Positions 1 through 64,000 of a stretch of 64,000 bases of DNA are shown one piece after another. Position numbers and translations under genes: made by a program. The notes under the pieces were generated by a model. That model was not told where the DNA came from. It worked only from the letters and a program-made list of their open reading frames with translations, and made no database searches. The stretch spans positions 207,674-271,673 of the forward strand of contig CBDBHI010000067.1 of the NCBI GenBank assembly GCA_965205595.1, read 5' to 3'. Position 1 is the stretch's first letter. Each line of letters starts with the position of its first letter. Origin of the DNA: Bryobacterales bacterium (GTDB lineage Bacteria > Acidobacteriota > Terriglobia > Bryobacterales > UBA6623).

Positions 1-15
1 AGGCGCCAGCGAATA

Positions 16-558
16 ATGGAATCCACGTTCGACGATCTGATCCAATACGTCCGCAACCTCGGTGCGGCTGACCTTGAGCATTCCGACGTAACCTATCTGG
101 GCCACTTAGCGGGCGTCTACCGAGACCTAAAATCCTGGGGTTGCTCCGAGGAGGTCTGTCGCGGTGGTATGTTCCACTCGATTTACGGCACCGAGATCTT
201 CCGGCGATTCGCTCTTCCGTTGGACAAGCGTGAGGAGGTTCGGGCGTTGATCGGAGAGCGAGCCGAACGGCTGGCGTATTTGAACAGCGCCATCGATTAC
301 GCCTCGTTCGACGAGATGCTTAGCAGCGACACCGCTCCATTCCGCATGCTTGACCGATTCACTGGCGAACTCGTCGAAGTCTCCGACGACGATCTCGAAG
401 ACCTGGCGATCATTCACTTGTGCGATCGACTCGAACAGGCTCCTCGAAGCAAAGACTGGGAGTTTCGGCCGGAAGCGTTCTCGTTGCTGGCGAAGCGCCT
501 TGGCGGCGTTGCCGCCGAGTCGTACGAGCGGGTTTACGCAAGCATGCACGCACACTAG
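16..558 (+). CDS. DUF6817-like (HD-related) protein
   Basis: 180-aa ORF with an H..L..V...L..WG...VC.GG.FHSIYGT motif and downstream D-R-L-E-Q, as I recall for DUF6817 proteins. Confidence 0.65.
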   Translation: MESTFDDLIQYVRNLGAADLEHSDVTYLGHLAGVYRDLKSWGCSEEVCRGGMFHSIYGTEIFRRFALPLDKREEVRALIGERAERLAYLNSAIDYASFDEMLSSDTAPFRMLDRFTGELVEVSDDDLEDLAIIHLCDRLEQAPRSKDWEFRPEAFSLLAKRLGGVAAESYERVYASMHAH

Positions 559-572
559 TTCAGGTGTGCGTG
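547..572. terminator. 9-bp hairpin over the stop codon, between convergent genes
   Basis: CACGCACAC-TAGTTCAG-GTGTGCGTG is a perfect stem. There is no U-tract. Confidence 0.35.
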
Positions 573-644
573 GCCTTCGATATCAGCGTAAGGCCCGTAC
601 GAAACGTGTTCCACCAGTAGATCTGACGGCCTCCGACTGCCGCG

Positions 645-1265
645 CTATTGCAACGAGAATTTAGCCGATCCAACCGTCTTGTCCCAGAGAATGGCCAGTG
701 ACCCGCCTGTCTTTAATACATCGACGAATGCGATCGTGAGCTGCTCATAAGACACAGGCAGAGCCGCGACCTCCATGCCCACGCAGAGCACATCCTTGGC
801 ATCGGTGTAGTCGTAGGCGCCCCAAAGCCCGTCGCCTGGATCGCGAAAGTTGTCTTTCGCCCCGTAGGTCGAAAAGATTAACGTCCAGTTGTTCGCTTCG
901 AGATCAACGAACATGCTGTACTCGCCCGCCGGCAATACCTTGTCGCCGAACTTGAGGTCTGCCTCGGTTGAGAAACGCGTCGCTTTATTCGCCCCAGCCC
1001 GCCAGATTGGCGCTCCGGCATTCACCTTGTTGCCGTAGGAGTCACCGGCGCCGAAAATGCTGTTGCGTCCACGCAAAATGGGTCGGCCGTAATCGACGGC
1101 GAGCCACTTGCCGCCGACGTATTTATTTCCCTCGTATTGGCCTTCGATTTGAACGGCGGCTTCACCGCGAGGCGACGCCGGACGTTGCGCCCTAATCGTC
1201 CCGGCGCTTACGGGAACTAGTGCTGAAACTGCTAGGGATTTCGTGGATCGAATACTGAACCTCAC
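645..1265 (-). CDS. DUF2911 domain secreted protein
   Basis: SPRG...VDYGRP..RGR..IFG...WRAGANKAT.F...LPAGEYS motifs. The likely GTG start is at 1265; the ORF track starts at 1334. Confidence 0.8.
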   Translation of the reverse strand: MRFSIRSTKSLAVSALVPVSAGTIRAQRPASPRGEAAVQIEGQYEGNKYVGGKWLAVDYGRPILRGRNSIFGAGDSYGNKVNAGAPIWRAGANKATRFSTEADLKFGDKVLPAGEYSMFVDLEANNWTLIFSTYGAKDNFRDPGDGLWGAYDYTDAKDVLCVGMEVAALPVSYEQLTIAFVDVLKTGGSLAILWDKTVGSAKFSLQ

Positions 1266-1549
1266 GGGGGACCTGATCTTTGGGTCGTCGTTCAAATAAA
1301 CCAGGGACCGATACGGGCCTCTGCGTTCGAACAATTAGACTCATCGTGCGTCCAGCTTAGCGAACACTACGAAGGAAACTAGGTGAAAACGCGATTGACG
1401 CCAACCGGAAGAAGCCTGATGATCCGAGGTAAGGTCGACCGACGGTCAACGTAATCTTTGACAGATCGGTTCCGCCATGCCGCAATCAGCAGCAGCGCTA
1501 GGCTTGATCGCCCGATCTTGTTAAACATCGACCAATCTTGAGGAAAAAT

Positions 1550-3628
1550 ATGAAACTTCATCCAAATTCATCTATTCGCCTTCGTCTCTGCTCGATTGCG
1601 GTAATTGCTCTAGTGATGGCGGCAGTCCTGCCCGCCCAGCCGGCCGCCGACTCGAAAATCGAAAGCGGCCTGCTAACCACTCTTACAGGCAACCCGAGCG
1701 GCTCAACGCCATTTTTTGTTGTGTTTCAAGAGAGTGCGTCGCTTGACGCAGCTTCTCAGGTGCCCGACCGCGAGCAACGCGGCCGAGCAGTGGTGCAGAT
1801 ACTACAGGAAACAGCCAACCGCACGCAGGCGGGCGTACAGGCGATATTGCGCGCGCGTGGTGCGGATTTCACTTCCTACTGGGTGGTCAACTCAATCTAT
1901 GTGCCCAACGGCAATCTTGGTATAGCACGCGCACTGGCGACGCGACCTGAAGTTTCACGGATTGAACCGGAACCGGTTATATCGGTTCCGCCCGTGATCG
2001 TAGAGGAGGCACCCATCGAAGTCCAGTCGATCGAGTGGGGCATTAATAAAATTCGCGCCCCCGAGGTATGGCCCACGACCAAGGGAGCGGGCATAGTTGT
2101 TGCCAATATCGATACTGGCGTGCGCTACACGCACAACGCGGTTGTCGATCAATATCGCGGGAACAATGGCGACGGAACGTTCGACCATTCAGGAAACTGG
2201 AAGGACCCCAGCAGTATTTGTGGCGCGACGCCCTGCGATAACAATAACCACGGCACCCACACGATGGGAACGATGGTTGGCGACGACGACGCTGGCAACC
2301 AGATCGGCGTCGCACCCGAGGCCGAGTGGATCTCGTGTAAAGGTTGTTCCACGAACAGTTGTTCCGGTAGTCACTTGATTACGTGCGGTCAATGGATTCT
2401 CGATCCCAATGAGGATAGTAGCGGCAGCGACCAGCCCGATATCGTCAACAATTCCTGGAGCGGTGGCGGCGGTAACAATTGGTACATGGGAATTGTGGAC
2501 GGTTGGAGAGCGGCCGGCATCTTCCCAGCATTCGCAAATGGCAATAGTGGCCCGAACTGCGGCACAGCCGGTTCGCCTGGTGACTATTTCCAGTCGTTTG
2601 CCTCAGGCGCGACGGACATTGGCGACAACATCGCTAGCTTTTCCTCGCGTGGACCCTCGGCTTTTGGCCCGGTTAAGCCCGACGTCAGCGCACCGGGCGT
2701 GAGCGTGCGGTCGAGTACTGCCAGCGGCGACAGCAGCTACTCGAATTTCAGCGGAACTTCGATGGCGAGCCCACACACCGCCGGCTCGGTGGCCCTGATG
2801 TGGGCGGCCGATCCCGCGCTGCGAGGCGATATCGCCGCCACTGAAGCTCTGCTACGCGGTGCGGCGGTAGACTTGGGGCCCGGCACTTGTGGTGGCACCC
2901 TGGCCCTCAACAACACGTTTGGCGAAGGACGGATTGACGTCAAAGAAGCCGTTGGAGGGGAACCGCCGCCGCCGAACGATCCTCCGGATGTCACGATTTC
3001 CGCGCCAGCGAACGGAACGAACGTAACCTGCCCCGCGACCGTCGAATTCACTGCAATGGCGACCGATACGGAGGACGACGACACTGCCTTAACCGCGAGT
3101 CTGAGTTGGACGGACAATGGAGATCCCCTCGGCTCAGGCGGGAGCGCCTCCAAATTATATTCATGTCTCGATTCGGGATCGCATGTGATCGACGCGAGCG
3201 TCACGGACAGCGGTGGAGCCGGGGGCTCGGACTCGATCACCATTCAGGTCAACAACGATCCGCCAGAAGTCACCATCCTAACCCCGGCCGATGGCTCGAC
3301 GTTTGATTGCGACACTCCAGTCTCGTTTACCGGTGAGGCAACCGATACGGAAGATATCGACCTAACCAGTGCCATCTCGTGGACCGACAACGCTGCGAAC
3401 TTCGGCTCTGGAGGAAGCGCAAGCAAGACGTTTAGCTGCAGCACCGAAACCGGTTCTCGGACAATTCAGTCAACTGCAGTCGACAGTGGTGGTGCTAGTG
3501 GCAACGACACCATTTCAATCACCATCAACGGTGGCGTCTGCGAGCCAAAGCGCGCATCTTGTACCGCCAATAGTGAGTGTTGCTCTAACAAGTGTAAGGG
3601 TAAGGCCGGTAATAAGTCATGTAAATAG
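1550..3628 (+). CDS. Secreted S8 (subtilisin-family) serine peptidase with propeptide, two PKD/Ig-like repeats and a Cys-rich C-terminal tail
   Basis: Catalytic motifs IDTG, HGTHTMG and GTSMASPH; signal peptide; two NDPP(D/E)VTI...ATDTED...SWTDN...GSGGSASK repeats; GAGG SD before ATG 1550. Confidence 0.92.
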   Translation: MKLHPNSSIRLRLCSIAVIALVMAAVLPAQPAADSKIESGLLTTLTGNPSGSTPFFVVFQESASLDAASQVPDREQRGRAVVQILQETANRTQAGVQAILRARGADFTSYWVVNSIYVPNGNLGIARALATRPEVSRIEPEPVISVPPVIVEEAPIEVQSIEWGINKIRAPEVWPTTKGAGIVVANIDTGVRYTHNAVVDQYRGNNGDGTFDHSGNWKDPSSICGATPCDNNNHGTHTMGTMVGDDDAGNQIGVAPEAEWISCKGCSTNSCSGSHLITCGQWILDPNEDSSGSDQPDIVNNSWSGGGGNNWYMGIVDGWRAAGIFPAFANGNSGPNCGTAGSPGDYFQSFASGATDIGDNIASFSSRGPSAFGPVKPDVSAPGVSVRSSTASGDSSYSNFSGTSMASPHTAGSVALMWAADPALRGDIAATEALLRGAAVDLGPGTCGGTLALNNTFGEGRIDVKEAVGGEPPPPNDPPDVTISAPANGTNVTCPATVEFTAMATDTEDDDTALTASLSWTDNGDPLGSGGSASKLYSCLDSGSHVIDASVTDSGGAGGSDSITIQVNNDPPEVTILTPADGSTFDCDTPVSFTGEATDTEDIDLTSAISWTDNAANFGSGGSASKTFSCSTETGSRTIQSTAVDSGGASGNDTISITINGGVCEPKRASCTANSECCSNKCKGKAGNKSCK

Positions 3629-3651
3629 CTCAAGTATCGAGCTGAGCCTCA

Positions 3652-3686
3652 AAAAAGCCAACCGGCTCAACACCGGTTGGCTTTTT
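3652..3686. terminator. Bidirectional intrinsic terminator
   Basis: AAAAAGCCAACCGG-CTCAACA-CCGGTTGGCTTTTT lies between convergent genes, with an A/T tract on each side. Confidence 0.85.
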
Positions 3687-3707
3687 CACTGAATTCAACT
3701 AGCCCTA

Positions 3708-4733
3708 CTATCGCTTTACCGGCACATACTTCTGAAGTCTTCGCGTATACGGCTCACCGCCGAATAGGTTGCCGTCGGCGTCGACAGCAACCCATTCCGC
3801 CCCGTGTCCTCGGTCGACGCGCGGATCGCCCCAGGGGAACAAAACGAACGACTCCACCCAACCGGTCCGCACGTCGCCGATACGAATTCCGTATTCAAAA
3901 CCGGGGTTCTTTTCGTTGTCTGATGTTGAGTCCGCAACGTAGATTTTGCCGTGTTTGTCAAACGTAATTCCGCTGGGCCGGCCGAACTGCCTCCATGTGG
4001 ATAGGTGCTTTCCTTCTTGATCGAAGATCTGGATGCGGGAGTTATCGCGGTCGCCAACGAAGACACGGCCGTCGGAGTCCATTGCGATCGTGTGCGGCTG
4101 CCGCAGTTCGCCCGGCCCGTACCCGGTCTTGCCCCAAGTCTTGATGAACTTTCCGTCTTTCGAGAACTTCACAACGCGATTATTTCCGTCGACCGCGTGA
4201 CCGTCGGTCACGAAAACGTCGCCGTTGGCGGCCACAACCACGTCGCACGGTGCGTTGAAGTGGTCCCGGCCGTCGCCTGCAACACCGGGGGTGCCTAAGG
4301 TCATCAAGACCTCGCCGGTCGGACTAAACTTGATGACCTGATGTCCTCGAGTGCCCGGCGGAGTCCACTCGGGCCTAATGCCGTCGACCACCCAAATATT
4401 GCCATCCGGATCGATATCCATACCATGCGGCCAGATAAACAGCCCACCTCCAAAACTTTCAACGACGTTGCCCTGGGGGTCGAACCTGAGGATCGGATCG
4501 AGATCTGAATCGAGACATTCGCTACCGAACCGAGCGTCTGGGTCACAGCGAACGATGGCCCACACATGGTGGCCGTCGGGGTCGATCTCGACGTCGCCAA
4601 CTCTTCCCATTCGCCGGCCCTCCGGCGGCTTCGCCCAGTCGGCGACTGATCGATAGGGGTTTGGATACGGCTGGGCAAGCACCCCAACCGCGACGAGCAG
4701 GGTTAGTGAAGCTACAACGACAAGCTTGCGCAT
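3708..4733 (-). CDS. NHL-repeat beta-propeller protein (PAL-like), secreted
   Basis: Repeats such as WPHGMDIDPDGNIWVVD, FNAPCDVVVAANGDVFVTDG and QPHTIAMDSDGRVFVGDR; signal peptide. Confidence 0.85.
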   Translation of the reverse strand: MRKLVVVASLTLLVAVGVLAQPYPNPYRSVADWAKPPEGRRMGRVGDVEIDPDGHHVWAIVRCDPDARFGSECLDSDLDPILRFDPQGNVVESFGGGLFIWPHGMDIDPDGNIWVVDGIRPEWTPPGTRGHQVIKFSPTGEVLMTLGTPGVAGDGRDHFNAPCDVVVAANGDVFVTDGHAVDGNNRVVKFSKDGKFIKTWGKTGYGPGELRQPHTIAMDSDGRVFVGDRDNSRIQIFDQEGKHLSTWRQFGRPSGITFDKHGKIYVADSTSDNEKNPGFEYGIRIGDVRTGWVESFVLFPWGDPRVDRGHGAEWVAVDADGNLFGGEPYTRRLQKYVPVKR

Positions 4734-4891
4734 CGCATCATGCTAGCGCGAAGCGCGCCTCGAGCGAAACCGCCAGACGGCTCCGCACCCCGGAATCTGT
4801 CCCACAGAAACTGTGACCTTTCACCTAAAGTGATCAGTAGTCGACGAGATCGGAATTTAATGACAAAAATCGACGATCTTCAATCTCCGGG

Positions 4892-5815
4892 CTAGCCGTT
4901 AGCCGCGTTAGCGGCAATCCGCAGGCCCTCCCGAATCCCCGGCAATGGATCATTCGGCTTTTCCAGGTACTCCAGCGATAGTGCTCCATCCTCTGGAAAC
5001 CCGACCTCGGCCAGCGTCGCAAAAAACTCCGGCACGTTGAGAAATCCCTTACCCAACACGATCACTTCGCTGTCCGGGTCACGGCCGGAAACATCTTTCA
5101 GGTGAATGCCGAGCAGTCGTGGACCGAGTCGCCTAAGCGCCCCGGCCGGGTCTTCTGACGCTCGAATGGCATTCCCGATGTCGAGACAAGCTCCCACATT
5201 CGAGCCGCGTCCATCGACCGCTTTCAGTACGTCGGAAATTTTAGAAAATGGCGCGCCAGGTGCGTTGTTGTGAATCGCCAGCCGTACACCAAACTCGTCG
5301 GCAAGCGCCTCGAGGCTGTCGAGAGCGTCCAATTCGGGGATGCAGCTGAGATTGCGAAGACCCAAAGCCTTCGCGCGGCCGAAGACATCGCGATTCGATG
5401 GATCGTCGCGCACTAGCCGAATCGGTCCGAACGCGGTAGGTGTGATGTCGAATGACCCGAGCAACTTTCGCAGTTGGCTGATCTCCTCGGGCGTTGCAGC
5501 CGGCCCCGGAAACCGGCCCCCTTTCGCGTCCTGCATCCGGATCTGCGCCCCGGTCAGTTCCATCCGATGAAGCCCCAAGTCCGACGCGACCATCCGCGCC
5601 GCTTCCTTGATTGGGAACGCGGCCAGCGAGGCGCCGTGGATTCCCATCGGGTAGCCGCCAAACTTCTTGTCGGCGCTATCTTGTGCCGCGGCCGCAAAGC
5701 CCCGCGTGCCCGCTAAACCAGAGCCGACCGCAAGCCCGGCGGTCGTCAGCAGAAGGCGTCGGCTCCAGGCTATCGCCGAGCCATTTGGGTCATAAGTAGT
5801 CTCTTCACGCGCCAT
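4892..5815 (-). CDS. Sugar-phosphate isomerase/epimerase (AP endonuclease 2 TIM-barrel family) with Tat-like leader
   Basis: AIHN, CLDIGN, IHLKD and LSLEY motifs; SRRLLL leader. Confidence 0.85.
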   Translation of the reverse strand: MAREETTYDPNGSAIAWSRRLLLTTAGLAVGSGLAGTRGFAAAAQDSADKKFGGYPMGIHGASLAAFPIKEAARMVASDLGLHRMELTGAQIRMQDAKGGRFPGPAATPEEISQLRKLLGSFDITPTAFGPIRLVRDDPSNRDVFGRAKALGLRNLSCIPELDALDSLEALADEFGVRLAIHNNAPGAPFSKISDVLKAVDGRGSNVGACLDIGNAIRASEDPAGALRRLGPRLLGIHLKDVSGRDPDSEVIVLGKGFLNVPEFFATLAEVGFPEDGALSLEYLEKPNDPLPGIREGLRIAANAANG

Positions 5816-5981
5816 AGTGCCTGGATTCTACCGCCGTAAGATTCCAGGCGCAAGTAGGCACAGACGACTGCCGAGATATTCCGCAAGTCTCTCCCGTTTT
5901 GGGTCGATAACCAGTTAGAGGCAACGGACTAGCCCAACCGGTAGTCCGCCTCTCCCGCCACGTCCCTCAAGGAGAACAAAT

Positions 5982-6344
5982 ATGAGGATTTTAATCGTCG
6001 ACGACAGCCGCGCCATGCGCATGATCGTCAAGCGTACCTTGCGCCAGGCAGGTTACGGAGACCATACGATCGAGGAGGCTGTGAACGGGAAACAGGCTCT
6101 CGATGTAATTGAAGATAGCCCTCCTGGACTGGTGTTAAGTGACTGGGCGATGCCCGAGATGACTGGCATCGAACTCCTTCAAGCCGTGAAGGACAGAAAG
6201 CTTGGAGTGAAGATCGGCGTCGTGACATCGCAAGGCACGCCGGAAATGCGACAGCAGGCAATGGACTTGGGCGCGGCGTTTCTGCTGGTAAAACCGTTCA
6301 CTTCCGACGATCTGGGGAAGGCCCTGGCGCCGGTCTTGGGTTGA
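5982..6344 (+). CDS. Stand-alone CheY-like response regulator
   Basis: ILIVDDS, LSDW.MP.MTG.ELL and KPF receiver motifs; AGGAG SD. Confidence 0.9.
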   Translation: MRILIVDDSRAMRMIVKRTLRQAGYGDHTIEEAVNGKQALDVIEDSPPGLVLSDWAMPEMTGIELLQAVKDRKLGVKIGVVTSQGTPEMRQQAMDLGAAFLLVKPFTSDDLGKALAPVLG

Positions 6345-6482
6345 CGCCCGGCGCACCGGCGGGCGCGATATGGGTGGCTAAAAATAACAAGCTCAGAAAC
6401 GGGGCGGCCTTCGACTAGCTCGATGTCTAGCGCTGGGTTATGGCGAAGCGCCGCGCCTTCTCAGCCCATCTCACCCACGGCG

Positions 6483-7958
6483 TCAAAAGTCACGGAATGG
6501 TCCGCGGGGCTCGGCGGAATCCATTTCATTGACCCAGTTGCGATAGCGCTCCTGCACCATCTCCAACATGTCCGGCCGCTCCTTGGAAAGATCGTGAGAT
6601 TCGCCGATGTCCGCCTCGAGATCGAAAAGGCCCTCGCCATCGTCCATCACAACCCATTTCCATTTGCCGACGCGAGCGCCGATGCGGTTCTTGCGTTGCC
6701 AAAACATCTCTTCGCGCGGTGAAGCGGTATCGCCCCGCAGCACAGGCCACCAGTCGAATCCGTCGAGCACGACGCCCGCGGGTAAGTCCGCGCCGGTCGC
6801 CGACGCGAGGCTCGGCAAGACTTCAAGACTAGTTAGAAACTCGTCGCTGACGGCACCCGCCTCAATGCCACCCCCGGGCCAGCGAATCATAAACGGAACA
6901 CGAATGCCGCCTTCCCAGGTCTCGGCTTTTTTGCCGCGCAGAGGTGCGTTCACCGCGCCACCACTGCCGCCGTTGTCTGAAAAGAAAATCACGATCGTAT
7001 CGTCGAGAATCCCCTTCGCTTCCAGGCGATCGAGCATCTTTCCAACCGCCGCGTCCATCGCAGTGACCGCCGCGCGGTAGTCCCGCTGTCGCGCCTGCGG
7101 AGTTACTTGCTGTGTCCGCCCAGCGTAGCGGTGATTCTCGACGACTCGATACTCCTGCTCAACCGCCGGATACATTTGCTTAAACTCGTCCGGGGCCTGC
7201 ACGGACGAGCGGATCTCGGGGTCGAGGTCAGATGACCCATGTGGCGCATTAAACGGAACGTAAAGAAAGAACGGCTCCTCGCCCGCGTACTGGTCAAGGA
7301 ACCGCAGCGCCTCGCGTTCAAACAGGTAGGTGCAGTAGGTGCCTTTGTCTTCCTCTGTCTTTTCGAGATTGCGATACATGCTGGGAACCCCGTACCGCTC
7401 GTGGCTGTAGTAGTTAATGCCTGTATTTACGAAGCCGTAGAAATCATCGAACCCTCTCGACGTAGGCAGGTACCGCTGGAGTGTTCCGAGGTCCCACTTG
7501 CCGTAGATGCCACTTTTGTAGCCGACGGATTTCAGCATCTTGGGGATGATGACTTCGCGCGTCTCCATTCCACCGATGCGCTCAAATGTGACGTCATATT
7601 CCGCGGGCTTGTACTTGTAACCGTAGTCCGGAGCCTCGTTGCGGATCATGTCGTAAATTCCGTTGCGCTGCGGATACCTGCCGGTTAGCAAAGCAGCGCG
7701 CGAGGGCGTACAGGCCGGCCAAGACACGTAAAAATTTGTCAGGCGTGTGCCTTCGTTGACTAGACGGTCGAGCGTAGGCGTGATGATGCCGTTGCCCAAA
7801 ATGCCAAGGTCGTTATAGCCCTGGTCGTCGGAAACGATAAGCAGAATGTTCGGGCGAGCGGCCTCGGCGCTCTGCTCAGCGGGTTCGCGCGAATCACAAG
7901 ACGAGCCAATGCCGATCACTGCAACCGCGAGTAGCGAATAAAAATAGCGGTGATTCAT
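6483..7958 (-). CDS. Cys-type sulfatase (lipoprotein signal)
   Basis: SDDQG, CTPSRAALLTGRY, GKWDLG and SDNG motifs. Confidence 0.93.
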   Translation of the reverse strand: MNHRYFYSLLAVAVIGIGSSCDSREPAEQSAEAARPNILLIVSDDQGYNDLGILGNGIITPTLDRLVNEGTRLTNFYVSWPACTPSRAALLTGRYPQRNGIYDMIRNEAPDYGYKYKPAEYDVTFERIGGMETREVIIPKMLKSVGYKSGIYGKWDLGTLQRYLPTSRGFDDFYGFVNTGINYYSHERYGVPSMYRNLEKTEEDKGTYCTYLFEREALRFLDQYAGEEPFFLYVPFNAPHGSSDLDPEIRSSVQAPDEFKQMYPAVEQEYRVVENHRYAGRTQQVTPQARQRDYRAAVTAMDAAVGKMLDRLEAKGILDDTIVIFFSDNGGSGGAVNAPLRGKKAETWEGGIRVPFMIRWPGGGIEAGAVSDEFLTSLEVLPSLASATGADLPAGVVLDGFDWWPVLRGDTASPREEMFWQRKNRIGARVGKWKWVVMDDGEGLFDLEADIGESHDLSKERPDMLEMVQERYRNWVNEMDSAEPRGPFRDF

Positions 7959-8010
7959 GCTGGCACGATCCTAGCAGTCCAAGCCAACTGTTCCGCCGGA
8001 CCGCCGAGTG

Positions 8011-8460
8011 CTATTTCTCGGGTAAACGGTTGATGTCCTCAATGTCCTTCGGCCGCGCGGCGGCACGTTTGTTAGTCCTGAGATCAGCCAAGCTGATTAG
8101 ACTTACGTCGACATCGTCCCATCGCTCAATAATGCGATGTTCGTAGCACTCGTCGAATTCGAGCCCAGAGACGGACGACAAGATCTCAATCTGGAGTGGC
8201 GGGCGCCCCATCCGCACGAGCGTACGCTCCGAAAGAAACAATTCTGGGGTTAACTGTGGTGCATCGAAGCCAAATTCGCGAATCGAGTCGGCAAGCCGCT
8301 CCGCGTTGCTGCGATCGAGTGAAATCCATATATCAAGGTCGCCAGTGCTCCGAGCGTAGCCGTGATAGGTCACCGCGTAACCTCCCACTAGGAGGTAGCG
8401 AATGTCATGACCGCTCAACGACTTCAAAAATTCTTTGAAGTCGTTCGGTAGTTGGATCAT
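8011..8460 (-). CDS. Nucleotidyltransferase-family protein (DUF6036/AbiEii-like)
   Basis: LVGGYAV..HG..R.T.DLDIW and L..NK.A..RPKD..D motifs. The likely start is ATG 8460. Confidence 0.75.
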   Translation of the reverse strand: MIQLPNDFKEFLKSLSGHDIRYLLVGGYAVTYHGYARSTGDLDIWISLDRSNAERLADSIREFGFDAPQLTPELFLSERTLVRMGRPPLQIEILSSVSGLEFDECYEHRIIERWDDVDVSLISLADLRTNKRAAARPKDIEDINRLPEK

Positions 8461-8611
8461 AGCCGTAGACGATCTGTCGAAGCTGCTCAAGCGCCGCGAG
8501 GCGCTCCTCGGGAGTCTTGCTGTGCCAGTAGCGGTCGTCTTCGGCGGTTTTCTCGTCCAGGGTCGTGACGGAAAACGCCGACCGGTCGACCTTCAGGGAA
8601 TCCAATGGCAT
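8405..8611 (-). CDS. Small (68 aa) protein upstream of and overlapping the nucleotidyltransferase gene
   Basis: DRSAFSV...YW.SKTPEERL.A.E.LRQI.YGYD...RLQR.FEV resembles a small-protein family I recall as commonly paired with these nucleotidyltransferases. Confidence 0.65.
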   Translation of the reverse strand: MPLDSLKVDRSAFSVTTLDEKTAEDDRYWHSKTPEERLAALEQLRQIVYGYDPTTERLQRIFEVVERS

Positions 8612-8668
8612 GTTTACTGCGACCTTGTCCCATTATCGCATCGCCGCCTCCCGGGCGGTGTAGTTCCG

Positions 8669-9313
8669 CTACTCTGCGGGCTCTGGCTGGTCCCCTAATT
8701 CGGAAAGCACACGGCGATAAGACGAGCCGGAGCCGATTGAACCGGCGGCGCGACGAATTCGCGCCGACACCGTAGGATCGGCACCCGCCAGACGAGCGAC
8801 TTCGAGCATCACTCTCGACTTGTCGGAATCACTTCTGATTCCTTCAGCCGACTCAACAACTCGTAGCATCGTCTTGATCGAAGCGTTGGGACGCGTAGCC
8901 ACCGCTTGCAGAACCCGACTCCGATCGCTATCGGAACGAATTCGAGCAACCGACTCGAAAAACGCTTTGGCGACGGCATCGTTCTCGAGGTGTATGTCCA
9001 GAGCTCCAATCAGTACGCGGGCCTTGTCGTCGTCAGATCCGATCCGTCCAGCCGAGATCAGCAGTCGCACCGCAGTCGGAGGATCGATCGTGAAGGCAGT
9101 CTGAGATTCGTTGCAGCACAGCCGTGGTCCGGCTACCCTGGCGGCACCGGGACGGCCCAACTGGAGATCCTGAGCTGCTCCGCACCGCACAGCTACAATT
9201 GGCTCCGTAGGCTGGAAGTTGGAACGATCGCAAGTTCGCCACGCCGCCGCATTCGAATTCGCATTCGGTCGCGGCTCCGCAACCCTCCGCTCCTCGATTG
9301 GCCGCATTGACAA
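8669..9313 (-). CDS. Helical-repeat protein, possibly a 5'-truncated fragment
   Basis: Three I.SD.D(K/R).RV(L/M) repeats plus a degenerate fourth in the C-terminal half. The N-terminal ~75 aa look non-coding. Confidence 0.45.
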   Translation of the reverse strand: MSMRPIEERRVAEPRPNANSNAAAWRTCDRSNFQPTEPIVAVRCGAAQDLQLGRPGAARVAGPRLCCNESQTAFTIDPPTAVRLLISAGRIGSDDDKARVLIGALDIHLENDAVAKAFFESVARIRSDSDRSRVLQAVATRPNASIKTMLRVVESAEGIRSDSDKSRVMLEVARLAGADPTVSARIRRAAGSIGSGSSYRRVLSELGDQPEPAE

Positions 9314-11733
9314 AAAGCCGCAAAACTAGATGTATCTGGATCTCGTCGCTGCTGCTTTCGGCAGGATTGAGTTCAGCTTTCGGCCAGGATGCGAACAGCG
9401 GTCGGGTAGAGGGTACTGTGGTCGAAGGCGATCTGAACCGCGCGGTCGTTGGAGCGGTTGTTCGTGTCGACGATAGCGATTTGGAGAGCGTGTCGAACGC
9501 CGTCGGCCGCTTCGTGATCGATGCCATGGCCGCGGGAGTCGCGACGATTGTGGTGGATGCTCCGGGCTATCTCGAACTGCGCGTCGGCGACATTCGGGTG
9601 GAGGCGGGGCAGACGCTGGAACTAGATGTCAAGTTGGAACCGACGCCGAACATCCTGCAACGGATTCAGGTGACCGCAACCAAGTCGGCGCTCAGCATTG
9701 GCGAGGTTCCCGCCCAAACGGAGATCGTCGAGAGAGAGATTATGGACCTGCGTGGGGATCAAGAGTTGACCCAAGCGATCTCGCACGTGCCTGGCGTGAC
9801 CGTCAGTACGCAAGCAGGTTCGTTCGAGTCGGTGTCGCTTCGCGGTTTACCTCGCGATGGCAACGAGTTCACCAGTACGCTCTTGTTGATCGACGGCGTG
9901 CCTCAGACCGATTCTCGAAACAGCGCTCGTGTGGTCAATCTGCCGATCAACAACACGAGTACGGTCGAGGTGGTTCGAGGCCCGAATTCCGCTCTCTATG
10001 GCCGAACAGCCGTTGGCGGTGTGATTAACGTACGTACGGCTGATCCGACGCCAAAGCATCAGTTTCGAGTCGATTTTTCCGCGGGCGAGTTCGGTTTCTT
10101 CAAGGGCATCGCTCGGGCGTCGGGCCCGATTCAGCGCAGGGGCGGCTACTACGCGTCGATCGCCCGTGAACACAATGAGGGGTATTGGACGGGGCCGTTT
10201 GACTTCAACGTTGATGAGACGGCCGCGTTTGGCAAGTTGACATTCGTTCCCGACAGCCAGTCGTTTGGCAGCATTAGCGCCAACGTTGTGCGGTCGGACA
10301 ATGCCACGCCGACGAACGTTCCGATCATCGGCGGTCGACTGCTCAGCGACATCGATCCGAGGTTCGACCGCCGCACGAGTCTGAACGTCCCTGGCACGAA
10401 CTATCACCAGGAGGAAACCCGCTTCACGTTGAACTACACCCGCCAACTAGCCGAGCGGGCGCGAATTGTCGAGGTGTTCGGCTACAGGCCGATCCAATAC
10501 AAGTTCGTCGACGACGGCGACGTAATCGGCGGACCGTTCGACCTTGAGGCGACCACGCTCTCGATGTTCCCGTTCGAGTTGCAGACCGATGAAGACATTT
10601 ATTATCAGGAATTGCGATTCGAGGCCGAACCAGAGCTAGGACCCGTGCGGAACTCCTTTATCTTCGGAGTGTCGTACGACAAAACGACCGGCTTCGCAGC
10701 CGGCAACTTGATCTTTACCGACCCTGACCTGTTCGGCTGGACGCTCAACTATCTCAACCCGGTGATCCCACCCAGCGAGGACTGGCAGTTTTTCCGATTT
10801 GGCGGGAATGACTACCGCCTCGGCATCACCGGCGTCTTCGCGCAATATATGATTGCGCCGCTCAGACGCTGGGTCATGACTGTCGGCGGGCGTTACGACC
10901 GCATGGCGCTCGACAACACCCTGACATTCACCGACGGTAGCCCCATCGTGGAGGATTCGTTTGACGCGTTCAGCCCGAAGGTGAGCTCGACATTCAAGCT
11001 GTTCGGCGTAGAAGATGGCGCGGGACCGACGCTGAATATCTACGGGACCTACTCGCAGGCGTTTTTGCCGCCTCGCCGGCCAAGTCAGCTTCGGCCCAGT
11101 AACGAGCAACTCGAGTTGATCCCCGAAGACGTCGACAACTACGAGGGTGGTGTGAAAGCTAGCGCGCTCGGCGGGGCGCTGACGTTCGAAGCGGGCTACT
11201 TCTGGATGAAACGCGACGGCATCATCACGACGGTGCGGCAAGGCCCGTTCTTCCTGCCCACCAACGCGGGCGAGCACGAGTACAAGGGATTCGAATCGAC
11301 GATTCGCTGGCGCGCAAATTCAAAGTTCATGGCGTACTTCAACGCCGCTGCTTACAAGAATCGTTTCGGCGACTTTATCATCGAGCAAGAGGGCGGCGAC
11401 ATCGTTCTGACCGGCAACCGATTGCCGATCTCACCGGATCAGGTTTTCAACAGCGGCACGGTCTTCTCGCCAGTTCGGTCAGTCGATATCACCGCTGACA
11501 TCAAACATGTCGGCTCCGTGCAGGTTGATCAGCGAAACACGTTCGAATTGAACGCTTACACGCTGGTCGATGCGTCGGTCTCCTGGCGGCGCGGGCCGTT
11601 TCGCGTTACGCTCGCGGCGCAGAACATCTTTGACAAAGAGTATTTCTGGAACGGCGCGGTCTCCTCAGGCGATTCGGCCGATATCGGCCGGCCGCGTCAG
11701 GTCCTCGTTTCCACGTCGTTTGTGTTTCGCTAG
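9298..11733 (+). CDS. TonB-dependent receptor with N-terminal carboxypeptidase-regulatory-like domain
   Basis: Plug motifs (LRGL...LLLIDGVP; VEVVRGPNSALYG..AVGGVIN) and a C-terminal NIFDKEY...GRPRQV..S.SFVF beta-strand. Confidence 0.92.
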   Translation: MAALTKSRKTRCIWISSLLLSAGLSSAFGQDANSGRVEGTVVEGDLNRAVVGAVVRVDDSDLESVSNAVGRFVIDAMAAGVATIVVDAPGYLELRVGDIRVEAGQTLELDVKLEPTPNILQRIQVTATKSALSIGEVPAQTEIVEREIMDLRGDQELTQAISHVPGVTVSTQAGSFESVSLRGLPRDGNEFTSTLLLIDGVPQTDSRNSARVVNLPINNTSTVEVVRGPNSALYGRTAVGGVINVRTADPTPKHQFRVDFSAGEFGFFKGIARASGPIQRRGGYYASIAREHNEGYWTGPFDFNVDETAAFGKLTFVPDSQSFGSISANVVRSDNATPTNVPIIGGRLLSDIDPRFDRRTSLNVPGTNYHQEETRFTLNYTRQLAERARIVEVFGYRPIQYKFVDDGDVIGGPFDLEATTLSMFPFELQTDEDIYYQELRFEAEPELGPVRNSFIFGVSYDKTTGFAAGNLIFTDPDLFGWTLNYLNPVIPPSEDWQFFRFGGNDYRLGITGVFAQYMIAPLRRWVMTVGGRYDRMALDNTLTFTDGSPIVEDSFDAFSPKVSSTFKLFGVEDGAGPTLNIYGTYSQAFLPPRRPSQLRPSNEQLELIPEDVDNYEGGVKASALGGALTFEAGYFWMKRDGIITTVRQGPFFLPTNAGEHEYKGFESTIRWRANSKFMAYFNAAAYKNRFGDFIIEQEGGDIVLTGNRLPISPDQVFNSGTVFSPVRSVDITADIKHVGSVQVDQRNTFELNAYTLVDASVSWRRGPFRVTLAAQNIFDKEYFWNGAVSSGDSADIGRPRQVLVSTSFVFR

Positions 11734-11937
11734 GTCTCACTAAACGTAATGGAAGTCCCACCGTTCGCGGTTCGGAAATCGCTGGTCTATACCTACCTGT
11801 GTGTACTTAAAAGCGGGTAGGAACCTTCCCACGCCTCTGGCGCTAAGCCGGATTACTTGCGAGAAACGCCCATGTCGCCAATGCGGCGGCTCGCAGCTCC
11901 TGCCGGACTGGCGATAAGGTCCTAGGAGTCTGTCCCG

Positions 11938-12151
11938 CAGAACGCGGAGCTCCTTACGTGCTCACCTAATTCGATCACCTGGCCGCATTATGAATGCCGC
12001 CCATTGGCCGGATTTGGCAGGGTTTCTGTGAAATTTCGAGCCTCCTTGCAGGGCTTTCCGCACCCTGCAGGTATAGTGTAAGGCCCGTGTGTCCGGTTTC
12101 CGGCCGACCGAATCGCTAGGTTGTTGATTTCAAAGGCAAAAGAAATTTCAA
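11938..12151 (+). repeat. Non-coding repeat, copy 1, left part (5' exon of the intron)
   Basis: About 90% identical by eye over the core to 24283-24428 and to the reverse complement of 28402-28548. Confidence 0.9.
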
Positions 12152-12431
12152 GAGCGCCGGGATAAACCGGCATGTTGTTGGGAATGAAAGAGTCCTACAA
12201 GGAAGGAGTTAGCGAGCCACCTTGGCCCCGAGTTTTGCGGACGGCGTCGCGAGGCGACGGTCGAAGCGTAAACAGGGGTGCCGGCGGGCCGGGCTATTGA
12301 GCTTCGAAAATTCTTGTCTCAGGGCGCCGACCACGTTTGAAAGATGGGAAGGCAACACGGGCGTTCGCGTGATTCGCGAGTGGACGTCCGGCCCTGCGTA
12401 GTCTGAGAACCTGAGCACGTCGAGAAACAAC

Positions 12432-13991
12432 ATGCACGAGAACCGGGAGACCTCTGGAGTGTCTCGAGCTGATCGAGACCGGTCCGAGAAGGCGCTAAGC
12501 CGAACGGCGGGCATGTACGCTCCAGAGGAGTCTGACTGCGCCGTAGTACCTGTGAACCGACCGAACAAAGAGAGGCAACTCTTGGCGGAGGCCGGGGAGG
12601 GAAGGGTGCAGACCAAGGAGAACAGCGAAGGGTCCTACACGAGCCCGACACGGAGCGGGAAAAGAGTGTCCCAAGGACTTGGAGGTGTGCGTCGAACAGC
12701 CAAAGAGAGGAGGCAGGAAAGGTTCAGCGCTTTGCTCCACCATCTGAACGTGGATCAACTACGGGAAAGCTTTTACTCGCTACAGAGAAAAGCCGCGCCT
12801 GGAGTCGACGGCGTGACGTGGCGGGAGTACGAGACCGGGCTTGAGGATCGACTGGTCGATCTGCACAGCCGGGTGCATCGGGGTAAGTATCGGGCGCAGC
12901 CCTCGCGGAGAGTCTATATCGAGAAGGCCGACGGGCGGCAACGTCCGTTGGGCATTGCGGCGCTGGAGGACAAGATCGTCCAACAGGCCGTAGTGACGAT
13001 CCTCAATCAAATCTATGAGGTCGACTTCAAGGGCTTTTCGTACGGGTTTCGACCGGGACGCGGTCCGCATCAGGCGCTCGATGCGCTGTCGGTGGGGATC
13101 GAATCCAAGCGCGTGAACTGGGTGTTGGACTGTGATGTGCGGTCGTTCTTCGACACGGTGTCGCATGAATGGCTGGACAAGTTCATCCGGCACCGCGTGG
13201 CCGATTCGAGGGTACTTCGTCTGATCCAGAAATGGCTGAAGGCGGGCATATCCGAGGAGGGCGAATGGTTGGAGACCAAGGTAGGGACTCCGCAAGGGGC
13301 GGTGATTTCACCGCTATTAGCGAATATCTATCTTCATTATGTTTTCGATTTGTGGGTGGAAGCCTGGCGCAAGAAAGTGGCAACGGGCGACGTGATCGTC
13401 GTTCGTTACGCCGACGACATTGTGGTGGGCTTTGAGCACCGGGTGGAAGCGGAACGGTTTCGGAGAGAGCTTCAAGAACGTTTCGCCAAGTTCGGTCTGG
13501 AACTTCATGCGGGCAAGACGCGGTTGATCGAGTTTGGGCGGTTCGCCGCCCAGAACCGGACGAGACGGGGCGAGGGAAAGCCGGCGACCTTCGATTTCTT
13601 GGGCTTCACGCATTATTGTGGGAAGCGCAGGAAGACGGGCACGTTTACCGTCTGGCGCAAGACGGTTAAGAGGCGGATGGTGGCGAAGCTGCATCAGTTG
13701 AAGGCAGTTCTGCGTCGCCGGATGCACGAGCCGACGGCGCTGGTCGGGGCCTGGCTGAAGCGGGTCGTCGAGGGCTTTTACCAATACCACGCGGTTCCGG
13801 GCAACTCGGATCGGCTGGCGTTGTTCCAATACCGGCTGCGCATGCTGTGGCGACGCGTGTTGTTTCGTCGCAGTCAGAAGGGACGCAAGTCCTGGAAGAG
13901 ACTCAACCGACTGTTGGACCGCTGGATTCCTCGCCCTCGCGTTCTGCATCCTTATCCGCCGGAGCGTTTCTACGCCAATCATCCGAGGTAG
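12432..13991 (+). CDS. ltrA: Group II intron reverse transcriptase/maturase (RT + X, no En domain)
   Basis: RPLGI..LEDKIVQ, SYGFRPGR, GTPQG..ISPLLANIYLH, RYADD and FDFLGF motifs. The ORF ends immediately before DV with no HNH domain. Confidence 0.96.
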   Translation: MHENRETSGVSRADRDRSEKALSRTAGMYAPEESDCAVVPVNRPNKERQLLAEAGEGRVQTKENSEGSYTSPTRSGKRVSQGLGGVRRTAKERRQERFSALLHHLNVDQLRESFYSLQRKAAPGVDGVTWREYETGLEDRLVDLHSRVHRGKYRAQPSRRVYIEKADGRQRPLGIAALEDKIVQQAVVTILNQIYEVDFKGFSYGFRPGRGPHQALDALSVGIESKRVNWVLDCDVRSFFDTVSHEWLDKFIRHRVADSRVLRLIQKWLKAGISEEGEWLETKVGTPQGAVISPLLANIYLHYVFDLWVEAWRKKVATGDVIVVRYADDIVVGFEHRVEAERFRRELQERFAKFGLELHAGKTRLIEFGRFAAQNRTRRGEGKPATFDFLGFTHYCGKRRKTGTFTVWRKTVKRRMVAKLHQLKAVLRRRMHEPTALVGAWLKRVVEGFYQYHAVPGNSDRLALFQYRLRMLWRRVLFRRSQKGRKSWKRLNRLLDRWIPRPRVLHPYPPERFYANHPR

Positions 13992-14178
13992 GAGCCCAGT
14001 GCATTAGCAGTGCACGCTGGGATCTGTGCGGGGGGTGCCGGGCGACCGGCATCCTGAGAACGGCGGAGCGAAACTAGACTATAGAGCGGCGAATCGAAGC
14101 TGCTTTTGGGCGGAGTAAAAGTAGACCGTCCGAGTGGTCCAGCGAACATTCCTGTGGTGTTTGTGGGACACGAGAGGG

Positions 14179-15678
14179 ATGTATCGCGTGGAGCTATACG
14201 CTCAAGTACGGCGCAGTGTCTTTGTCGAAGGGCTCAGTGAGCGCGAGGCCGCCAAACGGTTTGGCCTGGCGCGAGGGACGGTGCGCAAGATGTTGCGCTA
14301 CGCCACTCCGCCGGGCTATCGGCGGCGCCAACCAGCGCAGAGGCCGAAGCTGGATCCCTTCACCGGAATCGTCGATCAGATCCTCATCGACGATCAGGAA
14401 CGTCCGAAGAAACAACGCCACACCGCAAAACGCATCTTCGACCGCTTGCGCGACGAGTACGATTTCACCGGCGGTTACACGATTGTCAAGGACTATGTTC
14501 GCGACAAGAAGCTCGGCGGGCAAGAGATGTTCGTGCCGCTGGTGCATCCGGCGGGCGATGCCCAGGCCGACTGCGGTGAAGCTCTGGTGGTCATTGACGG
14601 CGTACAGCGCAAGGCGCACTACTTGGTGGTCGATCTGCCGCCTAGCGATGACGCTTTCGTAAAAGCTTTCCCGGCCGCGACGACGGAAGCGTTTTGCGAG
14701 GGGCACAACGCAGCGTTTCGGTACTTCGGCGGCGTGCCACGCAGCATCCTCTACGACAACACGACCTTGGCGCTGGCGAGGATTCTGGGCGACGGCAGGC
14801 GCAAGCGGACCAGGGTGTTCAGTGAACTGCAGTCGCACTATTTATTCTCCGATCGTTTCGGGCGTCCGGGCAAAGGCAACGACAAGGGAAAGGTGGAAGG
14901 ACTGGTCGGTTATGCCCGGCGGAACTTCATGGTGCCGGCGCCAAGGTTTCCAAGCTGGGAAGCGTTCAACGAGCAGCTCGAAGCGCAGTGCCTCAACAAT
15001 CGTAAGCGGCGCTTGCGGCGGCACACCGAAACGATTGAGGAACGTTTCAAGCGTGACCGCCAAGCGTTGTTGCCCTTGCCGCCCACGCCCTATGACGCCT
15101 GCGACAAACGCACCACGCGGGTGCCGTCGCTGTCATTGGTGCGCTATCGCGCCAACGACTACGCGGTGCCCACACGCTACGGACATCGCCAGGTGTTGCT
15201 GAAAGGCTACGTCGATGAAATCGTGATCTGTTGTGGCAGCGAAGAGATCGCGCGCCACCGGCGCAGTTACGAACGCGAAGAGTTGATCTTCGATCCGCTG
15301 CATTACCTAGCACTGCTGGAACGCAAGACCAACGCGCTCGATCAAGCGGCCCCGTTGGCGGGCTGGGAGCTGCCCGAACAGTTCCCGTGCTTGAGACGTT
15401 TGCTCGAGGCACGGTTGGGAAAGCCAGGCAAGCGCGAGTACGTGCAGGTATTGCGATGACTGGAGGACTTCCGATTCGAGCACGTTGCCGCGGCGCTGCG
15501 CCAAGCCTGCGAGTTGGGAGCGATTGGCTTGGATGCAGTCAGGCACTTAGTGCTGTGCCGCATCGAGCAACGGCCGCCGCGCTTGGACTTGACGAAGTAT
15601 CCGCACCTGCCGGCAGCCCAGGTGGAGCAAACCTCCGCTGCGGACTATTTGGCACTGCCGGCACAAGGAGGGGGGTAA
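14179..15678 (+). pseudogene. istA: IS21 transposase IstA with an in-frame TGA at 15457-15459
   Basis: DDE transposase motifs. The IstA-like C-terminus (AIGLDAVRHLVLCRIEQRPPRLDL..YP.LP) continues in frame after the TGA to a TAA that overlaps the istB ATG (TAATG). Confidence 0.85.
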
Positions 15679-16439
15679 TGGCGAGGTCGAAACTTCTGCT
15701 CGAAGCGCATTTGAAAGCGTTGCGGCTGCCAACCTTCCTGCGCGAGTACGACAAACTGGCGCGGCAATGCGCCGCCGAGAGCTTGGATTCGAGGAGCTTC
15801 CTGCAACAACTCTGCGAGCTGGAACTGCTCGACCGTGAACAGCGGGCCACCGAGCGCCGCAGCAAGGCCGCGAAGTTTCCCGTGACCAAGAGTCTGGACA
15901 CTTTCGACTTCCCGTCCTTGCCGGCGTTGAACAAGAAGCTGGTGCTGGAACTGGCGCGCTGTGAGTTTATCGACCGCCGCGAAAACGTGCCGGCACTGGG
16001 TAATTCCGGCACGGGCAAAACGCACATCGGCTTGGCGTTGGGACTGGCGGCTTGTCAGCGCGGCTATCGAACACGCTTCACAACAGCGGCGGCACTGGTC
16101 AATGAGCTGCTCGAAGCCCGAGATGAACGGCGCTTGCTGCGATGTCAAAAGCAGTTGGCCAAGCAGGATCTGCTGATCGTCGATGAACTGGGCTACGTGC
16201 CGCTATCGAAGACCGGAGCGGAGTTATTGTTCGAAGTGTTTTCCCAGCGCTACGAACAGGGCTCGACGCTGGTCACCTCGAATCTGCCGTTTAACGAATG
16301 GACGGAGGTCTTCGGCTCCGAGCGGCTGACCGGCGCCCTGCTCGATCGCCTCACGCACCACGTTCATATTCTAGAGCTGAACGGCGAAAGCTTCCGTCTG
16401 ATCCAGAGCAAGAAGAAGCGGGCTCACTCTTTGGGCTGA
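15678..16439 (+). CDS. istB: IS21 helper AAA+ ATPase IstB
   Basis: Walker A GNSGTGKT, Walker B LLIVDELG, and TSNL.F.EW...ALLDRL.HH. Confidence 0.93.
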   Translation: MARSKLLLEAHLKALRLPTFLREYDKLARQCAAESLDSRSFLQQLCELELLDREQRATERRSKAAKFPVTKSLDTFDFPSLPALNKKLVLELARCEFIDRRENVPALGNSGTGKTHIGLALGLAACQRGYRTRFTTAAALVNELLEARDERRLLRCQKQLAKQDLLIVDELGYVPLSKTGAELLFEVFSQRYEQGSTLVTSNLPFNEWTEVFGSERLTGALLDRLTHHVHILELNGESFRLIQSKKKRAHSLG

Positions 16440-16624
16440 CCCACCGGCCACTCGCCCGGTTTTCGTGGGACGGCCTCCACTACGCCTGGGCCGCCCTAAA
16501 GGGCGACCGCAGGCTCCGTTCCAGCCGTCCCACGAAAACCGCTACCCCTTCACCAACTGGTCTACTTTTGCTCCGCCGAAGTGGTCCAAATTTACTCCGC
16601 CCTTGACAGCATCCCTACCGCGAT

Positions 16625-16671
16625 AATCGCGGTACGACCGTTTGGGCGGGTTCCGTCTTGGCCGGCGCGAG
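16625..16671 (+). repeat. Non-coding repeat, copy 1, right part (3' exon)
   Basis: AATCGCGGTACGACCGTTTGGGCGGGTT..CTTGGCCG matches the continuation of copy 3 (reverse complement). Confidence 0.85.
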
Positions 16672-16684
16672 CATGCGGCTTCAT

Positions 16685-18625
16685 TTATTCCGTGGACTCG
16701 TAAGTCAGGCCGAAGCCATATTCGAAAAGTGGCTCGGCTGAGTCGCTTGGCAAATCCTCCAACTGCGCGTCAACGGCTTCCATCGATGAAGGCAATTCGA
16801 ACGGCAGCTTACCAGTCGGGTTGAACTTGCCGAACACGACATCAAGCAGCGCTTCATCACTAGCGCCAAAGGTGCCCAACACGGCGGCGGCATTCTTCGC
16901 GATCTCTGGGATCACGGCGGGTCGATCCAAGTGAATGGAGACTACGGTCGGCTTGGAGCGCAATATTTCCAGAAGACGCTTTCGCTCGTCCCCTCTAAAC
17001 GCCAGGCTGCCGAGATGGATACGTCCGAAAAAGCCCGGTCGGGTTTCGAATGCGGTTTGTAAGCGAAGGACGGCAACGTCGGCCTGCTGCAACTGATCGA
17101 CGACAGTCCCGTATTGCGCCGCGACCTGCGGATTCACGTTCTCGACATAGATCTTGGCGCCGTGCTGCAGCGGCAGCGCCTTGGCGTCATTGGCTGCTTG
17201 ATTTTTCAGCAGTACTATCGATTTCCTCTGGGCCGTATCGGCCTCCGCCTGGAACGGCTCACTGCCAACAATCTCCTTCGCTCGGTCGGGATCGACGTAG
17301 GGATTCTCAAACACTCCCAGGCTGAACTTATCTCGCAACAAGCGCCTAGCCGACTCGTCGATGCGTTCCTCTGTGACGCTGCCGCCCGTCACCAGAGTGA
17401 CGATGTGTTCTGGATTGGAATCCCCGCCAAACTGGTCGACTCCGGCATCAATTGCTTTCGCGTAGCGCTCTTCAATCGAGAGCTCATTGACGCCCCAAGG
17501 CATCAGAGTTAAAATCCCCCAGTCGCTACACACCACGCCGTCAAATCCGAGCTGCTCCCGCAACATTCCCGTGATAATTTCTTTGTTGTATGCCATGGCG
17601 ACGTTCTCGCTCGTGACGTCGGTCGGAATGCCGTAGTAGGGCATGATCTGTGCAGCGCCGGCGGCAATGGCGGCCTTGAACGGGATCAGGTGATAGTCAA
17701 AGTTGTCGCCTGGATACACCTGCTCTTGGCCGAAATCGTTGTGCGGGTCGAGGCCGTCGAGTTGTGGACCGCCACCAGGAAAGTGCTTCGTCATCGTGAT
17801 CACGCTCGTCGGACCGAGGCCACCCTCACCCTGAAATCCAACGATGTAGGCGGTGGTCATTTCAGCGGAAAGCTCCGCGTTCTCGCCGAAAGTACCGACG
17901 ATGCGGCCCCAGCGCGGCTCGGTGGCGAGGTCCGCCATGGGATGCAACGCTGTGCGAATGCCCACCGCGCGGTACTCTTCGGACGCGATCTCGCCGAAGC
18001 GCCTTACCAACTTCGCGTCAGCCGTCGCCGCCAGGCCGATCTGTTCCGGCCATTGCGAGAAAGCCCCCGCCCGAACGCTCGTGGCGTCGGGGTCGTGCCG
18101 GAATCCGTTGCGCGGATCAGAACTTATCGTTAACGGAATCCCTAGCCGAGCCGTCTCCGCCATCTCCTGGAGGTTGTTGTTCCAAGTCGCGATGACTTCA
18201 GGCCGTTCTGAGGTCCGCACGAGCACGTGATTGATCTGTTTTTTGAGAATGACCTCGCTCGTCCCCGGTTGCGGGAATCGAGGCATGCCTGGAGGACGCT
18301 TATCTTCCTCGCCGGGAACCGGTTCGAATAGGGTCCCGTTCTCCCCCATGCTCAAGGCTGGGTGCGCCATCAGGCCGGCTTTCGCTTCAATCGTCATTTG
18401 GTCAAGCAGGTCAACGACGCGCTCCTCGACCGGCAGACGCCAATCTTCATAGGGGTCAAGGCTGGCGTTCTTGTTGTGGTCTTTGAACTCATACCCCCCC
18501 ACGGTCAGAACGTCGAGACTTCGCGCGCTGAGCTGCGGCTGCGTGAACTCGGGACCGCCCGACGAACAGCCTGCAAGCATGATCATCAGTGTGGCTACGG
18601 AGAACTGAAACGGTTTGTAATTCAT
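16685..18625 (-). CDS. Glycoside hydrolase family 3 (beta-glucosidase-like), lipoprotein
   Basis: SSDPR, EPRWGR, TKHFPG, CSDWG and SIVLLKN motifs; the likely start is ATG 18625 with a LAGC lipobox. Confidence 0.92.
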   Translation of the reverse strand: MNYKPFQFSVATLMIMLAGCSSGGPEFTQPQLSARSLDVLTVGGYEFKDHNKNASLDPYEDWRLPVEERVVDLLDQMTIEAKAGLMAHPALSMGENGTLFEPVPGEEDKRPPGMPRFPQPGTSEVILKKQINHVLVRTSERPEVIATWNNNLQEMAETARLGIPLTISSDPRNGFRHDPDATSVRAGAFSQWPEQIGLAATADAKLVRRFGEIASEEYRAVGIRTALHPMADLATEPRWGRIVGTFGENAELSAEMTTAYIVGFQGEGGLGPTSVITMTKHFPGGGPQLDGLDPHNDFGQEQVYPGDNFDYHLIPFKAAIAAGAAQIMPYYGIPTDVTSENVAMAYNKEIITGMLREQLGFDGVVCSDWGILTLMPWGVNELSIEERYAKAIDAGVDQFGGDSNPEHIVTLVTGGSVTEERIDESARRLLRDKFSLGVFENPYVDPDRAKEIVGSEPFQAEADTAQRKSIVLLKNQAANDAKALPLQHGAKIYVENVNPQVAAQYGTVVDQLQQADVAVLRLQTAFETRPGFFGRIHLGSLAFRGDERKRLLEILRSKPTVVSIHLDRPAVIPEIAKNAAAVLGTFGASDEALLDVVFGKFNPTGKLPFELPSSMEAVDAQLEDLPSDSAEPLFEYGFGLTYESTE

Positions 18626-18650
18626 TAGAAATTTCTCGGTCGCAGTGACA

Positions 18651-20084
18651 TCACTTTGGCCCGCGGCTCGGTGGGGCCGGTGGTGGCATTCGGCGAGGGT
18701 TCGGATTCTTTCCCTTGAGGTACTGGTTCTCGACCGCTTTGACCGTTTGCCTATGCGCTTCGACAATCTGCTCGATACGCTTGAGCACGTCGGGATGATC
18801 TTTCGCGATGTCTAACCGCTCGCTCACGTCGTTGAGTAGGTGATAAAGCAGCGGCGGGTCGTGCGCTTCTTCCGGTGTGCGAAAGGCATAGCCGTTCCGT
18901 GTGATGAAATGCGCCTTGTACGGCCCCGATCGCGCCGCAAAGATTTTGCGATCGCGGTAGTAGATCATGTGGTCGCGAGGGCTTTCAGCGGTTCCCAGTA
19001 GAGCCCCTGAAAGATCGAAGCCATCGATCGCGCGGTCAGCGGGGATCTTAGCCCCGGCAAGCCCGGCTATCGTTGGCAGCAAGTCCAGCGTCGAACCCAT
19101 CTCGCGCACAGTTCGCGATGGGATCGTTCCCGGCCACCAGAAGATCGCGGGCACTCGCATGCCCCCTTCCCAGGTACTCTGTTTGCCGCCTCTGAGTGGT
19201 CCCGCCGAACCACCATGCGTTTGCATCAGCAACCACGGGCCGTTGTCTGACGTGAAGACGACCATCGTTTTCTCCGCGAGCCCCGTCGTTCGTAGCGTCT
19301 CGAGGACCTGGCTTACCGACCAGTCGACTTCCTCGACAACATCTCCGTACCTGCCCCCGACACTTCGATCCGCGAAGGCTTCAGAGCGGAAGAGCGGAGT
19401 GTGAGGCATGCTGTGAGCCAAGTAGAGGAAGAACGGCTCGTCTTTGTTGTTCTCAATGAAACGGATTGCTTCTTCCGTGTAGCGCCGTGTGATCGTCGTC
19501 TGGTCCGCAGGCCTTTCGACAATCTCCTCATTCCGCATCAGCGGGACGTTCCAGTATTCGACCTTGGGGTCGAAGTAAGCCTTGATGAACTGTGGCGAGC
19601 CGGGCACGCCGTCCATATCGTTCGAATAGGGAATGCCGAAATAGCTATCGAAGCCCTGGTTCGTCGGAAGAAATTGAGGCAGGTGGCCGAGGTGCCATTT
19701 GCCGACGATTCCAGTTGCGTACCCTAGGTCTTTAAGCATTTCGGCGATCGTAATTTCGCTCTCTGGCAAGCCGCCCTCGTGATAGGGAAAGAAGACTCCG
19801 CCCGACAGACCACTCCGCATCGGCAGCCTTCCGGTCAACAGCGCCGCGCGGCTCGGCGTGCAAATGGCCGCGCCAACGTAGAAATTGGTCCACTTCTGGC
19901 CTTCGGCGGCCATGCGATCTAGGTGTGGCGTCGCGATCGTAGGGCTGCCATACCCACTAAGGTCCCCATAGCCCAAGTCGTCAGCAAAGATGACGACGAA
20001 ATTCGGCCGATCTTGCCCGGCCAGCGTCAGTACCGTCGAGAGTAGGAGACACACACGGGCACAACTCCCAATCGAATAAGTCAT
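18651..20084 (-). CDS. Cys-type sulfatase (arylsulfatase A-like)
   Basis: ADDLGYGD, CTPSRAALLTGR, GKWHLG and TSDNGP motifs. Confidence 0.93.
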   Translation of the reverse strand: MTYSIGSCARVCLLLSTVLTLAGQDRPNFVVIFADDLGYGDLSGYGSPTIATPHLDRMAAEGQKWTNFYVGAAICTPSRAALLTGRLPMRSGLSGGVFFPYHEGGLPESEITIAEMLKDLGYATGIVGKWHLGHLPQFLPTNQGFDSYFGIPYSNDMDGVPGSPQFIKAYFDPKVEYWNVPLMRNEEIVERPADQTTITRRYTEEAIRFIENNKDEPFFLYLAHSMPHTPLFRSEAFADRSVGGRYGDVVEEVDWSVSQVLETLRTTGLAEKTMVVFTSDNGPWLLMQTHGGSAGPLRGGKQSTWEGGMRVPAIFWWPGTIPSRTVREMGSTLDLLPTIAGLAGAKIPADRAIDGFDLSGALLGTAESPRDHMIYYRDRKIFAARSGPYKAHFITRNGYAFRTPEEAHDPPLLYHLLNDVSERLDIAKDHPDVLKRIEQIVEAHRQTVKAVENQYLKGKNPNPRRMPPPAPPSRGPK

Positions 20085-20315
20085 GCCCGGGCATTATCAC
20101 ACGCGGGAACTCCGCAACCGCTGACCGTTGGAATAGCCACCGTACGCTGACTGTTGGCCATTGTCCCCGATCTCCTCAATCGAATCTAGGTGTTATGGTG
20201 ATGAACAACTAATTAACCGTTTCCAACCCATTCCGGGCGACGCGAATCAGTTAAATCAGTCAGCACTCACGATAAGAAATGTGGCCTTGGCCGCCGGACC
20301 GCAAGGAAGGTAACA

Positions 20316-20957
20316 ATGCTTTCAAGCACCCGATCAGAAATCGATCATCACACTATCAAGCTCGTAGTTGGAGTAATGACGCTATCTCTAGCAAGTTTGA
20401 CGAATTTCTTCGCGGACATTCCGATTCAATCGATCAGCGCTTCCTACCACGAAGGCGGCTGGTCTCGAGATATATTCGTAGGATTTCTGTTCGCGGTATC
20501 CGCGTTTCTGGTTGCCTACAACGGACATTCGTCCCGGGAGATGGTGCTGAGCAAGATTGCGGCCGTTGCGGCCCTCGGCGTTGCGCTGTTCCCTTGCGAA
20601 TGCGAAAATTACGAACAGATCATTCCCGGCGTCCACGGCACCTCCGCAGCCGTCATGTTCGTGATTCTAGCGGTGTTCTGCTATGGGTTCTATCACCGCG
20701 CGCTCGGCAAAGGCCACCCTCAGGCGAAGCTGCGAGCCTATATCTACGCGGTCTGCGGCATCACAATTGTCGTGTCGATTCTAGTACTTGCCATTGACAA
20801 TCTCTTAAACGACGTTATCAGCTCACGCATCGTTCGACTTACCTTCTACGGCGAGTGCGCCGGCTTAGTCGCGTTCGGAGTCTCATGGCTCACCGCAAGT
20901 CGCGCCTTACCTCTAATCACTAGTGAAGAGGAATGGCTCCCGCCCTTTGGCAACTGA
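20316..20957 (+). CDS. Polytopic membrane protein of unknown function
   Basis: About six hydrophobic segments with SIS.SYH and RDIFVG.L motifs; opposite strand to its neighbours. Confidence 0.65.
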   Translation: MLSSTRSEIDHHTIKLVVGVMTLSLASLTNFFADIPIQSISASYHEGGWSRDIFVGFLFAVSAFLVAYNGHSSREMVLSKIAAVAALGVALFPCECENYEQIIPGVHGTSAAVMFVILAVFCYGFYHRALGKGHPQAKLRAYIYAVCGITIVVSILVLAIDNLLNDVISSRIVRLTFYGECAGLVAFGVSWLTASRALPLITSEEEWLPPFGN

Positions 20958-21083
20958 GCGTAAGAGCGTACAGGATTCGGCGACAAGGTCGATGGGAATC
21001 TGAACGCGACAGCTCTCTTCATCCATACGCGGGACTGAACCGGACAGACGCCTTCGTGCAATGCATTAGCCCTGCTCGCTCTC

Positions 21084-22553
21084 TTATTCCCGCTCCGACT
21101 TTCCCGCGGTTTGTTCGCTAAGCAGGGGCACGTCTCGTTTGTCGCGTTGCATCCGCCCGTCAAACTCTCGCGCCATCGTCGTAATCCGCTCAACCACCTC
21201 GGGATGCGCCGCCGCAACGTCTGTCGTTTCCCCGATGTCGGCCTCGAGATCGTATAGCTGTGGCTGCGGCCAAAGCCGGTAGTGTCGCTCGAAGAGACCG
21301 TCGAGCATCTGGTACCACAGCGAAATCGGCATGGAAGGATAATTGTCGATCTGTAAGAACAACTTCCAGCGGCCTACGCGAACGGCCTGAAGTTGGTGGC
21401 CAAAATAGTAGAAGAACGGGCGCTCCTCAATTTCCTCGGTTTCGCCGTGCAACAGCCCCGCAATCGAGCGGCCATCGATCACGCGGTCTTTCGGCGGCTC
21501 GACGCCCGCCAGCTCGGCGATAGTTGGGAGCAGATCGAGAATCGAGGCGACTTCATCCGTTGTGCGCCGCGCTGGGATGACGCCGGGAAGCCGAAAGATT
21601 GCGGGAACGCGCATGCCGCCCTCAAACGTACTCCCCTTGAACCCCCGTAGCGGACCGGCGTCGCCGCTGCCCGCATGAATCCCAAAGCGCGCCACGGGCG
21701 CATTCCGAGTTGGGCCGTTGTCCGATGTGAAGACGACCATCGTCCGCTCGGCGATCGCTAGCTCGTCGAGCAGGTCGAGGATCTCTCCCGTACTCCAGTC
21801 GATCTCCTCGACCGAGTCGGCGTAGAGTCCGTGCTCGGAGCGCCCGTGAAATTCTTCCGAAGCGTAGACCGGGTTGTGCGGAAACGTGTGTGGTAGATAG
21901 AGGAAAAACGGTCGGTCGCGGTTCGAGCGAATGAACTCGATCGCGCGAGCGGTATAGCGTTGCGTGAGGGTTTCTTGCACCGGCGGCGCCTCGACGACTT
22001 CGTCGTTGTCGAGAAGCGGGATCTCCCATAGCCCGTGCTGGGCCCGCATCTCTTCGCCGTCGGGCTTCTTGTACATGTCATTGGAATAAGGGAGTCCGAA
22101 GAAGAACTCGAATCCTTGACGCTGGGCGCGGAAGGGCTCGGGATAGCCCAAGTGCCACTTTCCAATCGCAGCGCTGGCGTAGCCGGCGGGCGCGAGCATC
22201 TCGGCGACCGTGATCTCCTCGGGATCGAGCCCGGTCATCTCGGTCGGGAAGAGCACGTTCGGAACTCCGGCCCGGATTGGATATCTTCCCGTGAGGATCG
22301 ACGAGCGGGAAGGACTGCAGAACGGGGCCGCGGCGTAGAAATTGGTGAAGCGAGTTCCCTCGGCCGCCATCCGGTCGAGACGCGGCGTTCGGACCTTCTC
22401 CGAGCCGTAGCCGCCCAAATCGCCGTAGCCAAGGTCGTCGGCGAAGATGACGATGAAGTTCGGAGGAGGGTCCGCGGGTGGTTCAGATTGTTGGGCCCCG
22501 CAGCCGATGAATACGGCGGAGGCGAGCGCGAAGTAAAGCGCCAAGCGCGTCAT
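21084..22553 (-). CDS. Cys-type sulfatase (lipoprotein)
   Basis: CSPSRSSILTGRY, GKWHLG and TSDNGP motifs; FIGC lipobox. Confidence 0.93.
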   Translation of the reverse strand: MTRLALYFALASAVFIGCGAQQSEPPADPPPNFIVIFADDLGYGDLGGYGSEKVRTPRLDRMAAEGTRFTNFYAAAPFCSPSRSSILTGRYPIRAGVPNVLFPTEMTGLDPEEITVAEMLAPAGYASAAIGKWHLGYPEPFRAQRQGFEFFFGLPYSNDMYKKPDGEEMRAQHGLWEIPLLDNDEVVEAPPVQETLTQRYTARAIEFIRSNRDRPFFLYLPHTFPHNPVYASEEFHGRSEHGLYADSVEEIDWSTGEILDLLDELAIAERTMVVFTSDNGPTRNAPVARFGIHAGSGDAGPLRGFKGSTFEGGMRVPAIFRLPGVIPARRTTDEVASILDLLPTIAELAGVEPPKDRVIDGRSIAGLLHGETEEIEERPFFYYFGHQLQAVRVGRWKLFLQIDNYPSMPISLWYQMLDGLFERHYRLWPQPQLYDLEADIGETTDVAAAHPEVVERITTMAREFDGRMQRDKRDVPLLSEQTAGKSERE

Positions 22554-22570
22554 CGTAGTTTCTGGCAGGG

Positions 22571-23935
22571 CTATTTACCCTCGCTGATCGTCCATCCCCA
22601 GCCCTTTGGTACCTCGCCGCCGCCGTTGTAATCAGCGCTCGGCTTGAGCGGCGGGAGCGTGGCGACGAATGCGCTGTAGCGCTCGAGCATACGGTCAACC
22701 GCGTCGGGATGCATCTTCGCGACATCGTTCCGTTCTTCCGGATCTTTCTTTAAATCGAACAATCGCCAACCGTCCGGGTGCTTGACGAGACGCCAGTTCT
22801 TCCAACGTACTACGTACAAATTACGGCGCGGCGCATCCGTAGGGTCGGCGTTGTGCCAGAAGACAAACTCGTGGACATCGCCCTCTTTCTCGGCCTTAAG
22901 GTACGGCAGCAAGTTCTTGCCGTCACAGCGCTCGGGTAAGGGCTTTCCAGCAGCCGCGGCTGCCGTAGCGTAGAAGTCCAAGGTGCACATCATGCCGTCG
23001 TAAGTGATTCCGGCGGGAACAACCCCCGGCCAGGAGATGATCGTCGGCGTGTGCACCCAGCCTTCTTGCTGCGTCCCCTTGCCCTTGCCGCCGCGGTAAG
23101 GAGCGGAAGATCCGCCCTCCGTCAGATTCGCTCCGTTGTCGCCAGTCAGAAAAATGAGCGTATCATTTTCGAGATCGTGCTTCTTTAGCATGGCAAGCAG
23201 CTTTCCGACCGCATCGTCCACAGCGACGACCGCCCCTTCGTACGCGGTGCCGTCGCCCGCTTCGATGCGATCTCGATAGTGCTGCGGTGTGTCCTTGACT
23301 TTCGAGTGAACGGCGAACGGCGAGAAATAGAGAAAGAATGGTTTCTCGGCATTTCTCTCGGAGTTTCTCTCGACGAATTCAGCCATATAGTCGCCTACCA
23401 GATCAGTGAGATAAACCGGCGAGCCGTCCTCCAATTCCCGGTTGTACTGAAAGCCCGGAGCATGCCGCGCCACTTCCATGAAGCCGCGTTTATGCGGGCC
23501 CTGCTCGGACGAACCAATATCCCACTTCCCCACTTGACCCGTCACATACCCGGCATCGCGCATGAACTCGGCCATGGTGGGATGATCATCCGGAATAGGC
23601 AGTCCGCGGGCCATCCCCGACTTGCCGAACCGTTGTGCATACATTCCAGTCATCAGCGAGCAGCGGCTGGGCGAGCATGGCGGATTGGTGATGTACGACA
23701 TCGTGCACTTCGCGCCGGCAGCCGCCAGGGAATCAATATGCGGCGTCGGAATTCGCTTGTTCCCGAAACAGCCGAGATCACCAAAGCCCAGATCATCGAT
23801 GAACAGTACGACTACATTCGGTTTGCGCCCCTGATTGTTCTGCGCCGAACCCACGCTTGAGTGCAAGCCCGCGGCAACGGCGGCTGCCCCGGCCGTGCCC
23901 AGGAAGTCTCGTCGGGTGTTTCGATGAGTTTGCAT
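22571..23935 (-). CDS. Cys-type sulfatase with Tat signal
   Basis: TRRDFLG leader; CSPSRCSLMTG, GKWDIG and GDNG motifs. The start is set at ATG 23935. Confidence 0.92.
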   Translation of the reverse strand: MQTHRNTRRDFLGTAGAAAVAAGLHSSVGSAQNNQGRKPNVVVLFIDDLGFGDLGCFGNKRIPTPHIDSLAAAGAKCTMSYITNPPCSPSRCSLMTGMYAQRFGKSGMARGLPIPDDHPTMAEFMRDAGYVTGQVGKWDIGSSEQGPHKRGFMEVARHAPGFQYNRELEDGSPVYLTDLVGDYMAEFVERNSERNAEKPFFLYFSPFAVHSKVKDTPQHYRDRIEAGDGTAYEGAVVAVDDAVGKLLAMLKKHDLENDTLIFLTGDNGANLTEGGSSAPYRGGKGKGTQQEGWVHTPTIISWPGVVPAGITYDGMMCTLDFYATAAAAAGKPLPERCDGKNLLPYLKAEKEGDVHEFVFWHNADPTDAPRRNLYVVRWKNWRLVKHPDGWRLFDLKKDPEERNDVAKMHPDAVDRMLERYSAFVATLPPLKPSADYNGGGEVPKGWGWTISEGK

Positions 23936-24112
23936 ATCTGTAGCTTCATGGCCAGGCATTGAATCTCTCAGACCAGAGCCTATGTTACCGGTGTGAGCAT
24001 ATCGGTTGCAGTCAGTGAAATGGCTGCGAAGCCGCAAGAGCGAGTTGAATAGCGCGCTGCAACCGGTGATTCACGAGAATATGGTAAGTTCCCTGCCTTT
24101 CACTGAAGGGCC

Positions 24113-24447
24113 AAATGTCCGGAAATGTCCGGATTTGTCCGGTTTTCTCTGAAAATCTCTGGTCGGGGGCGATTTGCCATACTTAACAATGGTATTATGT
24201 CAAACATAACAAAGCAGAATGGGGAACTCCTCGCGTGTCCATACAAGCCAATCTCGCGGCCGCATCATGAATGCCTCGCTGTGGCCGGATTTGGCAGGGT
24301 TTTTGTGAAATTTCGAGCCTACTTGCAGGGCATTCCGCATCCTCCAGGTATAGTGTAAGGCCCGTGTGTCCGGTTTCCGGCTGACCGTATCGCTAGGTTG
24401 CTGATTTCAAAGGCAAAAGAAATTTCGAAATCGCAGGACGACCGTTT
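24113..24447 (+). repeat. Non-coding repeat, copy 2 (empty intron target at 24428|24429)
   Basis: Aligns with copy 1 and with reverse-complemented copy 3; begins with a 10-mer tandem (AAATGTCCGG)x2 + ATTTGTCCGG. Confidence 0.9.
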
Positions 24448-24458
24448 TACGTTTGTTA

Positions 24459-26206
24459 AGGGCTCCGGAAGGTGTGAAGAAATTCGGTTTTTGGCCGTAG
24501 GGCCGCGTCATTTTCGGGGGTGGTGGCTTTTTTGAGTTGATACTCGAGGTTGCCCGAAACTCGCTGAACCGTTCGCATGCCTCCGGCTGAGCAGTTTTGG
24601 CGGCTCTGAACGCTTTGATTGGCCCTTTGGGGGCGTTCCGGGGGTCGATTAGCCGGTCGGGATCAGTTCCGGTGCCAGTTTGAACAGGCGTTGCAGGTTG
24701 AACGCCGGCGCCGCCCAGTGAGCCTCGCAACTGACCTTCGCCAGACCCCTCGTTGAGAAGCGTCGCAGCTTGAATTTCGTCTTGATCCAGGCATTCGGAA
24801 ACTCAATTAACGGCGCTCGTTGCTTGTAAATCGTTTGCGCTTTCTCCGTCTCCATCTTCGCGTCAAAGCGCCGCACCGCCTCGTCATAATCTTGAATCGA
24901 CACGCTCCGTCCAGCGCTTTTTAGCTTTAAATCCGGACAGCACAACTGTTTCACCGGACACTCTCGACAGTCCTCCACGCGCGCCCGATAGATGCGGATC
25001 GTGCGCCCCTTCGGATGTTGCGTTGCTTTGCGCGACAGGCGCTTCGCTTGCGGGCAAACCAGCATGTCCGCAGCCTCGTTCCGAACGAACTTAGCGGCAA
25101 AGTAGTCTTCGTGACGCCGCGTCCCCAGACCCGTCGGCTTGGCACTTCTGCCCGTCCAACTTCCGTAGTAATCGATGCCGCGCTCGTCCCTGTCCACTAC
25201 CGACGCATGATTCGTGTAACCCCCGTCAGCAAGGGCTTCGGTGGGATATGCTCCCTGTCTCTCTTTGAGCCGGTCGATCGCCGCAAGCAGTTGCTCAGAG
25301 TCCTGCGGATCGTTGACAACCTGGACGTCGGCGATCAATCCATGCTTGCCGTCGGCTGTGATTTGTACGTTGTAGGCGGGCGCCACAGCGTTGTCGCTGG
25401 TCCACATAAACCGCGCCTCGGGATCGCTCGTTGATGCTTGTGGTTGCTTACTTTTGTTGTCCTTCCTGGCGGCCCGCAACTGCTCGATTTCATCGAGTGC
25501 TTCTGGCAACTTCTCTTCTCTGTCTTGGGCCGCGCGTTGTCGGGCTTGCTGCTGCTTTTTGGTGGTTTGCTCTTCGGCTTCTTGGCGCTCAAGTTCGTCC
25601 AAATGCTCGCGCGCCAACTTGAGATATTCCTCAATCTTGTCTTTTTGGCGAAAGCTTTTCTTGTTGACATCGGCGCGAATCTTGGTGCCGTCAACGGCCA
25701 CTCGTTGGAGAGTAACTAAGCGCTTTTTCAGCATCAGTGCAAGCACGTCCTCGAAGAGTTCGCGCAGCGCCTGGCCGTGGCCGACGCGGAAATCCGACAA
25801 CGTGTGGTGGTTGATCGGATGCAGCCCGGTGAGCCAACGCAAGGCGGGCTCGTAGTCCATTTGGCGCTCAATTTCGCGCGCCGAATGGAGGCCTTTTGTG
25901 AAGGCGTAGAGCCAGACGGAAGTGAGCACTTGGGGCGAGTGGGACGGGCGTCCGGCGACGCCCTCGACGGCGCGAACGTCGCGCTCGAAGCGGCTCAAAT
26001 CGAGCGACGAGATGAGGCGCCAGATGCGCCGGGCGACATGGTCGTCAGCGATCAGGCGCTCGACGTCGAGCGACAGCAGAAGGTGTTGGGACCGGTTGCT
26101 GGGGAGGTGGCGCGGGGAACCCTGCTCCGACATAACTTATTATACCAAATAAGTTGGCGAAACAGAGTATCGGCGACGCCTATTTTTTCACAGCTTCCGG
26201 AGCCCT
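24459..26206 (-). mobile_element. IS1182-family insertion sequence
   Basis: Terminal IRs AGGGCTCCGGAAGGTGTGAAGAAA and AGGGCTCCGGAAGCTGTGAAAAAA. No clear target duplication was seen. Confidence 0.88.
24649..26133 (-). CDS. IS1182 DDE transposase
   Basis: LI..DH.AR, HHTLSDFR, AVDGTKI.A, AYNVQ, LADGGY and Y..R...IE..(N/F) motifs. Confidence 0.92.
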   Translation of the reverse strand: MSEQGSPRHLPSNRSQHLLLSLDVERLIADDHVARRIWRLISSLDLSRFERDVRAVEGVAGRPSHSPQVLTSVWLYAFTKGLHSAREIERQMDYEPALRWLTGLHPINHHTLSDFRVGHGQALRELFEDVLALMLKKRLVTLQRVAVDGTKIRADVNKKSFRQKDKIEEYLKLAREHLDELERQEAEEQTTKKQQQARQRAAQDREEKLPEALDEIEQLRAARKDNKSKQPQASTSDPEARFMWTSDNAVAPAYNVQITADGKHGLIADVQVVNDPQDSEQLLAAIDRLKERQGAYPTEALADGGYTNHASVVDRDERGIDYYGSWTGRSAKPTGLGTRRHEDYFAAKFVRNEAADMLVCPQAKRLSRKATQHPKGRTIRIYRARVEDCRECPVKQLCCPDLKLKSAGRSVSIQDYDEAVRRFDAKMETEKAQTIYKQRAPLIEFPNAWIKTKFKLRRFSTRGLAKVSCEAHWAAPAFNLQRLFKLAPELIPTG

Positions 26207-26608
26207 CAGCCCCGATCATCGGAATCGATCCAAAATCGACATCTCAGTCGTTCAACGCATAGCCACTAAAGAATAATTTCCCGCTCAACTGGCTAAAGGC
26301 CGAAGTCGCCGAGAGGCCCATAAATAGGGAACATGAGCCCTCTAGCGGGCGTTTGGATATGCGCTCGAAGGAGAGTTTGTGGTAACGTTTGTTTTCACTA
26401 GGAATAGTTGATCACTACTCCATGCGTGCTCTAGCGTCGCTTCCAGGCAGGCATGTCGTACAATCTCAGCGTCGGAGGAGTAGGATTGCGTGCCCCAACG
26501 ATGGCGCACCGAACGGTCGAATTTTGACGCAAAACGGGACACTGAACCTGTCATCGTCATTCGGCTAGTCCCAGGTTCGCTCAGCGATTTCGAGATCAGG
26601 AAGCCCAC

Positions 26609-27976
26609 ATGGCAAAACCTTGCCTCTTGGCCGCTGCCAGCGCGCTGATCATCTCGGCTGCGGCGGACGCCCAGACTGAACTCAAAAAACCGAATCTCGT
26701 CATTTTGATGGCGGACGATTTGGGCTGGAATGACGTCGGCTATCACGGCAGCGAAATCCGAACTCCCAACATCGACACAATTGTCCGTGGCGGTGTCGAA
26801 CTAGACCGCTTCTATGCCTATCCGGCTTGCAGCCCGACTCGCGCCGCGCTGATGACGGGGCGATCTCCCGTTTCCATGGGCATCGTCGCCGCGATCCGAG
26901 ACTTCGCTCACGGCGTCCCTTTAGATGAACACCTTATGCCGGAATCCTTTCAGGCATCGGGCTACCAGACGTGGCTCCTCGGCAAGTGGCACCTGGGCGC
27001 TGATCATCGATCAGACTTTCCGCAGAGCAGGGGGTTCGACCACTTCTATGGACACCTCGGCGGCAATCTCGACTACTACAGTCATGTGTACCAAGGCCGT
27101 GTGGATTGGCAGAGAAACGGGGTCACGGTACGGGAAGAGGGCTACAGTACCGATCTCATCGCTCGCGAGGCAGTCAGCTTGCTGAAAAAGCGAAAACCCG
27201 ACAAGCCTGTATTTCTCTTTGTCTCGTTCAATGCCCCCCACTTTCCACTTGCGGCACCATCAAAGTCGGTAGCGAAGTACCTGCACATTGAGGACGAAAC
27301 TCGGCGCACCTACGCTGCGGTAGTTGATGCGATGGATGTGGCAATCGGTACCATTCTCACGACTCTGGACCAGCAAGAGATGAGCGACAATACGCTGATT
27401 CTTTGGCTTAGCGACAACGGCGGTGTCTCTCACTCCGGCGGCAGCAATTCTCCGCTGAGGGGCCTCAAGAAAAGCACCTTCGAAGGCGGCATCCGAGTGC
27501 CTGCGGCACTCAAGTGGCCGAAGGTCCTTCCGAGTGGGACTAAGTCTGATCAGATGATCGCCGTGCACGATCTCTTTCCGACACTGGCCGCCGCCTGCGG
27601 CGTTGCAGAACAAGCCACAAAACCGCTGTACGGCGAGAACCTATGGCCCGCTCTGCGAACCGGAAAGAACGTCCCACGAGGGGACACATTGATCGGAGAC
27701 GAGGATTCCTGGGCGTTCTTCCAAGATGATTGGAAATACGTCAGTTCCATTGATCCAAAGTCAGGGAAACACGAGTCAGCGCTCTTCAAGATTCGCGACG
27801 ATCGGCTTGAGCAGAACGACCTGGCGAATCGCTATCCAGAGGTGGCCCGTAGGCTCCAGGAACTGACCGATGCATTCCCGAAGAAGAACCTAATCGAGGC
27901 TGTTCCGCGAGAGCCAATGAACTACGAAGAGGACCCGAAGCTTCAGCCGGCCGCGGAAGCAGCATCCCGGGAATGA
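26609..27976 (+). CDS. Cys-type sulfatase (arylsulfatase B-like)
   Basis: ADDLGWNDVG, CSPTRAALMTGR, GKWHLG and SDNGG motifs; signal peptide. Confidence 0.93.
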   Translation: MAKPCLLAAASALIISAAADAQTELKKPNLVILMADDLGWNDVGYHGSEIRTPNIDTIVRGGVELDRFYAYPACSPTRAALMTGRSPVSMGIVAAIRDFAHGVPLDEHLMPESFQASGYQTWLLGKWHLGADHRSDFPQSRGFDHFYGHLGGNLDYYSHVYQGRVDWQRNGVTVREEGYSTDLIAREAVSLLKKRKPDKPVFLFVSFNAPHFPLAAPSKSVAKYLHIEDETRRTYAAVVDAMDVAIGTILTTLDQQEMSDNTLILWLSDNGGVSHSGGSNSPLRGLKKSTFEGGIRVPAALKWPKVLPSGTKSDQMIAVHDLFPTLAAACGVAEQATKPLYGENLWPALRTGKNVPRGDTLIGDEDSWAFFQDDWKYVSSIDPKSGKHESALFKIRDDRLEQNDLANRYPEVARRLQELTDAFPKKNLIEAVPREPMNYEEDPKLQPAAEAASRE

Positions 27977-28037
27977 GGCAAGCTGAGGCGGATGAAAACC
28001 ACAAACCAGCTTAGTACGATGAGAGCCGGGGAATTGA

Positions 28038-28293
28038 GATTGAGGAGATCAGGGACACTCAAGGAGATCCAAGGAGATCAGGGGGAGATCAGGGACACTC
28101 ACGTAACCTCGCACTGGCATGCACCCCTAAGCTGAGACAGCTTAAAAGCGGGACAGTTGCCGTTCGCTGAAAAAGTATAGCCTTTTTCGCGAACGTGCCG
28201 CACACTTGAAAACGGCCGGGAAAGCGGAGGCGGGAAACCCGTGACGGAGCCCAATTAAGGGGCGATCGGGGACACTCACGTAACCCCGCATTG
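28038..28293 (+). repeat. GGAGATC/GGGACACTCACGTAACC short direct-repeat cluster
   Basis: GGAGATCAGGGACACTC at 28044 and 28084; GATC(A/G)GGGACACTCACGTAACC.CGCA.TG at 28087 and 28264. Confidence 0.75.
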
Positions 28294-28354
28294 CCTTTAT
28301 GAATCAGCAGCTTCCAGCGATTTCAATGTTCATAAAAAGAGAGGGCGATTGAGT

Positions 28355-28717
28355 CTCGCCACGGCCAAGGCTGAACCCGCCCAAACGGCCGTCCCGCGAT
28401 TTTGAAATTTATTTTGCCTTTGGAATCAGCAACCTAGCGATACGGTCGGCCGAAAACCGGACACACGGGCCTTACACTATATCTGGAGGTAGCGGAAAGC
28501 CCTGCAAGGAGGCTCGAAATTTCACAGAAACCCTGCCAAATCCGGCCAATGGGCGGCATTCACGACAGGGCCTGGGGATCGGCTTGCATGAGCGCGCGAG
28601 GAGTTCCTCGTTCTGATTTGTGGAGTATGACGGAATTCAAATGGCAAATCTGGCGGGTCGCCCCGGCCGGCGATTTTTAGAGAAACCCTGCCCAATCCGG
28701 CCCAATCCGGACATTTC
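28355..28717 (-). repeat. Non-coding repeat, copy 3, inverted (empty intron target at 28401|28402)
   Basis: The reverse complement aligns with copies 1 and 2, including the uninterrupted TTTCAA|AATCGC site. Confidence 0.9.
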
Positions 28718-28971
28718 GTTTTGACGGCCAAGCTGCGCCCGAGCGGCTTTGCCAAAAAGCCGGTGACACGGGTCTTATCCTGGAACCGCCGACCGCGACG
28801 AAGGGATTGAGCAACCACGGCGGCTAGAACGCAAATACCCATGAGCAGCCCGAAAAGTTTAGTTTCGCCGAATTGCTCTAAAGATGGATAGTATCCTCGA
28901 CCCGGTGGCTGCCCCAGCGGCTGCCGCCGAAAAGGAGCGTCGACAAGATGATCGAGAAAACAATGAAAGGA

Positions 28972-29047
<76 letters not shown>

Positions 29048-29168
29048 TCAGCGCAGCTTCTTCGATCGTCGCAGACGATGCGTTGCGGTGTCAATCTGGG
29101 GTAGATTTTCGAAACCCGCCCCCTCTACCGCACGTCTCTTCAGGATATTTAGAGGAGAATCTACCCCC

Positions 29169-29825
29169 ATGAAACGTTTCATTTTATCCATTCTGGTCTC
29201 ATGCGTAGTCCTGTTCGTCGGTTGCGGAGAAGGATTCCCCGTTGCCTCAGAATCAGCGGAGTCTGACGGCGAAGCACCCGTGGAAAGTCAGGAAGTCGCG
29301 CCCCTGCTGGCCGAGTTTGCAGCCGGTTCGGATCTTGTAGTTCGCACGATTCCGACACTTTCTTCCAAGTCAGCGAAGTCGGGCGATACTTTCGACGCGT
29401 CGCTAGAACAGCCATTGGTATCCGGCACGTGGGTTGTAGCTGCGAAGGGTGCCTCGGTCAAGGGCGTGGTCGCCGAATCTGATCAAGGTGGCCGCGTCAA
29501 AGGCACGGCTAGCTTGTCCCTGCGGCTGACCCAGTTGCAACTCGCCGACGGCCGCTGGATCGACGTCAACACCGGGCGCCACGTCGTTCAGGCGAAAGCA
29601 ACGGTAAAGAAAGACGCGGTGAAGGTCGGCATCGCATCAGGTGTTGGCGCCGCGATCGGCGCAATTGCGGGTGGCGGCAGTGGCGCGGCCAAGGGCGGAG
29701 CGATCGGAGCGGGCGCCGGTGGCGGCGTTGTTCTGGCGACTCGCGGCGACGCGGCAGTGATCGGATCGGAGAGCGTGATTTCGTTCGAACTCACGGACGG
29801 TTTTGAAGTCGTCGAGCAGCGCTGA
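29169..29825 (+). CDS. Lipoprotein with VirB10/TrbI-like beta domain and glycine zipper
   Basis: FVGC lipobox; L.VR....LSS......GD.F.A.L..P pattern; C-terminal GAAIGAIAGGG.GAAKGGAIGAGAG. Confidence 0.6.
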   Translation: MKRFILSILVSCVVLFVGCGEGFPVASESAESDGEAPVESQEVAPLLAEFAAGSDLVVRTIPTLSSKSAKSGDTFDASLEQPLVSGTWVVAAKGASVKGVVAESDQGGRVKGTASLSLRLTQLQLADGRWIDVNTGRHVVQAKATVKKDAVKVGIASGVGAAIGAIAGGGSGAAKGGAIGAGAGGGVVLATRGDAAVIGSESVISFELTDGFEVVEQR

Positions 29826-29839
29826 GTTGCTTGTTGCGG

Positions 29840-32449
29840 TTATTCGCCGCGCAACACTTCAAGCGGTTTGCGGCCAAGAATTCGGAAGCTGGCGCCCCAG
29901 CCGGCAACGTTCGCAATCAGTGCGGTTGCGACGACAGTCACGACGTTGGGCATCCAGTCGATGACGGATTCAGCTTCAAGGAATTGCTCCAAAAGCACAA
30001 CCGAAAAGCCGGTCGCCAGAAAGCTGCCGATGAGGCCCGCCACGGTCCCGAGAATTAAAAACTCGACGGAAAATATTTGTCCGACCTTCGATCGAGTCGC
30101 ACCCAACGTCTTGAGTACCGCAACCTCACGAATCCGGCGGAAACGTGTGGAAACAACGCTTGATACCAAAATGATCACTCCAGCCAAGATCGCGAATGAC
30201 GAGACGAATCGGATCACCACCGAAATCTGATCGACGACTTCTTGCACGATTCTCAGTACGTCGGCGGCGTTGATCACGCTTACGGATGGGAACAGCTCAA
30301 ACGCCTTGCGCTGGAGTTCTACCGCCTGATCAGGGTCGACCCGGATTCCGCCAAAGTAGATCGTCGGGAAGCCCTCGAGAGCGGCGTGATTGAGTACGAA
30401 ATCGTTGCTTGATCCGGGACGAATTCCCTCGACGCGGTGCGTCGCGGTCACGGTCGCGGAGACTTCTTTAGCGCCGATTCGCCATTTGAGTACAGAGCCC
30501 AGACTAAGATCAAGCACTTCAGCGGAACCTTCGCGAACGGAGACGACGTTCTCGGGCGGTTGATCGCCCCACCACTCACCCGTGATGACTTCGATTTCCT
30601 CGGGCAACTGGTCCGACCAGGTGATTGCGCGGGTCGAACGAAAGCGTCGATTCCAGCCCTGAAGCGGCCGGCTTTCGAGATCTTCACCATCAATCGAAAT
30701 CAAGCGGGCCGCGACGGACGGAAGCAGCTCGGCGTCGCTGTTGACACCGGGGTGGTTTCGCAGCAGCTCTTCAAGCGGGCCGCGCTCCTCTTCGGTGATG
30801 TTGACCAGAAAAACGTTGGGCATGTCCGGCGGCGCGCTGCGGATGAGTTGCGACAACACCGTGGTTTGGATGAGGTACACCGAAAGCGTGAACGTGACGC
30901 CAATGCCGAGTGCCACAAGAATGGCCTCGGCGTGGACGCCGGGCCGGTAGAGGTTTGCGATTCCGTGGCGAAGTGCCGTTGGAAGCCGCATCGGCAGGAT
31001 GTTCGGTAGAGCCTTGAGCGCGCGCAGCAGCGCCCAGGCCGTGATGCCCATTGCAGCCAGACTGCCAACGAGACCGAGCGCAAACCAGCCGCCTAGTTCC
31101 AGCGAGTCGCCAAGCCAGGCTGCAATTGTGCCCATCGCCGCGACAATTATTGCTCCTACTGAAAGAGACGCTTGCCACTCTTTCCGGCGAACTTTCCAAG
31201 AGCGAGGCGTGCCCTCCATATCTCTCCGGAATATCAACGCGGGCCGGATGTTACGAATGCTCAACAGCGTCGGCAGCGAGAATAGCAGAGCGGTCAGCAC
31301 TCCCACGGAGCCCGCTTGAATCGCCGCCCACGGTTGCCACTCTAGGGCCGGCGCCCCCGGAAAATATCGCGCCACGAAGATCGGCGCCGCACCCTGGACG
31401 ATCAGGCCGACCGCGACTCCGATCAAGCTTCCGAGTGTCCCCAGGGCAAGAGCTTGCAGCGCGAAGATGCGAACGATTTGGGCCGAACGAGCCCCGACGC
31501 ATTTCATGATTGCGATGGTGTCGAGCCGCTGTTGCAGATGCGAGTACATTGCCATGGCGACACCCAGGCCGCCCACGATCATTGCGATCAGGCTGACTAG
31601 GCTAAGAAAATTGGTGGCGCGGTCAAGACCTCGGCGGATGGTGGGATGCGTTTCGCGGAAGTCCGCTACGCGCGAGCCTGGTAGGCCGGCTTGAAGAGCT
31701 GTGCGCGCCTGGTCGACAGTGAGGCCTTCGAGAGGAAGCTTTACTAGAAACCGCTGTGACGCGCGGCTTCCGAGGCGGATCAACCCGGTGCGGTCGAGTG
31801 CTTGCTCCGAGAGCATGACGCGAGGGCCGACGTTCATACTTCCGGTCATGCGATCAGGTTCAACCGACAGGATTCCCGCAATTTGAAATGACTCATCGCC
31901 GAGGCGAACGCTGTCGCCAACCTCAACTCCAAGTCTAAGAATGAGGTCATCTGACACGACCACGCTGGTGGGCGTCAGAGCAGTCGACAAATCTTGAGAC
32001 GGTATGAGCTCGATCTCGCCGTAGAACGGGTAGTGGGTCGGATCGACGGCTTTTACCGAAACCAGCAGCGGTCGCGACACGGCCGGACTATTCATCATCG
32101 ACGGCGTTTCGATGACATTCGTGATCGTCGCTCCACGTGACACAAGGTCGTCTAGAGCGCGTTGCTCGTCGGGACTCGGTTCATGGTAGATGCGCGCGCT
32201 AATGTCAGCGGCCATTAGGATTCTGGCGTCGCGCAGCAGCATCTGTCGGAACGCCGCGCAAAATCCGCGCACGCCGCTCAGCACGCCCACGCCGAGCGCA
32301 ACCGCAAGCACAACGAAGAGAAATTTACTGCTTGAGGCGCGCGCTTCGCGCCAGGCGATTTTGGCGGCCAGGCGCCATGAGTCGCTTGAGGTCAAGCTGT
32401 GTTTAGGTCCAAGACCAGCCCTTGCGGAAACTGGGTTTGATGAATTCAT
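29840..32449 (-). CDS. ABC transporter permease, YbbP/FtsX-like (duplicated MacB-PCD + FtsX)
   Basis: AWREAR, GGLGVA...IAIMKCVGA, PNVFLVNI and EVAVLKTLGA motifs. Confidence 0.88.
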   Translation of the reverse strand: MNSSNPVSARAGLGPKHSLTSSDSWRLAAKIAWREARASSSKFLFVVLAVALGVGVLSGVRGFCAAFRQMLLRDARILMAADISARIYHEPSPDEQRALDDLVSRGATITNVIETPSMMNSPAVSRPLLVSVKAVDPTHYPFYGEIELIPSQDLSTALTPTSVVVSDDLILRLGVEVGDSVRLGDESFQIAGILSVEPDRMTGSMNVGPRVMLSEQALDRTGLIRLGSRASQRFLVKLPLEGLTVDQARTALQAGLPGSRVADFRETHPTIRRGLDRATNFLSLVSLIAMIVGGLGVAMAMYSHLQQRLDTIAIMKCVGARSAQIVRIFALQALALGTLGSLIGVAVGLIVQGAAPIFVARYFPGAPALEWQPWAAIQAGSVGVLTALLFSLPTLLSIRNIRPALIFRRDMEGTPRSWKVRRKEWQASLSVGAIIVAAMGTIAAWLGDSLELGGWFALGLVGSLAAMGITAWALLRALKALPNILPMRLPTALRHGIANLYRPGVHAEAILVALGIGVTFTLSVYLIQTTVLSQLIRSAPPDMPNVFLVNITEEERGPLEELLRNHPGVNSDAELLPSVAARLISIDGEDLESRPLQGWNRRFRSTRAITWSDQLPEEIEVITGEWWGDQPPENVVSVREGSAEVLDLSLGSVLKWRIGAKEVSATVTATHRVEGIRPGSSNDFVLNHAALEGFPTIYFGGIRVDPDQAVELQRKAFELFPSVSVINAADVLRIVQEVVDQISVVIRFVSSFAILAGVIILVSSVVSTRFRRIREVAVLKTLGATRSKVGQIFSVEFLILGTVAGLIGSFLATGFSVVLLEQFLEAESVIDWMPNVVTVVATALIANVAGWGASFRILGRKPLEVLRGE

Positions 32450-33824
32450 TCGCCTCGGCGAGATTCTTTACCTTCATTTTTTCCCGGTCCCACTCGAGCT
32501 TCCCTTTAAAGCGAAGCGCGAGGACGCCGAGTAGGATCCACTCGGTGAATGGGCCGGCGATGCCGAAGTTCGAGCAGGAGGGGTCGCCACCCTTGGCCGC
32601 GCGAATCCAGTCACGATAGTGGCCTGGGGAGCGCGTGAGCAGCTCCGGTGGATTTTCAAAATAATCCATGCGCGTCTTCGGCAGTAGGTGCACGTTCCCA
32701 GCGTAGGTGTCCGTCGCCAAATAGCCATTTGAGCCTTTGAACAACGCGCCATTCGCCTGTGAGCGCGCCTCGAACTTTGCGATGTCGGCAGCGCTCAAAT
32801 CGTCTTTCTCTAGCAGCTTTTGCTTCGCTAGCGGATCGATCGGGATCAGCCGCTCGCCCTTGAGGTCGTCCGGGCGGTAGGCGGCGTCTTTCGCCCCGTC
32901 GTACCAGAACACCTTGACCGGCGGCATGTTATTGCGGGCAGGGAAGTCGAAGCGAATGACCGACTTTGTCGGAAACGTGTGAGGGTTTTTGCCTTCTTGG
33001 CTGATGACTTCGACACTGGTCGGCGCGTCAAGCATAAGCGCCATGTTGGCCGACCCAAGGATGTGGCAAGCCATGTCGCCAAGTGCGCCGCAACCGAAGT
33101 CATACCAGCCTCGCCAATCGAATGGCGCGTATGCGGGACTGTACGGGCGGTCGTCGGCAATGCCGATCCAGCTATTCCAGTCCATCGTCGAGGGGACTGG
33201 CTCAGCGGGAGGAATCTTTGCTACGCCCTGCGGCCAAATCGGCCGATTCGTCCAGGCATGGACCTCGGTGACCTCGCCAATCTCGCCGGACCAGATGATC
33301 TCAGCTGCTTCGCGCGTGCCGTCGTTAGAGTAGCCCTGGTTGCCCATTTGCGTGGCAACGCCAAATTTCTCCGCAGCCTCAGTCAGCTCGCGAGCTTCCC
33401 AGATTGTTCTCGTGAGAGGCTTCTGGCAGTAGACGGATTTTCCGCGCTCCATCGCCCACATCGATGCCATGCCGTGCATATGGTCGGGAGTCGTGACGAT
33501 GACGGCGTCGATTTCCCGTTCCTGCTTATCAAGCATTTTTCGGAAGTCGGTATATCGTGTCGCCTTGGGATAAGCTTCGAACGATTCGCCGGCGCGCTCT
33601 TCATCGGGATCCGCAAGAGCGACGATGTTCTCGCTTGAGCAGCCCTTAATATCGGAGCGGGCTTTACCACCGGCGCCAATCGACGCAATGTTGAGTTTCT
33701 CGTTCGGCGATTTATACCCGAGGCGGCCCAGGCTCGGCACCGCACCATACCCCCCAGCGGGAATTGCGGCTGTGAGCAGCGAGCCAAAAAAGAAATGGCG
33801 ACGTGAAAGATTCTTGCTCTTCAT
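32403..33824 (-). CDS. Gfo/Idh/MocA oxidoreductase with Tat leader
   Basis: SRRHFFF, IGAGG, TPDHMH, YCQKPL and TQMGNQG motifs. Confidence 0.92.
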   Translation of the reverse strand: MKSKNLSRRHFFFGSLLTAAIPAGGYGAVPSLGRLGYKSPNEKLNIASIGAGGKARSDIKGCSSENIVALADPDEERAGESFEAYPKATRYTDFRKMLDKQEREIDAVIVTTPDHMHGMASMWAMERGKSVYCQKPLTRTIWEARELTEAAEKFGVATQMGNQGYSNDGTREAAEIIWSGEIGEVTEVHAWTNRPIWPQGVAKIPPAEPVPSTMDWNSWIGIADDRPYSPAYAPFDWRGWYDFGCGALGDMACHILGSANMALMLDAPTSVEVISQEGKNPHTFPTKSVIRFDFPARNNMPPVKVFWYDGAKDAAYRPDDLKGERLIPIDPLAKQKLLEKDDLSAADIAKFEARSQANGALFKGSNGYLATDTYAGNVHLLPKTRMDYFENPPELLTRSPGHYRDWIRAAKGGDPSCSNFGIAGPFTEWILLGVLALRFKGKLEWDREKMKVKNLAEANEFIKPSFRKGWSWT

Positions 33825-33892
33825 GATGTTGATTACTAGCTCACATTATGGCAGGCGACCGGCTGCTTTCGAGTCGATTGCCGAGCGTAAAA

Positions 33893-36826
33893 CTATGCGC
33901 CGGCGAAGATTCGCTCGAAGATTGCTCGCGTTGACATCCGCACCTCATCAAGCAAAGAATTCAGCGGTCGGCCATCGGGCCGGATGGGGCTCCAGCGACT
34001 TAAGAGTTCGCTGAAAACTTCTCGCTGCCACTGCTCGGCCGTTGGCGCGCTGGAAGACGATCCCGTGGCCACACGAATGGCGTGATCCAGTGAGCGGAAG
34101 AATGTCGCGGCACTCAATAGCGCGTCGCGGTCCGCGTCGGTGAGTAGCTCTGATGTGTGAATGATGCCGATTCGTTCGAGCGTATTGAGGGACTCAAAAA
34201 ATGCGCCGGCCCCTCGCAGGCGCAAATACATCAGAATGAAATCGATGTCGTAGTAGCCGCCTGCTCCAGACTTGATCGGTCGCTTTTCGCCCTGGTCTTT
34301 CTGGAGTCTCATGCGCATTTTGACGAGCAGGGTCGATAGCTCGTCGCTCAAGCCGAATCGATGCCAAGCCACTCGCTGCAAGTCCGATAGAAATCGCTTA
34401 CCTTCGACAACATCGCCCGCTATGGTTTTCGCCTTCATATAAGTCAGCGCTTCCCATGCTTCGGCTTTCTGTGCGAAGTAGTCCAGGTAGTGGCCTTCGG
34501 TCTGAACCAATTCGCCATCCCGCCCCATCGGTCGCAAACGCGGGTCCATGCTGAACATCTGCCCGTCGCTGGTGTAGCTGCCGACGATATCGATAATGCG
34601 ATTTGCGACGCGGGCCCAGTGTGGCAGGCGCGCGGATTCCCGATCGGGGACGACGAAAACAATGTCGGCGTCTGAGCCGAGGTCGAATTCGCGCATACCC
34701 AGCCTACCCAGCGCCACAATCTGCATGCCGTCGCCGTATCGCTCGCCGTCCGGTAGGTCGCGGACTGAGATTGCGTAGGCGGCACGAATAATCCATTCCG
34801 CCAAGTCGCTCGATCGCAACAGTGTCGTGAAAATGGGTTCCCGGCGAAAGATGCTGCGTGCTTGGATGCGGAGCATCTGACGGCGGTAGAACCGGCGCAA
34901 GCCAGACGCGGCTGCATCGGCGTTTACCGTGCTGTGAAGCAGTTCTTCAATGTACGGGTGGACCGTTCGAGTGTGATACTCGTCCTCGTTCCCCTCGGCC
35001 GCCTCGACTAGCTCCGCAACGTCCTCGGGGAATCGTGCGATGTAGGCTGCGAAATGGGGGCTGTGCTGCATCAAGTCGGTGACACAATCAATCACGAGAG
35101 GATGCCGCTCTAAACAATCGATGACGGCAGGCTGCACGACTGCGCTGTTCAGAAACTGTTCGAACGCGCGTTCGCCGCGGCGCAGATTGATCTTGGCACT
35201 CGATCCGCCGAGTCTTGCAGTCAAGTGCTGCGGGAGTTGCGACGGCGTCTGCGAGGGCGGTTCGACCCTGGCTTGGGCCACATCGTGGACTTCCTCTGTC
35301 GGCGTCTCCGCCGTTGAAGGCGTGATCTGCTTTGGAACCTCGCCCGCATTTTGGTGCAAGCGCCGACTTTGGATCACCCGATCATAGACGGCGCTAACTT
35401 TGCCGAACTGCTCCTGTATTTCTTCAAGCAGGCGAGATGTCTCGTCGCTACTTTCAGTTCCGTACATCTGCCAGGAAAGATGGCGCAACGATTCGCGGCG
35501 CGACGGCAATGTGTGCGTTTGCTGATTCGCCTGGAGCTGCAGGCGATGTTCAATTGTTCTGAGGTAGTGATAGGCAGCGGATAGGTGGCCGTAATCGTGG
35601 GTCGTGAGATAGCCCTTCTCGCGTAGCCGATCGAGCGCAAACAATGTTCCACCGCTGCGCAGCGACGCGTCCACGCCGCCGTATAAACGCTGCATGCATT
35701 GGACGAGAAACTCGATGTCGCGGATGCCGCCAGGGTCAAGCTTGACGTTGATAGTTGTGCGCTGATCCCGCGCACGTTGCTTTCGGATGCGATCCCTAGA
35801 TTCGGCGAGGCTCTCAATCTGCGAGAAATCGGTCGTGGTCTGGTAGATGCGAGGCGTCACCATGCTGAGGAAGTGCTGCCCGAGCCGCAGGTCGCCGGCA
35901 ACTGGTCTCGCCTTAATCAGCATCTGTAGCTCCCAATCACGAGCGCGATTGAAGTAGTAGTTCGCTGCGTAGGCCATTGGCACAACGAGTTCGCCTGCGT
36001 TGCCTTCCGGTCGCAGCCGCAGATCAACCCTATAGTTGAAGCCCTCGGTCGTCATCATTGACAACACCTTGGTCAGCCGTGTTGCGCATTGCTTACTGAA
36101 GTCGTGGTTCGTGGTTTTGACAGGGCCCCAGGTGTAGCCATCGCCGGTATGGAGGTACATCAAATCGATGTCGGAGCTGTAATTAAGCTCCGCTCCGCCG
36201 AGTTTTCCGAGCGCTAGTACGACGAAGTAGCAGATGATTGGGCCGGTGTCAGCTTCGCAAAGCGGGCGTCCAAAGCGTCGAACCAGTTGCTGTCGCACGT
36301 GGTCATGCGCACCCTGCAGCACGGCATCGGCAAGGTTTGAGAGTTCCCGCGCGATCTCGTCGAGGGGGGCGATGCCAAGAAAGTCGCGTAGGCCGATTCG
36401 CAGCATGTGCATGCGTTTGAATCGAGCCAGCAGTTGCGCGGCTTCAGCATCGTCTGCATCCACCCGAATCGCGCCCAACTCAGACCGAAGCTCTCCCGTT
36501 GGAGTCACGCCGTAGAGATGTTCCGGCAGCATCGCCCAGCGGAGTAGTTCCGGATATCGCAGCAGGACATCGGACAGAAATGGACTGTTTCCGAATACCG
36601 TAAGCGCGGCGTGGAGAACATTACTCGAGTAGTCCTCGGGACCCAGCGTCCATGGGACTTCCGAGAAGTAACGGTTGAGCCGCTGAAGAGCGGTGTAGCG
36701 ATCGGGAACCGTTGCCAGAAGCGCCGGAATCCCCTTAATCGCAAGTGCGGGCAAGCGCTTTTCGAGTGACGAAAGTAGCGCAGCGAGGCGCGGATCTTCT
36801 GCCGTTGCTGAGTGGTCTGACGCCAC
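33893..36826 (-). CDS. glnE: Glutamine synthetase adenylyltransferase/deadenyltransferase
   Basis: Two nucleotidyltransferase domains: ALGKLGG.ELNYSSDIDL..VDLRLRPEG and ALGRLG..E....SDAD...D.RLRP.G; KLDPGGIRDIEF. Confidence 0.93.
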   Translation of the reverse strand: MASDHSATAEDPRLAALLSSLEKRLPALAIKGIPALLATVPDRYTALQRLNRYFSEVPWTLGPEDYSSNVLHAALTVFGNSPFLSDVLLRYPELLRWAMLPEHLYGVTPTGELRSELGAIRVDADDAEAAQLLARFKRMHMLRIGLRDFLGIAPLDEIARELSNLADAVLQGAHDHVRQQLVRRFGRPLCEADTGPIICYFVVLALGKLGGAELNYSSDIDLMYLHTGDGYTWGPVKTTNHDFSKQCATRLTKVLSMMTTEGFNYRVDLRLRPEGNAGELVVPMAYAANYYFNRARDWELQMLIKARPVAGDLRLGQHFLSMVTPRIYQTTTDFSQIESLAESRDRIRKQRARDQRTTINVKLDPGGIRDIEFLVQCMQRLYGGVDASLRSGGTLFALDRLREKGYLTTHDYGHLSAAYHYLRTIEHRLQLQANQQTHTLPSRRESLRHLSWQMYGTESSDETSRLLEEIQEQFGKVSAVYDRVIQSRRLHQNAGEVPKQITPSTAETPTEEVHDVAQARVEPPSQTPSQLPQHLTARLGGSSAKINLRRGERAFEQFLNSAVVQPAVIDCLERHPLVIDCVTDLMQHSPHFAAYIARFPEDVAELVEAAEGNEDEYHTRTVHPYIEELLHSTVNADAAASGLRRFYRRQMLRIQARSIFRREPIFTTLLRSSDLAEWIIRAAYAISVRDLPDGERYGDGMQIVALGRLGMREFDLGSDADIVFVVPDRESARLPHWARVANRIIDIVGSYTSDGQMFSMDPRLRPMGRDGELVQTEGHYLDYFAQKAEAWEALTYMKAKTIAGDVVEGKRFLSDLQRVAWHRFGLSDELSTLLVKMRMRLQKDQGEKRPIKSGAGGYYDIDFILMYLRLRGAGAFFESLNTLERIGIIHTSELLTDADRDALLSAATFFRSLDHAIRVATGSSSSAPTAEQWQREVFSELLSRWSPIRPDGRPLNSLLDEVRMSTRAIFERIFAGA

Positions 36827-36934
36827 GAATTCGCAGAATAGCGCAGCGAATGAAAATGTAGTCAGCTCGACCCGTCGCCCTACGAGCGCGGTCGTGGAAC
36901 AATGTGGGTTCAGGGAACGTCACAGAAATCAGAT

Positions 36935-37747
36935 ATGCTTACTCGTCGGGAATTTACGAAGGTGCTACCCGGGATTGCCGTGGCCGCGCCGAATCTAAGC
37001 GCCGAAACTCGTCAAGAGAAGGGAAAACGGCTCATCGAGCAGGCGCTTGAAGCAATCGGTGGCGACTCCTTCCTTAGCATTCGAAATTCTGTTCGTAGCG
37101 GCCGCGCGTATTCTTTCTACAACCGCCAAGTTCGAGGCCTCGCGCGCATTACCCTATACGACCGATTCGATGCCGCTAAGCTGGATGCCGACCCCGATTG
37201 GCTCCCGATCAGCCGACGCGAAGTCTACACCGAAAAAGGCGACTACTACGCTCTCTTTCTGAATGGGAAAGGGTACGAGATAACCTATCGTGGTGCGGCT
37301 CCACAGCCTGAAGACTACATGCAAAAATATCGCCTCGCGGCGCGGCGCGACATCTTCTTTTTCATGCGTTACCGCATGAACGAGCCCGGGCTGTACTACT
37401 ACTACACAGGCACCGAGATCATCGACAACACACCCTGTGACGCTGTCGATATAACCGATGCCGACGGTGAGGCGATTTCGGTGTATTTGCGGCAGTCGGA
37501 TGGCCTGCCACTCAGTCAGCAGTATTTGCGGCGTGATCCGAAAACGCGTGTTCCCTACGAAGAGCGTTCGGTGTTTGGGCGCTATCGCGAAGTTGGCCCG
37601 AATCTACTGCCTTCCGTTATTCGGCGCGAGCGTGACGGCGATCAGGTCTTCGAGTTGTTCGCAAGCAGCTACGAGATCAACACCAAAATCGATCCCAAAA
37701 TATTTTCAATTCAAAAGGGTGTTGATATCTTGCCGCCCGACCCGTAG
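36935..37747 (+). CDS. Exported hypothetical protein (LolA-like beta fold suspected)
   Basis: TRREF leader; beta-rich sequence; ORF compositionally typical of coding DNA. Confidence 0.55.
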   Translation: MLTRREFTKVLPGIAVAAPNLSAETRQEKGKRLIEQALEAIGGDSFLSIRNSVRSGRAYSFYNRQVRGLARITLYDRFDAAKLDADPDWLPISRREVYTEKGDYYALFLNGKGYEITYRGAAPQPEDYMQKYRLAARRDIFFFMRYRMNEPGLYYYYTGTEIIDNTPCDAVDITDADGEAISVYLRQSDGLPLSQQYLRRDPKTRVPYEERSVFGRYREVGPNLLPSVIRRERDGDQVFELFASSYEINTKIDPKIFSIQKGVDILPPDP

Positions 37748-37769
37748 GTCGGAGTATGCAGCGGTTCGC

Positions 37770-38402
37770 CTAGACGTCGGAAATGAAATTATTTCCCGCA
37801 TGAGCGATGATCGGCACCCACAGCGTCTTCGAAACTTTGAGCAGGTAGACCATCGCCAGCCCAAAACAGAATACCCAAAGTGAGCTCTTGGCCAGCGAAC
37901 CCGCGGCTAAGCCGTCGATCATGAGCCAAGCGGGCACGTGGATTGCTACGAAAAAGAGCGCCGAAAGAATATTGGCGTTCCAGAACGTCGTGAATCGTTG
38001 CGCCTGGTTGAGCGCGAATCCGCGAGTCAAGACCTCCTCGATAAATGGAGCGCTAGCAACGGCCGCAGCCGTGGATCGTAGAGCTTTGGGGCCGATTTCG
38101 TCGAACCCCAGCGAAAGTGCAGTCAACTGCCAAACAATGCAGACGAGCACCGTCCCCGCGACCCAACTCAGCGACGGCCGAGAAAGGCCCAAGGCATCTT
38201 GCACCGTTCCCCGATCGATCAACTTAATATAGAGAATCGGCGGAATTAGCAAGAATACGATGCGAAATACCGTCGACACCCCGATGCGCTGCCAAGTGGT
38301 CGAGAACTGGCGTTCAAACTCCCCAAACACGGTAATGCGTACGGTCCAGATGATCAAGACTCCGGCGGCAAATAGTGCCAGGCGTTTCGCTTGTTGGTCC
38401 AT
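37770..38402 (-). CDS. CPBP (Abi/CAAX) intramembrane glutamic endopeptidase
   Basis: PFIEEVLTRG, F..IH and IIAHAGNN motifs; multiple TM segments. Confidence 0.88.
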   Translation of the reverse strand: MDQQAKRLALFAAGVLIIWTVRITVFGEFERQFSTTWQRIGVSTVFRIVFLLIPPILYIKLIDRGTVQDALGLSRPSLSWVAGTVLVCIVWQLTALSLGFDEIGPKALRSTAAAVASAPFIEEVLTRGFALNQAQRFTTFWNANILSALFFVAIHVPAWLMIDGLAAGSLAKSSLWVFCFGLAMVYLLKVSKTLWVPIIAHAGNNFISDV

Positions 38403-38452
38403 GTGGTGAGCGGATTTCGGATGCTAGCATAGGCCGAGGTGAAATCAGAAAA

Positions 38453-39418
38453 ATGAATACAGTCCCGCTCGGAAAGACCGGCCTAACCGTCTCGAAAGCC
38501 TGCCTAGGGACCATGACATTTGGCTCGCAGGTTGATCAGAACGAGGCGCAGCGCATGGTCGACTACGCGCTCGACCAGGGTGTGAACTTCTACGACACCG
38601 CGAACGTCTACAATCAAGGCGTTTCAGAAGAAATCACGGGTCGCGTATTAAAAGACAAGCGTTCCGAGGTCGTGCTCGCGACCAAGGTGCGTGGCTGGAT
38701 GAAGACTCCGACGGAGTATATCGGGCTGTCACCGGATTCAATCCGTCACGCGGCCGACGAGAGTCTACGTCGTCTCGGGACCGACTATATCGACCTCTAC
38801 TACCTTCACATGCCCGACTACGATGTCGACATCGAAGAGACCCTAGGGGCGATGGACGAACTGCGCCGCGCGGGAAAGATCCGCTTCATCGCGACATCGA
38901 ACTACTCAGCCTGGCAGATGGCTGAAATGACCGCGATTTCACAGGCAAAAGGCTTTCAAGCTCCGACCGTAGCTCAGCCGATGTACAACTGCGCGGCACG
39001 CGGTATTGAACCGGAGTACCTGCCGTATACGACTCGATACGGCGTGACGAATGTTTGTTACAACCCATTGGCGGGCGGCTTGCTTAGCGGCAAGCAGTCG
39101 CTAGAGGCCGGGCCAATTCCGGGGACGCGGTTCGACGGCAACGCGATGTATCAGAAGCGCTTTTGGAAGCAAGCCTACTTCGACGCGGTCGAGAGTTTGC
39201 GGCGAGTGGCGGACGGTCTAGGGATTTCACTCGTCGAGCTATCACTGCGATGGGTGGTGCACCGCACAGATTGCGTCATCCTAGGTGCCTCAAAGTTCGA
39301 CCATCTAGCGGCAAACCTAGCGGCATTCGACTGCGATGATTTGCCGAGCGAAGCGATTGAAGCATGCAACGAAGTGTGGGCGGATTTACGAGGCCCAACC
39401 CCGCAATACAATCGATGA
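38453..39418 (+). CDS. Aldo/keto reductase
   Basis: LGTMTFG, DTANVY, ATKV, RLGTDYIDLYYLH, SNY and YNPLAGGLLSGK motifs. Confidence 0.93.
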   Translation: MNTVPLGKTGLTVSKACLGTMTFGSQVDQNEAQRMVDYALDQGVNFYDTANVYNQGVSEEITGRVLKDKRSEVVLATKVRGWMKTPTEYIGLSPDSIRHAADESLRRLGTDYIDLYYLHMPDYDVDIEETLGAMDELRRAGKIRFIATSNYSAWQMAEMTAISQAKGFQAPTVAQPMYNCAARGIEPEYLPYTTRYGVTNVCYNPLAGGLLSGKQSLEAGPIPGTRFDGNAMYQKRFWKQAYFDAVESLRRVADGLGISLVELSLRWVVHRTDCVILGASKFDHLAANLAAFDCDDLPSEAIEACNEVWADLRGPTPQYNR

Positions 39419-39460
39419 GCGGCGCGCCTATCGGGTGCGTTCGCCGTCAGGTGGTCTTGA

Positions 39461-39517
39461 ACCCCCAGCGGGGGTGACGTTTCAATTAGACCAGGGTGGA
39501 GCGTAAGCGGAACCCTG
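39461..39517. repeat. REP-like double hairpin between convergent genes
   Basis: ACCCCC-AGC-GGGGGT followed by CCAGGGT-GGAGCGTAAGCGGA-ACCCTGG. Only one copy occurs in the window. Confidence 0.45.
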
Positions 39518-39576
39518 GGTGAAATTCAGAAGATCGTGAGCCCATGCCCCCCCCAAATACAATTGTTAAGCGGCGC

Positions 39577-40905
39577 CTAGAGTTCAACCAATCGTTTTTC
39601 GGTGTCGCCAAAGCGGTCGAGTTTGACGCCCATGCGATCCATCAACGACAGGTACAGGCTGCACGCGCGACGGCTCTCGTCGCCGCTTTCCAGATAGTCA
39701 ACTACGCGGCCCGGAGTAAGCGTTCCGCCACCTCGTCCGGCGAGCAGCATTGGCATTTGGTCGGCGCCGTGCGCGTCACCATCGAACAAATTCGAGCAAC
39801 ACAAAATCATCGAACTGTCGAGTAGCGACTGCCCGCCCTCATCGATGTCTTTGAGTCTGTCAATGAGGTATGCAAACTGCGAGACGTGGAACTGGTTGGT
39901 CTTTAGATACATCGCCTCCCGCTCGGGCGACTTGCCGTTATGTGTCAGGTCGAGATGCAGCGCGCCCTCAACGCCGTCGATGAAACCAAAGTTCATTTGC
40001 GAAAGATCGTTATTGAGCATGCACGTCGCGATGCGTGTCTTGTCCATCTGGAACGCGAGCACGATGATGTCCATCATCAACTTCATATGCCGCGGGACAT
40101 CCTGCGGTAGCTTGTCGTCCGGCCGCGGCATGTTCGGTTCGCTGATCGTGGGGCGCCAACCCTCAATGTGCTGCTCGCTGGCCGCATTGTCGATGCGGTT
40201 TTCGATTTCGCGGATGGAATCGAGATATTCGTCGAGTTTGCGCTGGTCCGATTTACTGATGCGGTGTTCGAGATCCCGCGCTTCTTCGAGGACCGCATCG
40301 AGAATGCTACGGTCGACCTCGCGGCTTGTTCCATCGCCGACCAATCGGTCGAAGGCGCGTGCGGGATAAATCTCCTTCGTCGCCGGCTTCGTGGCTGACG
40401 ACCACGAAATGCAAGAGCCGAGAATCATCGATAGGCCATCTTCGAGCCGCAACTCGTTGGGTTCGATTCCAAGCGCCATGCTCGGCACCGCGGTGCGATC
40501 TCCAAGCTGCTGTGCCAGCACTTGATCCATGGTCTTGCCGACCCGGATGTCAGCGGGATCAAGACTAACGGTCTCACCGGAAAGCATGTTGGCCATGCGC
40601 CCCAAGTGGGGGCTCGATGACGCCAGGGCGGACTGATTGTAGAGGCCTCGAATGAAGGTGAAATCTTCGCGGTAAGGCCGCATCGGTTCCAGGCCTGGAC
40701 CGATTTCCATTGATTTACCGGCGCCTCTGGCCCACCAATGGATAGGCTCGACGCCGTTGGAAAAGTAGACCGTCGCGAATCGCAGCGGCGGTTTGGACTG
40801 CAAGTCGGTCGTCGCCCCCGGCAGTGGCAGTGATTCAAACCAAGGCAGGGCGAGCGCAACGCCCGCTCCTCTTAGAAAATTTCGGCGTGACGTCGCAGTG
40901 TTCAT
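39577..40905 (-). CDS. DUF1552 domain protein
   Basis: [16 protein letters not shown] leader; NGV, DQVLAQ, YLDSIRE.E, AFQ.D.TR and H....P..LAG motifs; coupled to the DUF1592 gene. Confidence 0.88.
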
Positions 40906-43900
40906 TGGTGGTACCGAAACTGTTTGCTGGATACGATCTGTGTCGCGAGGTCGGCGAACGTAGCATCTCCGCCGCTTTCGACCAAACTGTCAATCAATGG
41001 TTCGTCCGATGCAATTATGGTACGCCCAAGCGCGTATCCAAGCAACTTCGTCGCGAAGGTCCGGAGTACTTGGTCTTCGCGATCCTCAAGGGCTGCAAGC
41101 AGACCTTCGACGCCGTTTACTTCCGTACCGTCGCTAAATTCGGTCGTGGCGTCGATCGGCTGCCCGTTGGAGTACTCATTACGCCACCTGCCGATGGCGT
41201 CATAGTTTTCAAGAGGGAAACCCAGCGGATCGATCTTTGAATGGCAACTCATGCACGATGGGTTGCGGCGATGGGATTCTAGCTGTTCCCTCACGGTTTG
41301 GCCCCCAAATTCCTGCACGTCGGAAGGCAGGGAACCGGCATCCGCGGGCGGCGGCGGAGTGGGGTTGCCGAGTATGCGGCGCAGCATCCAGTCGCCGCGT
41401 TTGACCGGACTGGTCCGAAGCGGAGCCGATGTCGCCGTCAGTACCGCGCCAAGGCGTACCAGGCCGCCGCGATGATGCTTGTCGACGCCTTCAACCAAAA
41501 TAGCTTTTCCCGCCGGTAGCGTGACGCCTTCGAGGCCGTAATGTTCAGCGAGGCGGTCGTTCAGAAAGCCGTAGTCAGCCGAAATAATTTCTCGAATCGG
41601 CCGCTTGTTTCGAATGACGTGGTCGAAGAACGAGACTGCCTCGTCGTACATCGACGATTTCAATTCGTCATCGAATTCTGGGAAGCGCTTGCTGTCAACG
41701 CCGCGATACTGGTCGAAACGGTAAAAGCCCAGCCACTGGCCAAAGAACTCAACCGCTAGGCGTCGAGCTTTGGGCGTCGTGAGCATCCGCCGCAGTTGTG
41801 CTGTAACTTCGGCGGGTTCGCTAAGCAGGCCTTCGTCGGCAGCGGTCCGCAGCTTACCGTCTGGAGCGGACGACCAAAGGAAGTAACTGAGCCGATTGGC
41901 AATTTCCCAGTCGGTCAGCAACTTCGCTTGCGAAGTCTCCGCCGCGTTTTCCCAGCGGTACAAGAACGAGGGCGCAACCAAGATGCGCGCAATCAGGGCC
42001 CGAATCGCCGAACGATGATCCAATTCGCCTCGCTCCGTTGCTTCAACATAAAATCCGCGCAGCGCATCATTCTCGTCAGCAGACAGTGGTCGTCGCCAAG
42101 CTCGGGCGGCAAGGCGGAGCGTATCCTCCAGATGGCCCGGCTGGGCGGCCAATTGCGCATTGACGACACGGTCGTAGTCGAGGCTCAATTCGCTAACGTA
42201 CTTTTTTGGCTCCGAGGGTATGGCCTCAATTTCAGCGGCGTCGAGGTCAGCGATTCCAAGACCACCTAACTCAAGCGTGTACTTGTCGTCAACGAAGTCG
42301 AGGATCGCGTCGTGAAACTCAAACGACGCTCTAAGGTCGAGCCAGGCGTTGTCCAGCTCTCTTCGCGTCGAGCTGTCAAGCATCTTTCCCACAATAAAAT
42401 TGTCGTTGCGGAAGTATTTAACTCTGAAGTGGAAGCGGTCCCGCTCGGGCTGATTGTAAACGTTATTGAAAGGCGCCGGAATCGGGTCGCGGTCGGACGG
42501 CGTCGGCTCGCCGTGCGACGTTTGTGGCAGATTCGCGGCATATTCAAGCACATTGGACCGCCACGAGTCGAAGCCCGCGCTGGTCGGGTCCGCGAGCAGC
42601 GCCCACGTTGGCCGCCCCCTCGATCCTTCCGCGCTGTCTGAAATAACAATTCTCATGACGGCATCGTCTGACCGCTCGACGCCGAGCTCGACATCAACAT
42701 TAAACTCGAGCCCTCTCGCTCCTGGTGGAGTCGGTACTTCGAAAAATACCGCGGCTTCCCCCTCGGTTACGAAATCGTTAGGACCAATCGCGCCGCCGTC
42801 TGGCCGCTGTCCGAACCCAAGTTTCTCCCGTGCCTCCGGCTGCAGGGCCTCACGTAGTGACTGCGTCGCACCGCGGCCGCGTTCAGCATCGATAATTCGA
42901 ACCATCGCGTCGCGCCAAATAACAACCGGTACCGCGCTGGAGCCGGGGTTCATCGGTACGACCGACAGGTAAACGCCGCCGGCGCCTTGACCCCGGTCGC
43001 GGAGTCCAAATCTTAGGTGCTGTTTTACCTGCGCCGTCAGCGATTCAGAGGTAATGACTAACGCCCGCTCATCGCCGGCCCCGCCCGCGGCTAAATCTCC
43101 GGCCGCGAACAACCGACGAGGCCAATTAATGACGAACTGTTGAATTTCAGTACAGGCGGATCGCACATCGTCGGGTGAATCGAGGTCCCCAGGCGAGGGC
43201 AGCGCTTGCCAGCGAGAAACAACCTCTGATGTGGGGTAGCTCGGGCCGGCCTGTTGCACGACCGTCCACACGTGCTGAGCAAATTGTGGGCTCAAACGTT
43301 CGGCTCTTGCTAATTCGTCCAGTGACGCGGAGGCCTTTCCGAGGTCGCCACGGTGTTGATACTGCCATGCGACGAAGAATGCCTTAGCGTACTTTTCGAG
43401 GCCAAACGCTCGACCTCCCTCGGCCGCCACAGCCCGAAATCCATGTTCACGGTAAATGTCGTGAATTCGGCTGATCGCCGACAGCTCGAAGCCACTCATG
43501 CCGGGATCCGCGAAAAACGATAGCGGGCCAGTCCCGATAACGGCGTGGTCGGCGACCCGTTTGGCGGCCGCCAGGTAGCGTTCGAGATCCGCCTCGGACA
43601 TAAACTGAACGCCGCCGTAATTAGTGAATCCCTCACCGCCCGCGGAATCCGCCGCAACGTCGACGGTGGCGTCGAGATCGAGCCCAGTAAGGTCCTGAAT
43701 CGTGTATCTATATTCGCTCGACGTTAGACGCCTAACGGTGACCGCGCCCGGGTCGCCCGCGTGTTCTGCTATGTAGGCGTTTAGACTGGTTCGAACCCAT
43801 TCGGCCGCATTTTTGCGCTGCGATTCGCTCGGCTGCGAAACACCAGGCGGAGGCATCCGCTTGTCTTCGAGCACTGCCGCAATTTTTTTCCAATGGCGAA

Positions 43901-44132
43901 AGTCATCAGCCAGCGAAATGTCGCTTGTCAGTTTTTCAAGATTGATGCCGCCCGACGCGAGTGCCTTGTTGTGGCATTGAACGCAGTTTTCTTTGAAAAG
44001 GCTTGGGGCCGCCGGTGCGATTGCGGGCCCAGCCACTAACGGGCTTCCAGAAGGCACAAGCGCCGCAATGAGAATGCCTGCGAACCGCAACGATCGAGGC
44101 CGGGCCGGCACTGAACTGGTTCGATCAATCAA
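40902..44132 (-). CDS. DUF1592/1588/1595/1587/1585 protein with cytochrome c motifs (planctomycete-type)
   Basis: CVQCH; RRLT..EY..TI.DL; AWRRPL; [11 protein letters not shown]; TSPVKRG.W; CMSCH; YALGR. Confidence 0.88.
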
Positions 44133-44261
44133 TCTGGTACACGCCCTGTGTGAGCGCTTTTATTTTAGGCTGTTGTTTCGAGGTATGTAAATGAGAAAAA
44201 TGTCCGCCCAACAGCGCTAATAGCCTTGACGACGACCCAAGCTCGGCGCTATTGTGCGGCC

Positions 44262-45215
44262 ATGACACGCAAACAGTTCCTGTCGACTCCCCTGATGGCC
44301 GCGGCGGCCTCTGCAGCTGCACCGGTTGCTTCCGACTACAAACCCAAGCGCATCAACCGTGCTGTTGAGCTGCTTGTCGACGGACAGCCGATCTACTATA
44401 CCGGCGGTCGCGGTGGCTACGAAGAGGGCGTAAAAACGGCCGGCACGTACGCCGACTACATCAACTACGAGATGGAGCACGGTTCTCTTGACTTCACCGC
44501 GTTACGCGGCTTTATGAAGGGCTTGGCTGACAGCGGCCCGACGCGCAGTGGGCATCGCACGCCGGCCGTTATCGCCACCCTACCCGTTCTCGGCATCGAC
44601 GAAATGCACATGCGGGCAAACTTCTGGGTCGTGCAACAGGCGCTTCTCTGCGGCATACACGGAATCCTACTCTGCCACGCCCGCGAGCCGGAGGCGATCA
44701 AATGGATGGTTCGCGCCGCCCGCTATCCCGACGCCAAACCGGTGGTGGCCGAGCTCGGCGAAGGACTACTCGGAAACGGCAGCCAAGGCTATGCGTCAGA
44801 GATTTGGGGCATATCGAGAGACGAATACCGAAAAAAAGCCGATCCCTGGCCGCTCAATCCCAACGGTGAATTTCTGCTCGGGCTCAAGATCGAAGATCGT
44901 CACGCATTAGTGAACGCGGAAAAGTCGGCGGCCGTCCCAGGAATCGGATTCGCCGAGTGGGGGCCAGGCGACATGGGTCTCTCCCTCGACCTACCAGACG
45001 GCCACGTCGGTAACGCCCAGTTGCATCCGAAAATGCGCGAAGCGAGAGCGACCGTTCTTAGCGCCTGTAAGAAGAGCAACATCGCGTTCTTGAACACAGT
45101 GCGCGAGAACGACGTCACCGAGATGATCGACGAGGGTGTCAAAATCGGCGCCGGCGCTTCGCTCGCGACGGCGGAGAAGGGAAGGCGGTACACCAAGCGC
45201 GAGATGCCTTGGTAG
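44262..45215 (+). CDS. HpcH/HpaI aldolase/citrate lyase family protein
   Basis: EMEHG, LLCGIHGILL, KIED and EWGPGDMGLS motifs. Confidence 0.75.
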   Translation: MTRKQFLSTPLMAAAASAAAPVASDYKPKRINRAVELLVDGQPIYYTGGRGGYEEGVKTAGTYADYINYEMEHGSLDFTALRGFMKGLADSGPTRSGHRTPAVIATLPVLGIDEMHMRANFWVVQQALLCGIHGILLCHAREPEAIKWMVRAARYPDAKPVVAELGEGLLGNGSQGYASEIWGISRDEYRKKADPWPLNPNGEFLLGLKIEDRHALVNAEKSAAVPGIGFAEWGPGDMGLSLDLPDGHVGNAQLHPKMREARATVLSACKKSNIAFLNTVRENDVTEMIDEGVKIGAGASLATAEKGRRYTKREMPW

Positions 45216-46198
45216 TGATCCGATCCGCGGCCTACGCATTTGTATTCCTATTTCTGTTCAATCTAGGCTGCGGCCGCAAAAGCGACATTCTCGAACTGCG
45301 GCTCGCCCACGTGGCGTCGCCAGGGTCACTGGTGGCCATATCCGCCGAGGAGTTCGTTCGTCGCGCGAACGAGAGCCTGGCGGGACGTGCCGAAATAAAA
45401 ATATTCGGCTCTAGCCAGCTCGGTGACGATGAAACGCTGCTTATCAAGTTGAAACTAGGCACCGTGGATCTCTCGGTGCCGTCGACGATCATGTCGTCAG
45501 CGGTGGAATCCTTCGGCTTGTTCGAGATGCCCTATCTCGTCAAAGACCGCGGCCATATGCGGCGGATAGAGCAAGAGATCATTAAGCCCCGTCTTGCGGT
45601 CGACGCGCAAAAACGAGGTTTCAAGCTTCTTGCCGTTTGGGAGAATGGCTTTCGTCACATCACCAACAGCAAGCGTCCAATCGAGGCTCCCTCGGATCTT
45701 GCCGGCATCAAACTGCGCACTCCGCGCGGTCACTGGCGCGTGCGGCTGTTTCAAAGCTACGGAGCCAATCCAACACCGATGTCGCTGTCGGAAACTTTCA
45801 TGGCACTGCAGACGGGTGTGATTGATGGCCAAGAAAATCCACTAAACCAGATTACTAGCCAAAAATTTTACGAAGTGCAAGAGTACTTAAGCCTCACGGG
45901 TCACGTCTACGCGCCCGCCTACTTAATCGCCGGGTTCGATCGCTGGAATGCCCTCCCCGCGGACATACGCCAGACGCTAGAGACGACCGCGCAAGAAGTC
46001 CAATCATTCGTCTACGAACGGGCCATCGAGCTTGAGGCGATCCAACTGACCGAGCTCGAAGCATCGGGCATCAAGGTGAATCGCGCGAACCGCGACCAGT
46101 TCGTATTGGCCGGTAAACCGATTTTTGAGCAGTTTGGCGCCGAAGTCCCCGGCGGAAAAGAAATGATCGAAAGGGCGCTTGCTTCGGCTTCGAACTAG
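45209..46198 (+). CDS. dctP: TRAP transporter substrate-binding protein
   Basis: SSQLG.D, ENGFRH, DLAGIKLR and ALQTGVIDGQENP motifs. Confidence 0.92.
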   Translation: MVVIRSAAYAFVFLFLFNLGCGRKSDILELRLAHVASPGSLVAISAEEFVRRANESLAGRAEIKIFGSSQLGDDETLLIKLKLGTVDLSVPSTIMSSAVESFGLFEMPYLVKDRGHMRRIEQEIIKPRLAVDAQKRGFKLLAVWENGFRHITNSKRPIEAPSDLAGIKLRTPRGHWRVRLFQSYGANPTPMSLSETFMALQTGVIDGQENPLNQITSQKFYEVQEYLSLTGHVYAPAYLIAGFDRWNALPADIRQTLETTAQEVQSFVYERAIELEAIQLTELEASGIKVNRANRDQFVLAGKPIFEQFGAEVPGGKEMIERALASASN

Positions 46199-46315
46199 CC
46201 TGAAACGTATACTCTTTCCAACGAACGAAACAGGAATCCGCCGGTCGGGGACTGGCACATGAGATTCCGAATACTCTACACCGTCACAAACCCTCGTGTT
46301 GCCTGTCCCATTCCC

Positions 46316-46792
46316 ATGAATCTGATCCCACTTCGTAACGCGATTCAGCGCTTTCTTGAGGGCTTCGTTATTGCGATCGTCGTCTCGCTCTCGTGTCTAG
46401 TCGTTGTCGCGGTCATCTTTCGCAAGCTCGGCTACTCACTCGTCTGGTACGACGAAGTCGCCGCCATCCTGCTGGCTTGGCTGACGTTCTACGGCGCCGC
46501 CTTGGCCGCAATTCACCACGCGCACATCGGTTTTCCCAAGCTAGTCGAAAAGTGTCGCGGACGATCCCGTCGCGCCTTATTCCTCGCGAGCAAATGCCTT
46601 GTTGTCGGCTTCTTCGCACTAGCCGCCTGGATGGGCCTGAAGATGATGGCCGTGCTTGGCGACACGTATCTGGTAAGTCTCCCATGGCTGCCGGCGCGCA
46701 TTGTGTACTCGGCGATTCCAATCGGTTCCGCCCTATTCGTAATCGTTGAAATCTTGTCGTTGCGGCAGCAAGCGCGGGGTGAGCAGCCGTGA
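46316..46792 (+). CDS. dctQ: TRAP transporter small permease
   Basis: Four TM segments, W..E.A..L..WL.F.GA...HI motif, and position between dctP and dctM. Confidence 0.88.
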   Translation: MNLIPLRNAIQRFLEGFVIAIVVSLSCLVVVAVIFRKLGYSLVWYDEVAAILLAWLTFYGAALAAIHHAHIGFPKLVEKCRGRSRRALFLASKCLVVGFFALAAWMGLKMMAVLGDTYLVSLPWLPARIVYSAIPIGSALFVIVEILSLRQQARGEQP

Positions 46793-48072
46793 CGCTCGCC
46801 GCCATTATTCTCGCTCTCATTGCGCTGATCCTAATCGACGTCCCCATCGCGGTCGCCCTGGGATTAGTCGCGGTCGGGGGGATGATTCTTGAAACCGGCC
46901 TCCGTGATTTGCCGAACATACCGTTAACGCTTCACGACGGCTCGACGAAGTTTTCGCTGATCGCGATTCCGTTGTTCATTCTCGCCGGAGCGGTGATGAA
47001 CGCGACTGGTATTTCACGCCGCTTGATCGCTTTGACTTCAGCGCTGATAGGCTTCGTACGCGGTGGGCTGGCAATGGTGACCATCGGCGCCTCGCTGTTT
47101 TTCGCTGAAATATCAGGCTCGGCCGTGGCGGATGTCGCGGCTCTCGGATCGATCCTGATCCCCGCGATGAAGCGATCTGGGTATTCATCCGATTTCGCCG
47201 CCGCCGTTACCTCTTCGGCCTCGACGCTGGCAGTGATTATTCCGCCCTCAATTCCGATGATCCTTTACGCCGTGATGGCTGGGGCTTCGGTTGTGGAGCT
47301 CTTTGTAGCGGGAATCATTCCCGGTATTGTCGGCGCCGGCCTGATGATGCTCGTCGCGCATCGCATCGCAGTCAAACGCGGCTATCCCGTCGAGCAGGAA
47401 TTCTTGTGGAGCCGTCTGAAGACCAGCTTCCGAGACGCCGCCTGGGCCTTGCTATTGCCCGTAATAATTCTCGGGGGTATTTTTTCCGGCTGGGTCACCG
47501 CTACCGAGGGCGCTGGGCTAGCTGTCGTTGCGGCCATCGCAATTGGCGGGCTCGTCTATCGCGAGTTAGATATCAAGTCCATGCGGCAGGCCGTGCTCGA
47601 CGGAGGGATTCAGACCGCGGTCGTGATGATGCTCGTGGCGACGTCTGCGCTTCTAGGCGAGCATCTGACTGCGATGCAGGTTCCCCAATCCGTCGCGGAA
47701 TCCCTGTTGGGGCTTACTACCAACCGTTGGGCGATTCTCGTGTTGTTGAATGTTTTTTTTCTCGTCATCGGGCTGTTTCTACATTCGTCGGCGGCGATCA
47801 TTCTGGTCGTACCAATCGTCATGCCGCTCGTTCACGCCGCGGGCATCGATCCTGTCCACTTTGGCCTAGTTGTGACACTCAATCTTGGTATCGGCCAGCA
47901 GACTCCGCCCGTTGCGAGCGTTCTGGTAACGGCCTGCTCCATCGCCAAGGCCGATATCTGGGACGTCAGTCGCATCAACGTCGCCTTCGTCGGCGTGCTG
48001 GCGCTAGTGCTGCTAATGGTGACCTACCTGCCCGCGATTCCACTCAGCTTGGTGGAATTTTTTTACCGCTAG
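46789..48072 (+). CDS. dctM: TRAP transporter large permease
   Basis: AIPLFILAG, SGSAVAD, IIPPSIPMILY and IG..TPP motifs. Confidence 0.93.
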   Translation: MTLAAIILALIALILIDVPIAVALGLVAVGGMILETGLRDLPNIPLTLHDGSTKFSLIAIPLFILAGAVMNATGISRRLIALTSALIGFVRGGLAMVTIGASLFFAEISGSAVADVAALGSILIPAMKRSGYSSDFAAAVTSSASTLAVIIPPSIPMILYAVMAGASVVELFVAGIIPGIVGAGLMMLVAHRIAVKRGYPVEQEFLWSRLKTSFRDAAWALLLPVIILGGIFSGWVTATEGAGLAVVAAIAIGGLVYRELDIKSMRQAVLDGGIQTAVVMMLVATSALLGEHLTAMQVPQSVAESLLGLTTNRWAILVLLNVFFLVIGLFLHSSAAIILVVPIVMPLVHAAGIDPVHFGLVVTLNLGIGQQTPPVASVLVTACSIAKADIWDVSRINVAFVGVLALVLLMVTYLPAIPLSLVEFFYR

Positions 48073-48082
48073 CGGCCTCAGT

Positions 48083-49033
48083 CTATGGACCGTAAGTCGA
48101 ATGCGCTTGCACTCCCCAGCGACCGTCGCGCAGCGTTGCGAGAAAGACCGCGTCGTAGGTAGACAGCGCCTCATCGTCTTCATTCATCACGCTGTAGCGA
48201 ATGTCAAGATTCGCCCCAGTCGGCCCATTTTGACTGACTTCAAGCGAATCAACTCTCGTTTCAGGCCAGGTTCGCAGCCGCCCCGGCTCGGGTCCGGCAA
48301 GGAACTCGGCGCGTGTCTCCCAGAACCCGTATCCCGACGAGCTTAGACGAACCTGGGGAAAGTGCAGCGTATCGGCCCAGCGTTCTGGATCGAGCGAATT
48401 GAACGCATCGAAGTATGCCATCACAGCGGCCTCCGCCTCGGCTCGAATGTCAGGGGCAGTCTGCTCGCGTTGCACGAAACCCGTGCCAAAACGCGCCTGA
48501 ATGGCCCATGAATCTGCCTGCCGCGTAACGATATACGTCACCTGCTGCGTGGCGAGTCGTTCGCCACCCTCGCGATAGCGGCTGTATTGCCCGGAAACGT
48601 GTATCTTGTCGCGTGACACGTGAAGCACCCGGCGGTTGTTCCACTGACTGCGGTGCCACCCTGCCGCCTTGACACGCTCGAAGACCCCGTCGCTTGCCTG
48701 AATGTAGTCCACCGGAGTCGGCGACAGGCCGAAGTTACCGGCCGAAGGCCGCATGTGAGGGTAGTGCAGCGACTGCGAAAAACTTTCGAGTGCCGAGGTG
48801 TTCCACGTTTGTTGAAAGCGGTCGAGCGCGGCCAGTCCGATCTTGCTCAGACGCTCGGCTTCGACCGCTCGAATCGCCTCGGCAAGAGCTTCGCCGCTGA
48901 CCGCTGGGGGCGGTGTCGGAGCGCAACCACTCAGCGCGAGTGTCAACCCCGTGGTGCAAGTCAAAAGTATCTGCCGCAATCTACGCTGGCCGAATTTCGA
49001 TTTCAAGGGCAGCCAGTCTTTCATGAAACTCAT
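48083..49033 (-). CDS. Lipoprotein with tandem NTF2/SnoaL-like domains
   Basis: LSGC lipobox; internal repeat F..(W/F)N......(F/W)...LH(Y/F)P..R occurs twice. Confidence 0.6.
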   Translation of the reverse strand: MSFMKDWLPLKSKFGQRRLRQILLTCTTGLTLALSGCAPTPPPAVSGEALAEAIRAVEAERLSKIGLAALDRFQQTWNTSALESFSQSLHYPHMRPSAGNFGLSPTPVDYIQASDGVFERVKAAGWHRSQWNNRRVLHVSRDKIHVSGQYSRYREGGERLATQQVTYIVTRQADSWAIQARFGTGFVQREQTAPDIRAEAEAAVMAYFDAFNSLDPERWADTLHFPQVRLSSSGYGFWETRAEFLAGPEPGRLRTWPETRVDSLEVSQNGPTGANLDIRYSVMNEDDEALSTYDAVFLATLRDGRWGVQAHSTYGP

Positions 49034-49037
49034 AACA

Positions 49038-49592
49038 TCAATTGTGGCATTGCTTACAAGCCAACTCTTGAGCCATTACTAGATGTTTGTCGGTCGTCGA
49101 TCCATGGGCGTTGTGACAGCGCCCACAGCTTTCGAGCACATGCGGCTCATGGCCATGCACTTTCGCGAATGCATCTTTCACGTGGCAACCAAAGCAATCT
49201 CCCGAAAAGCGAAATAGCCCTCGGCGGCTTAAAGAATGGCAGCTCTCGCACTCGATCGCCGGTGCTGGATGCGATACGAACTTCTCATACCCAATGGGCG
49301 CCGAAGCACCGACGAAAATTCGCGCCGTCTGTTCGCCACCGGCCCATTTCAGACTCACCTCGTGACTGCCCGGCGTCGCTTCAATCGTCGCGTGCAAAAC
49401 GTTGGGAAACGGTTCTTCTGCTTCAATCGCGGCGCCATCAAGCAGTAGCGTCCCCGAGGGCGCGGTCGCAACGACGTCGATTACACCGCCACGAAACCAA
49501 GCGTTGTTGGCCGGCCGCACTATCTTGCCGGCCGGTTCAGCCGGAATCAGCGGCAGCGCGAAAATGAGCGCTGCGGCCAGCGCCTTAAACAT
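49038..49592 (-). CDS. Tetraheme cytochrome c with N-terminal Ig-like domain
   Basis: CESCH, CFGCH, CGRCH and CKQCH motifs; signal peptide. Confidence 0.88.
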   Translation of the reverse strand: MFKALAAALIFALPLIPAEPAGKIVRPANNAWFRGGVIDVVATAPSGTLLLDGAAIEAEEPFPNVLHATIEATPGSHEVSLKWAGGEQTARIFVGASAPIGYEKFVSHPAPAIECESCHSLSRRGLFRFSGDCFGCHVKDAFAKVHGHEPHVLESCGRCHNAHGSTTDKHLVMAQELACKQCHN

Positions 49593-50385
49593 GAATGCGG
49601 CAGATCGCTCCAGCGAATTTGCTCTTGCTGTCCTGGTGACCCGGCGCGATTCCAGCGTCGCAGTAGTACAGATTGCCGTTCCACCACGTCATGCCATGCG
49701 GATCAGGGTCGCTGCTGTCGAGCTGGATTGCTTCGATAACGCGTCCGGTTTTGATGTCGAACCGCAGTATCCGGTAGTCGTTCGAGAACATGCACCAGAT
49801 GAACTCGCCGTCCCAACCCAGGCCGTGGGCCCGCGATAGTGGCGAGTCAAAGTCGTGGAATACGTTGACGTCGGCATCGGTCTTCAAAATCTTGTTGGGG
49901 TTGAACTGCGTCACCCACAAGAAATCCTTGGCCCAAAGAAGGCCGTGGAGCCCGCCGCCGTTAGGTGTCTGAAAGTTTTGGATATGTTTGCCTGTCTTGG
50001 CGTCGAGTTTGACGATGCGTCCGCCCTTAACGACATCATGGGCACGCCGCGGCCGCAGCTTGCCGGGGCCGTTCGCAGCCATAAAAACCAAACCGTTCCC
50101 AGCGGCTATTCCGCTGGTGTTCGATGACTGCGTTTCATAAGCAACCAGCGACTTACCTGTTTCCCAGTCCAGCAGATGGGCGCGGTCACTAATCTGCTCG
50201 CCGACCCAAAGGCCGTCTTCCGTGGCTTCAAGTCCGTTGGGGTGCCCCTCCGGCGATTGGAACAGAATCTCAACCTTGCGGCGCCGTCGGATCGGATAAT
50301 TGTTCCCATCGATGGCGGCAGCAAATGATGTGCCCGCCGTCATCCCGGCCGCGCCTAGCGCCAAAGAAAAAGTTCGTCGTGTCAT
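49585..50385 (-). CDS. Tat-exported beta-propeller protein (QC/Vgb/SMP-30-like)
   Basis: TRRTFSL leader; repeated HPNGL..DGLWV, LHGLLW, AHGLGWDG and PHGMTWW blades. Confidence 0.75.
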   Translation of the reverse strand: MTRRTFSLALGAAGMTAGTSFAAAIDGNNYPIRRRRKVEILFQSPEGHPNGLEATEDGLWVGEQISDRAHLLDWETGKSLVAYETQSSNTSGIAAGNGLVFMAANGPGKLRPRRAHDVVKGGRIVKLDAKTGKHIQNFQTPNGGGLHGLLWAKDFLWVTQFNPNKILKTDADVNVFHDFDSPLSRAHGLGWDGEFIWCMFSNDYRILRFDIKTGRVIEAIQLDSSDPDPHGMTWWNGNLYYCDAGIAPGHQDSKSKFAGAICRIHV

Positions 50386-51590
50386 AGTGGACCTCCCGTA
50401 TATCCCCAGTCGCGAATCCGCACCAATGAGCGGTCGATGTCTGCGATTTTCGCGACGCCCGACATCCCCATATCAAGCGCCAACTCGGTCTTGAGTAGTT
50501 GCAAAACGCGGGCCACGCCTTCGTGCCCGAAACATGTCAGCCCCCAAAGGTAGGGCCGCGCAACGCCGACGGCGGTCGCTCCCATCGCCAGCGCTTTCAA
50601 GATGTCGGTTCCGCGCCGAAATCCCCCGTCGACCAGCACGGGGATTTTTCCGGCGGCGGCCTCGACGCATTCGGGCAGCGCTTCGATGGTCGAGCCTGTG
50701 TGGTCGAGCTGTCGCGCGCCGTGATTCGAGACAACCACAGTGTCGACGCCAACTTCAACAGCCTTTTTAACGTCTTCGCCGATCATCAGCCCCTTCAGCA
50801 TTATCTTAAGGTCTGTTTCGTCCCGAAGCTGCTTAACGGTTTCCCAAGTTGGCGTCGGGAACGGGCGGCTGGGGAACTCGCCGGTGGTCCAAGTGCTGTC
50901 GCCCTCGTGATAGGTCAGGTTGCCGGCGCTGTCGCGGGGGATCCGGTCGAGATTGCACCAGGTCCGAACGAGGCCATTGTGAATCGAGCGCTCGCGGTGC
51001 GACACCAGCATGTTGTCGACTGTAAAACAAATGCCGCTACAGTCGGTGTCTTCAAGCCGCTCGACGAAATCGAGCATCATGTTGGTCGTTTGAAACTGCC
51101 CGCCGGTTGTGTACCGCCACCAGAATTTAGGCCCGTCGCCCGTGGCCAGGTAATCGTCGACACCGCCGTTTGTCACGTACATGGCGTTGGCCGCCGCCGC
51201 TCCGCGCGCGGTCTCCTCCTCGCCATTCTGGAGGAAGCAATTCTTGCCACCCGCCGGACAAACAAAAATCGGGAAGTCCAGCTTCTTGCCTAAGAATTCC
51301 GTCGACAAGTCGATGTTATGAACGTCCGTCAGGAATCGAGGACGCAGAATCACTCGATTGAACGCCAGTCGCGCTTCCTTGAGTGAAACTTCGTCCTTGC
51401 CGCCCTCAGCCATGTAGTCGAAAGCGACCGGGTCGAGTAACGATTTAGCCAACTCGCGGAAGTCGAAGACGTTCGCGAGCTTCTTCGAATCGGTCAGCAG
51501 CGGCTTGTCGGCCGCGAGCAGTAGGGGCGAAGTGAGGAACAATCCCGCTAGTTGTTCGAACACTTCACGTCGGTTCACAGTTCGAGACAT
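50382..51590 (-). CDS. FMN-dependent alpha-hydroxy acid oxidase/dehydrogenase with Tat-like leader
   Basis: LRPR.L.DV, TVD, LKGL, VSNHGARQLD, DGGFRRGTD.LKALA.GA and GVARPYLWGL motifs; NRREVF leader. Confidence 0.9.
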   Translation of the reverse strand: MSRTVNRREVFEQLAGLFLTSPLLLAADKPLLTDSKKLANVFDFRELAKSLLDPVAFDYMAEGGKDEVSLKEARLAFNRVILRPRFLTDVHNIDLSTEFLGKKLDFPIFVCPAGGKNCFLQNGEEETARGAAAANAMYVTNGGVDDYLATGDGPKFWWRYTTGGQFQTTNMMLDFVERLEDTDCSGICFTVDNMLVSHRERSIHNGLVRTWCNLDRIPRDSAGNLTYHEGDSTWTTGEFPSRPFPTPTWETVKQLRDETDLKIMLKGLMIGEDVKKAVEVGVDTVVVSNHGARQLDHTGSTIEALPECVEAAAGKIPVLVDGGFRRGTDILKALAMGATAVGVARPYLWGLTCFGHEGVARVLQLLKTELALDMGMSGVAKIADIDRSLVRIRDWGYTGGPL

Positions 51591-51741
51591 ACCGATTGCG
51601 AAGCTATCACCCAATGCAACCGATTGTCAACGTGGCCCAACGCGACCACTGGCCGCTTATGCCGTAGCCCGCACAGTGCGAAACTGAGTGCCGAAGAACC
51701 CCTGCCGCGACATAGAACCCGGCATACATGGAGAACCCAAA

Positions 51742-52965
51742 ATGTCCGCCTTTGCTACCGACAGGATCGAATTCCCTGGATCACAGGGAACCGCGCTCGC
51801 CGCGCGCTTCGATCAGGCACTGACCGGCGCGGGTACAACCGCGCTATTTGCCCATTGTTTTACCTGTTCCAAGGACATCGCGGCGGCGTCGCGCATCTCG
51901 AAAGGTCTTGCGGCGCGCGGTATCAGCGTCCTGCGATTCGACTTTACCGGGCTCGGGCACAGCGAAGGTGAGTTTTCGAATACGAACTTTTCTTCGAATG
52001 TCGAAGATCTCGTAAGTGCCGCGGCATGGCTGCGCGAAAATCATCAGGCGCCGGCCCTGTTGGTCGGTCATAGCCTCGGCGGCGCCGCCGTGCTCGCGGC
52101 GGCTGAGAATATTCCTGAGACGCGAGCGGTTGCGACGATTGGGGCACCCGCGGATCCCGGTCACGTCGCCGACTTATTTGCGGACAAGGGCGCGGAGATC
52201 ATCAGAGACGGAGAAGCCGAGGTGCAGCTAGCCGGGCGGCCGTTTCGAATTCGCAAACAGTTTCTCGACGACATCGCGGAGCAGAGCCTCACCAGCCGGA
52301 TCCAAAACATGCACAAGGCGTTGCTAGTGATGCACGCGGTCACAGATCAAACGGTGGGTATTGACAACGCCGCACAAATATTTCAAGCAGCCAAACACCC
52401 CAAGAGCTTCGTCTCGCTGGATCGCGCGGATCACCTGCTGACACGTCCGGAGGATTCGGAATACGTCGCTGACGTACTGGTGGCGTGGTGCGCAAAGTAC
52501 GTTGATGCAAATCCACAGCAGGCAGCGCAACCAGCGGACGGCCGAGTTGTCGTAGAAGAAACCGGCGCAGGGAAGTTCCTCAATCGTGTTCGAGTGGGGA
52601 GCCATGAACTCGCCGCCGATGAACCGGTTTCGGTCGGCGGACTCGACGCGGGCCCTTCCCCCTACGACTATCTACTGGCCGGACTCGGCGCCTGCACCTC
52701 GATGACGCTTCGAATGTATGCCGACCGCAAGGGCTTGCCATTAGAGAACGTGTCGGTGAGCCTCCGTCATGAAAAGATACATGCCGAGGATTGCGCCGAT
52801 TGCGAAACAAGCGAGGGCCGGATCGACCACATTGACCGCGAAATCAAACTCGTGGGAAATCTGACCGAACCGCAACGAACTCGGCTGCTAGAGATTGCTG
52901 ATCGCTGTCCAGTGCACCGTACACTACATTCGGAAGTTCACATCGAAACCCGCGCGGCTGACTAG
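51742..52965 (+). CDS. Bifunctional alpha/beta hydrolase-OsmC family protein
   Basis: [15 protein letters not shown] and ADHLL in the hydrolase part; GPSPYD.L.AGLGAC..MT and [11 protein letters not shown] in the OsmC part. Confidence 0.92.
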
Positions 52966-52978
52966 CCCGCAATCTACG

Positions 52979-54655
52979 CTAGCTTTCGAGGATCACCGGT
53001 ACGATCAAGGGCCGACTCTGCCGGGAAGTCTTCTTAGCCAGGTAGCGCCGTAAATCGTCGCGGACCTTTTCTTCCATCACGCCCCAATCACTGCGTTCCT
53101 CCGCCGAGCTGGCGTTTACCGTAGCGACAATGACGTCGCTCGCCCCGGCGAGCAGAGTCTCGGTCTCCTCCGAAACCACGAATCCGCGCGAAATAATCTC
53201 GGGCGAGCTGTCGGCCTTGCCTGTGCGCTGATTGATACTGACGACCGGCACCAGCACTCCAAATTCCGAGAGATTCTGGCGGTCGCGAATCACGAACTCT
53301 TCGACAATTTCGTCGCCCGTGCCCACATCGATGAATACGCGGCCTACCGGAACCTTTTCCGGGAGCTTGCGCGCGCCCAACTCATCGAATTGCAGCACGT
53401 CTCCGCTCTCAAGGATGAAGGTCTCGTCTAACTCACTTCCAAGAACCAGTTCCGCTAGGCGGGCGTGCTGCGAGAGCTGCCGGAATTCGCCGTGGACAGG
53501 CACGAAATACTGAGGTCTAACGAGATTGAGGATCAGCTTCAGCTCTTCTTGCGAGGCATGGCCCGAGACGTGAACGCCGGGGTGCTCATCGCCGTAGAGA
53601 ACGTCCGCGCCCCGCCGATAGAGGTGATCGATCAGCCGAAAGATCGGCTTCTCATTGCCGGGTATCATCTTGGCGCTAAATACCACCGTGTCACCGTCTT
53701 CGATAACCGCGTGTCGATGTTTCCCGACCGCCGCTCGTGACAGCGACGAGAGCGGCTCGCCTTGACTGCCGGCAATAATCATCGTCTGCTGCGAACGAGG
53801 CAGGTTTGTAAGTTCTTGCGGCCTCACCATCGTTCCCGGCGGCAGCCGAAGCAATCCGAGGTCAGCCGCCAGCTCCGATGCTGTCGCCAGGCTGCGACCC
53901 ACCAAGGCGACCTTTCTGCCGTGGTCGACTGAATGGTCAATGATCTGCTGCACTCGATGCGTTGCTGACGAAAAACAGGTGAAATACAGCGCCTCTTCCG
54001 CGCGCATGAAAATGTCCGCGAATGCCGGCCCAACCGTTCGCTCCGAAGCCGTGAAGCCTCGACGGCCTACGTTGGTGGAATCTGACAGAAGCAAAAGTAC
54101 GCCGCGCTTTCCGTACTCAGAAAGCGTCGTGAGATCCATCACCCCGCCGTCGATCGGAGTTTGATCGATCTTGAAGTCGGCGGTATGAATTATGTAACCG
54201 GCGGGGGTTTCAATCGCTAGCGCAACGCAGTTTACCGTGCTGTGCGTAACGTGCACGAACTCAATTTTGAAACAGCCGACCGTGACCGTTTCGCCGGCCT
54301 TGACTGTCGTTGTGCGGGGCTTGTCGGCGAGTTTGTATTCTTTGAGCCGCCGGTTTACCAGCGCCAGCGTGAACGGCGTTGCAAAAATCGGAATGTCGAT
54401 CTGCGAAAGGACGTAACGGACCGCTCCGATATGGTCTTCGTGGCCATGGGTGAGGATCAAGGCACGAACCCGCTCGCGGTTGTCGAGCAGATAAGTCAGG
54501 TCGGGGACAATGACGTCGACCCCCATTTGCTCGACACCCGGGAACAGGATTCCCGCGTCAACAACGATGATGTCGTCACCGGACTCGAGCGCCAGCATAT
54601 TCATGCCAAACTCGCCCAGTCCGCCGAGTGGAATAACTCTTAGTTCGCCTGTCAA
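52979..54655 (-). CDS. rnj: Ribonuclease J
   Basis: PLGGLGEFGMN, THGHEDHIG, HTADFK, GSQGEP, HVSGHA and PVHGE motifs. Confidence 0.96.
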   Translation of the reverse strand: MTGELRVIPLGGLGEFGMNMLALESGDDIIVVDAGILFPGVEQMGVDVIVPDLTYLLDNRERVRALILTHGHEDHIGAVRYVLSQIDIPIFATPFTLALVNRRLKEYKLADKPRTTTVKAGETVTVGCFKIEFVHVTHSTVNCVALAIETPAGYIIHTADFKIDQTPIDGGVMDLTTLSEYGKRGVLLLLSDSTNVGRRGFTASERTVGPAFADIFMRAEEALYFTCFSSATHRVQQIIDHSVDHGRKVALVGRSLATASELAADLGLLRLPPGTMVRPQELTNLPRSQQTMIIAGSQGEPLSSLSRAAVGKHRHAVIEDGDTVVFSAKMIPGNEKPIFRLIDHLYRRGADVLYGDEHPGVHVSGHASQEELKLILNLVRPQYFVPVHGEFRQLSQHARLAELVLGSELDETFILESGDVLQFDELGARKLPEKVPVGRVFIDVGTGDEIVEEFVIRDRQNLSEFGVLVPVVSINQRTGKADSSPEIISRGFVVSEETETLLAGASDVIVATVNASSAEERSDWGVMEEKVRDDLRRYLAKKTSRQSRPLIVPVILES

Positions 54656-54734
54656 CTCTTATTCTCGCCTATTGGGCGCCAGTCGATATGGTTATTTAGC
54701 CAGATTGCCGATAGCTGTGACGGAGGATAGGCCC

Positions 54735-55067
54735 GTGGACGATCGTCGACAAGTCTCTCGTGAGCGCCCCAGGTTTCCAGTCCAGCTTGCGTTGACACTG
54801 CGTGAATTCGATCGAGATGTCGCGGGACGCTTGCTCGACGTGAGCGAGTCCGGAGTCGGCATCGAAACTTACGTCGAACTTCCCGCCGGCGCTCGGGTTA
54901 GCCTTCGCGCTGCACTGTCCGACGGTGACATCGATCTCTGCTTCGATTGCAGCGCCCAGGTGCGCCACTGCCGGCGGCTCGACAGCGGGCTGTTCCGGGC
55001 CGGCCTAGAAGTGGTGAATGTTTGTTGGTCGCGCAAGGACGGCGCGCTCACGCTCATCGAAGCCTAG
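54735..55067 (+). CDS. PilZ domain protein
   Basis: R.R.RF (RxxxR-like) and DVSESG (DxSxxG) motifs; GGAGG SD before GTG 54735. Confidence 0.75.
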   Translation: MDDRRQVSRERPRFPVQLALTLREFDRDVAGRLLDVSESGVGIETYVELPAGARVSLRAALSDGDIDLCFDCSAQVRHCRRLDSGLFRAGLEVVNVCWSRKDGALTLIEA

Positions 55068-55578
55068 CTCTACGGGTGCGAACTCGATTACTTTTGTATC
55101 GCGATTTCAACCGTGTTGCTTCTCCGACCGTCCGTGTAATTTAGCGTGACGAACGTCCGATTGTTTGTCGCCACGTTTACCGGCACAATCACGTTGATCT
55201 GGAATAGTCCAACGAACCCCGGTGTCAGACCCGCAAAAAGTGGAATCACCTTGGCCGGAAAACTAAATCCGAACTGAACCTCGGGCTGCTCAATCGCCGT
55301 TGCCAGCGGCCCAGCCGGAGCGCCGTTTCCGGTAGGAGCTGAAGGGCTAACGGCTCCCAATCCGGTTGCGAAAATCTCAAGTACGTCACCGGGACGAGCG
55401 GGCGCCGCCGCAATTCCCACTGACTGTCCGAGCGCGGTCGGCAGGGGGAAATTTCCTTGACTGGCGTTTCGAATCGCGCCGTATTGAGCAATATTCAAAC
55501 GGAAAATTCCGGGAGACTTGCCTTCGACCGGAACCAGCGCCTGGTTGCCGGCCTGACCGTCACGAAAAACTTGGACTA

Positions 55579-56697
55579 GTACTTAGTTGCGTAAGTTAGA
55601 ATATTTACTGGCGAGGGGACGAGGGGCGACGACGGTCTTGGTCCATTCGAACGGAGTAGCCTTGGAGTTGTAGACGCGGACGAAGCTGTCGATGGCCTCG
55701 CGCACCTGCCGGGGGGAAGTGAAACTCGCCCCCCGCAAGGCGCGGCGGCTCAGAATCGAAAACCACACCTCAACCTGATTCATCCACGAACTGTAGGTCG
55801 GCGTGTAGTGAAAATGGATGTTCGCATGACGTTGCAGCCAGCGGTCATTTTTGGGCTTGTGAGTGTTCAAGTTATCCAAGATGATGTGGATCTCGCGGCC
55901 TTCGTGGATGGCCGCGATGTGGTTCATGAAGTCGAGAAACTCGCGACGCCGTCGGCGCCAATAGTGTCCGGCGATGATGAATCCGGTAGCCACTTCCAGC
56001 GCGGCGAAAAGCGGCGTCGTGCCGTGCCGCCTGTAGCCGTGCGAGAAGCCCGTCAAGGCCTTGCCGTTGGGCAAGCGTAGCCAGCCCTGCGCTCGCTCCA
56101 AGGCCTGGATGCTCGGCTTCTCGTCGACCGCGAGCACCACGGCGTTTTCCGGCGGGCTGAGGTAGAGTCCGACAATGTCGGCGGCCTTGCGAGCGAACTC
56201 CGGGTCGGTTGACAAACACCAACTGCGCCGCCGCCGCAAGGACACGCCGAGCTGCCGCAGTACGCGCCAGACTTGATGCTTGCTGACGTCGCCGAGAGCT
56301 TCCGCGAGCAGTTCGCCTGTCCAAGTGGCGTGCCCTTCGGGCGGAGCTTCGTCGAGTTGGCAGAGGATGCGTTTGCGCGTCGCTTGGTCGTACCGCGCGG
56401 GCCTGCCGGAACGCGCTTGATCGCATAATCCCGCCAGACGTTGCTGGGCGAAGCGGGTGCGCCATTTCGACACGCGCGCCGCCGGGGATCCCAGTTGCCG
56501 GGCGATCTCGGCGGTCGAGGTAGCGGCGGCCGCCAGCAGCACAATGCGAGCGCGCTCCACCATGCGCCGTTCGGACTTGTGGCCGCGCACCCAGAGTCGC
56601 AGCGTCTCTTCTTCCTCGGCGTTCAGTCGAATCACCGTTGCCGGTCTTGCCATACCGACATTTTACAGTTAAAGGCCTTACTTTCGCAAGTTAGTAC
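55579..56697 (-). mobile_element. IS630-family insertion sequence
   Basis: IRs GTACTTAGTTGCGTAAGT and GTACTAACTTGCGAAAGT; TA duplication at 55577-55578 and 56698-56699. Confidence 0.93.
55583..56653 (-). CDS. IS630 transposase
   Basis: RARIVLL HTH, VDEKPSIQALER, IILDNL.THK and PTYSSWMNQVEVWFS motifs. Confidence 0.95.
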   Translation of the reverse strand: MARPATVIRLNAEEEETLRLWVRGHKSERRMVERARIVLLAAAATSTAEIARQLGSPAARVSKWRTRFAQQRLAGLCDQARSGRPARYDQATRKRILCQLDEAPPEGHATWTGELLAEALGDVSKHQVWRVLRQLGVSLRRRRSWCLSTDPEFARKAADIVGLYLSPPENAVVLAVDEKPSIQALERAQGWLRLPNGKALTGFSHGYRRHGTTPLFAALEVATGFIIAGHYWRRRRREFLDFMNHIAAIHEGREIHIILDNLNTHKPKNDRWLQRHANIHFHYTPTYSSWMNQVEVWFSILSRRALRGASFTSPRQVREAIDSFVRVYNSKATPFEWTKTVVAPRPLASKYSNLRN

Positions 56698-58083
56698 TAG
56701 CTTATTCCCCAGCCCAACCTCCCACGGCACCTGGAAGTTTAACTGTCCAAAGGATTCGAAGAACAAGGGAGAATCGATGCCGTCAACGACAACCCGCGTA
56801 CCGTTGAAATCCGTTGGCAGCGGGAGCGCGCCCGCAAGGGCAAACTGATTGGCGACGTGGATTCCAAATATCGATGTAATTAGACCCGGAGTCAACGGCC
56901 GGTTATTCGCAAAAGTCGCGCCATTCACGACCCCGCGGAAGGCGATAATTGGGCCGGCCAACGGCTGAACGATCAACTCGACCTCTATCGTGATTGCATT
57001 CGGCGCGTTTGACTCCAGCGCGAGGCGCCCGGTGTACCTGCCGGCCGCCAATCCATCGATCGCGGATTTCACTCGGAATAGGTTGTTGCCGGCGTCCTCG
57101 GTCGTCAACCAGCCGCCGCCGTTATCAGTAGTCGCGGTCAGTGCTGTGACTGCCAACGCGCCGGCGCCGCGGTTATTGAAGGCCACAAATTGGTCGCCCA
57201 CGGCCAGGCCCTCAGCGGTCGTAAATCGCAAGCGGGTAGCACTTGGGGCGGCGATCGGGCCATCCGTGACGTGCATTGTAATTGGCACGTCTCCGTTGTC
57301 GCTTTCGACCGATGAGCCCAAAATCAAAAGAGTTCCGTTCTGATCACCCACTGGTAGGCCTGCCTGGTAAGTCGCCGTAACCTTGTGGGCATGAAAGTCG
57401 CTGCGAAATGACCCCAGCCCAGAGGAAGTCACGCGCACAAACGGGACGTCGGCGCTAAATGTAGGCGCGGCGCCTGGCGCGGTCTGAAACTCCACGAAAT
57501 CGCTATTGTTGGTTTCCGGACGCACATACAAATCAATGCGGTCCGGCACGTTCCCCCCGACAAATATCTCGATCGGTACAGTCTGCGGAGCATTGGCGGC
57601 GCCGGGATCGGAAACAATGACTTCGCCGTCATAGGTGCCGGCAGCGAGGCCCGCGGTGGTGAACATCACTCGTACCTGACGGCAGGACTGCTGGAAATCA
57701 AATATACAACCCAACGGGCCCCCGATCGTCGGGGTCAACCAAGGTGAGAATCCGCCACTGACAGTTGGGCTTAGCGTCCCGTCGCCGTCATTGGTGACTT
57801 CGAAAATAAGTCCACTCGGACCATTAGTGCCCGTGCTGACCCAAATGGGATTTTTGAGCTCGTCTGGAACGATAACCCTCATGACGGGCACCGCCCAGGC
57901 GGATTGAAGAAAGACGACCAAGGCGAAGCAGAGTTGCTTTACGCGATTTCTCATAAAATTTCCAGACTCGGTGGGAGGACCTTAGACAGGCGCGGACGGG
58001 CGACAACTTCTATTTTACTCGCAGTACTCCGCGAGCGTAGTGATTTTTCGTAGGTGTGTTTCGGGAGCTCTGATTTCGTTGCT

Positions 58084-58398
58084 TCAGCCGGCATCAATCT
58101 CCATTCGAAGCAGCGCCGCCCCGAACGTTTTGCCTTGCGCGTCGGTCCTTAGTGAAACTGTGCCCCCGCCGCCGAGCGATTCGTGAAGTAAGAAATTCAA
58201 CGCTCCGAGGTTTGGCATTTCGTAGCGTTCGACGCGACCTTTGCAGATTCCTGCGAAGTGCTCTTTGACGCGCTCGGCCGTAACCTCGCGTACCAGCAGA
58301 GAGTAGTGCTCCGGGTTCTTTGCGATCAAGCCAATATTGACGCTGTCTCCCTTATCGCCCGACCGAACGTGGGCGATATCGAGCAGTCTCGCCGTCAT
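58084..58398 (-). CDS. AtuA-related small protein (AtuA C-terminal-like domain)
   Basis: AH.RSGDKGD..NIG, V.RYE.PNLGALNF and GGGG..SLR.D.QGK motifs. Confidence 0.75.
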   Translation of the reverse strand: MTARLLDIAHVRSGDKGDSVNIGLIAKNPEHYSLLVREVTAERVKEHFAGICKGRVERYEMPNLGALNFLLHESLGGGGTVSLRTDAQGKTFGAALLRMEIDAG

Positions 58399-58460
58399 AC
58401 GCAAATTGTATCGAAACGCTGCCGCGGCGTCGAATTTAAGCCGATGAGTCGAAGAGGGAC

Positions 58461-58871
58461 GTGATGCAAAATCAGCCGGAGTTCGTTGTACTAGAAGGCG
58501 GCGCCGCGCCGATATCAACCGTTCAAACTGAACTCTTAAGGAACATCGTCGAACTGCTACGAACGCTTTCAGATGAGGAATCTGAGAATCTTTGTTTGCT
58601 GCTCAAGACCCTCGCCGTCGACGGGTATCTGCGCCGCGCCAGGCCGTTCGACATGGGGCCTATCAAGATCATGGCCGAGGTAATCAGCGGCTGGGATCAA
58701 GATGGCGTCTACGAGTTTGCCCGCGCCTGGGTTAGCACTCTGGTGGCTCGAGAAGACGGATTTAGTTGGGATCGTTGTACCGCTGAGGAGAAGCTGCAAC
58801 ACCACCGCCGCATCGACGACGAGCTGCTGAGGCGTGGACTTGGCGACAGCGTTGGCGATCTTTCGGGCTAG
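58461..58871 (+). CDS. Hypothetical protein
   Basis: 136-aa ORF with helical composition that fills the intergenic gap; no family recognised. Confidence 0.5.
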   Translation: MMQNQPEFVVLEGGAAPISTVQTELLRNIVELLRTLSDEESENLCLLLKTLAVDGYLRRARPFDMGPIKIMAEVISGWDQDGVYEFARAWVSTLVAREDGFSWDRCTAEEKLQHHRRIDDELLRRGLGDSVGDLSG

Positions 58872-59128
58872 CCCAGCCACCGCCCGCCTTGGTTCGGCGG
58901 GTCATTCAAGGGAGAAACTTGAGATTCCAGAGAGGTGACGTTGCGCTTCGCCGAGCCGCGGTGCACACGTCGCGGAAAGGACCGCACCGCGAGGCGGCGC
59001 GACTCGGTATCGCGAACGGTTGCCTCCAACAAATAGCTTGGCGGGCAGCTTGAAAAATCAAGTTTCGGGGTAGCGTTGCGACTAGCCGCTTGGCGAAATC
59101 CTCCCGAAGCGCTAATCTGTTCTTGCAA

Positions 59129-60262
59129 ATGCTCCTTGCAACGCCCCACCCAGACCGCCGCACACGGCGTGAATTGTTGAGCGCTTCGGCGGCCGCCCTG
59201 TCCGCCCCGGCGTTCCTCCAAGCCCAGAACACCAACAACGAGATTCGTGTCGGAATTATCGGAGTCGGTGGCCGCGGATCAGCGGTACTAACGCGTGTAG
59301 TCAAGTCGGCGAATGTGCGCGTCGTGGCCGTTTGTGACATCGATTCGGAAGCCCGAGACTGCGGCGCGACGATCGCGAAAGATTCGTCACCCACACTGCT
59401 GAGCGACTACCGTGAGTTGCTCGATCGAAATGATATCGACGCGGTTGTTATTGCCACGCCGGTTGATCTGCACAAGGAAATGGCAGTAGCGACGCTAGAG
59501 TCCGGCCGTCACCTTTACCTTGAAAAACCGATGGGTCGCACCGCCGATGAGGTCCACGCCGTCGCCAAGGCCGCTCAGCAATCGCGCGGTCAACTTCAGC
59601 TTGGATTCCAACTTCGCTATGACCCCCCGCGCCGCGCCGCCATCGAAGAAATCCATCGTGGCGGCATCGGCAAGGTCGCCTACATGCAGGGCAACCGCCA
59701 TGGCCGCGATCTGCCGCGCGAGAAGACCTGGCTATTTGATGTCTCACGCTCGGGCAACATGATCGTCGAGCAAGCGGTACACATCATGGATCTCATGAAT
59801 TGGGCGATGCAAACGCATCCCATTCGGGCCATGGGGTCGGGCGGAATCAACGTCTATCACGACCAGCCCATGGGTCGAACGACATTCGATAACTACGTCA
59901 TCATTTACGAGTATCCAGGAGACGTCAGACTCTGTTTCACCCATCTTTTCATCGACCCGGCTGGCTTTACGGGCATCTCAGAAAAAATCTGGGGTACGGA
60001 ATTCGCGATCGATCTACCCACCGGCACAAAGTACAAGCTGACGCAGCGCGGCGAAGAGCGCATGGATCCGGTCAAGCTATTTGACGGAGATCGCGGCGAT
60101 ATGACTCAATCCGCCGTCGACGCGTTCTTTGGTCACGTTCGTGACAACTCCGAGCCACTCAACAACGCCACATACGGAATGTACGCCACGCTAACGGCGA
60201 TTATGGGCAGGATCGCAATGGACGAGAAGCGAATCGTCGAGTGGGACGACGTCGCGGCCTAG
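59129..60262 (+). CDS. Gfo/Idh/MocA oxidoreductase with Tat-like leader
   Basis: TRRELL, IIGVGGRG, ATP..LH, LEKP and EQAVH.MD motifs. Confidence 0.92.
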   Translation: MLLATPHPDRRTRRELLSASAAALSAPAFLQAQNTNNEIRVGIIGVGGRGSAVLTRVVKSANVRVVAVCDIDSEARDCGATIAKDSSPTLLSDYRELLDRNDIDAVVIATPVDLHKEMAVATLESGRHLYLEKPMGRTADEVHAVAKAAQQSRGQLQLGFQLRYDPPRRAAIEEIHRGGIGKVAYMQGNRHGRDLPREKTWLFDVSRSGNMIVEQAVHIMDLMNWAMQTHPIRAMGSGGINVYHDQPMGRTTFDNYVIIYEYPGDVRLCFTHLFIDPAGFTGISEKIWGTEFAIDLPTGTKYKLTQRGEERMDPVKLFDGDRGDMTQSAVDAFFGHVRDNSEPLNNATYGMYATLTAIMGRIAMDEKRIVEWDDVAA

Positions 60263-60294
60263 TGAACTGCGACCCTCACGTTCAACGAATCGAG

Positions 60295-60816
60295 CTACTG
60301 CCAGTAGTGCAGCCGGCGACCCTCGGAATCAGTAAACTCGCCGGTCGTGATCATGACCAAATCATAGATCCACCAGACACCCAGAAATCCACCCAACGTT
60401 ATTGGGAACAATAACGCGGTTCCGATCTTCCCAACGTAAAAACGGTGTGCGCCGAGAGCCCCCAGAAACAAGCACAGCAGCAGCGCCGTGAGCCGGTTGA
60501 AGCCTGAAGGGTTTGCAACCACTCGACCCGCCGCGCCAATCTCCGCCCGTGGCACCTCACCCAGGCGCCAGCCACACCCGCCACAGAACGAGTCATCCGC
60601 GCCCATCGCCGCACCGCATTGCGGACAAAATAGCGAAGCCTCGGAACTCGTCGGGCTATCATCCGCAACCGTCGGCTCGGTCGCTTCGGAAGGAGTCTCG
60701 AACGCCTCGTCGGCCACTACGCCCTCGTCTTGCACCGTCTCAACCGACGTGGAAGCCCCGCCATCGGGGTTGAGCCCGGTCTGCTCGCCGTGATCATCGT
60801 ATCTTTGCTCACTCAT
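60295..60816 (-). CDS. Zinc-ribbon + TM2 domain protein
   Basis: CPQCG...FCGGCG followed by LFLG.LGAHRFYVGK.GT. Confidence 0.85.
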   Translation of the reverse strand: MSEQRYDDHGEQTGLNPDGGASTSVETVQDEGVVADEAFETPSEATEPTVADDSPTSSEASLFCPQCGAAMGADDSFCGGCGWRLGEVPRAEIGAAGRVVANPSGFNRLTALLLCLFLGALGAHRFYVGKIGTALLFPITLGGFLGVWWIYDLVMITTGEFTDSEGRRLHYWQ

Positions 60817-60906
60817 GCTGCCTGAATATACGCTCTCATGCCAAAAAAGTTCCCCGTCTCCGTTTCGTCACCTATGCTGGTAGACTACCGGCGCTAAGCG
60901 GGCAGC

Positions 60907-63900
60907 ATGGTCCAGGGATCCCTTAAAAATCCGCACGCGGTTGTTGTTGGTGCGCTGACTGTTTTATTACTAGGCGCAGTCGCGGCGTCGCGCATCGCGA
61001 CCGATATCCTGCCAATCTTCACTACGCCCGCGGTGCAGGTGCTGACCCTCTACCCCGGCATGCCGGCAGTGGTGATGGAAAAGGACATCACCAGCCGGCT
61101 TGAGCGTTGGACCGGCCAGTCTAATGGAATCGCGAGGCAAGAATCTCGCTCGATGAACGGCGTATCGATCGTTCGCGATTACTTCCGGCCCGACATCGAT
61201 GCCAATACCGCGATGTCGCAAGTGTCCTCGCTCGCGATTGCCGACATGTACTACCTCCCTCCCGGCACAGTGCCGCCGATGATCATGCCGTTCGACCCGA
61301 CGGCCAGCCGCCCGCTCTGCTTGGTCAGCGTCAGCAGCGAGACATTCGACGAAACGCAGCTTTACGATATTGCATATTTTGAGCTTCGAAACCGATTGCA
61401 GGGGATCACGGGCGTTATAGCCCCGGCGGTTTATGGCGGTCGCATTCGCCGCATCCTCGCCTACGTCGACCGTGACAAACTTACCGCGCGCAACCTTTCG
61501 CCGATGGACGTGGTTCGCACGCTAAAGAACTTCAACACATTCATTCCGACCGGCAACGCTAAGATCGGCCCGTTCGACTATCAAATCAACGCCAACGGCA
61601 TGGTACGCGATGTCGAAGAGATGAATCGCTTCCCAATTCGCATCGGCAAGGGTGGCGCCCCGATTAGCATTCGCGATGTCGGAGAGGTGGAAGACACGGC
61701 GCAGATCCAGTCGAACATTGTTCGAGTCAACGGCCGGCGACAGGTTTACATCCCGATCTATCGGCAACCGGGCGCGAACACGATCGCCGTCGTCGACGGC
61801 ATTAAAGAAACTCTGTCTACGATCTTGGAGCGTCTCCCTAGAGGAGTGAAACTCGACGTCGTTCTCGATCAGTCGATCTACGTGCGCAAGGCGATTAGCA
61901 GCCTGCAACGCGAGGCCGCGCTGGGAGCCGTGCTGGCCGGCCTGATGATCTGGATGTTTATAGGGAGCCTGCGCTCGACCGGCGTCATCATGCTTTCGAT
62001 TCCGCTCTCGGTCACTGCCGCGATCGCCTGTTTGTACTTCACCGGTGACACTCTAAACGCCATGACGCTGGGAGGTCTAGCACTGGCTGTGGGTCGCCTG
62101 GTCGATGACTCGATCGTCGTCCTTGAAAACACCCATCGCCACCTCGACATGGGAAAGTCTCCAATCGAAGCGGCCCGCGCCGGTGCGGCTGAAGTGCGGA
62201 TTCCGATCCTCGTAGCAACCGTCGTAACCATCGTCGTGTTTGCGCCGGTAGTATTCTTGACGGGCATCGGGAAGTTCTTGTTCACACCGCTGGCTATGAG
62301 TGTCACTTTCGCGATGCTGGCGTCGTACGTTGTCGCGCTCACCGTGGTGCCCGCCTACTGTACCCGGTTCTTGCGCGCGGGTTCCCTGCGTGAGGGCGGG
62401 TTTGAGCGCATGCAGGCGGGCTACATTCGATTGCTAAGCGCTGCTATGCGCGGCCGAGTACCGACGTTGCTGGTCGTCGCGATAATCGTCGCGCTGTCCG
62501 TGCCGCTGTACTGGAACATCGGACAAGAACTCTTCCCTCAGCTTGACACCGGCGAGTTTTCGATCCAAGTCAGAGTAGCGTCGGGTACCCGCATCGAAAA
62601 AACTGAAGAGCAGGTCGCGGCGGTTGAAAAGGTTGTGACCGAGGCCATCGGCGCGGACCTCGATTTGCTAATCTCCAACACCGGCGTGCTCTACGACTGG
62701 CCGGCAGCCTACACGCGCAACGCGGGCCCGATGGATTCGACGTTCATGGTCCAACTGACGCCCGAGCATTCGACGCCGTCATTCGATCACGTCCGAGCGC
62801 TGCGTTCTTCGCTTGCTGAGCGGTTTCCCCTGCTCGACTTTTCGTTCGAGACCGGCGGGATGATTAGCTCCGCGATCAACTTCGGCTTGCCCTCGCCGAT
62901 CAATGTCCAGATTCAAGGCAACGATCTGGCGAAAGCCGCCGAGCTTGCCCGCGAGGTGCGTGGTGTGATCCAGGCGGTGCCGGGAACCGTCGATGTCCGC
63001 ATCCAGCAGAAGCTTGACTACCCCCAACTTTCGATCGATCTCGACCGCGAGAAAGCCGCGCTGTTGGGAATCAACGCCGACGAGGCGGTGAAGAACATCG
63101 TCGCCAGTTTGAACTCAAGCGTGAACTTCGACCCGGCCTTCTGGATCGATGAACGCAACGGCAATCACTATTTCGTAGGTGCGCAATATCGCGAAGAAGA
63201 CATCTCCTCGATCGACTCAATATTGGACATTCCGATTACGTCGCCAAATCAAGCGCCTACGGCCATGCTGACGTCGAGCGGATCGCGAGCTGCCCCACGC
63301 CCCGAAACGTCAATGGAGAGCGCGCCGGTACTACTGCGAAACATCGCTACCATTCGCCGCACGACCGCGCCTACCGAGGTGACGCATGTCAATATCAGCC
63401 GAGTGACCGATGTGTATGCGAATGTTGACGGCCGTGACGTGGGCGGTGTCGCCGCCGACATCGAGCGAGGCCTGGCCCAGATTGCAACCCCCGAGGGCTA
63501 CTCGATCACGCTGCGCGGCGAAACCGAGTCGATGGCGGAATCGTTCGGCGGACTCACCCTAGGTTTCGCTTTAGCGGTAGTCTTGGTCTACTTCGTGATG
63601 GTGGCGCTGTTTCGCAGTTTTCTTGACCCCTTCATCGTGATGTTGTCGGTGCCCCTCGGCTTGGTTGGCGTGCTTTGGATTCTGTGGGCAACCGGCACAA
63701 CTCTCAACATTCAGTCATTTATGGGCACTATTTTCATGATTGGCATCGCCGCCTCGACTTCAACACTGTTGGTTGAATTTGCCAACCGCCTGCGCTCCGA
63801 AGGCATGAGCGCCCACGACGCGGCGCTCGAGTCGGCACGCGTCCGGCTGCGCCCGATTCTGATGACTACCGGGACGGCGCTCTTAGCGCTTATGCCGCCG

Positions 63901-64000
63901 GCACTCAACGCCGCCGAGCCAATCATGCCATTGGCGAGGGCCGTAATCGGGGGCCTAACCACGTCGACCATCCTGACTCTGATCGTCGTCCCGCTGTTGT
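60907..64000 (+). CDS. RND efflux permease (AcrB/CzcA family), 3'-truncated by the window edge
   Basis: Manually translated from ATG 60907: YPGM...E..IT..LE, GRLVDDSIVVLEN, RLRPILMTT and PLARAVIGGL motifs. The frame is open to the end of the window. Confidence 0.92.
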   Translation, partial: MVQGSLKNPHAVVVGALTVLLLGAVAASRIATDILPIFTTPAVQVLTLYPGMPAVVMEKDITSRLERWTGQSNGIARQESRSMNGVSIVRDYFRPDIDANTAMSQVSSLAIADMYYLPPGTVPPMIMPFDPTASRPLCLVSVSSETFDETQLYDIAYFELRNRLQGITGVIAPAVYGGRIRRILAYVDRDKLTARNLSPMDVVRTLKNFNTFIPTGNAKIGPFDYQINANGMVRDVEEMNRFPIRIGKGGAPISIRDVGEVEDTAQIQSNIVRVNGRRQVYIPIYRQPGANTIAVVDGIKETLSTILERLPRGVKLDVVLDQSIYVRKAISSLQREAALGAVLAGLMIWMFIGSLRSTGVIMLSIPLSVTAAIACLYFTGDTLNAMTLGGLALAVGRLVDDSIVVLENTHRHLDMGKSPIEAARAGAAEVRIPILVATVVTIVVFAPVVFLTGIGKFLFTPLAMSVTFAMLASYVVALTVVPAYCTRFLRAGSLREGGFERMQAGYIRLLSAAMRGRVPTLLVVAIIVALSVPLYWNIGQELFPQLDTGEFSIQVRVASGTRIEKTEEQVAAVEKVVTEAIGADLDLLISNTGVLYDWPAAYTRNAGPMDSTFMVQLTPEHSTPSFDHVRALRSSLAERFPLLDFSFETGGMISSAINFGLPSPINVQIQGNDLAKAAELAREVRGVIQAVPGTVDVRIQQKLDYPQLSIDLDREKAALLGINADEAVKNIVASLNSSVNFDPAFWIDERNGNHYFVGAQYREEDISSIDSILDIPITSPNQAPTAMLTSSGSRAAPRPETSMESAPVLLRNIATIRRTTAPTEVTHVNISRVTDVYANVDGRDVGGVAADIERGLAQIATPEGYSITLRGETESMAESFGGLTLGFALAVVLVYFVMVALFRSFLDPFIVMLSVPLGLVGVLWILWATGTTLNIQSFMGTIFMIGIAASTSTLLVEFANRLRSEGMSAHDAALESARVRLRPILMTTGTALLALMPPALNAAEPIMPLARAVIGGLTTSTILTLIVVPLL

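Follow-up and report, generated by a model that had tools for sequence, protein, structure and literature searches.

A dispersed non-coding repeat family of Bryobacterales that looks like a small RNA gene and has fixed insertion sites for a group II intron and an IS3-family element

Extragenic repeats are known targets of mobile DNA: REP/BIME and ERIC repeats receive the insertion sequences IS1397 and ISKpn1 (IS3 family) and IS621 (IS110 family), and in Pseudomonas group II introns are associated with REP sequences. Qrr1-5, LhrC1-5 and the NsiR1 arrays are small RNA families whose members have their own promoters and in some cases lie in tandem, and the LDR and QUAD/Sib loci of E. coli are type I toxin-antitoxin loci that were first noticed as long intergenic repeats. 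The yeast mitochondrial group II introns aI1 and aI2 retrohome with one-sided co-conversion of the 5' exon.

Here we describe a repeat family found in a 64,000-nucleotide stretch (the window) of contig CBDBHI010000067.1 from a Bryobacterales bacterium. Like REP, BIME and ERIC repeats, the family is multicopy, extragenic and non-coding, serves as a group II intron target, and receives an IS3-family element at a fixed position and orientation beside a palindromic motif. It differs from a REP or BIME repeat in its unit, which measures 350-580 bp and combines a promoter-like box with a conserved, non-palindromic core of 165 bp, where those repeats consist of a short imperfect palindrome of 20-40 bp; the intron target lies in the core and not in a palindrome, and no RAYT-type gene was seen. 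With small RNA families it shares a conserved upstream region, a -10-like box, a conserved 5' segment, a T-run and tandem duplicates, and its conserved segment is poorly structured, like the seed regions of small RNAs. Unlike Qrr, LhrC and NsiR1, it reaches at least 11 copies per genome, some of them truncated or interrupted, its transcription is a prediction, and neither an Hfq-type terminator nor covariation was found in it. In size (300-530 bp), intergenic location, copy number and embedded promoters (putative in this family) it resembles LDR and QUAD/Sib, but it contains no conserved small hydrophobic ORF, and we rejected a type I toxin-antitoxin repeat on this ground.

A sequence-only reading of the window had proposed three copies of this repeat, and all three were recovered where it placed them (Table 1), with pairwise matches of 83-87%. 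Region 11937-12160 is a direct repeat of 24214-24437 (85% identity), while 24166-24447 matches 28383-28664 (83%), 11938-12160 matches 28393-28615 (87%) and 16625-16671 matches 28355-28401 (87%) as inverted repeats. Exactly three copies of the 25-mer TATAGTGTAAGGCCCGTGTGTCCGG and four of the motif GGCCGGATTTGGCAGGGTTTCT are present in the window, against 0.00 expected in each case (from shuffles for the 25-mer). Joining position 12151 to 16625 restores AAATTTCAA|AATCGCGG, which is uninterrupted in the other copies. The internal duplication that had been claimed for the long copies is also present in copy 3 (28520-28547 and 28675-28702, 89% identity). Copy 3 is longer than had been thought, and the IS3-family remnant next to it had been overlooked; this remnant and a second 3' motif follow the copy, reaching to about 28037.

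Table 1. Features of the three repeat copies and their associated elements (window coordinates; a bar within a sequence marks the intron insertion site)
Feature	Position	Strand	Details
Copy 1, 5' part	11937-12151	+	Remnant of upstream module B, then core from 12005; TATAGT box 12072-12077, followed by invariant 5' segment; stops at intron insertion site, IBS1 TTTCAA 12146-12151; nhmmer E 4e-86
Group II intron, 5' segment	12152-14054	+	Starts GAGCGCC; domains I-IV RNA 12189-12411; EBS2-like TTCTT 12311-12315; delta+EBS1 TTTGAAA 12336-12342; RT/maturase ORF 12432-13991; domain V about 13992-14026; domain VI 5' strand about 14029-14054; RF02005, TIGR04416, near-identity to L022 intron
IS21-family element	14055-16608	+	Nested in intron domain VI; IstA 14134-15459, IstB 15231-16439; NF033546, NF038214; ends TGAGAACGGCGGAG... 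/ ...CTCCGCCCTTGACA; 6-bp target duplication GCATCC 14049-14054 and 16609-16614
Intron 3' end	16609-16624	+	Duplicated GCATCC, then CTACCGCGAT with domain VI bulged A; 3' AU
Copy 1, 3' part	16625-16671	+	Begins AATCGCGGTACGACCGTTTGGGCGGG...; inverted match to copy 3; truncated ahead of terminator-like hairpin, 14 nt from convergent GH3 stop codon
Copy 2 (module B and core)	24113-24447	+	TATAGT box 24349-24354; intron site with one mismatch, TTTCGA|AATCGC; homology gone past 24447; nhmmer 24045-24447, E 3e-111
IS1182-family element	24459-26206	-	NF033551, 381.8 bits (cutoff 270); 25-bp inverted repeats 24459-24483 / 26182-26206, 92%; transposase 24649-26133
Second, tandem 3' motif	28037-28114	-	Motif at 28108-28087, then short GATCTCC-type repeats
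IS3-family right-end remnant	28115-28236	-	Ends ...TTAGGGGTGCATGCCA; 92-95% identity to L004, L006 and L007
Copy 3 (most complete in window)	28250-28829	-	Module A 28829-28706, with degenerate box copy at 28777-28756; module B 28706-28550; core 28549-28384; TATAGT box 28481-28476; empty intron site between 28402 and 28401; terminator-like hairpin 28360-28344, then T-run; 3' motif GGTTACGTGAGTGTCCCCGATC 28285-28264; nhmmer E 2e-157
tRNA-Asn(GTT)	28973-29047	-	About 145 nt upstream of copy 3, same strand

At least 14 further copies were found elsewhere: 11 scattered along a Bryobacterales MAG chromosome from 0.97 to 8.09 Mb, two on metagenome contigs and one on an ENA contig (L022). This gives 17 copies from at least four sources, no two of which have flanking genes in common. 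A scan of the whole window against Rfam 15 at gathering threshold reported only RF02005, on the intron, and a tRNA, and no credible match to the repeat came from permissive E-value scans, run on 11700-16800 with E up to 1 and on 24000-29200 with E up to 5; the nearest matches were FTX_2 (E 2) and CPEB3 (E 1.1), far under their gathering scores. The sequence-only reading had inferred an uncharacterised dispersed element, and the three repeats do belong to a non-coding family, hitherto undescribed, whose copies are dispersed through genomes of Bryobacterales (Acidobacteriota); as far as tested, they represent neither the end of a known IS or MITE, nor an Rfam family, nor a local segmental duplication of three copies.

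Conservation along the unit is uneven. Over the core, about 165 bp long, conservation reaches 90-99% (0.90-0.99 at consensus positions 300-460), whereas both flanks are decayed (0.4-0.75 to either side); since copies were gathered by exact match to a 19-mer, the apparent conservation around that 19-mer is inflated. The conserved core and decayed flanks argue for selection on the core. It contains phased T-tracts, a TATAGT box, an invariant 5' segment and, about 135 nt downstream, a weak hairpin with a T-run. The best-conserved stretch includes the 80 bp that precede the putative start, where the T-tracts recur with a 10-bp phase and TTTC-N3-GAAA forms a palindrome, and conservation extends about 85 nt beyond the box into the putative transcript. 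The box is kept in 12 of 16 copies and is replaced by TATAGA or TATAGC in two. The spacer between TTGCAG and TATAGT is a non-canonical 20 nt, and a scan of the consensus reported no canonical sigma-70 promoter. The terminator-like stem is weak (4-5 bp, GC); it was detected in copy 3 and can be aligned in most full copies, nearly all of which retain the T-run behind it. The one palindrome-like part of the unit is the 3' motif GGGGTTACGTGAGTGTCCCC, which, within the window and all fetched loci, is confined to the family.

The conserved segment appears to be constrained in sequence and not in RNA structure. The RNAalifold consensus fold has an energy of -8.3 kcal/mol and a covariation term of +0.14, single-sequence folds are near random (z-scores -1.1 to +0.5), candidate helices contain uncompensated mismatches, and double changes of any kind occur in 3 of 23 pairs, a test of low power because the copies are 80-92% alike. 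The absence of a conserved ORF noted by the sequence-only reading holds: the sole recurrent ORF (+43 to +169, 41 aa) is hydrophilic, is broken by frameshifts or stops in 5 of 13 copies, and has no codon-position bias, with 33, 24 and 29 variable columns at the three codon positions.

Copy 1 does carry an intron, as had been recognized, but not alone: its 4473-bp insert is a 1.9-kb group II intron in which a previously missed IS21-family element of 2554 bp is nested. The intron RNA scores 176.6 bits with RF02005 (gathering score 49), covering the full model from 1 to 225, and the RT/maturase scores 348.3 bits with TIGR04416 (cutoff 300) and matches RVT_1 at 1.3e-39; RF00029 was not reported in the Rfam scan of the intron region. 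The IS21 profiles NF033546 and NF038214 score 271 and 278 bits, above cutoff. L022 carries the same intron intact at the identical site (99.8% identical), and the boundaries and target duplication of the IS21-family element were set by comparison with this uninterrupted intron. In L022, domains V and VI fold as a pair of hairpins (z = -3.95), each bearing a 2-nt bulge. The intron terminates in ...CUACCGCGAU, with the bulged A (7-8 nt before the 3' end) and 3' AY expected of group II introns. The 5' end reads GAGCG instead of the consensus GUGYG in the window, L022, L024 and L025 introns; this is a lineage variant, and the other group II features are unaffected.

In copy 1 and in L022 the intron interrupts the same phosphodiester bond and runs in the sense direction, and its TTTGAAA is the complement of TTTCAA|A in the exon. 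Introns related to it (RT identity 84-88%) have different EBS1 sequences and lie in different exons; in L024, intron TGCCGGA faces the exon end TCCGGC and is thus also matched to its own exon. Copy 1 and L022 show no mismatch over the 52 positions 12100-12151, where the remaining copies depart from copy 1 at 3-12 positions. They differ at 5 of 69 positions upstream of the box and at 8 of 47 in the 3' exon, which is only 83% identical although the adjacent 5' exon is identical. The contrast between 0 of 52 and 5 of 69 places the beginning of a converted tract between 12066 and 12099, an interval that brackets the start site predicted from TATAGT. This pattern is that of co-conversion restricted to the 5' exon, as in aI1 and aI2; unlike those cases, it concerns a bacterial intron and a single pair of copies, and the RNA template is one that we infer. 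DNA-level gene conversion could also have produced the tract.

The element represented by the remnant beside copy 3 is found intact at that position in other family copies. It belongs to the IS3 family, with a two-ORF transposase (NF033516, 265 bits, cutoff 160) and TG...CA inverted repeats (left end TGGAGTGCACCCC paired to right end GGGGTGCATGCCA), and occupies one fixed site in L004, L005, L006, L007 and L010, in constant orientation and with differing 3-bp duplications (TTA, TTG, TGC). At least three of these insertions, near the 3' end of the family, arose independently. The IS3 copies of L004 and L007 are 97.5% identical and their host family copies only 82.6%; the elements are younger than their hosts. 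Copy 2 abuts an IS1182-family element, as had been described, which starts 11 nt past its last homologous base, and across the family IS1182 and IS630 elements adjoin some copies. The proposal that the repeat is a niche for mobile DNA is borne out by the shared intron site in two copies, the fixed IS3 site in five copies and the remnant, and these adjoining elements.

The sequence-only reading had left open whether the repeat is MITE-like or a promoter/ncRNA unit; the latter fits better. Like MITEs, the family is non-coding, shorter than 600 bp, dispersed and multicopy. It could be a non-autonomous element (MITE-, REP- or PATE-like) moved in trans, with the core as the recognition site of a transposase and other mobile elements accumulating in it; its dispersed copies at non-syntenic positions in different genomes would agree with this, as would between-genome identity of up to 92%, equal to that within a genome, the fairly sharp right boundary just after GTGTCCCCGATCTCC, and the short iterated motifs near both ends (ATGTCCGGA left, CCCGATCTC right). 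Yet the left ends are ragged, falling at -97 to about -347 as counted from the 19-mer, the copies are not bordered by direct repeats that would mark target-site duplications of their own, and terminal inverted repeats are absent, the left motif (ATGTCCGGA repeats or CGCCGTGGTTGC) not being the reverse complement of the right end. These features and the uneven conservation leave the MITE-like label unsupported, and the elements seen nearby include no parent IS. Movement as a unit moreover predicts uniform divergence, and divergence is strongly uneven. No candidate transposase is shared in or next to the copies besides ordinary IS3, IS630 and IS1182 elements with their own ends (these ends, and those of the IS21-family element, are unrelated to the family's), and searches of plasmid, phage and viral collections gave no match. 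We consider movement in trans unlikely. The copies might instead be decayed remnants of a larger mobile element, either an integrative-element end or attachment site at a tRNA, or sequence carried by the IS3-family element. Copy 3 is indeed downstream of tRNA-Asn and the L011 copy downstream of tRNA-Thr, six copies are contiguous with this IS3-family element or with what remains of it, and the 3' motif resembles that element's own inverted repeat (GAGTG.CCCC). Against this, 14 of 16 scanned copies have no tRNA gene nearby, no integrase is present, at least ten copies lack any IS3 element, and the inverted repeats of the IS3 elements are complete, each insertion having its own 3-bp duplication and being younger than its host, which makes such an origin very improbable.

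A further explanation keeps the conserved core and dispenses with a stable RNA: the repeat would be a curved, protein-bound promoter/operator or nucleoid-protein platform, some copies of which drive or insulate their neighbours. The phased T-tracts and palindrome among the best-conserved positions and the conservation of sequence over RNA structure are in keeping with it, and in copies 1 and 2 the terminator part is missing and the unit is directed into adjacent DNA. The genes downstream are inconsistent, however, and often convergent (GH3 at copy 1, a sulfatase at copy 3, the neighbours of L003, L009 and L011); conservation continues past the box into the putative transcript, and a sense-oriented group II intron requires a transcribed host site in order to splice and move. 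A purely DNA-level role therefore seems quite unlikely.

The family resembles a small RNA gene that has its own promoter, and we give about an even chance to the reading of each copy as a member of a Bryobacterales-restricted multicopy non-coding locus that is a small transcription unit. T-tract repeats with a 10-bp period (CCGGATTTGG type), the palindrome and the -10-like TATAGT would form the upstream region, the box being a putative active promoter judged from its sequence. Transcription would start a few bases inside the invariant GTAAGGCCCGTGTGTCCGG, and the predicted product is a discrete small RNA of about 135 nt. Roughly its first 85 nt would be conserved by sequence, not structure, and its 3' end would lie at the weak GCGAG...TCGC hairpin followed by TTTTAT, with the GGGGTTACGTGAGTGTCCCC motif about 45 nt further on. 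Tandem duplication of the unit is seen, and upstream modules A and B may be its decayed tandem duplicates. The intron would retrohome in sense into TTTCAA|A through EBS1/delta pairing and spread among copies, taking the transcribed portion of the 5' exon along, and the IS3-family element would insert immediately 5' of the 3' motif in constant orientation. The predicted RNA would most plausibly act in base-pairing regulation through its unstructured conserved 5' region. On the best reading, Bryobacterales genomes thus harbour many copies of a small-RNA-type transcription unit in which mobile elements can land safely; they would use it as an ever-available target because its core is conserved and multicopy.

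Repeat finding over positions 11000-30000 recovered every repeat pair that the sequence-only reading had reported when it described a three-copy non-coding repeat as the landing site of a group II intron. Shuffled sequences are expected to contain neither the 25-mer TATAGTGTAAGGCCCGTGTGTCCGG nor the motif GGCCGGATTTGGCAGGGTTTCT, of which the window has three and four occurrences, and joining position 12151 to 16625 gives AAATTTCAA followed directly by AATCGCGG, exactly as in uninterrupted copies of the family. A profile built from all family members found no additional copy within the 64-kb window. Homology in copy 2 ends at 24447, and an IS1182-family element begins eleven bases further on; copy 3 is followed by a 120-bp right-end remnant of an IS3-family element (28115-28236) and then by a second family 3' motif.

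Repeat pairs, mobile elements and compared exon segments in the window (L022 is an ENA contig with a second intron-bearing copy)
Feature	Position	Orientation	Identity, score or comparison
Repeat pair	11937-12160 / 24214-24437	direct	85%
Repeat pair	24166-24447 / 28383-28664	inverted	83%
Continuation of the preceding pair	24113-24168 / 28661-28716
Repeat pair	11938-12160 / 28393-28615	inverted	87%
Repeat pair	16625-16671 / 28355-28401	inverted	87%
Internal duplication in copy 3	28520-28547 / 28675-28702		89%
Group II intron, start	12152		GAGCGCC...
Intron domain I-IV RNA	12189-12411		RF02005, 176.6 bits
Intron RT/maturase	12432-13991		TIGR04416, 348 bits (cutoff 300)
IS21-family element (IstA + IstB), in intron domain VI	14055-16608		6-bp duplication GCATCC on each side
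IS1182-family element beside copy 2	24459-24483, 26182-26206 (25-bp inverted repeats)		NF033551, 382 bits
Upstream of TATAGT box	12003-12071		copy 1 vs L022 5/69 mismatches; other copies vs copy 1 4-38
Box and invariant segment	12072-12099		copy 1 vs L022 0/28; other copies 0-2 (uninformative)
Rest of 5' exon	12100-12151		copy 1 vs L022 0/52; other copies 3-12
3' exon	16625-16671		copy 1 vs L022 8/47; other copies 5-30

Copies 2 and 3 (24113-24447 and 28383-28716) form an inverted pair of ~335 bp, 83% identical, which encloses 3.9 kb in a composite-like layout; a single sulfatase gene and IS1182 lie in between. The pair might permit inversion, though for homologous recombination 83% identity is low. 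Where copy 2 meets IS1182 (24448-24458), the sequence reads TTACGTTTGTTA and then AGGGCTCCG (IS1182 end); both also lie downstream of the family copy at locus L001, ~+245 from the anchor of the family coordinates, where a short IS1182-like end alone is left. This junction sequence may be a preferred IS1182 target or a part of the IS1182 end.

The window comes from a 699-kb metagenome-assembled contig and encodes a 'Solibacter C-terminal domain' protein. Near the copies lie several sulfatase genes, a gene for a GH3 glycosidase and one for a TonB-dependent receptor, and positions 6483-7958 and 16685-27976 make up a sulfatase-rich, polysaccharide-utilisation-like cluster, in which five genes encode sulfatases, one a GH3 glycosidase and one a TonB-dependent receptor that carries a carboxypeptidase-regulatory-like domain. 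Two further dispersed repeats were observed. One, intergenic, ~110-200 bp long and unrelated to the family, lies at 58868-59075 directly upstream of an ORF (59090-60262), has no Rfam match at the gathering threshold, and recurs at L001 2988-3173, L012 1424-1572 and L022 12579-12689, 12943-13026 and ~20595-20706, with 80-91% identity among the window, the Bryobacterales MAG and L022. The other (~70 bp, 84-90% identical) lies at 46242-46314 between DctP and DctQ/M-type TRAP transporter genes and recurs at L004 5843-5915 and L022 12507-12558 and 12853-12929. IS630-family elements adjoin three family copies (L001, L005, L011), and the window contains an IS630-family transposase gene (55583-56653, minus strand) whose DNA is ~75% identical to the IS630 copies directly adjoining L001 and L005 in the Bryobacterales MAG.

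The exact core 19-mer GTAAGGCCCGTGTGTCCGG was scanned against one genome per species from 185,579 species. The scan returned 11 loci in one Bryobacterales MAG chromosome (OZ252030.1, 8.55 Mb), spread over 0.97-8.09 Mb, and one chance match; the genes flanking these loci are common neither with the window nor with each other. Metagenomes yielded three chance matches and two true members, the latter both from one sample. L022, a contig of a different assembly with a further family copy (nhmmer E 2e-68 and 2e-33), was reached by searching for sequences related to the intron RT. The 17 copies now known are 78-92% identical to one another, and identity between genomes is as high as within a genome. 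The repeat is thus a dispersed family and more than a local three-copy duplication. Rfam scans at gathering and permissive E-values gave no match, which agrees with the suggestion in the sequence-only reading of an uncharacterised element. The family is undescribed: it has no Rfam family and no annotated record, and our full-text literature search found nothing on it and no description of an Acidobacteria repeat of such a kind.

A phage, plasmid or viral origin was rejected, because neither blastn against plasmids and phages nor a scan of viral contigs for the 19-mer gave a match. A 20-mer match in the viral contig L021 is unrelated sequence at chance level; GGCCGGATTTGGCAGGGTTTGGCAGGG is found at L021 4427-4452 (IMGVR_UViG_3300042544_001926) in an iteron-rich intergenic region whose surroundings are unrelated to the family, a match of a length expected about once by chance. 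A tRNA-linked integrative element was rejected as well, since of the 16 copies examined for tRNA genes only 2 have one close by. Empty sites at orthologous loci were sought through proteins encoded in the window. The GH3 and sulfatase proteins beside the copies are not on record; a 92%-identical sulfatase is on a 1.8-kb contig whose DNA departs from the window directly after the gene, a 72%-identical homologue is not syntenic, and GlnE relatives on long contigs are at most 68% identical, with the 11-copy Bryobacterales MAG absent among them.

With coordinates anchored on GTAAGGCCCGTGTGTCCGG, family homology spans at most ~-347 to ~+250. Column identity averages 0.90-0.99 between the GGCCGGATTTGGCAGG motif (-75) and ...AAATTTCAAAATCGCGGGACGG (+90), ~0.75 over the following 100 nt and 0.4-0.65 upstream; selection of copies by the 19-mer partly explains the peak, but not the surrounding 160-bp plateau. 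In order along the family there are short repeats (ATGTCCGGAA, CCGGATTTGG) spaced at a 10-bp period, so that their T-tracts are helically phased, a TTTC-N3-GAAA palindrome, TTGCAG followed after 20 nt by TATAGT, the invariant segment GTAAGGCCCGTGTGTCCGGTTTTCGG, an A/U-rich conserved stretch with the intron site, a GC-rich region, and a small GCGAG/TCGC hairpin with TTTTAT (~+120 to +140), which in copy 3 is called a terminator by a scan. Next, ATCGCTGGAAGCTGCTGATTCATAAAGG partly echoes the middle segment, and family homology stops after a last motif, GGGGTTACGTGAGTGTCCCCGATCTCC. The upstream modules are decayed duplicates of the core unit: module B begins with a second GGCCGGATTGGGCAGGGTTTCT, and module A holds TAAGACCCGTGTCACCGGCTTT, 82% identical to the core box. 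Module B is absent from L004, L007, L008 and L022, the core unit alone is kept in L001, L006 and L012, and L009 has its 3' part tandemly duplicated. The left boundaries of the family are ragged because module content varies in this way. Neither terminal inverted repeats nor target duplications were found on the family copies.

Enumeration of small ORFs over the family copies produced recurrent ORFs of 41 and 13 aa, which we rejected as genes in view of the lack of codon-position bias, the frameshifts and stops, and indels that are not multiples of three. The 41-aa ORF (+43 to +169) is hydrophilic and frameshifted or stopped in several copies, and its variable columns number 33, 24 and 29 by codon position, so that there is no excess of third-position change. 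A structured RNA was also rejected: over 200 columns RNAalifold gave -8.3 kcal/mol and a covariation term that was positive, six single-sequence folds had z-scores from -1.1 to +0.5, and candidate helices identified by eye (ACGGCC/GGCCGT and the terminator stem) contain uncompensated mismatches. The family is therefore neither coding nor a structured RNA, and the constraint is on primary sequence. Among known promoter types, a sigma-54 promoter was discarded since, by eye, the GG-N10-GC spacing is satisfied in only one copy, and a scan for a canonical sigma-70 promoter finds nothing.

The 4473-bp insert of copy 1 is a nested pair of elements, giving three levels of nesting (repeat, intron, IS21), with the IS21 boundaries set by comparison with the intact intron of L022. 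As IS21 lies inside intron domain VI, the window intron is probably disabled for splicing. L022 has the same intron without IS21, at the identical position and orientation and with 99.8% identity over 2050 nt. The 3'-terminal 75 nt of this intact copy form two domain V/VI-type hairpins (z = -3.95), the domain VI-type hairpin having a bulged UA and the 3' end ...CGAU. The intron starts with GAGCG and not with the usual GUGYG in the window (12152-12156), in L022 (9721) and in the relatives L024 (640) and L025 (~38), while the relative L023 is truncated at its 5' end. In domain I, TTTGAAA (12336-12342) complements the last six exon bases, TTTCAA, together with base one of the 3' exon, which is the pairing that EBS1 with an adjacent delta should have, and TTCTT (12311-12315) can pair with AAGAA at -12 to -8 in the predicted role of EBS2. 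The idea that related introns reside in related family copies was discarded, as L023, L024 and L025 (RT 84-88% identical) all lie in unrelated exons. They have other EBS1 bases; the EBS1 of L024 reads TGCCGGA and matches the end of the exon in which that intron lies, TCCGGC. All unoccupied family copies retain the intron target, intact or with one mismatch. The sequence comparisons show that the group II intron really does use the family as a homing site.

The two intron-bearing copies differ upstream in their modules, L022 lacking module B. The absence of mismatches in the rest of the 5' exon, set against those in the 3' exon, indicates that the intron moved with the 5' exon and without the 3' exon. 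The co-converted tract starts between 12066 and 12099, an interval that brackets the start site predicted from TATAGT (~12084). The simplest reading would be cDNA synthesis that continued past the intron into the 5' exon, on a donor transcript still unspliced. This would imply that the family unit is transcribed from the TATAGT box. Instead of being RNA-templated, the tract could also have arisen through gene conversion at the DNA level that ended there by coincidence. To our knowledge, RNA-templated co-conversion of the 5' exon is known from yeast mitochondria and is not established in bacteria.

The 3' end of the family is the target of another element. An IS3-family element of ~1.57 kb (NF033516, 265 bits; left end TGGAGTGCACCCCAAAACTGAGACAG, right end ...TTAGGGGTGCATGCCA) occupies the same point in L004, L005, L006 (internally deleted), L007 and L010, directly 5' of the GGGGTTACGTG... 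motif and always in the orientation of the family. In copies that show both junctions, the 3-bp duplications are different (TTA, TTG, TGC), each matching its own host copy. The IS3 elements of L004 and L007 are 97.5% identical, compared with 82.6% for their host family copies, and therefore represent separate, recent insertions into older targets. The element is site- and orientation-specific, and the remnant beside copy 3 is the right end of such an insertion.

The features described are consistent with a small transcription unit; the likeliest kind is a family of small-RNA genes that would act via an unstructured conserved 5' region. This reading draws on the uneven conservation with decayed tandem duplicates upstream of one intact unit, the -10-like box immediately before the most conserved segment, the T-run after a hairpin ~135 nt downstream, and the sense-oriented intron with a co-conversion tract from the predicted start site; it is weakened by the non-canonical promoter spacing, the weak terminator and the lack of covariation. 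The main rival is a non-autonomous mobile element, which would account for the dispersal but leaves unexplained the ragged ends, the missing inverted repeats and target duplications, and the uneven divergence. A purely DNA-level regulatory cassette and a relic of a larger element are both less likely. Mobile elements would exploit the family because it is conserved, multicopy and apparently insertion-tolerant. The full proposal, in which the conserved transcript of a small-RNA family specific to Bryobacterales is the homing site of an intron that passes from copy to copy through RNA-templated 5'-exon co-conversion, and the family's 3' hairpin is a dedicated IS3-family target, is offered tentatively, and we consider it rather doubtful as a whole.

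The family resembles known kinds of systems: small-RNA genes present in many copies, and intergenic repeats into which IS elements or introns insert. Less usual are a single non-coding locus bearing three mobile elements, nested or site-specific, and a one-sided co-conversion of the 5' exon in a bacterium. Recognising the family accounts in annotation for the cluster of nested insertions (repeat, intron, IS21), which is otherwise apparent noise. As far as we know, hardly any regulatory RNAs or repeat families have been described from Acidobacteriota, which are abundant in soil. The family is a concrete regulatory-RNA candidate: 17 copies are known, the core is defined, and a start and an end are predicted. 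The one-sided co-conversion between intron-bearing copies marks the likely transcript start. If the co-conversion was RNA-templated, it would document a retrohoming pathway unusual for bacteria. One non-coding locus is targeted by a retrohoming intron and an IS3-family element, each at a single-nucleotide position, which offers a natural system for studying how mobile elements pick harmless, always-available sites. If the proposal is true, the family would be a non-coding 'safe harbour' common to three classes of mobile DNA.

Follow-up and report, generated by a model that had tools for sequence, protein, structure and literature searches.

A compact group II intron without an endonuclease that very probably homes by base pairing into a dispersed non-coding repeat of a Bryobacterales bacterium

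A 64,000-nt stretch of DNA from a Bryobacterales bacterium (hereafter the window) carries a group II intron that is inserted in one copy of a dispersed repeat, and two further copies of the same repeat lie uninterrupted in its vicinity. A first-pass annotation of this DNA had noticed that two candidate exon-binding sites (EBS1 and EBS2) of the intron are complementary to the repeat, and had proposed that the intron is programmed to target this family of repeats and could spread through it across the genome. This raises the question of whether the complementarity indeed reflects target recognition, and, if so, by what route the intron came to occupy the repeat. We find it very probable that this is an IIB-type intron with an intron-encoded protein (IEP) that lacks an endonuclease, that it was guided by its EBS motifs and retrohomed independently into many copies of the repeat, and that the window copy was later disrupted by an IS21-family element. 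The coordinates of the features discussed below are collected in Table 1.

Table 1. Features of the intron-bearing repeat copy and of the two empty repeat copies, in positions of the window
Feature	Position	Strand	Basis or remark
Repeat copy 1, 5' part (5' exon)	11937-12151	+	Repeat search; alignment with copies 2 and 3 and with L081-L091
IBS2 AAGAA (exon -12 to -8)	12140-12144	+	Complementary to 12311-12315
IBS1 TTTCAA (exon -6 to -1)	12146-12151	+	Complementary to 12337-12342
Group II intron	12152-16624	+	Rfam RF02005; split by the IS21-family element
Intron 5' segment (domains I-V and 5' part of domain VI)	12152-14054	+	Starts GAGCG
EBS2 UUCUU	12311-12315	+	13-nt 5' bulge after CGAAAA, Rfam consensus structure
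EBS1 UUGAAA	12337-12342	+	Terminal loop of hairpin 12326-12353
EBS3 U	12404	+	Pairs with IBS3 (A16625, +1 of the 3' exon)
IEP ORF (RT and maturase)	12432-13991	+	TIGR04416, 348 bits (cut-off 300)
Domain V	13992-14024	+	5-nt terminal loop UAGCA; 2-nt bulge; fold of reconstituted domains V-VI
Domain VI, 5' strand, GCGA loop and part of 3' strand	14028-14054	+	Fold
IS21-family element	14055-16608	+	istA and istB: NF033546, 271 bits; NF038214, 280 bits
Intron 3' end CUACCGCGAU	16615-16624	+	Identical 3' ends in L081-L091
Repeat copy 1, 3' part (3' exon)	16625-16671	+	Repeat search; alignment
Repeat copy 2, empty	24113-24447	+	Site between 24428 and 24429; IBS1 TTTCGA
Repeat copy 3, empty, longest in the window	28261-28748	-	Site between 28402 and 28401; IBS2 AATAA

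The 5' boundary of the intron was set from the empty repeat copies together with the intact intron copies found elsewhere (loci L081-L091): the intron begins GAGCGCCGGG, directly after the 5' exon end at 12151, and the RF02005 model (group-II-D1D4-6) matches over its whole length at 12189-12411 (176.6 bits; model positions 1-225 of 225). As copies 2 and 3 run without interruption through the junction (...AAATTTC(A or G)A followed by AATCGC...) and the repeat of copy 1 resumes (AATCGCGG...) only at 16625, the insert comprises everything in between. The actual 3' splice site, between 16624 and 16625, therefore lies about 2.5 kb past the apparent intron end. The 5' end GAGCG differs from the consensus GUGYG; among 72 related copies about half begin with GAGCG and the rest with GTGCG, the former being common to many multi-copy relatives; GAGCG is a variant of this consensus.

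The IS21-family element, with the ends TGAGAACGGCGGAG... and ...CCCTTGACA, interrupts the 3' strand of domain VI. It is flanked by a 6-bp target duplication, GCATCC (14049-14054 and 16609-16614), and is missing from the sister copies of the intron, which are intact at 1913 nt. Upon its removal domains V and VI fold canonically, the bulged branch-point A (16617) lying 8 nt ahead of the 3' splice site, and the reconstituted 80-nt stretch aligns end to end with intact related introns. The RF00029 model remains below its gathering score for this intron lineage, including the intact copies L083 and L087. Because the element splits domain VI, the window copy of the intron is probably dead, i.e. unable to splice or to move. 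The istA gene contains an in-frame TGA (15457-15459), after which the frame continues to the normal IstA C-terminus; given this codon, the IS21 copy may itself be defective.

From its first ATG the IEP is 519 aa long, with M28 at 12513 being the likely real start (giving 492 aa), as judged from homologues of 492 aa and from tblastn matches that begin at residues 27-28. A Pfam search recovered RVT_1 only and no endonuclease domain (D/En or HNH) at E <= 0.01; the C-terminus extends about 120 aa past the RT domain. Outside of the 492-aa ORF the ribozyme amounts to about 435 nt. A 5-nt loop in domain V and a ribozyme of 450-700 nt without the IEP have been described as traits of class E/F introns (PMC3753933), and the present intron resembles them in its 5-nt domain V loop and its small ribozyme. 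It is compact and class E/F-like in its RNA features, and the domain V loop would fit class F as well as the class E suggested in the first-pass annotation. In the supplement of PMC3552965, which gives names and sizes, So.us.I2 from an acidobacterium is assigned to class F.

The first point to settle is whether the candidate exon-binding sites are genuine. AT-rich motifs of 5-6 nt can match by chance, and the minimum-energy fold of the single sequence pairs part of the EBS1 loop internally, so the complementarity seen in the window might be coincidental and the true exon-binding sites might lie elsewhere in domain I. All the strings quoted in the first-pass annotation are present where it had placed them, with a single A (12145) between the two exon motifs. 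The hairpin GCC-GA-CCAC...AUGG-GAA-GGC that bears EBS1 corresponds to a consensus hairpin of RF02005 with a variable loop, and EBS2 falls in a poorly conserved bulge on the 5' strand of the stem that encloses this hairpin in the same consensus. We gathered 80 loci with homologous introns from Acidobacteriota (IEP 67-86% identical), aligned their 5' parts with 14-40 nt of the 5' exon, and ran the covariation tests on 40 distinct related lineages. Changes in the EBS1 loop from one lineage to another are mirrored by the last 6-7 nt of the exon: for the six EBS1-IBS1 pairs 89.4% of the cells are paired, and all six pairs have changed on both sides. Scored jointly, the EBS1 and EBS2 pairs reach a covariation score of 0.61, compared with 0.20 +/- 0.02 for shuffled data (0 of 500 shuffles as high), and sliding the 3' partners by 1-3 columns lowers this score to 0.33 or less and the pairing of the structure from 71% to 60% or less. 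This covariation rejects a coincidental match, for which, with both motifs sitting in variable elements (a loop and a bulge) of the Rfam consensus and with pairing reduced when the partners are slid, there is next to no probability left. The assignment of TTGAAA as EBS1 and of TTCTT as EBS2 in the first-pass annotation thus holds on both the RF02005 structure and the covariation across the 40 lineages.

For EBS2 the segment that follows CGAAAA covaries with exon positions -8 to -13 in most lineages. A count in a fixed register gives 45% pairing only, which is an undercount because IBS1 and IBS2 are not equally spaced in all lineages (+/-1 nt); in a register-free permutation test the longest run of complementarity to the intron's own exon is on average 4.78 against 3.60 +/- 0.14, a value reached by 0 of 5000 permutations. 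Given that EBS2 pairing is not evident in the subgroup of relatives L055-L080, and that class E/F introns reportedly self-splice without EBS2 (PMC3753933), it is the covariation on which a role for EBS2 in this intron rests. The column of 12404 forms a Watson-Crick pair with the first nucleotide of the 3' exon in 35 of the 40 lineages (G with C, U with A, A with U). A delta-delta' pairing beside EBS1 was considered and rejected, since the nucleotide 5' of EBS1 does not covary with +1, whereas 12404 does. With EBS3 thus located at 12404 and covarying with +1, exon recognition is of the IIB type, which the first-pass annotation had assumed.

A lookup of the exact IEP and its one-residue variants in public assemblies (several ENA assemblies) recovered intact 1913-nt copies of the intron at 11 distinct genomic loci. 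All 11 are copies of the repeat that are filled at the same position, in agreement with the proposal that the intron is programmed for this family. The insertion point is constant (...AAGAAATTTCAA/AATCGC..., or in fuller context ...GGCAAAAGAAATTTCAA/AATCGCG..., the slash marking the site), with a partial exception in L099, a very diverged repeat copy with the IBS2 AAAAT and a perfect IBS1. The spread through the repeat that had been envisaged is thus seen in the 11 loci of the public assemblies, but the window copy is broken by the IS21-family element, and any further spread must come from the intact sister copies.

The empty sites indicate what the intron has left unfilled. Copy 2 reads AAGAAATTTCGA/AATCGC at 24417-24434 (+) and copy 3 reads AATAAATTTCAA/AATCGC at 28413-28396 (-), and within the window the 18-mer target with up to three mismatches occurs three times against 0.05 expected. 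As had been pointed out, the G at -2 of copy 2 leaves one G-U pair in IBS1, and the T at -10 of copy 3 leaves one mismatch in IBS2 beside a perfect IBS1; the two nearby empty targets are therefore real, but each is mismatched and hence suboptimal. A third empty copy, 300 nt upstream of the filled one in L097, has two IBS1 mismatches, and a diverged empty copy in another organism has one. A perfect match to EBS1 and EBS2 is seen at 10 of 11 filled sites versus none of three empty sites in this species (none of four when the other organism is included), with a hand-computed hypergeometric p of about 0.01 for the relation of occupancy to match that applies to the sampled sites and not to a full genome census. 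Judged from their sequences, the empty copies of the window are the poorer targets, the perfect sites in the sample being already occupied.

The relative ages of intron and repeat bear on how the intron entered these sites. The 12 copies compared (that of the window and L081-L091) show no more than 3 differences in 1913 nt (at least 99.84% identity), amid repeat flanks that are 60-99% identical (mean about 83%), and loci with identical introns are polymorphic in their flanks at -17, -31 and +7 to +9. Near-identical introns amid diverged flanks mean that the intron is much younger than the repeat copies and that it entered them independently, without co-conversion. This pattern indicates RNA-based retrohoming, for which it would be expected, and not gene conversion or co-duplication. 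Spread at the level of DNA, whether repeats exchanged the intron through homologous recombination or gene conversion or a repeat was duplicated with the intron already in it, would nevertheless find 150-490 nt of flanking homology in the repeat. Moreover, 7 of the 12 compared copies have a common 146-nt 5' flank that is 98-99% identical, which could reflect a young repeat subfamily or some copying of DNA, and the window itself points to recombination between two intron-bearing loci. Against such a route stand the contrast in identity between introns and flanks, the absence of co-conversion tracts in the compared copies (with differences as near as -17 and +7 beside identical introns), the filling of truncated or very diverged repeats (L085, L099) at the exact site, and an occupancy that follows the 12-nt IBS match. 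Hence, we regard DNA-level spread as highly unlikely to account for the distribution.

A further alternative reverses the relationship and takes the repeat to be a by-product of intron mobility, such as a reverse-transcribed unspliced precursor with its exon flanks. The repeat copies do vary in their 5' and 3' extents, and the 5' flanks of the filled copies are more uniform than their 3' flanks, as such an origin might predict. It is, however, at odds with the empty copies that have an uninterrupted junction, with the occurrence of an 80%-identical repeat without the intron in another organism, and with flanks that are far more diverged than the introns; its probability is accordingly minute.

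Under independent retrohoming, the intron RNA would recognize the target DNA by pairing EBS1 with -6 to -1, EBS2 with -12 to -8 and EBS3 with the A at +1, i.e. a 12+1-nt target inside a dispersed non-coding repeat. The RNA would then reverse-splice into the DNA, and the IEP would make the cDNA, with priming presumably from replication intermediates because the IEP has no endonuclease. The insertion of the IS21-family element in domain VI of the window copy would have come later. A replication-linked strand bias has been reported for endonuclease-less introns. On the ENA contig ctg125365 (L082-L086, L094 and L097) five introns lie in reverse orientation at 2.59-3.21 Mb and two in forward orientation at 1.26-1.74 Mb, a pattern that would fit such a bias; GC skew as a proxy for the direction of replication was too noisy on the short loci.

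The flanks of the window intron may also record a rearrangement. Its left side (9432-14054, with a TonB-dependent receptor) matches L087/L094 at 99.85%, and its right side (16609-19551, with GH3 and sulfatase genes) matches L086 at 99.86%. These left- and right-flank loci are separate in other assemblies, each with an intact intron, so that either two intron copies have recombined at the window locus or the assembly is chimeric at the intron.

The first-pass annotation had held that homologous introns in unrelated targets would speak against its proposal. The closest copies are all in the repeat; the more distant relatives (the IEPs 67-86% identical) do occupy unrelated targets, but each of these is matched by the intron's own EBS, and a change of EBS along with the target supports the mechanism instead of refuting it. 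Six genomes harbor multiple copies of a single relative, and beyond -15 the flanks of these copies are unrelated to one another. Two of the relatives are twintrons, in which an RF02003 (D1D4-4) intron sits about 30-33 nt inside the 5' end of an RF02005 intron (L002, about 1747-3751; L045, about 854-2854), and L006, L001 and L063 have insertions or tandem copies within the intron.

In terms of known systems, the behavior seen here is that of homing-site recognition by IIB-type introns without an endonuclease, of which this intron is a further example. The closest analog is RmInt1 of Sinorhizobium meliloti, which resides in ISRm2011-2 (PMC1802570, PMC5894124). Both introns have IIB-type EBS1, EBS2 and EBS3 and an IEP without D/En, both reach a high copy number via a site that is repeated in the genome, and both have copies that were inactivated by other insertions or by fragmentation. 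They differ in that RmInt1 has a class D IEP and a target in the transposase gene of an insertion sequence, whereas the present intron has class E/F RNA traits and a target in a non-coding repeat without a transposase. The class E/F introns Cl.be.I2, Pe.th.I2, Ge.ur.I1 and So.us.I2 (PMC3753933, PMC3552965) are likewise compact and IIB-like with a 5-nt domain V loop, have EBS1 and EBS2 in domain Id and an RT-X IEP without En, and reside in putative non-coding DNA; among them So.us.I2, which was found in a related acidobacterium, has a similar size (1943 nt). The present intron differs in starting with GAGCG instead of GUGYG, and no repeat-specific homing is described for class E/F introns in these two papers.

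Class C (IIC) introns, which insert after terminators or attC sites (PMC4424553, PMC1702495), likewise exploit a recurrent and harmless target. They recognize a DNA stem-loop together with short EBS1 and EBS3 pairings and have no EBS2, whereas the present intron uses a pairing of 6+5+1 nt. In the filled and empty copies of the window no strong hairpin abuts the site on its upstream side; among the copies scanned, copy 3 alone has a terminator-like hairpin with a U-run, located about 36 nt downstream of the site. The class C strategy was therefore rejected, EBS2 being present and covarying and no hairpin directly preceding the site. Of the two analogies offered in the first-pass annotation, the one with RmInt1 in ISRm2011-2 is apt, while the strategy of the IIC-attC introns differs. 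Dispersed intergenic repeats also serve as a safe landing pad for ISPpu9 and ISPpu10 of Pseudomonas putida, which target REP elements (PMC1525189); in this organism two of nine group II intron copies are associated with REP (PMC1525189). ISPpu9 and ISPpu10 are DNA transposons that read the palindromic structure of REP, whereas the present intron would rely on RNA-DNA pairing and is in the repeat at 11 of 11 loci.

The locus offers a natural example of how a group II intron without an endonuclease may multiply without harm to its host, and its occupancy obeys base-pairing rules, perfect sites being filled and mismatched ones empty. The roughly 40 lineages with differing EBS/IBS pairs constitute a series of natural retargetings of a compact class E/F-type intron, which could help to define targeting rules for this little-studied group, including whether EBS2 has a role in mobility despite its dispensability for self-splicing. 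In this genome the intron copies themselves probably take part in recombination, and they also receive insertions of other elements.

A potentially more interesting question is the nature of the repeat itself. The three window copies belong to a repeat of 220-490 nt; across the family it reaches at most about 490 nt, its 5' and 3' extents vary, and long copies contain an internal duplication of about 135 nt. The copies are intergenic and their orientation is not fixed. No conserved ORF, transposase or terminal inverted repeats were found in the repeat, and an Rfam search at a permissive threshold gave matches at chance level only. The possibility that the repeat derives from the neighboring rve-type IS was rejected, as there is no similarity between them. 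About 90 nt upstream of the site there is a conserved TTGCAG...TATAGT region; a scan with the sigma-70 consensus did not yield a promoter in the repeat, because the spacing of TTGCAG and TATAGT is 20 nt. In the diverged copy from metagenomes, one long-range stem of the repeat has undergone a compensatory change. RNAalifold on nine repeat copies gave no covariation support (covariation term +0.84), the copies being too similar for this program to test the structure.

Neither BLASTN nor an nhmmer profile recovered the repeat in about 700 kb of related Acidobacteriota loci (80 loci), and a scan of metagenomes recovered a single diverged repeat locus in two samples, which is 80% identical, lacks the intron and belongs to another organism. 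One might speculate that the repeat encodes a small structured RNA in many copies or is a non-autonomous mobile element, and that the intron uses its promoter and restores its RNA by splicing, but we consider this unlikely. Were it true, the TTGCAG...TATAGT region, the long-range stem and the terminator-like hairpin would belong to the repeat's own transcription signals, and the intron would be specialized on the repeat as an expression platform, in a partnership of two elements comparable to that of the IStrons.

Other mobile elements were also encountered in or next to repeat copies. The similarity of copy 2 to the repeat ends at +19, where it adjoins a gene for an IS5/IS1182-type DDE transposase (DUF772, DDE_Tnp_1_6; window 24649-26133, -), and a rve-type IS lies inside another repeat copy in L087; several mobile elements seem to land in the repeat frequently. 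In L083, about 20 nt after the 3' splice site (4653-4668), a stretch ...TGTCCCTACCGCGAC... resembles the last 13 nt of a related intron (...CCCTACCGCGAC) and may be the remnant of a 5'-truncated intron insertion. In L099, at about 4115-4135, the branch-point A is changed to C (CCCTCCCGCGAT), and a gene for an IS256-type transposase lies closely downstream. The motif GTGAGTGTCCC(C/T)GATCTCC recurs downstream of copy 3 (28077-28116, 28254-28293 and 28040-28076, in the sense of the - strand) and many copies of the repeat bear it at their 3' edge as well; possibly it forms a small repeat family of its own. Finally, the - strand also carries a tRNA gene (74.5 bits; 28976-29047) that precedes copy 3 by about 230 nt.

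Follow-up and report, generated by a model that had tools for sequence, protein, structure and literature searches.

An IS21-family insertion sequence inside domain VI of a multi-copy group II intron in a soil Bryobacterales bacterium

We analysed a stretch of 64,000 nucleotides (hereafter the window) from the genome of a soil Bryobacterales (Acidobacteriota) bacterium. Positions 12152-16624 of the forward strand hold a group II intron interrupted by an insertion sequence (IS). The intron measures 1913 nt without the insert, and the IS-bearing composite 4473 nt. The host site is a dispersed non-coding repeat. Its 5' part forms the 5' exon (11937-12151, +), which matches two empty copies of the repeat at 28615-28393 (-) and 24214-24437 (+) at 85-87% and is also found at 10 other intron copies. 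Its 3' part forms the 3' exon (16625-16671, +), which matches 28401-28355 (-). Joining position 12151 to position 16625 rebuilds the empty repeats (28615-28355, -, and 24214-24437, +), and the boundaries 12151/12152 and 16624/16625 are fixed, with no sliding ambiguity. An Rfam search of the empty repeat returned nothing credible. A TTGCAG-N17-TATAGT motif in the repeat was considered as a promoter and dropped; a scan of 11700-16900 gave no sigma-70-type promoter.

The 5' segment of the intron (12152-14054, +) comprises domains I to V and domain VI up to the insertion point. It is recognized by a match to RF02005, bounded by the empty sites, and identical to an IS-free copy of the same locus described below. 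The Rfam match, which concerns domains I-IV, covers 12189-12411 over the full length of the model (1-225), with 176.6 bits (E = 1.8e-51) for a gathering score of 49. The 5' exon ends with IBS2 (AAGAA) and IBS1 (TTTCAA, 12146-12151), together at 12141-12151 (+). EBS1 (UUGAAA, 12337-12342, +), read from the sequence in the terminal loop of the Rfam-aligned Id stem, is complementary to IBS1 (UUUCAA). In line with this complementarity and with the empty sites, all intron copies occupy one identical site of the repeat, as expected for exact insertion. An intact ORF in domain IV (12432-13991, +) encodes an RT/maturase of 519 residues (TIGR04416, 348.3 bits, cut-off 300; Pfam RVT_1), in which no endonuclease domain was detected. 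The intron starts with GAGCG and not with the GUGYG of group II introns. Because all 10 other copies share this start, it is, judging from these copies, a lineage variant and not a private mutation.

Domain V (13992-14024, +) is predicted to fold into the hairpin of about 34 nt that characterizes group II introns, with the AGC triad (13993-13995) and a 2-nt bulge. It covaries in relatives, CCCAG/CUGGG in some being replaced by CCGUA/UACGG in others. As delineated by folding and conservation, domain VI (14027-14054, +) consists of a 5' strand (14027-14041), a GCGA loop (14042-14045) and the upper 3' strand (14046-14054). The rest of the domain lies beyond the IS, in the intron 3' end CUACCGCGAU (16615-16624, +; final ten bases, CTACCGCGAT), which carries the branch-point A (A16617), a 7-nt spacer and the 3' splice site after U16624. 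In its intact form, domain VI is predicted to fold at -28.9 kcal/mol into a 5-bp basal helix (14027-14031 with 16618-16622), a UA bulge containing the branch-point A, and a 10-bp upper helix capped by GCGA. A16617, which the original prediction had put forward as the putative branch point, is accordingly placed by this fold as a bulged adenosine 8th from the 3' end, 7 nt from the splice site of an intron that ends in AU. Intact copies have the bulged A and AY end of group II introns. The window has them once the IS and one GCATCC are taken out; as it stands, its domain VI helix is interrupted. Within 13950-16700, Rfam at E ≤ 1 gave no domain V/VI family. This absence is uninformative because the intact copy L005 is also unmatched, by RF00029 among others.

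The insert is an IS21-family insertion sequence of 2554 bp (14055-16608, +), in the same orientation as the intron. It opens with TGAGAACGG at 14055 and closes with CCCTTGACA at 16608; its terminal inverted repeats are imperfect (TGAGAACGGCGGAG.../...CTCCGCCCTTGACA) and contain internal GGCGGAG repeats. istA (14179-15678, +), coding for the DDE transposase, scores 271.6 bits with NF033546 (cut-off 160). istB (15678-16439, +), coding for the AAA+ helper ATPase, is intact (253 aa; NF038214, 280.4 bits, cut-off 200; Pfam IstB_IS21), and its ATG overlaps the istA stop codon (TAATG). In the IS21 family (IS21, IS100, IS408 etc.), istA precedes istB with overlapping stop and start codons, the ends are TG...CA, the terminal repeats carry multiple repeated motifs and the target duplication is 4-8 bp long. 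The window element resembles the family in gene order, overlap, TG...CA ends, repeats and duplication range. Its ends are moreover constant at unrelated sites: they are shared by three copies of equal length (L011-L013, 99.5-99.6% identical) and by 44 further copies with unrelated flanks, from the genomes of about ten Bryobacterales species. Duplications are mostly 6 bp long across more than 20 sites. On the other hand, unlike other members of the family, the window element has a premature in-frame TGA in istA (15457-15459) that cuts the final 72 residues from IstA. This codon is TTA in the intact L011 and L012 (499 aa) and TTA or TTG, both Leu, in 40 other copies. Exact look-ups of the truncated IstA (426 and 441 aa) gave no match. 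Because of the nonsense codon, the window IS is probably non-autonomous.

The element is flanked by a perfect duplication of GCATCC, with the left copy at 14049-14054 (+) and the right copy at 16609-16614 (+). The sequence reads TGTGCGGGGGGTGCCGGGCGACCGGCATCC over 14025-14054 and GCATCCCTACCGCGAT over 16609-16624. The IS, with the duplicated GCATCC, sits between C14054 and C16615, 3 nt 5' of the branch-point A; counting from the loop, it splits the upper helix between its 9th and 10th pairs. Removing the IS and one GCATCC restores the exact 3' end of 10/10 other intron copies, and the 1913-nt intron left after excision in silico matches the IS-free allele at every base. This anatomy is far beyond chance, since a 6-bp match alone is expected once in 4096 and the reconstruction is base-exact. 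Reading of the sequence, the other copies and the empty sites all agree with the original prediction as to coordinates, the identities of the parts, the 6-bp duplication, its position relative to the branch-point A and the nesting of an IS21 element in an intron, itself in a repeat.

Exact matches to the RT protein were found in 62 blocks of an assembly collection, on many long contigs from soil metagenome assemblies. More than 10 other copies with a 100% identical RT carry an uninterrupted domain VI, ending in ...CCGGCATCCCTACCGCGAT and followed by AATCG. At 10/10 fetched loci, the intron starts with GAGCGCCGGG right after ...AAATTTCAA and ends with ...GGGCGACCGGCATCCCTACCGCGAT right before AATCGCG. 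One assembly (L015, ERZ26167216) contains the locus of the window with both unique flanks and without the IS, which supplies the IS-free allele whose search the original prediction had recommended. Its intron shows 0 differences over 1913 nt, and the flanking sequences are 99.89% (7125-14054) and 99.72% (16609-25635) identical to the window. The insertion recurs at this site in a second assembly (L016, ERZ25071132), which is independent and comes from another sample; the composite there again measures 4473 nt. Its downstream flank is that of the window, and its upstream flank differs left of 11990. From these sequences, the insertion appears to be real, as it is seen in two assemblies, recent, as the intron part is identical to the IS-free allele at the same locus, and polymorphic.

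Both the intron and the IS are multi-copy, and a long-read mis-join at repeated elements might in principle have placed the IS in the intron. The flanks of the intron copies are indeed mosaic between assemblies, which could reflect chimeric assembly at repeats. However, a perfect 6-bp duplication whose removal restores the intron base-exactly is a signature of transposition, not of a mis-join. The same junctions are found in the independent assembly L016, and the adjacency of the flanks of the window is independently seen in L015. The chance of an artefact is therefore close to nil. The mosaic flanks would also fit homologous recombination between identical 1.9-kb intron copies, with chimeric assembly as the alternative. 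An IS-mediated inversion or a cointegrate was rejected as their source because each IS has its own matching duplication within continuous intron sequence.

The intron copies themselves appear to act as recombination substrates. For the window and L016, two independent insertions at the same site were rejected in favour of one event, which would have been followed by upstream recombination, combined with gene conversion within the element.

Another copy of the same intron, in L013, contains a second, independent insertion of the same IS. It lies at 12512-12517, inside the RT ORF, with the duplication CATGTA. This raises the possibility that the IS21 lineage prefers the intron, at the level of DNA, transcription or retrohoming intermediates. 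GGCAT is present in each of the two target sites. In addition, among the copies compared, the TGA allele of istA occurs only in the window, L016 and L013, which are exactly the three copies located within introns. However, the two sites lie in different parts of the intron and in a different register relative to GGCAT, and no consensus is visible among the targets of the 44 other copies, which are unrelated. We therefore regard targeted insertion as improbable. The confinement of the TGA copies to introns, in a small sample, could reflect a target bias or else local history within a single lineage.

Domain VI is under constraint. Across 16 divergent relatives, no change is seen in any of the 42 nt that extend from J5/6 to the intron's 3' terminus, only 28 of these 42 being forced by the pattern used to search for the relatives. 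The same relatives differ in their exons, and a crude alignment of nucleotides gives about 35-52% identity at the 3' end of the ORF region. Between the two splicing steps, domain VI has to switch from contacts for branching to contacts for exon ligation; where the spacer is 7 nt long, its strands also shift around the branch point (PMC9294222). The window IS falls in the central part of domain VI that must strand-shift, where a run of six G faces UCCCU.

According to the original prediction, the duplication would allow the 5' strand of domain VI to pair with the downstream GCATCC, so that the branch helix is preserved and the IS is looped out as an enlarged domain VI loop. The pairing is formally available. 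With the basal helix imposed in a minimal mimic, seven branch-migration isomers, along which the six bases of the duplicate shift from fully upstream to fully downstream pairing, have energies of -33.9 to -35.3 kcal/mol. Pairings with the upstream and with the downstream duplicate are equal in energy, and all native domain VI pairs can formally be made. It is not the duplication that preserves the helix, since any insertion leaves the native pairs formally available. Nor would the IS become the loop of domain VI, as the GCGA-capped hairpin stays local. In the alternative geometry, the IS would depart from the 3' strand 3-9 nt ahead of the branch-point A, making up the third arm of a junction. 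Hence, the IS-bearing domain VI would be a branch-migrating three-way junction in which the GCGA hairpin is kept.

In the minimal mimic, the basal helix adds only about 3 kcal/mol over the local hairpin alone. Partition-function folding of the IS-bearing 3' region (13985-16640) places the upstream GCATCC in the local hairpin with a probability of at least 0.99, and in this fold the downstream GCATCC never pairs with the 5' strand of domain VI. The intron 3' end instead pairs with the 3' exon, whose start AATCGCGGTA makes a 9-bp palindrome with it (UACCGCGAU/AUCGCGGUA). The same exon pairing is predicted to out-compete the basal domain VI helix when the intact intron is folded with 16 nt of exon. 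Nearest-neighbour folding is a poor guide to the function of a protein-assisted ribozyme and cannot decide the matter.

The original prediction left two outcomes for the intron, death or splicing with the IS21 element as cargo. In the second, domain VI would re-form through the downstream GCATCC, with the IS as an extra arm, and the 4.47-kb composite could even retrohome with its IS21. The equal energies of the isomers are compatible with it: when the downstream copy is paired, the 7 bp above and the 5 bp below the branch-point A are native. Domain IV of group II introns can take up kilobase inserts, and Bacillus introns accommodate a domain VII of 53-56 nt after domain VI (PMC9294222). The intron part also shows no decay, which the recent date of the insertion accounts for. 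However, the local hairpin is strongly favoured in the fold, and the insertion lies in the very section that has to strand-shift and toggle (PMC9294222). Saturating Tn5 screens of Ll.LtrB, which found functional fragmentation sites across domains I-IV, found none in domain VI (PMC3410883).

The distribution of the composite also speaks against mobility. Intron and IS are joined only in the window and in L016, both times beside one and the same downstream flank and not at multiple homing sites. As the composite is not seen at other copies of the repeat, there is no sign of its moving. None of the 44 other IS copies (0/44) lies inside an intron. A scan of a metagenome collection returned 0 matches for the right-junction pattern versus 18 for an intact domain VI terminus, and the junction words occur in no indexed public run; these metagenome and run data are incomplete, and short-read contigs break at element borders. 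Many public runs contain the intron, and the IS at a depth 100-1000 times greater. Where a run includes the flank, the only intron ends in its short-read contigs are IS-free, and the IS ends there adjoin other flanks. RNA runs contain only about half of the words, most likely the IS half. Taken together, the fold, the single flank, the metagenome scan and the Tn5 screens make the dead intron much the likelier of the two outcomes and lend little to the cargo option, to which we give a very small probability. Splicing of the IS-bearing intron, whether through a three-way junction with the downstream GCATCC or through a hydrolytic first step with protein supplied in trans by a sister copy, has in our estimate a marginally smaller chance still.

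Comparison with known systems helps to situate the insertion. Among known nested bacterial elements are group II introns located within or next to an IS, for instance RmInt1 in ISRm2011-2 (PMC4238363), and intron copies that other mobile DNA has truncated or split. As in such nesting, the window combines a retroelement and a DNA transposon in non-essential DNA, the disrupted copy is one of many, and the endonuclease-less intron, itself multi-copy, has a repeated sequence as its homing target. Unlike RmInt1, however, the nesting is reversed, with the IS inside the intron, and domain VI is struck beside the branch point. Our literature searches found no published case of an IS21 element in domain VI. 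In the twintrons of Euglena plastids, Trichodesmium and Methanosarcina, the inner intron must leave before the outer one folds (PMC4424553). The window resembles them in having a mobile element within a functional domain of a group II intron. It differs in that the insert is a DNA transposon, with no ribozyme match in 13950-16700, and not a group II or group III intron that is spliced first. Whereas the inner intron of a twintron removes itself at the RNA level, the IS cannot exit from RNA, and therefore no RNA-level rescue is expected for the window intron.

The Ll.LtrB screens (PMC3410883, PMC1874635) are comparable in that a DDE transposon with a target duplication lands inside a group II intron, there at every position, and their authors observed that the Tn5 duplication can restore motifs (PMC3410883). 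In those screens, a terminator and a promoter split the transcript, whereas the insertion in the window is continuous; in addition, Ll.LtrB belongs to class IIA, and its intron-encoded protein bears an endonuclease, unlike that of the window intron. Introns of the B.c.I4 type carry a structured, conserved 3' extension of 53-56 nt (domain VII) after domain VI (PMC1865049, PMC2691827). Like the window intron, they have additional RNA close to domain VI and the 3' splice site, and the B.c.I4 extension is compatible with branching. In contrast, the window has 2.56 kb of foreign DNA within the domain VI helix, ahead of the branch-point A.

Overall, we favour with considerable confidence a recent, simple IS21-family insertion that most likely left this intron copy dead, both as a ribozyme and as a retroelement. 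As a nested insertion it is ordinary and adds one more case to a kind of event already known. In this reading, a high-copy, endonuclease-less intron homes by EBS1/EBS2 pairing into one fixed site of the repeat, and one of its copies was struck by simple transposition of the 2554-bp element. The 2.56-kb insert would make a three-way junction out of domain VI's dynamic central part, part the branch-point A and the 3' splice site from domain V, and let the upstream half fold alone as a stable GNRA hairpin. Together, the junction, the separation and the local hairpin would deprive the copy of efficient branching, exon ligation and retrohoming. This loss of splicing is inferred from modelling and analogy, and folding is a weak guide to it. 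Several points moderate the conclusion that the copy is dead: all native domain VI pairs stay formally available; a hydrolytic first splicing step needs no branch-point A; and the Tn5 screens used split transcripts in a IIA intron of another lineage, not a continuous insertion. The intact RT ORF of the window copy could still supply protein in trans. As the exons are a non-coding repeat, we infer that no host gene depends on splicing of this intron. The IS hit was probably near-neutral, because about twenty sister copies remain.

Were the IS-bearing copy to splice after all, the accepted view of a compact branch helix would need revision: domain VI would accept a 2.5-kb arm, the intron could ferry a DNA transposon by retrohoming, and a new cargo site for targetrons would be suggested. 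Such splicing is unlikely. The side observations, namely intron recombination, a nonsense IS lineage found only within introns and an invariant domain VI, say more about genome dynamics than the insertion does. With filled and empty alleles known and no sequence decay, the locus offers a natural pair for the question of insertion tolerance in domain VI. Within a soil Acidobacteriota genome rich in such elements, it is a clear and datable case in which one selfish element has most likely disabled another.

A second insertion of the same IS21 element was identified in a different copy of the same group II intron. In this copy (L013:2372-4937), the element interrupts the RT ORF in its N-terminal region, at the position equivalent to window 12512-12517, and is accompanied by a 6-bp duplication, CATGTA. 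The event is independent of the domain VI insertion. The IS copies of the window, of L013 and of L016, a second assembly carrying the window's insertion, are the only three in which an istA TTA codon is changed to TGA (window 15457-15459; G at 15458), a leucine being encoded at this position in 40 other IS copies. All three are located within group II intron copies and represent two independent insertion sites.

Comparison of the window with L016 revealed 11 mismatches over 13.6 kb, eight of which fall within the 2.55-kb IS (window 14055-16608), a rate about 11 times that of the flanks. This excess inside the element suggests, from the sequences compared, gene conversion between IS copies after insertion. 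In many public metagenome runs (X1-X8, X39-X42), including sponge and seawater samples, IS depth reaches 100 to 1000 times that of the unique flanks, and the istA allele is always intact. The distribution of the IS is far wider than the host of the window. Within the element, 3' of istB, a perfect 18-bp inverted repeat with 49 nt between its arms (window 16457-16541) is not followed by a T-run; it might hinder read-through toward the intron 3' end.

The sets of flanks surrounding the intron differ among assemblies, giving a mosaic (window 6432-25635 compared with L005, L006, L013, L015, L016 and L017). With A and B denoting the window's upstream and downstream flanks, I the intron and I::IS the intron with the IS inside, the order is A..I..B in the window, whose own intron carries the IS, and in L015, its IS-free locus. 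It is A..I..A' in L006 and L017, B'..I..B in L005, B'..I::IS..A' in L013 and X..I::IS..B in L016. Identical 1.9-kb intron copies seem to have been the substrates of homologous recombination or inversion; alternatively, the mosaic flanks could reflect chimerism of long-read assemblies at these same copies.

The host repeat measures 330-480 bp, its ends are ragged, and it matches no Rfam family. Two copies in the window are empty (24214-24447, plus strand; 28261-28741, minus strand), and both mismatch the intron guide sequences, one with AATAA instead of the IBS2 AAGAA, the other with TTTCGA instead of the IBS1 TTTCAA. These mismatches could be the reason for their non-occupancy. At the occupied repeat, the 3' splice site is spanned by a perfect 9-bp palindrome (window 16616-16634), with TACCGCGAT and AATCGCGGTA on either side of the junction, which is predicted to outcompete the domain VI basal helix, even in the intact intron. 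This palindrome is particular to the repeat target, being absent from relatives inserted in other exons.

Across 16 divergent relatives (L062-L079, JGI metagenome contigs), identity is 100% over a 42-nt segment that begins at J5/6, includes domain VI and reaches the intron 3' end. The exons of these relatives differ, and their domain V shows compensatory substitutions. On this comparison, sequence constraint on domain VI appears unusually strong. In one of these contigs, L066 (Ga0209819_10024237), a related intron directly abuts, at its 3' end, a second intron-like 5' end, GAAAGCGCCGGGATAAACCGG, an arrangement that would correspond to introns in tandem or nested. Finally, the intron begins with GAGCG rather than GUGYG in all copies (window 12152-12156, L001-L010), and all of these copies encode an identical, intact RT. 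The change at intron position 2 is a tolerated lineage variant, not a disabling mutation.
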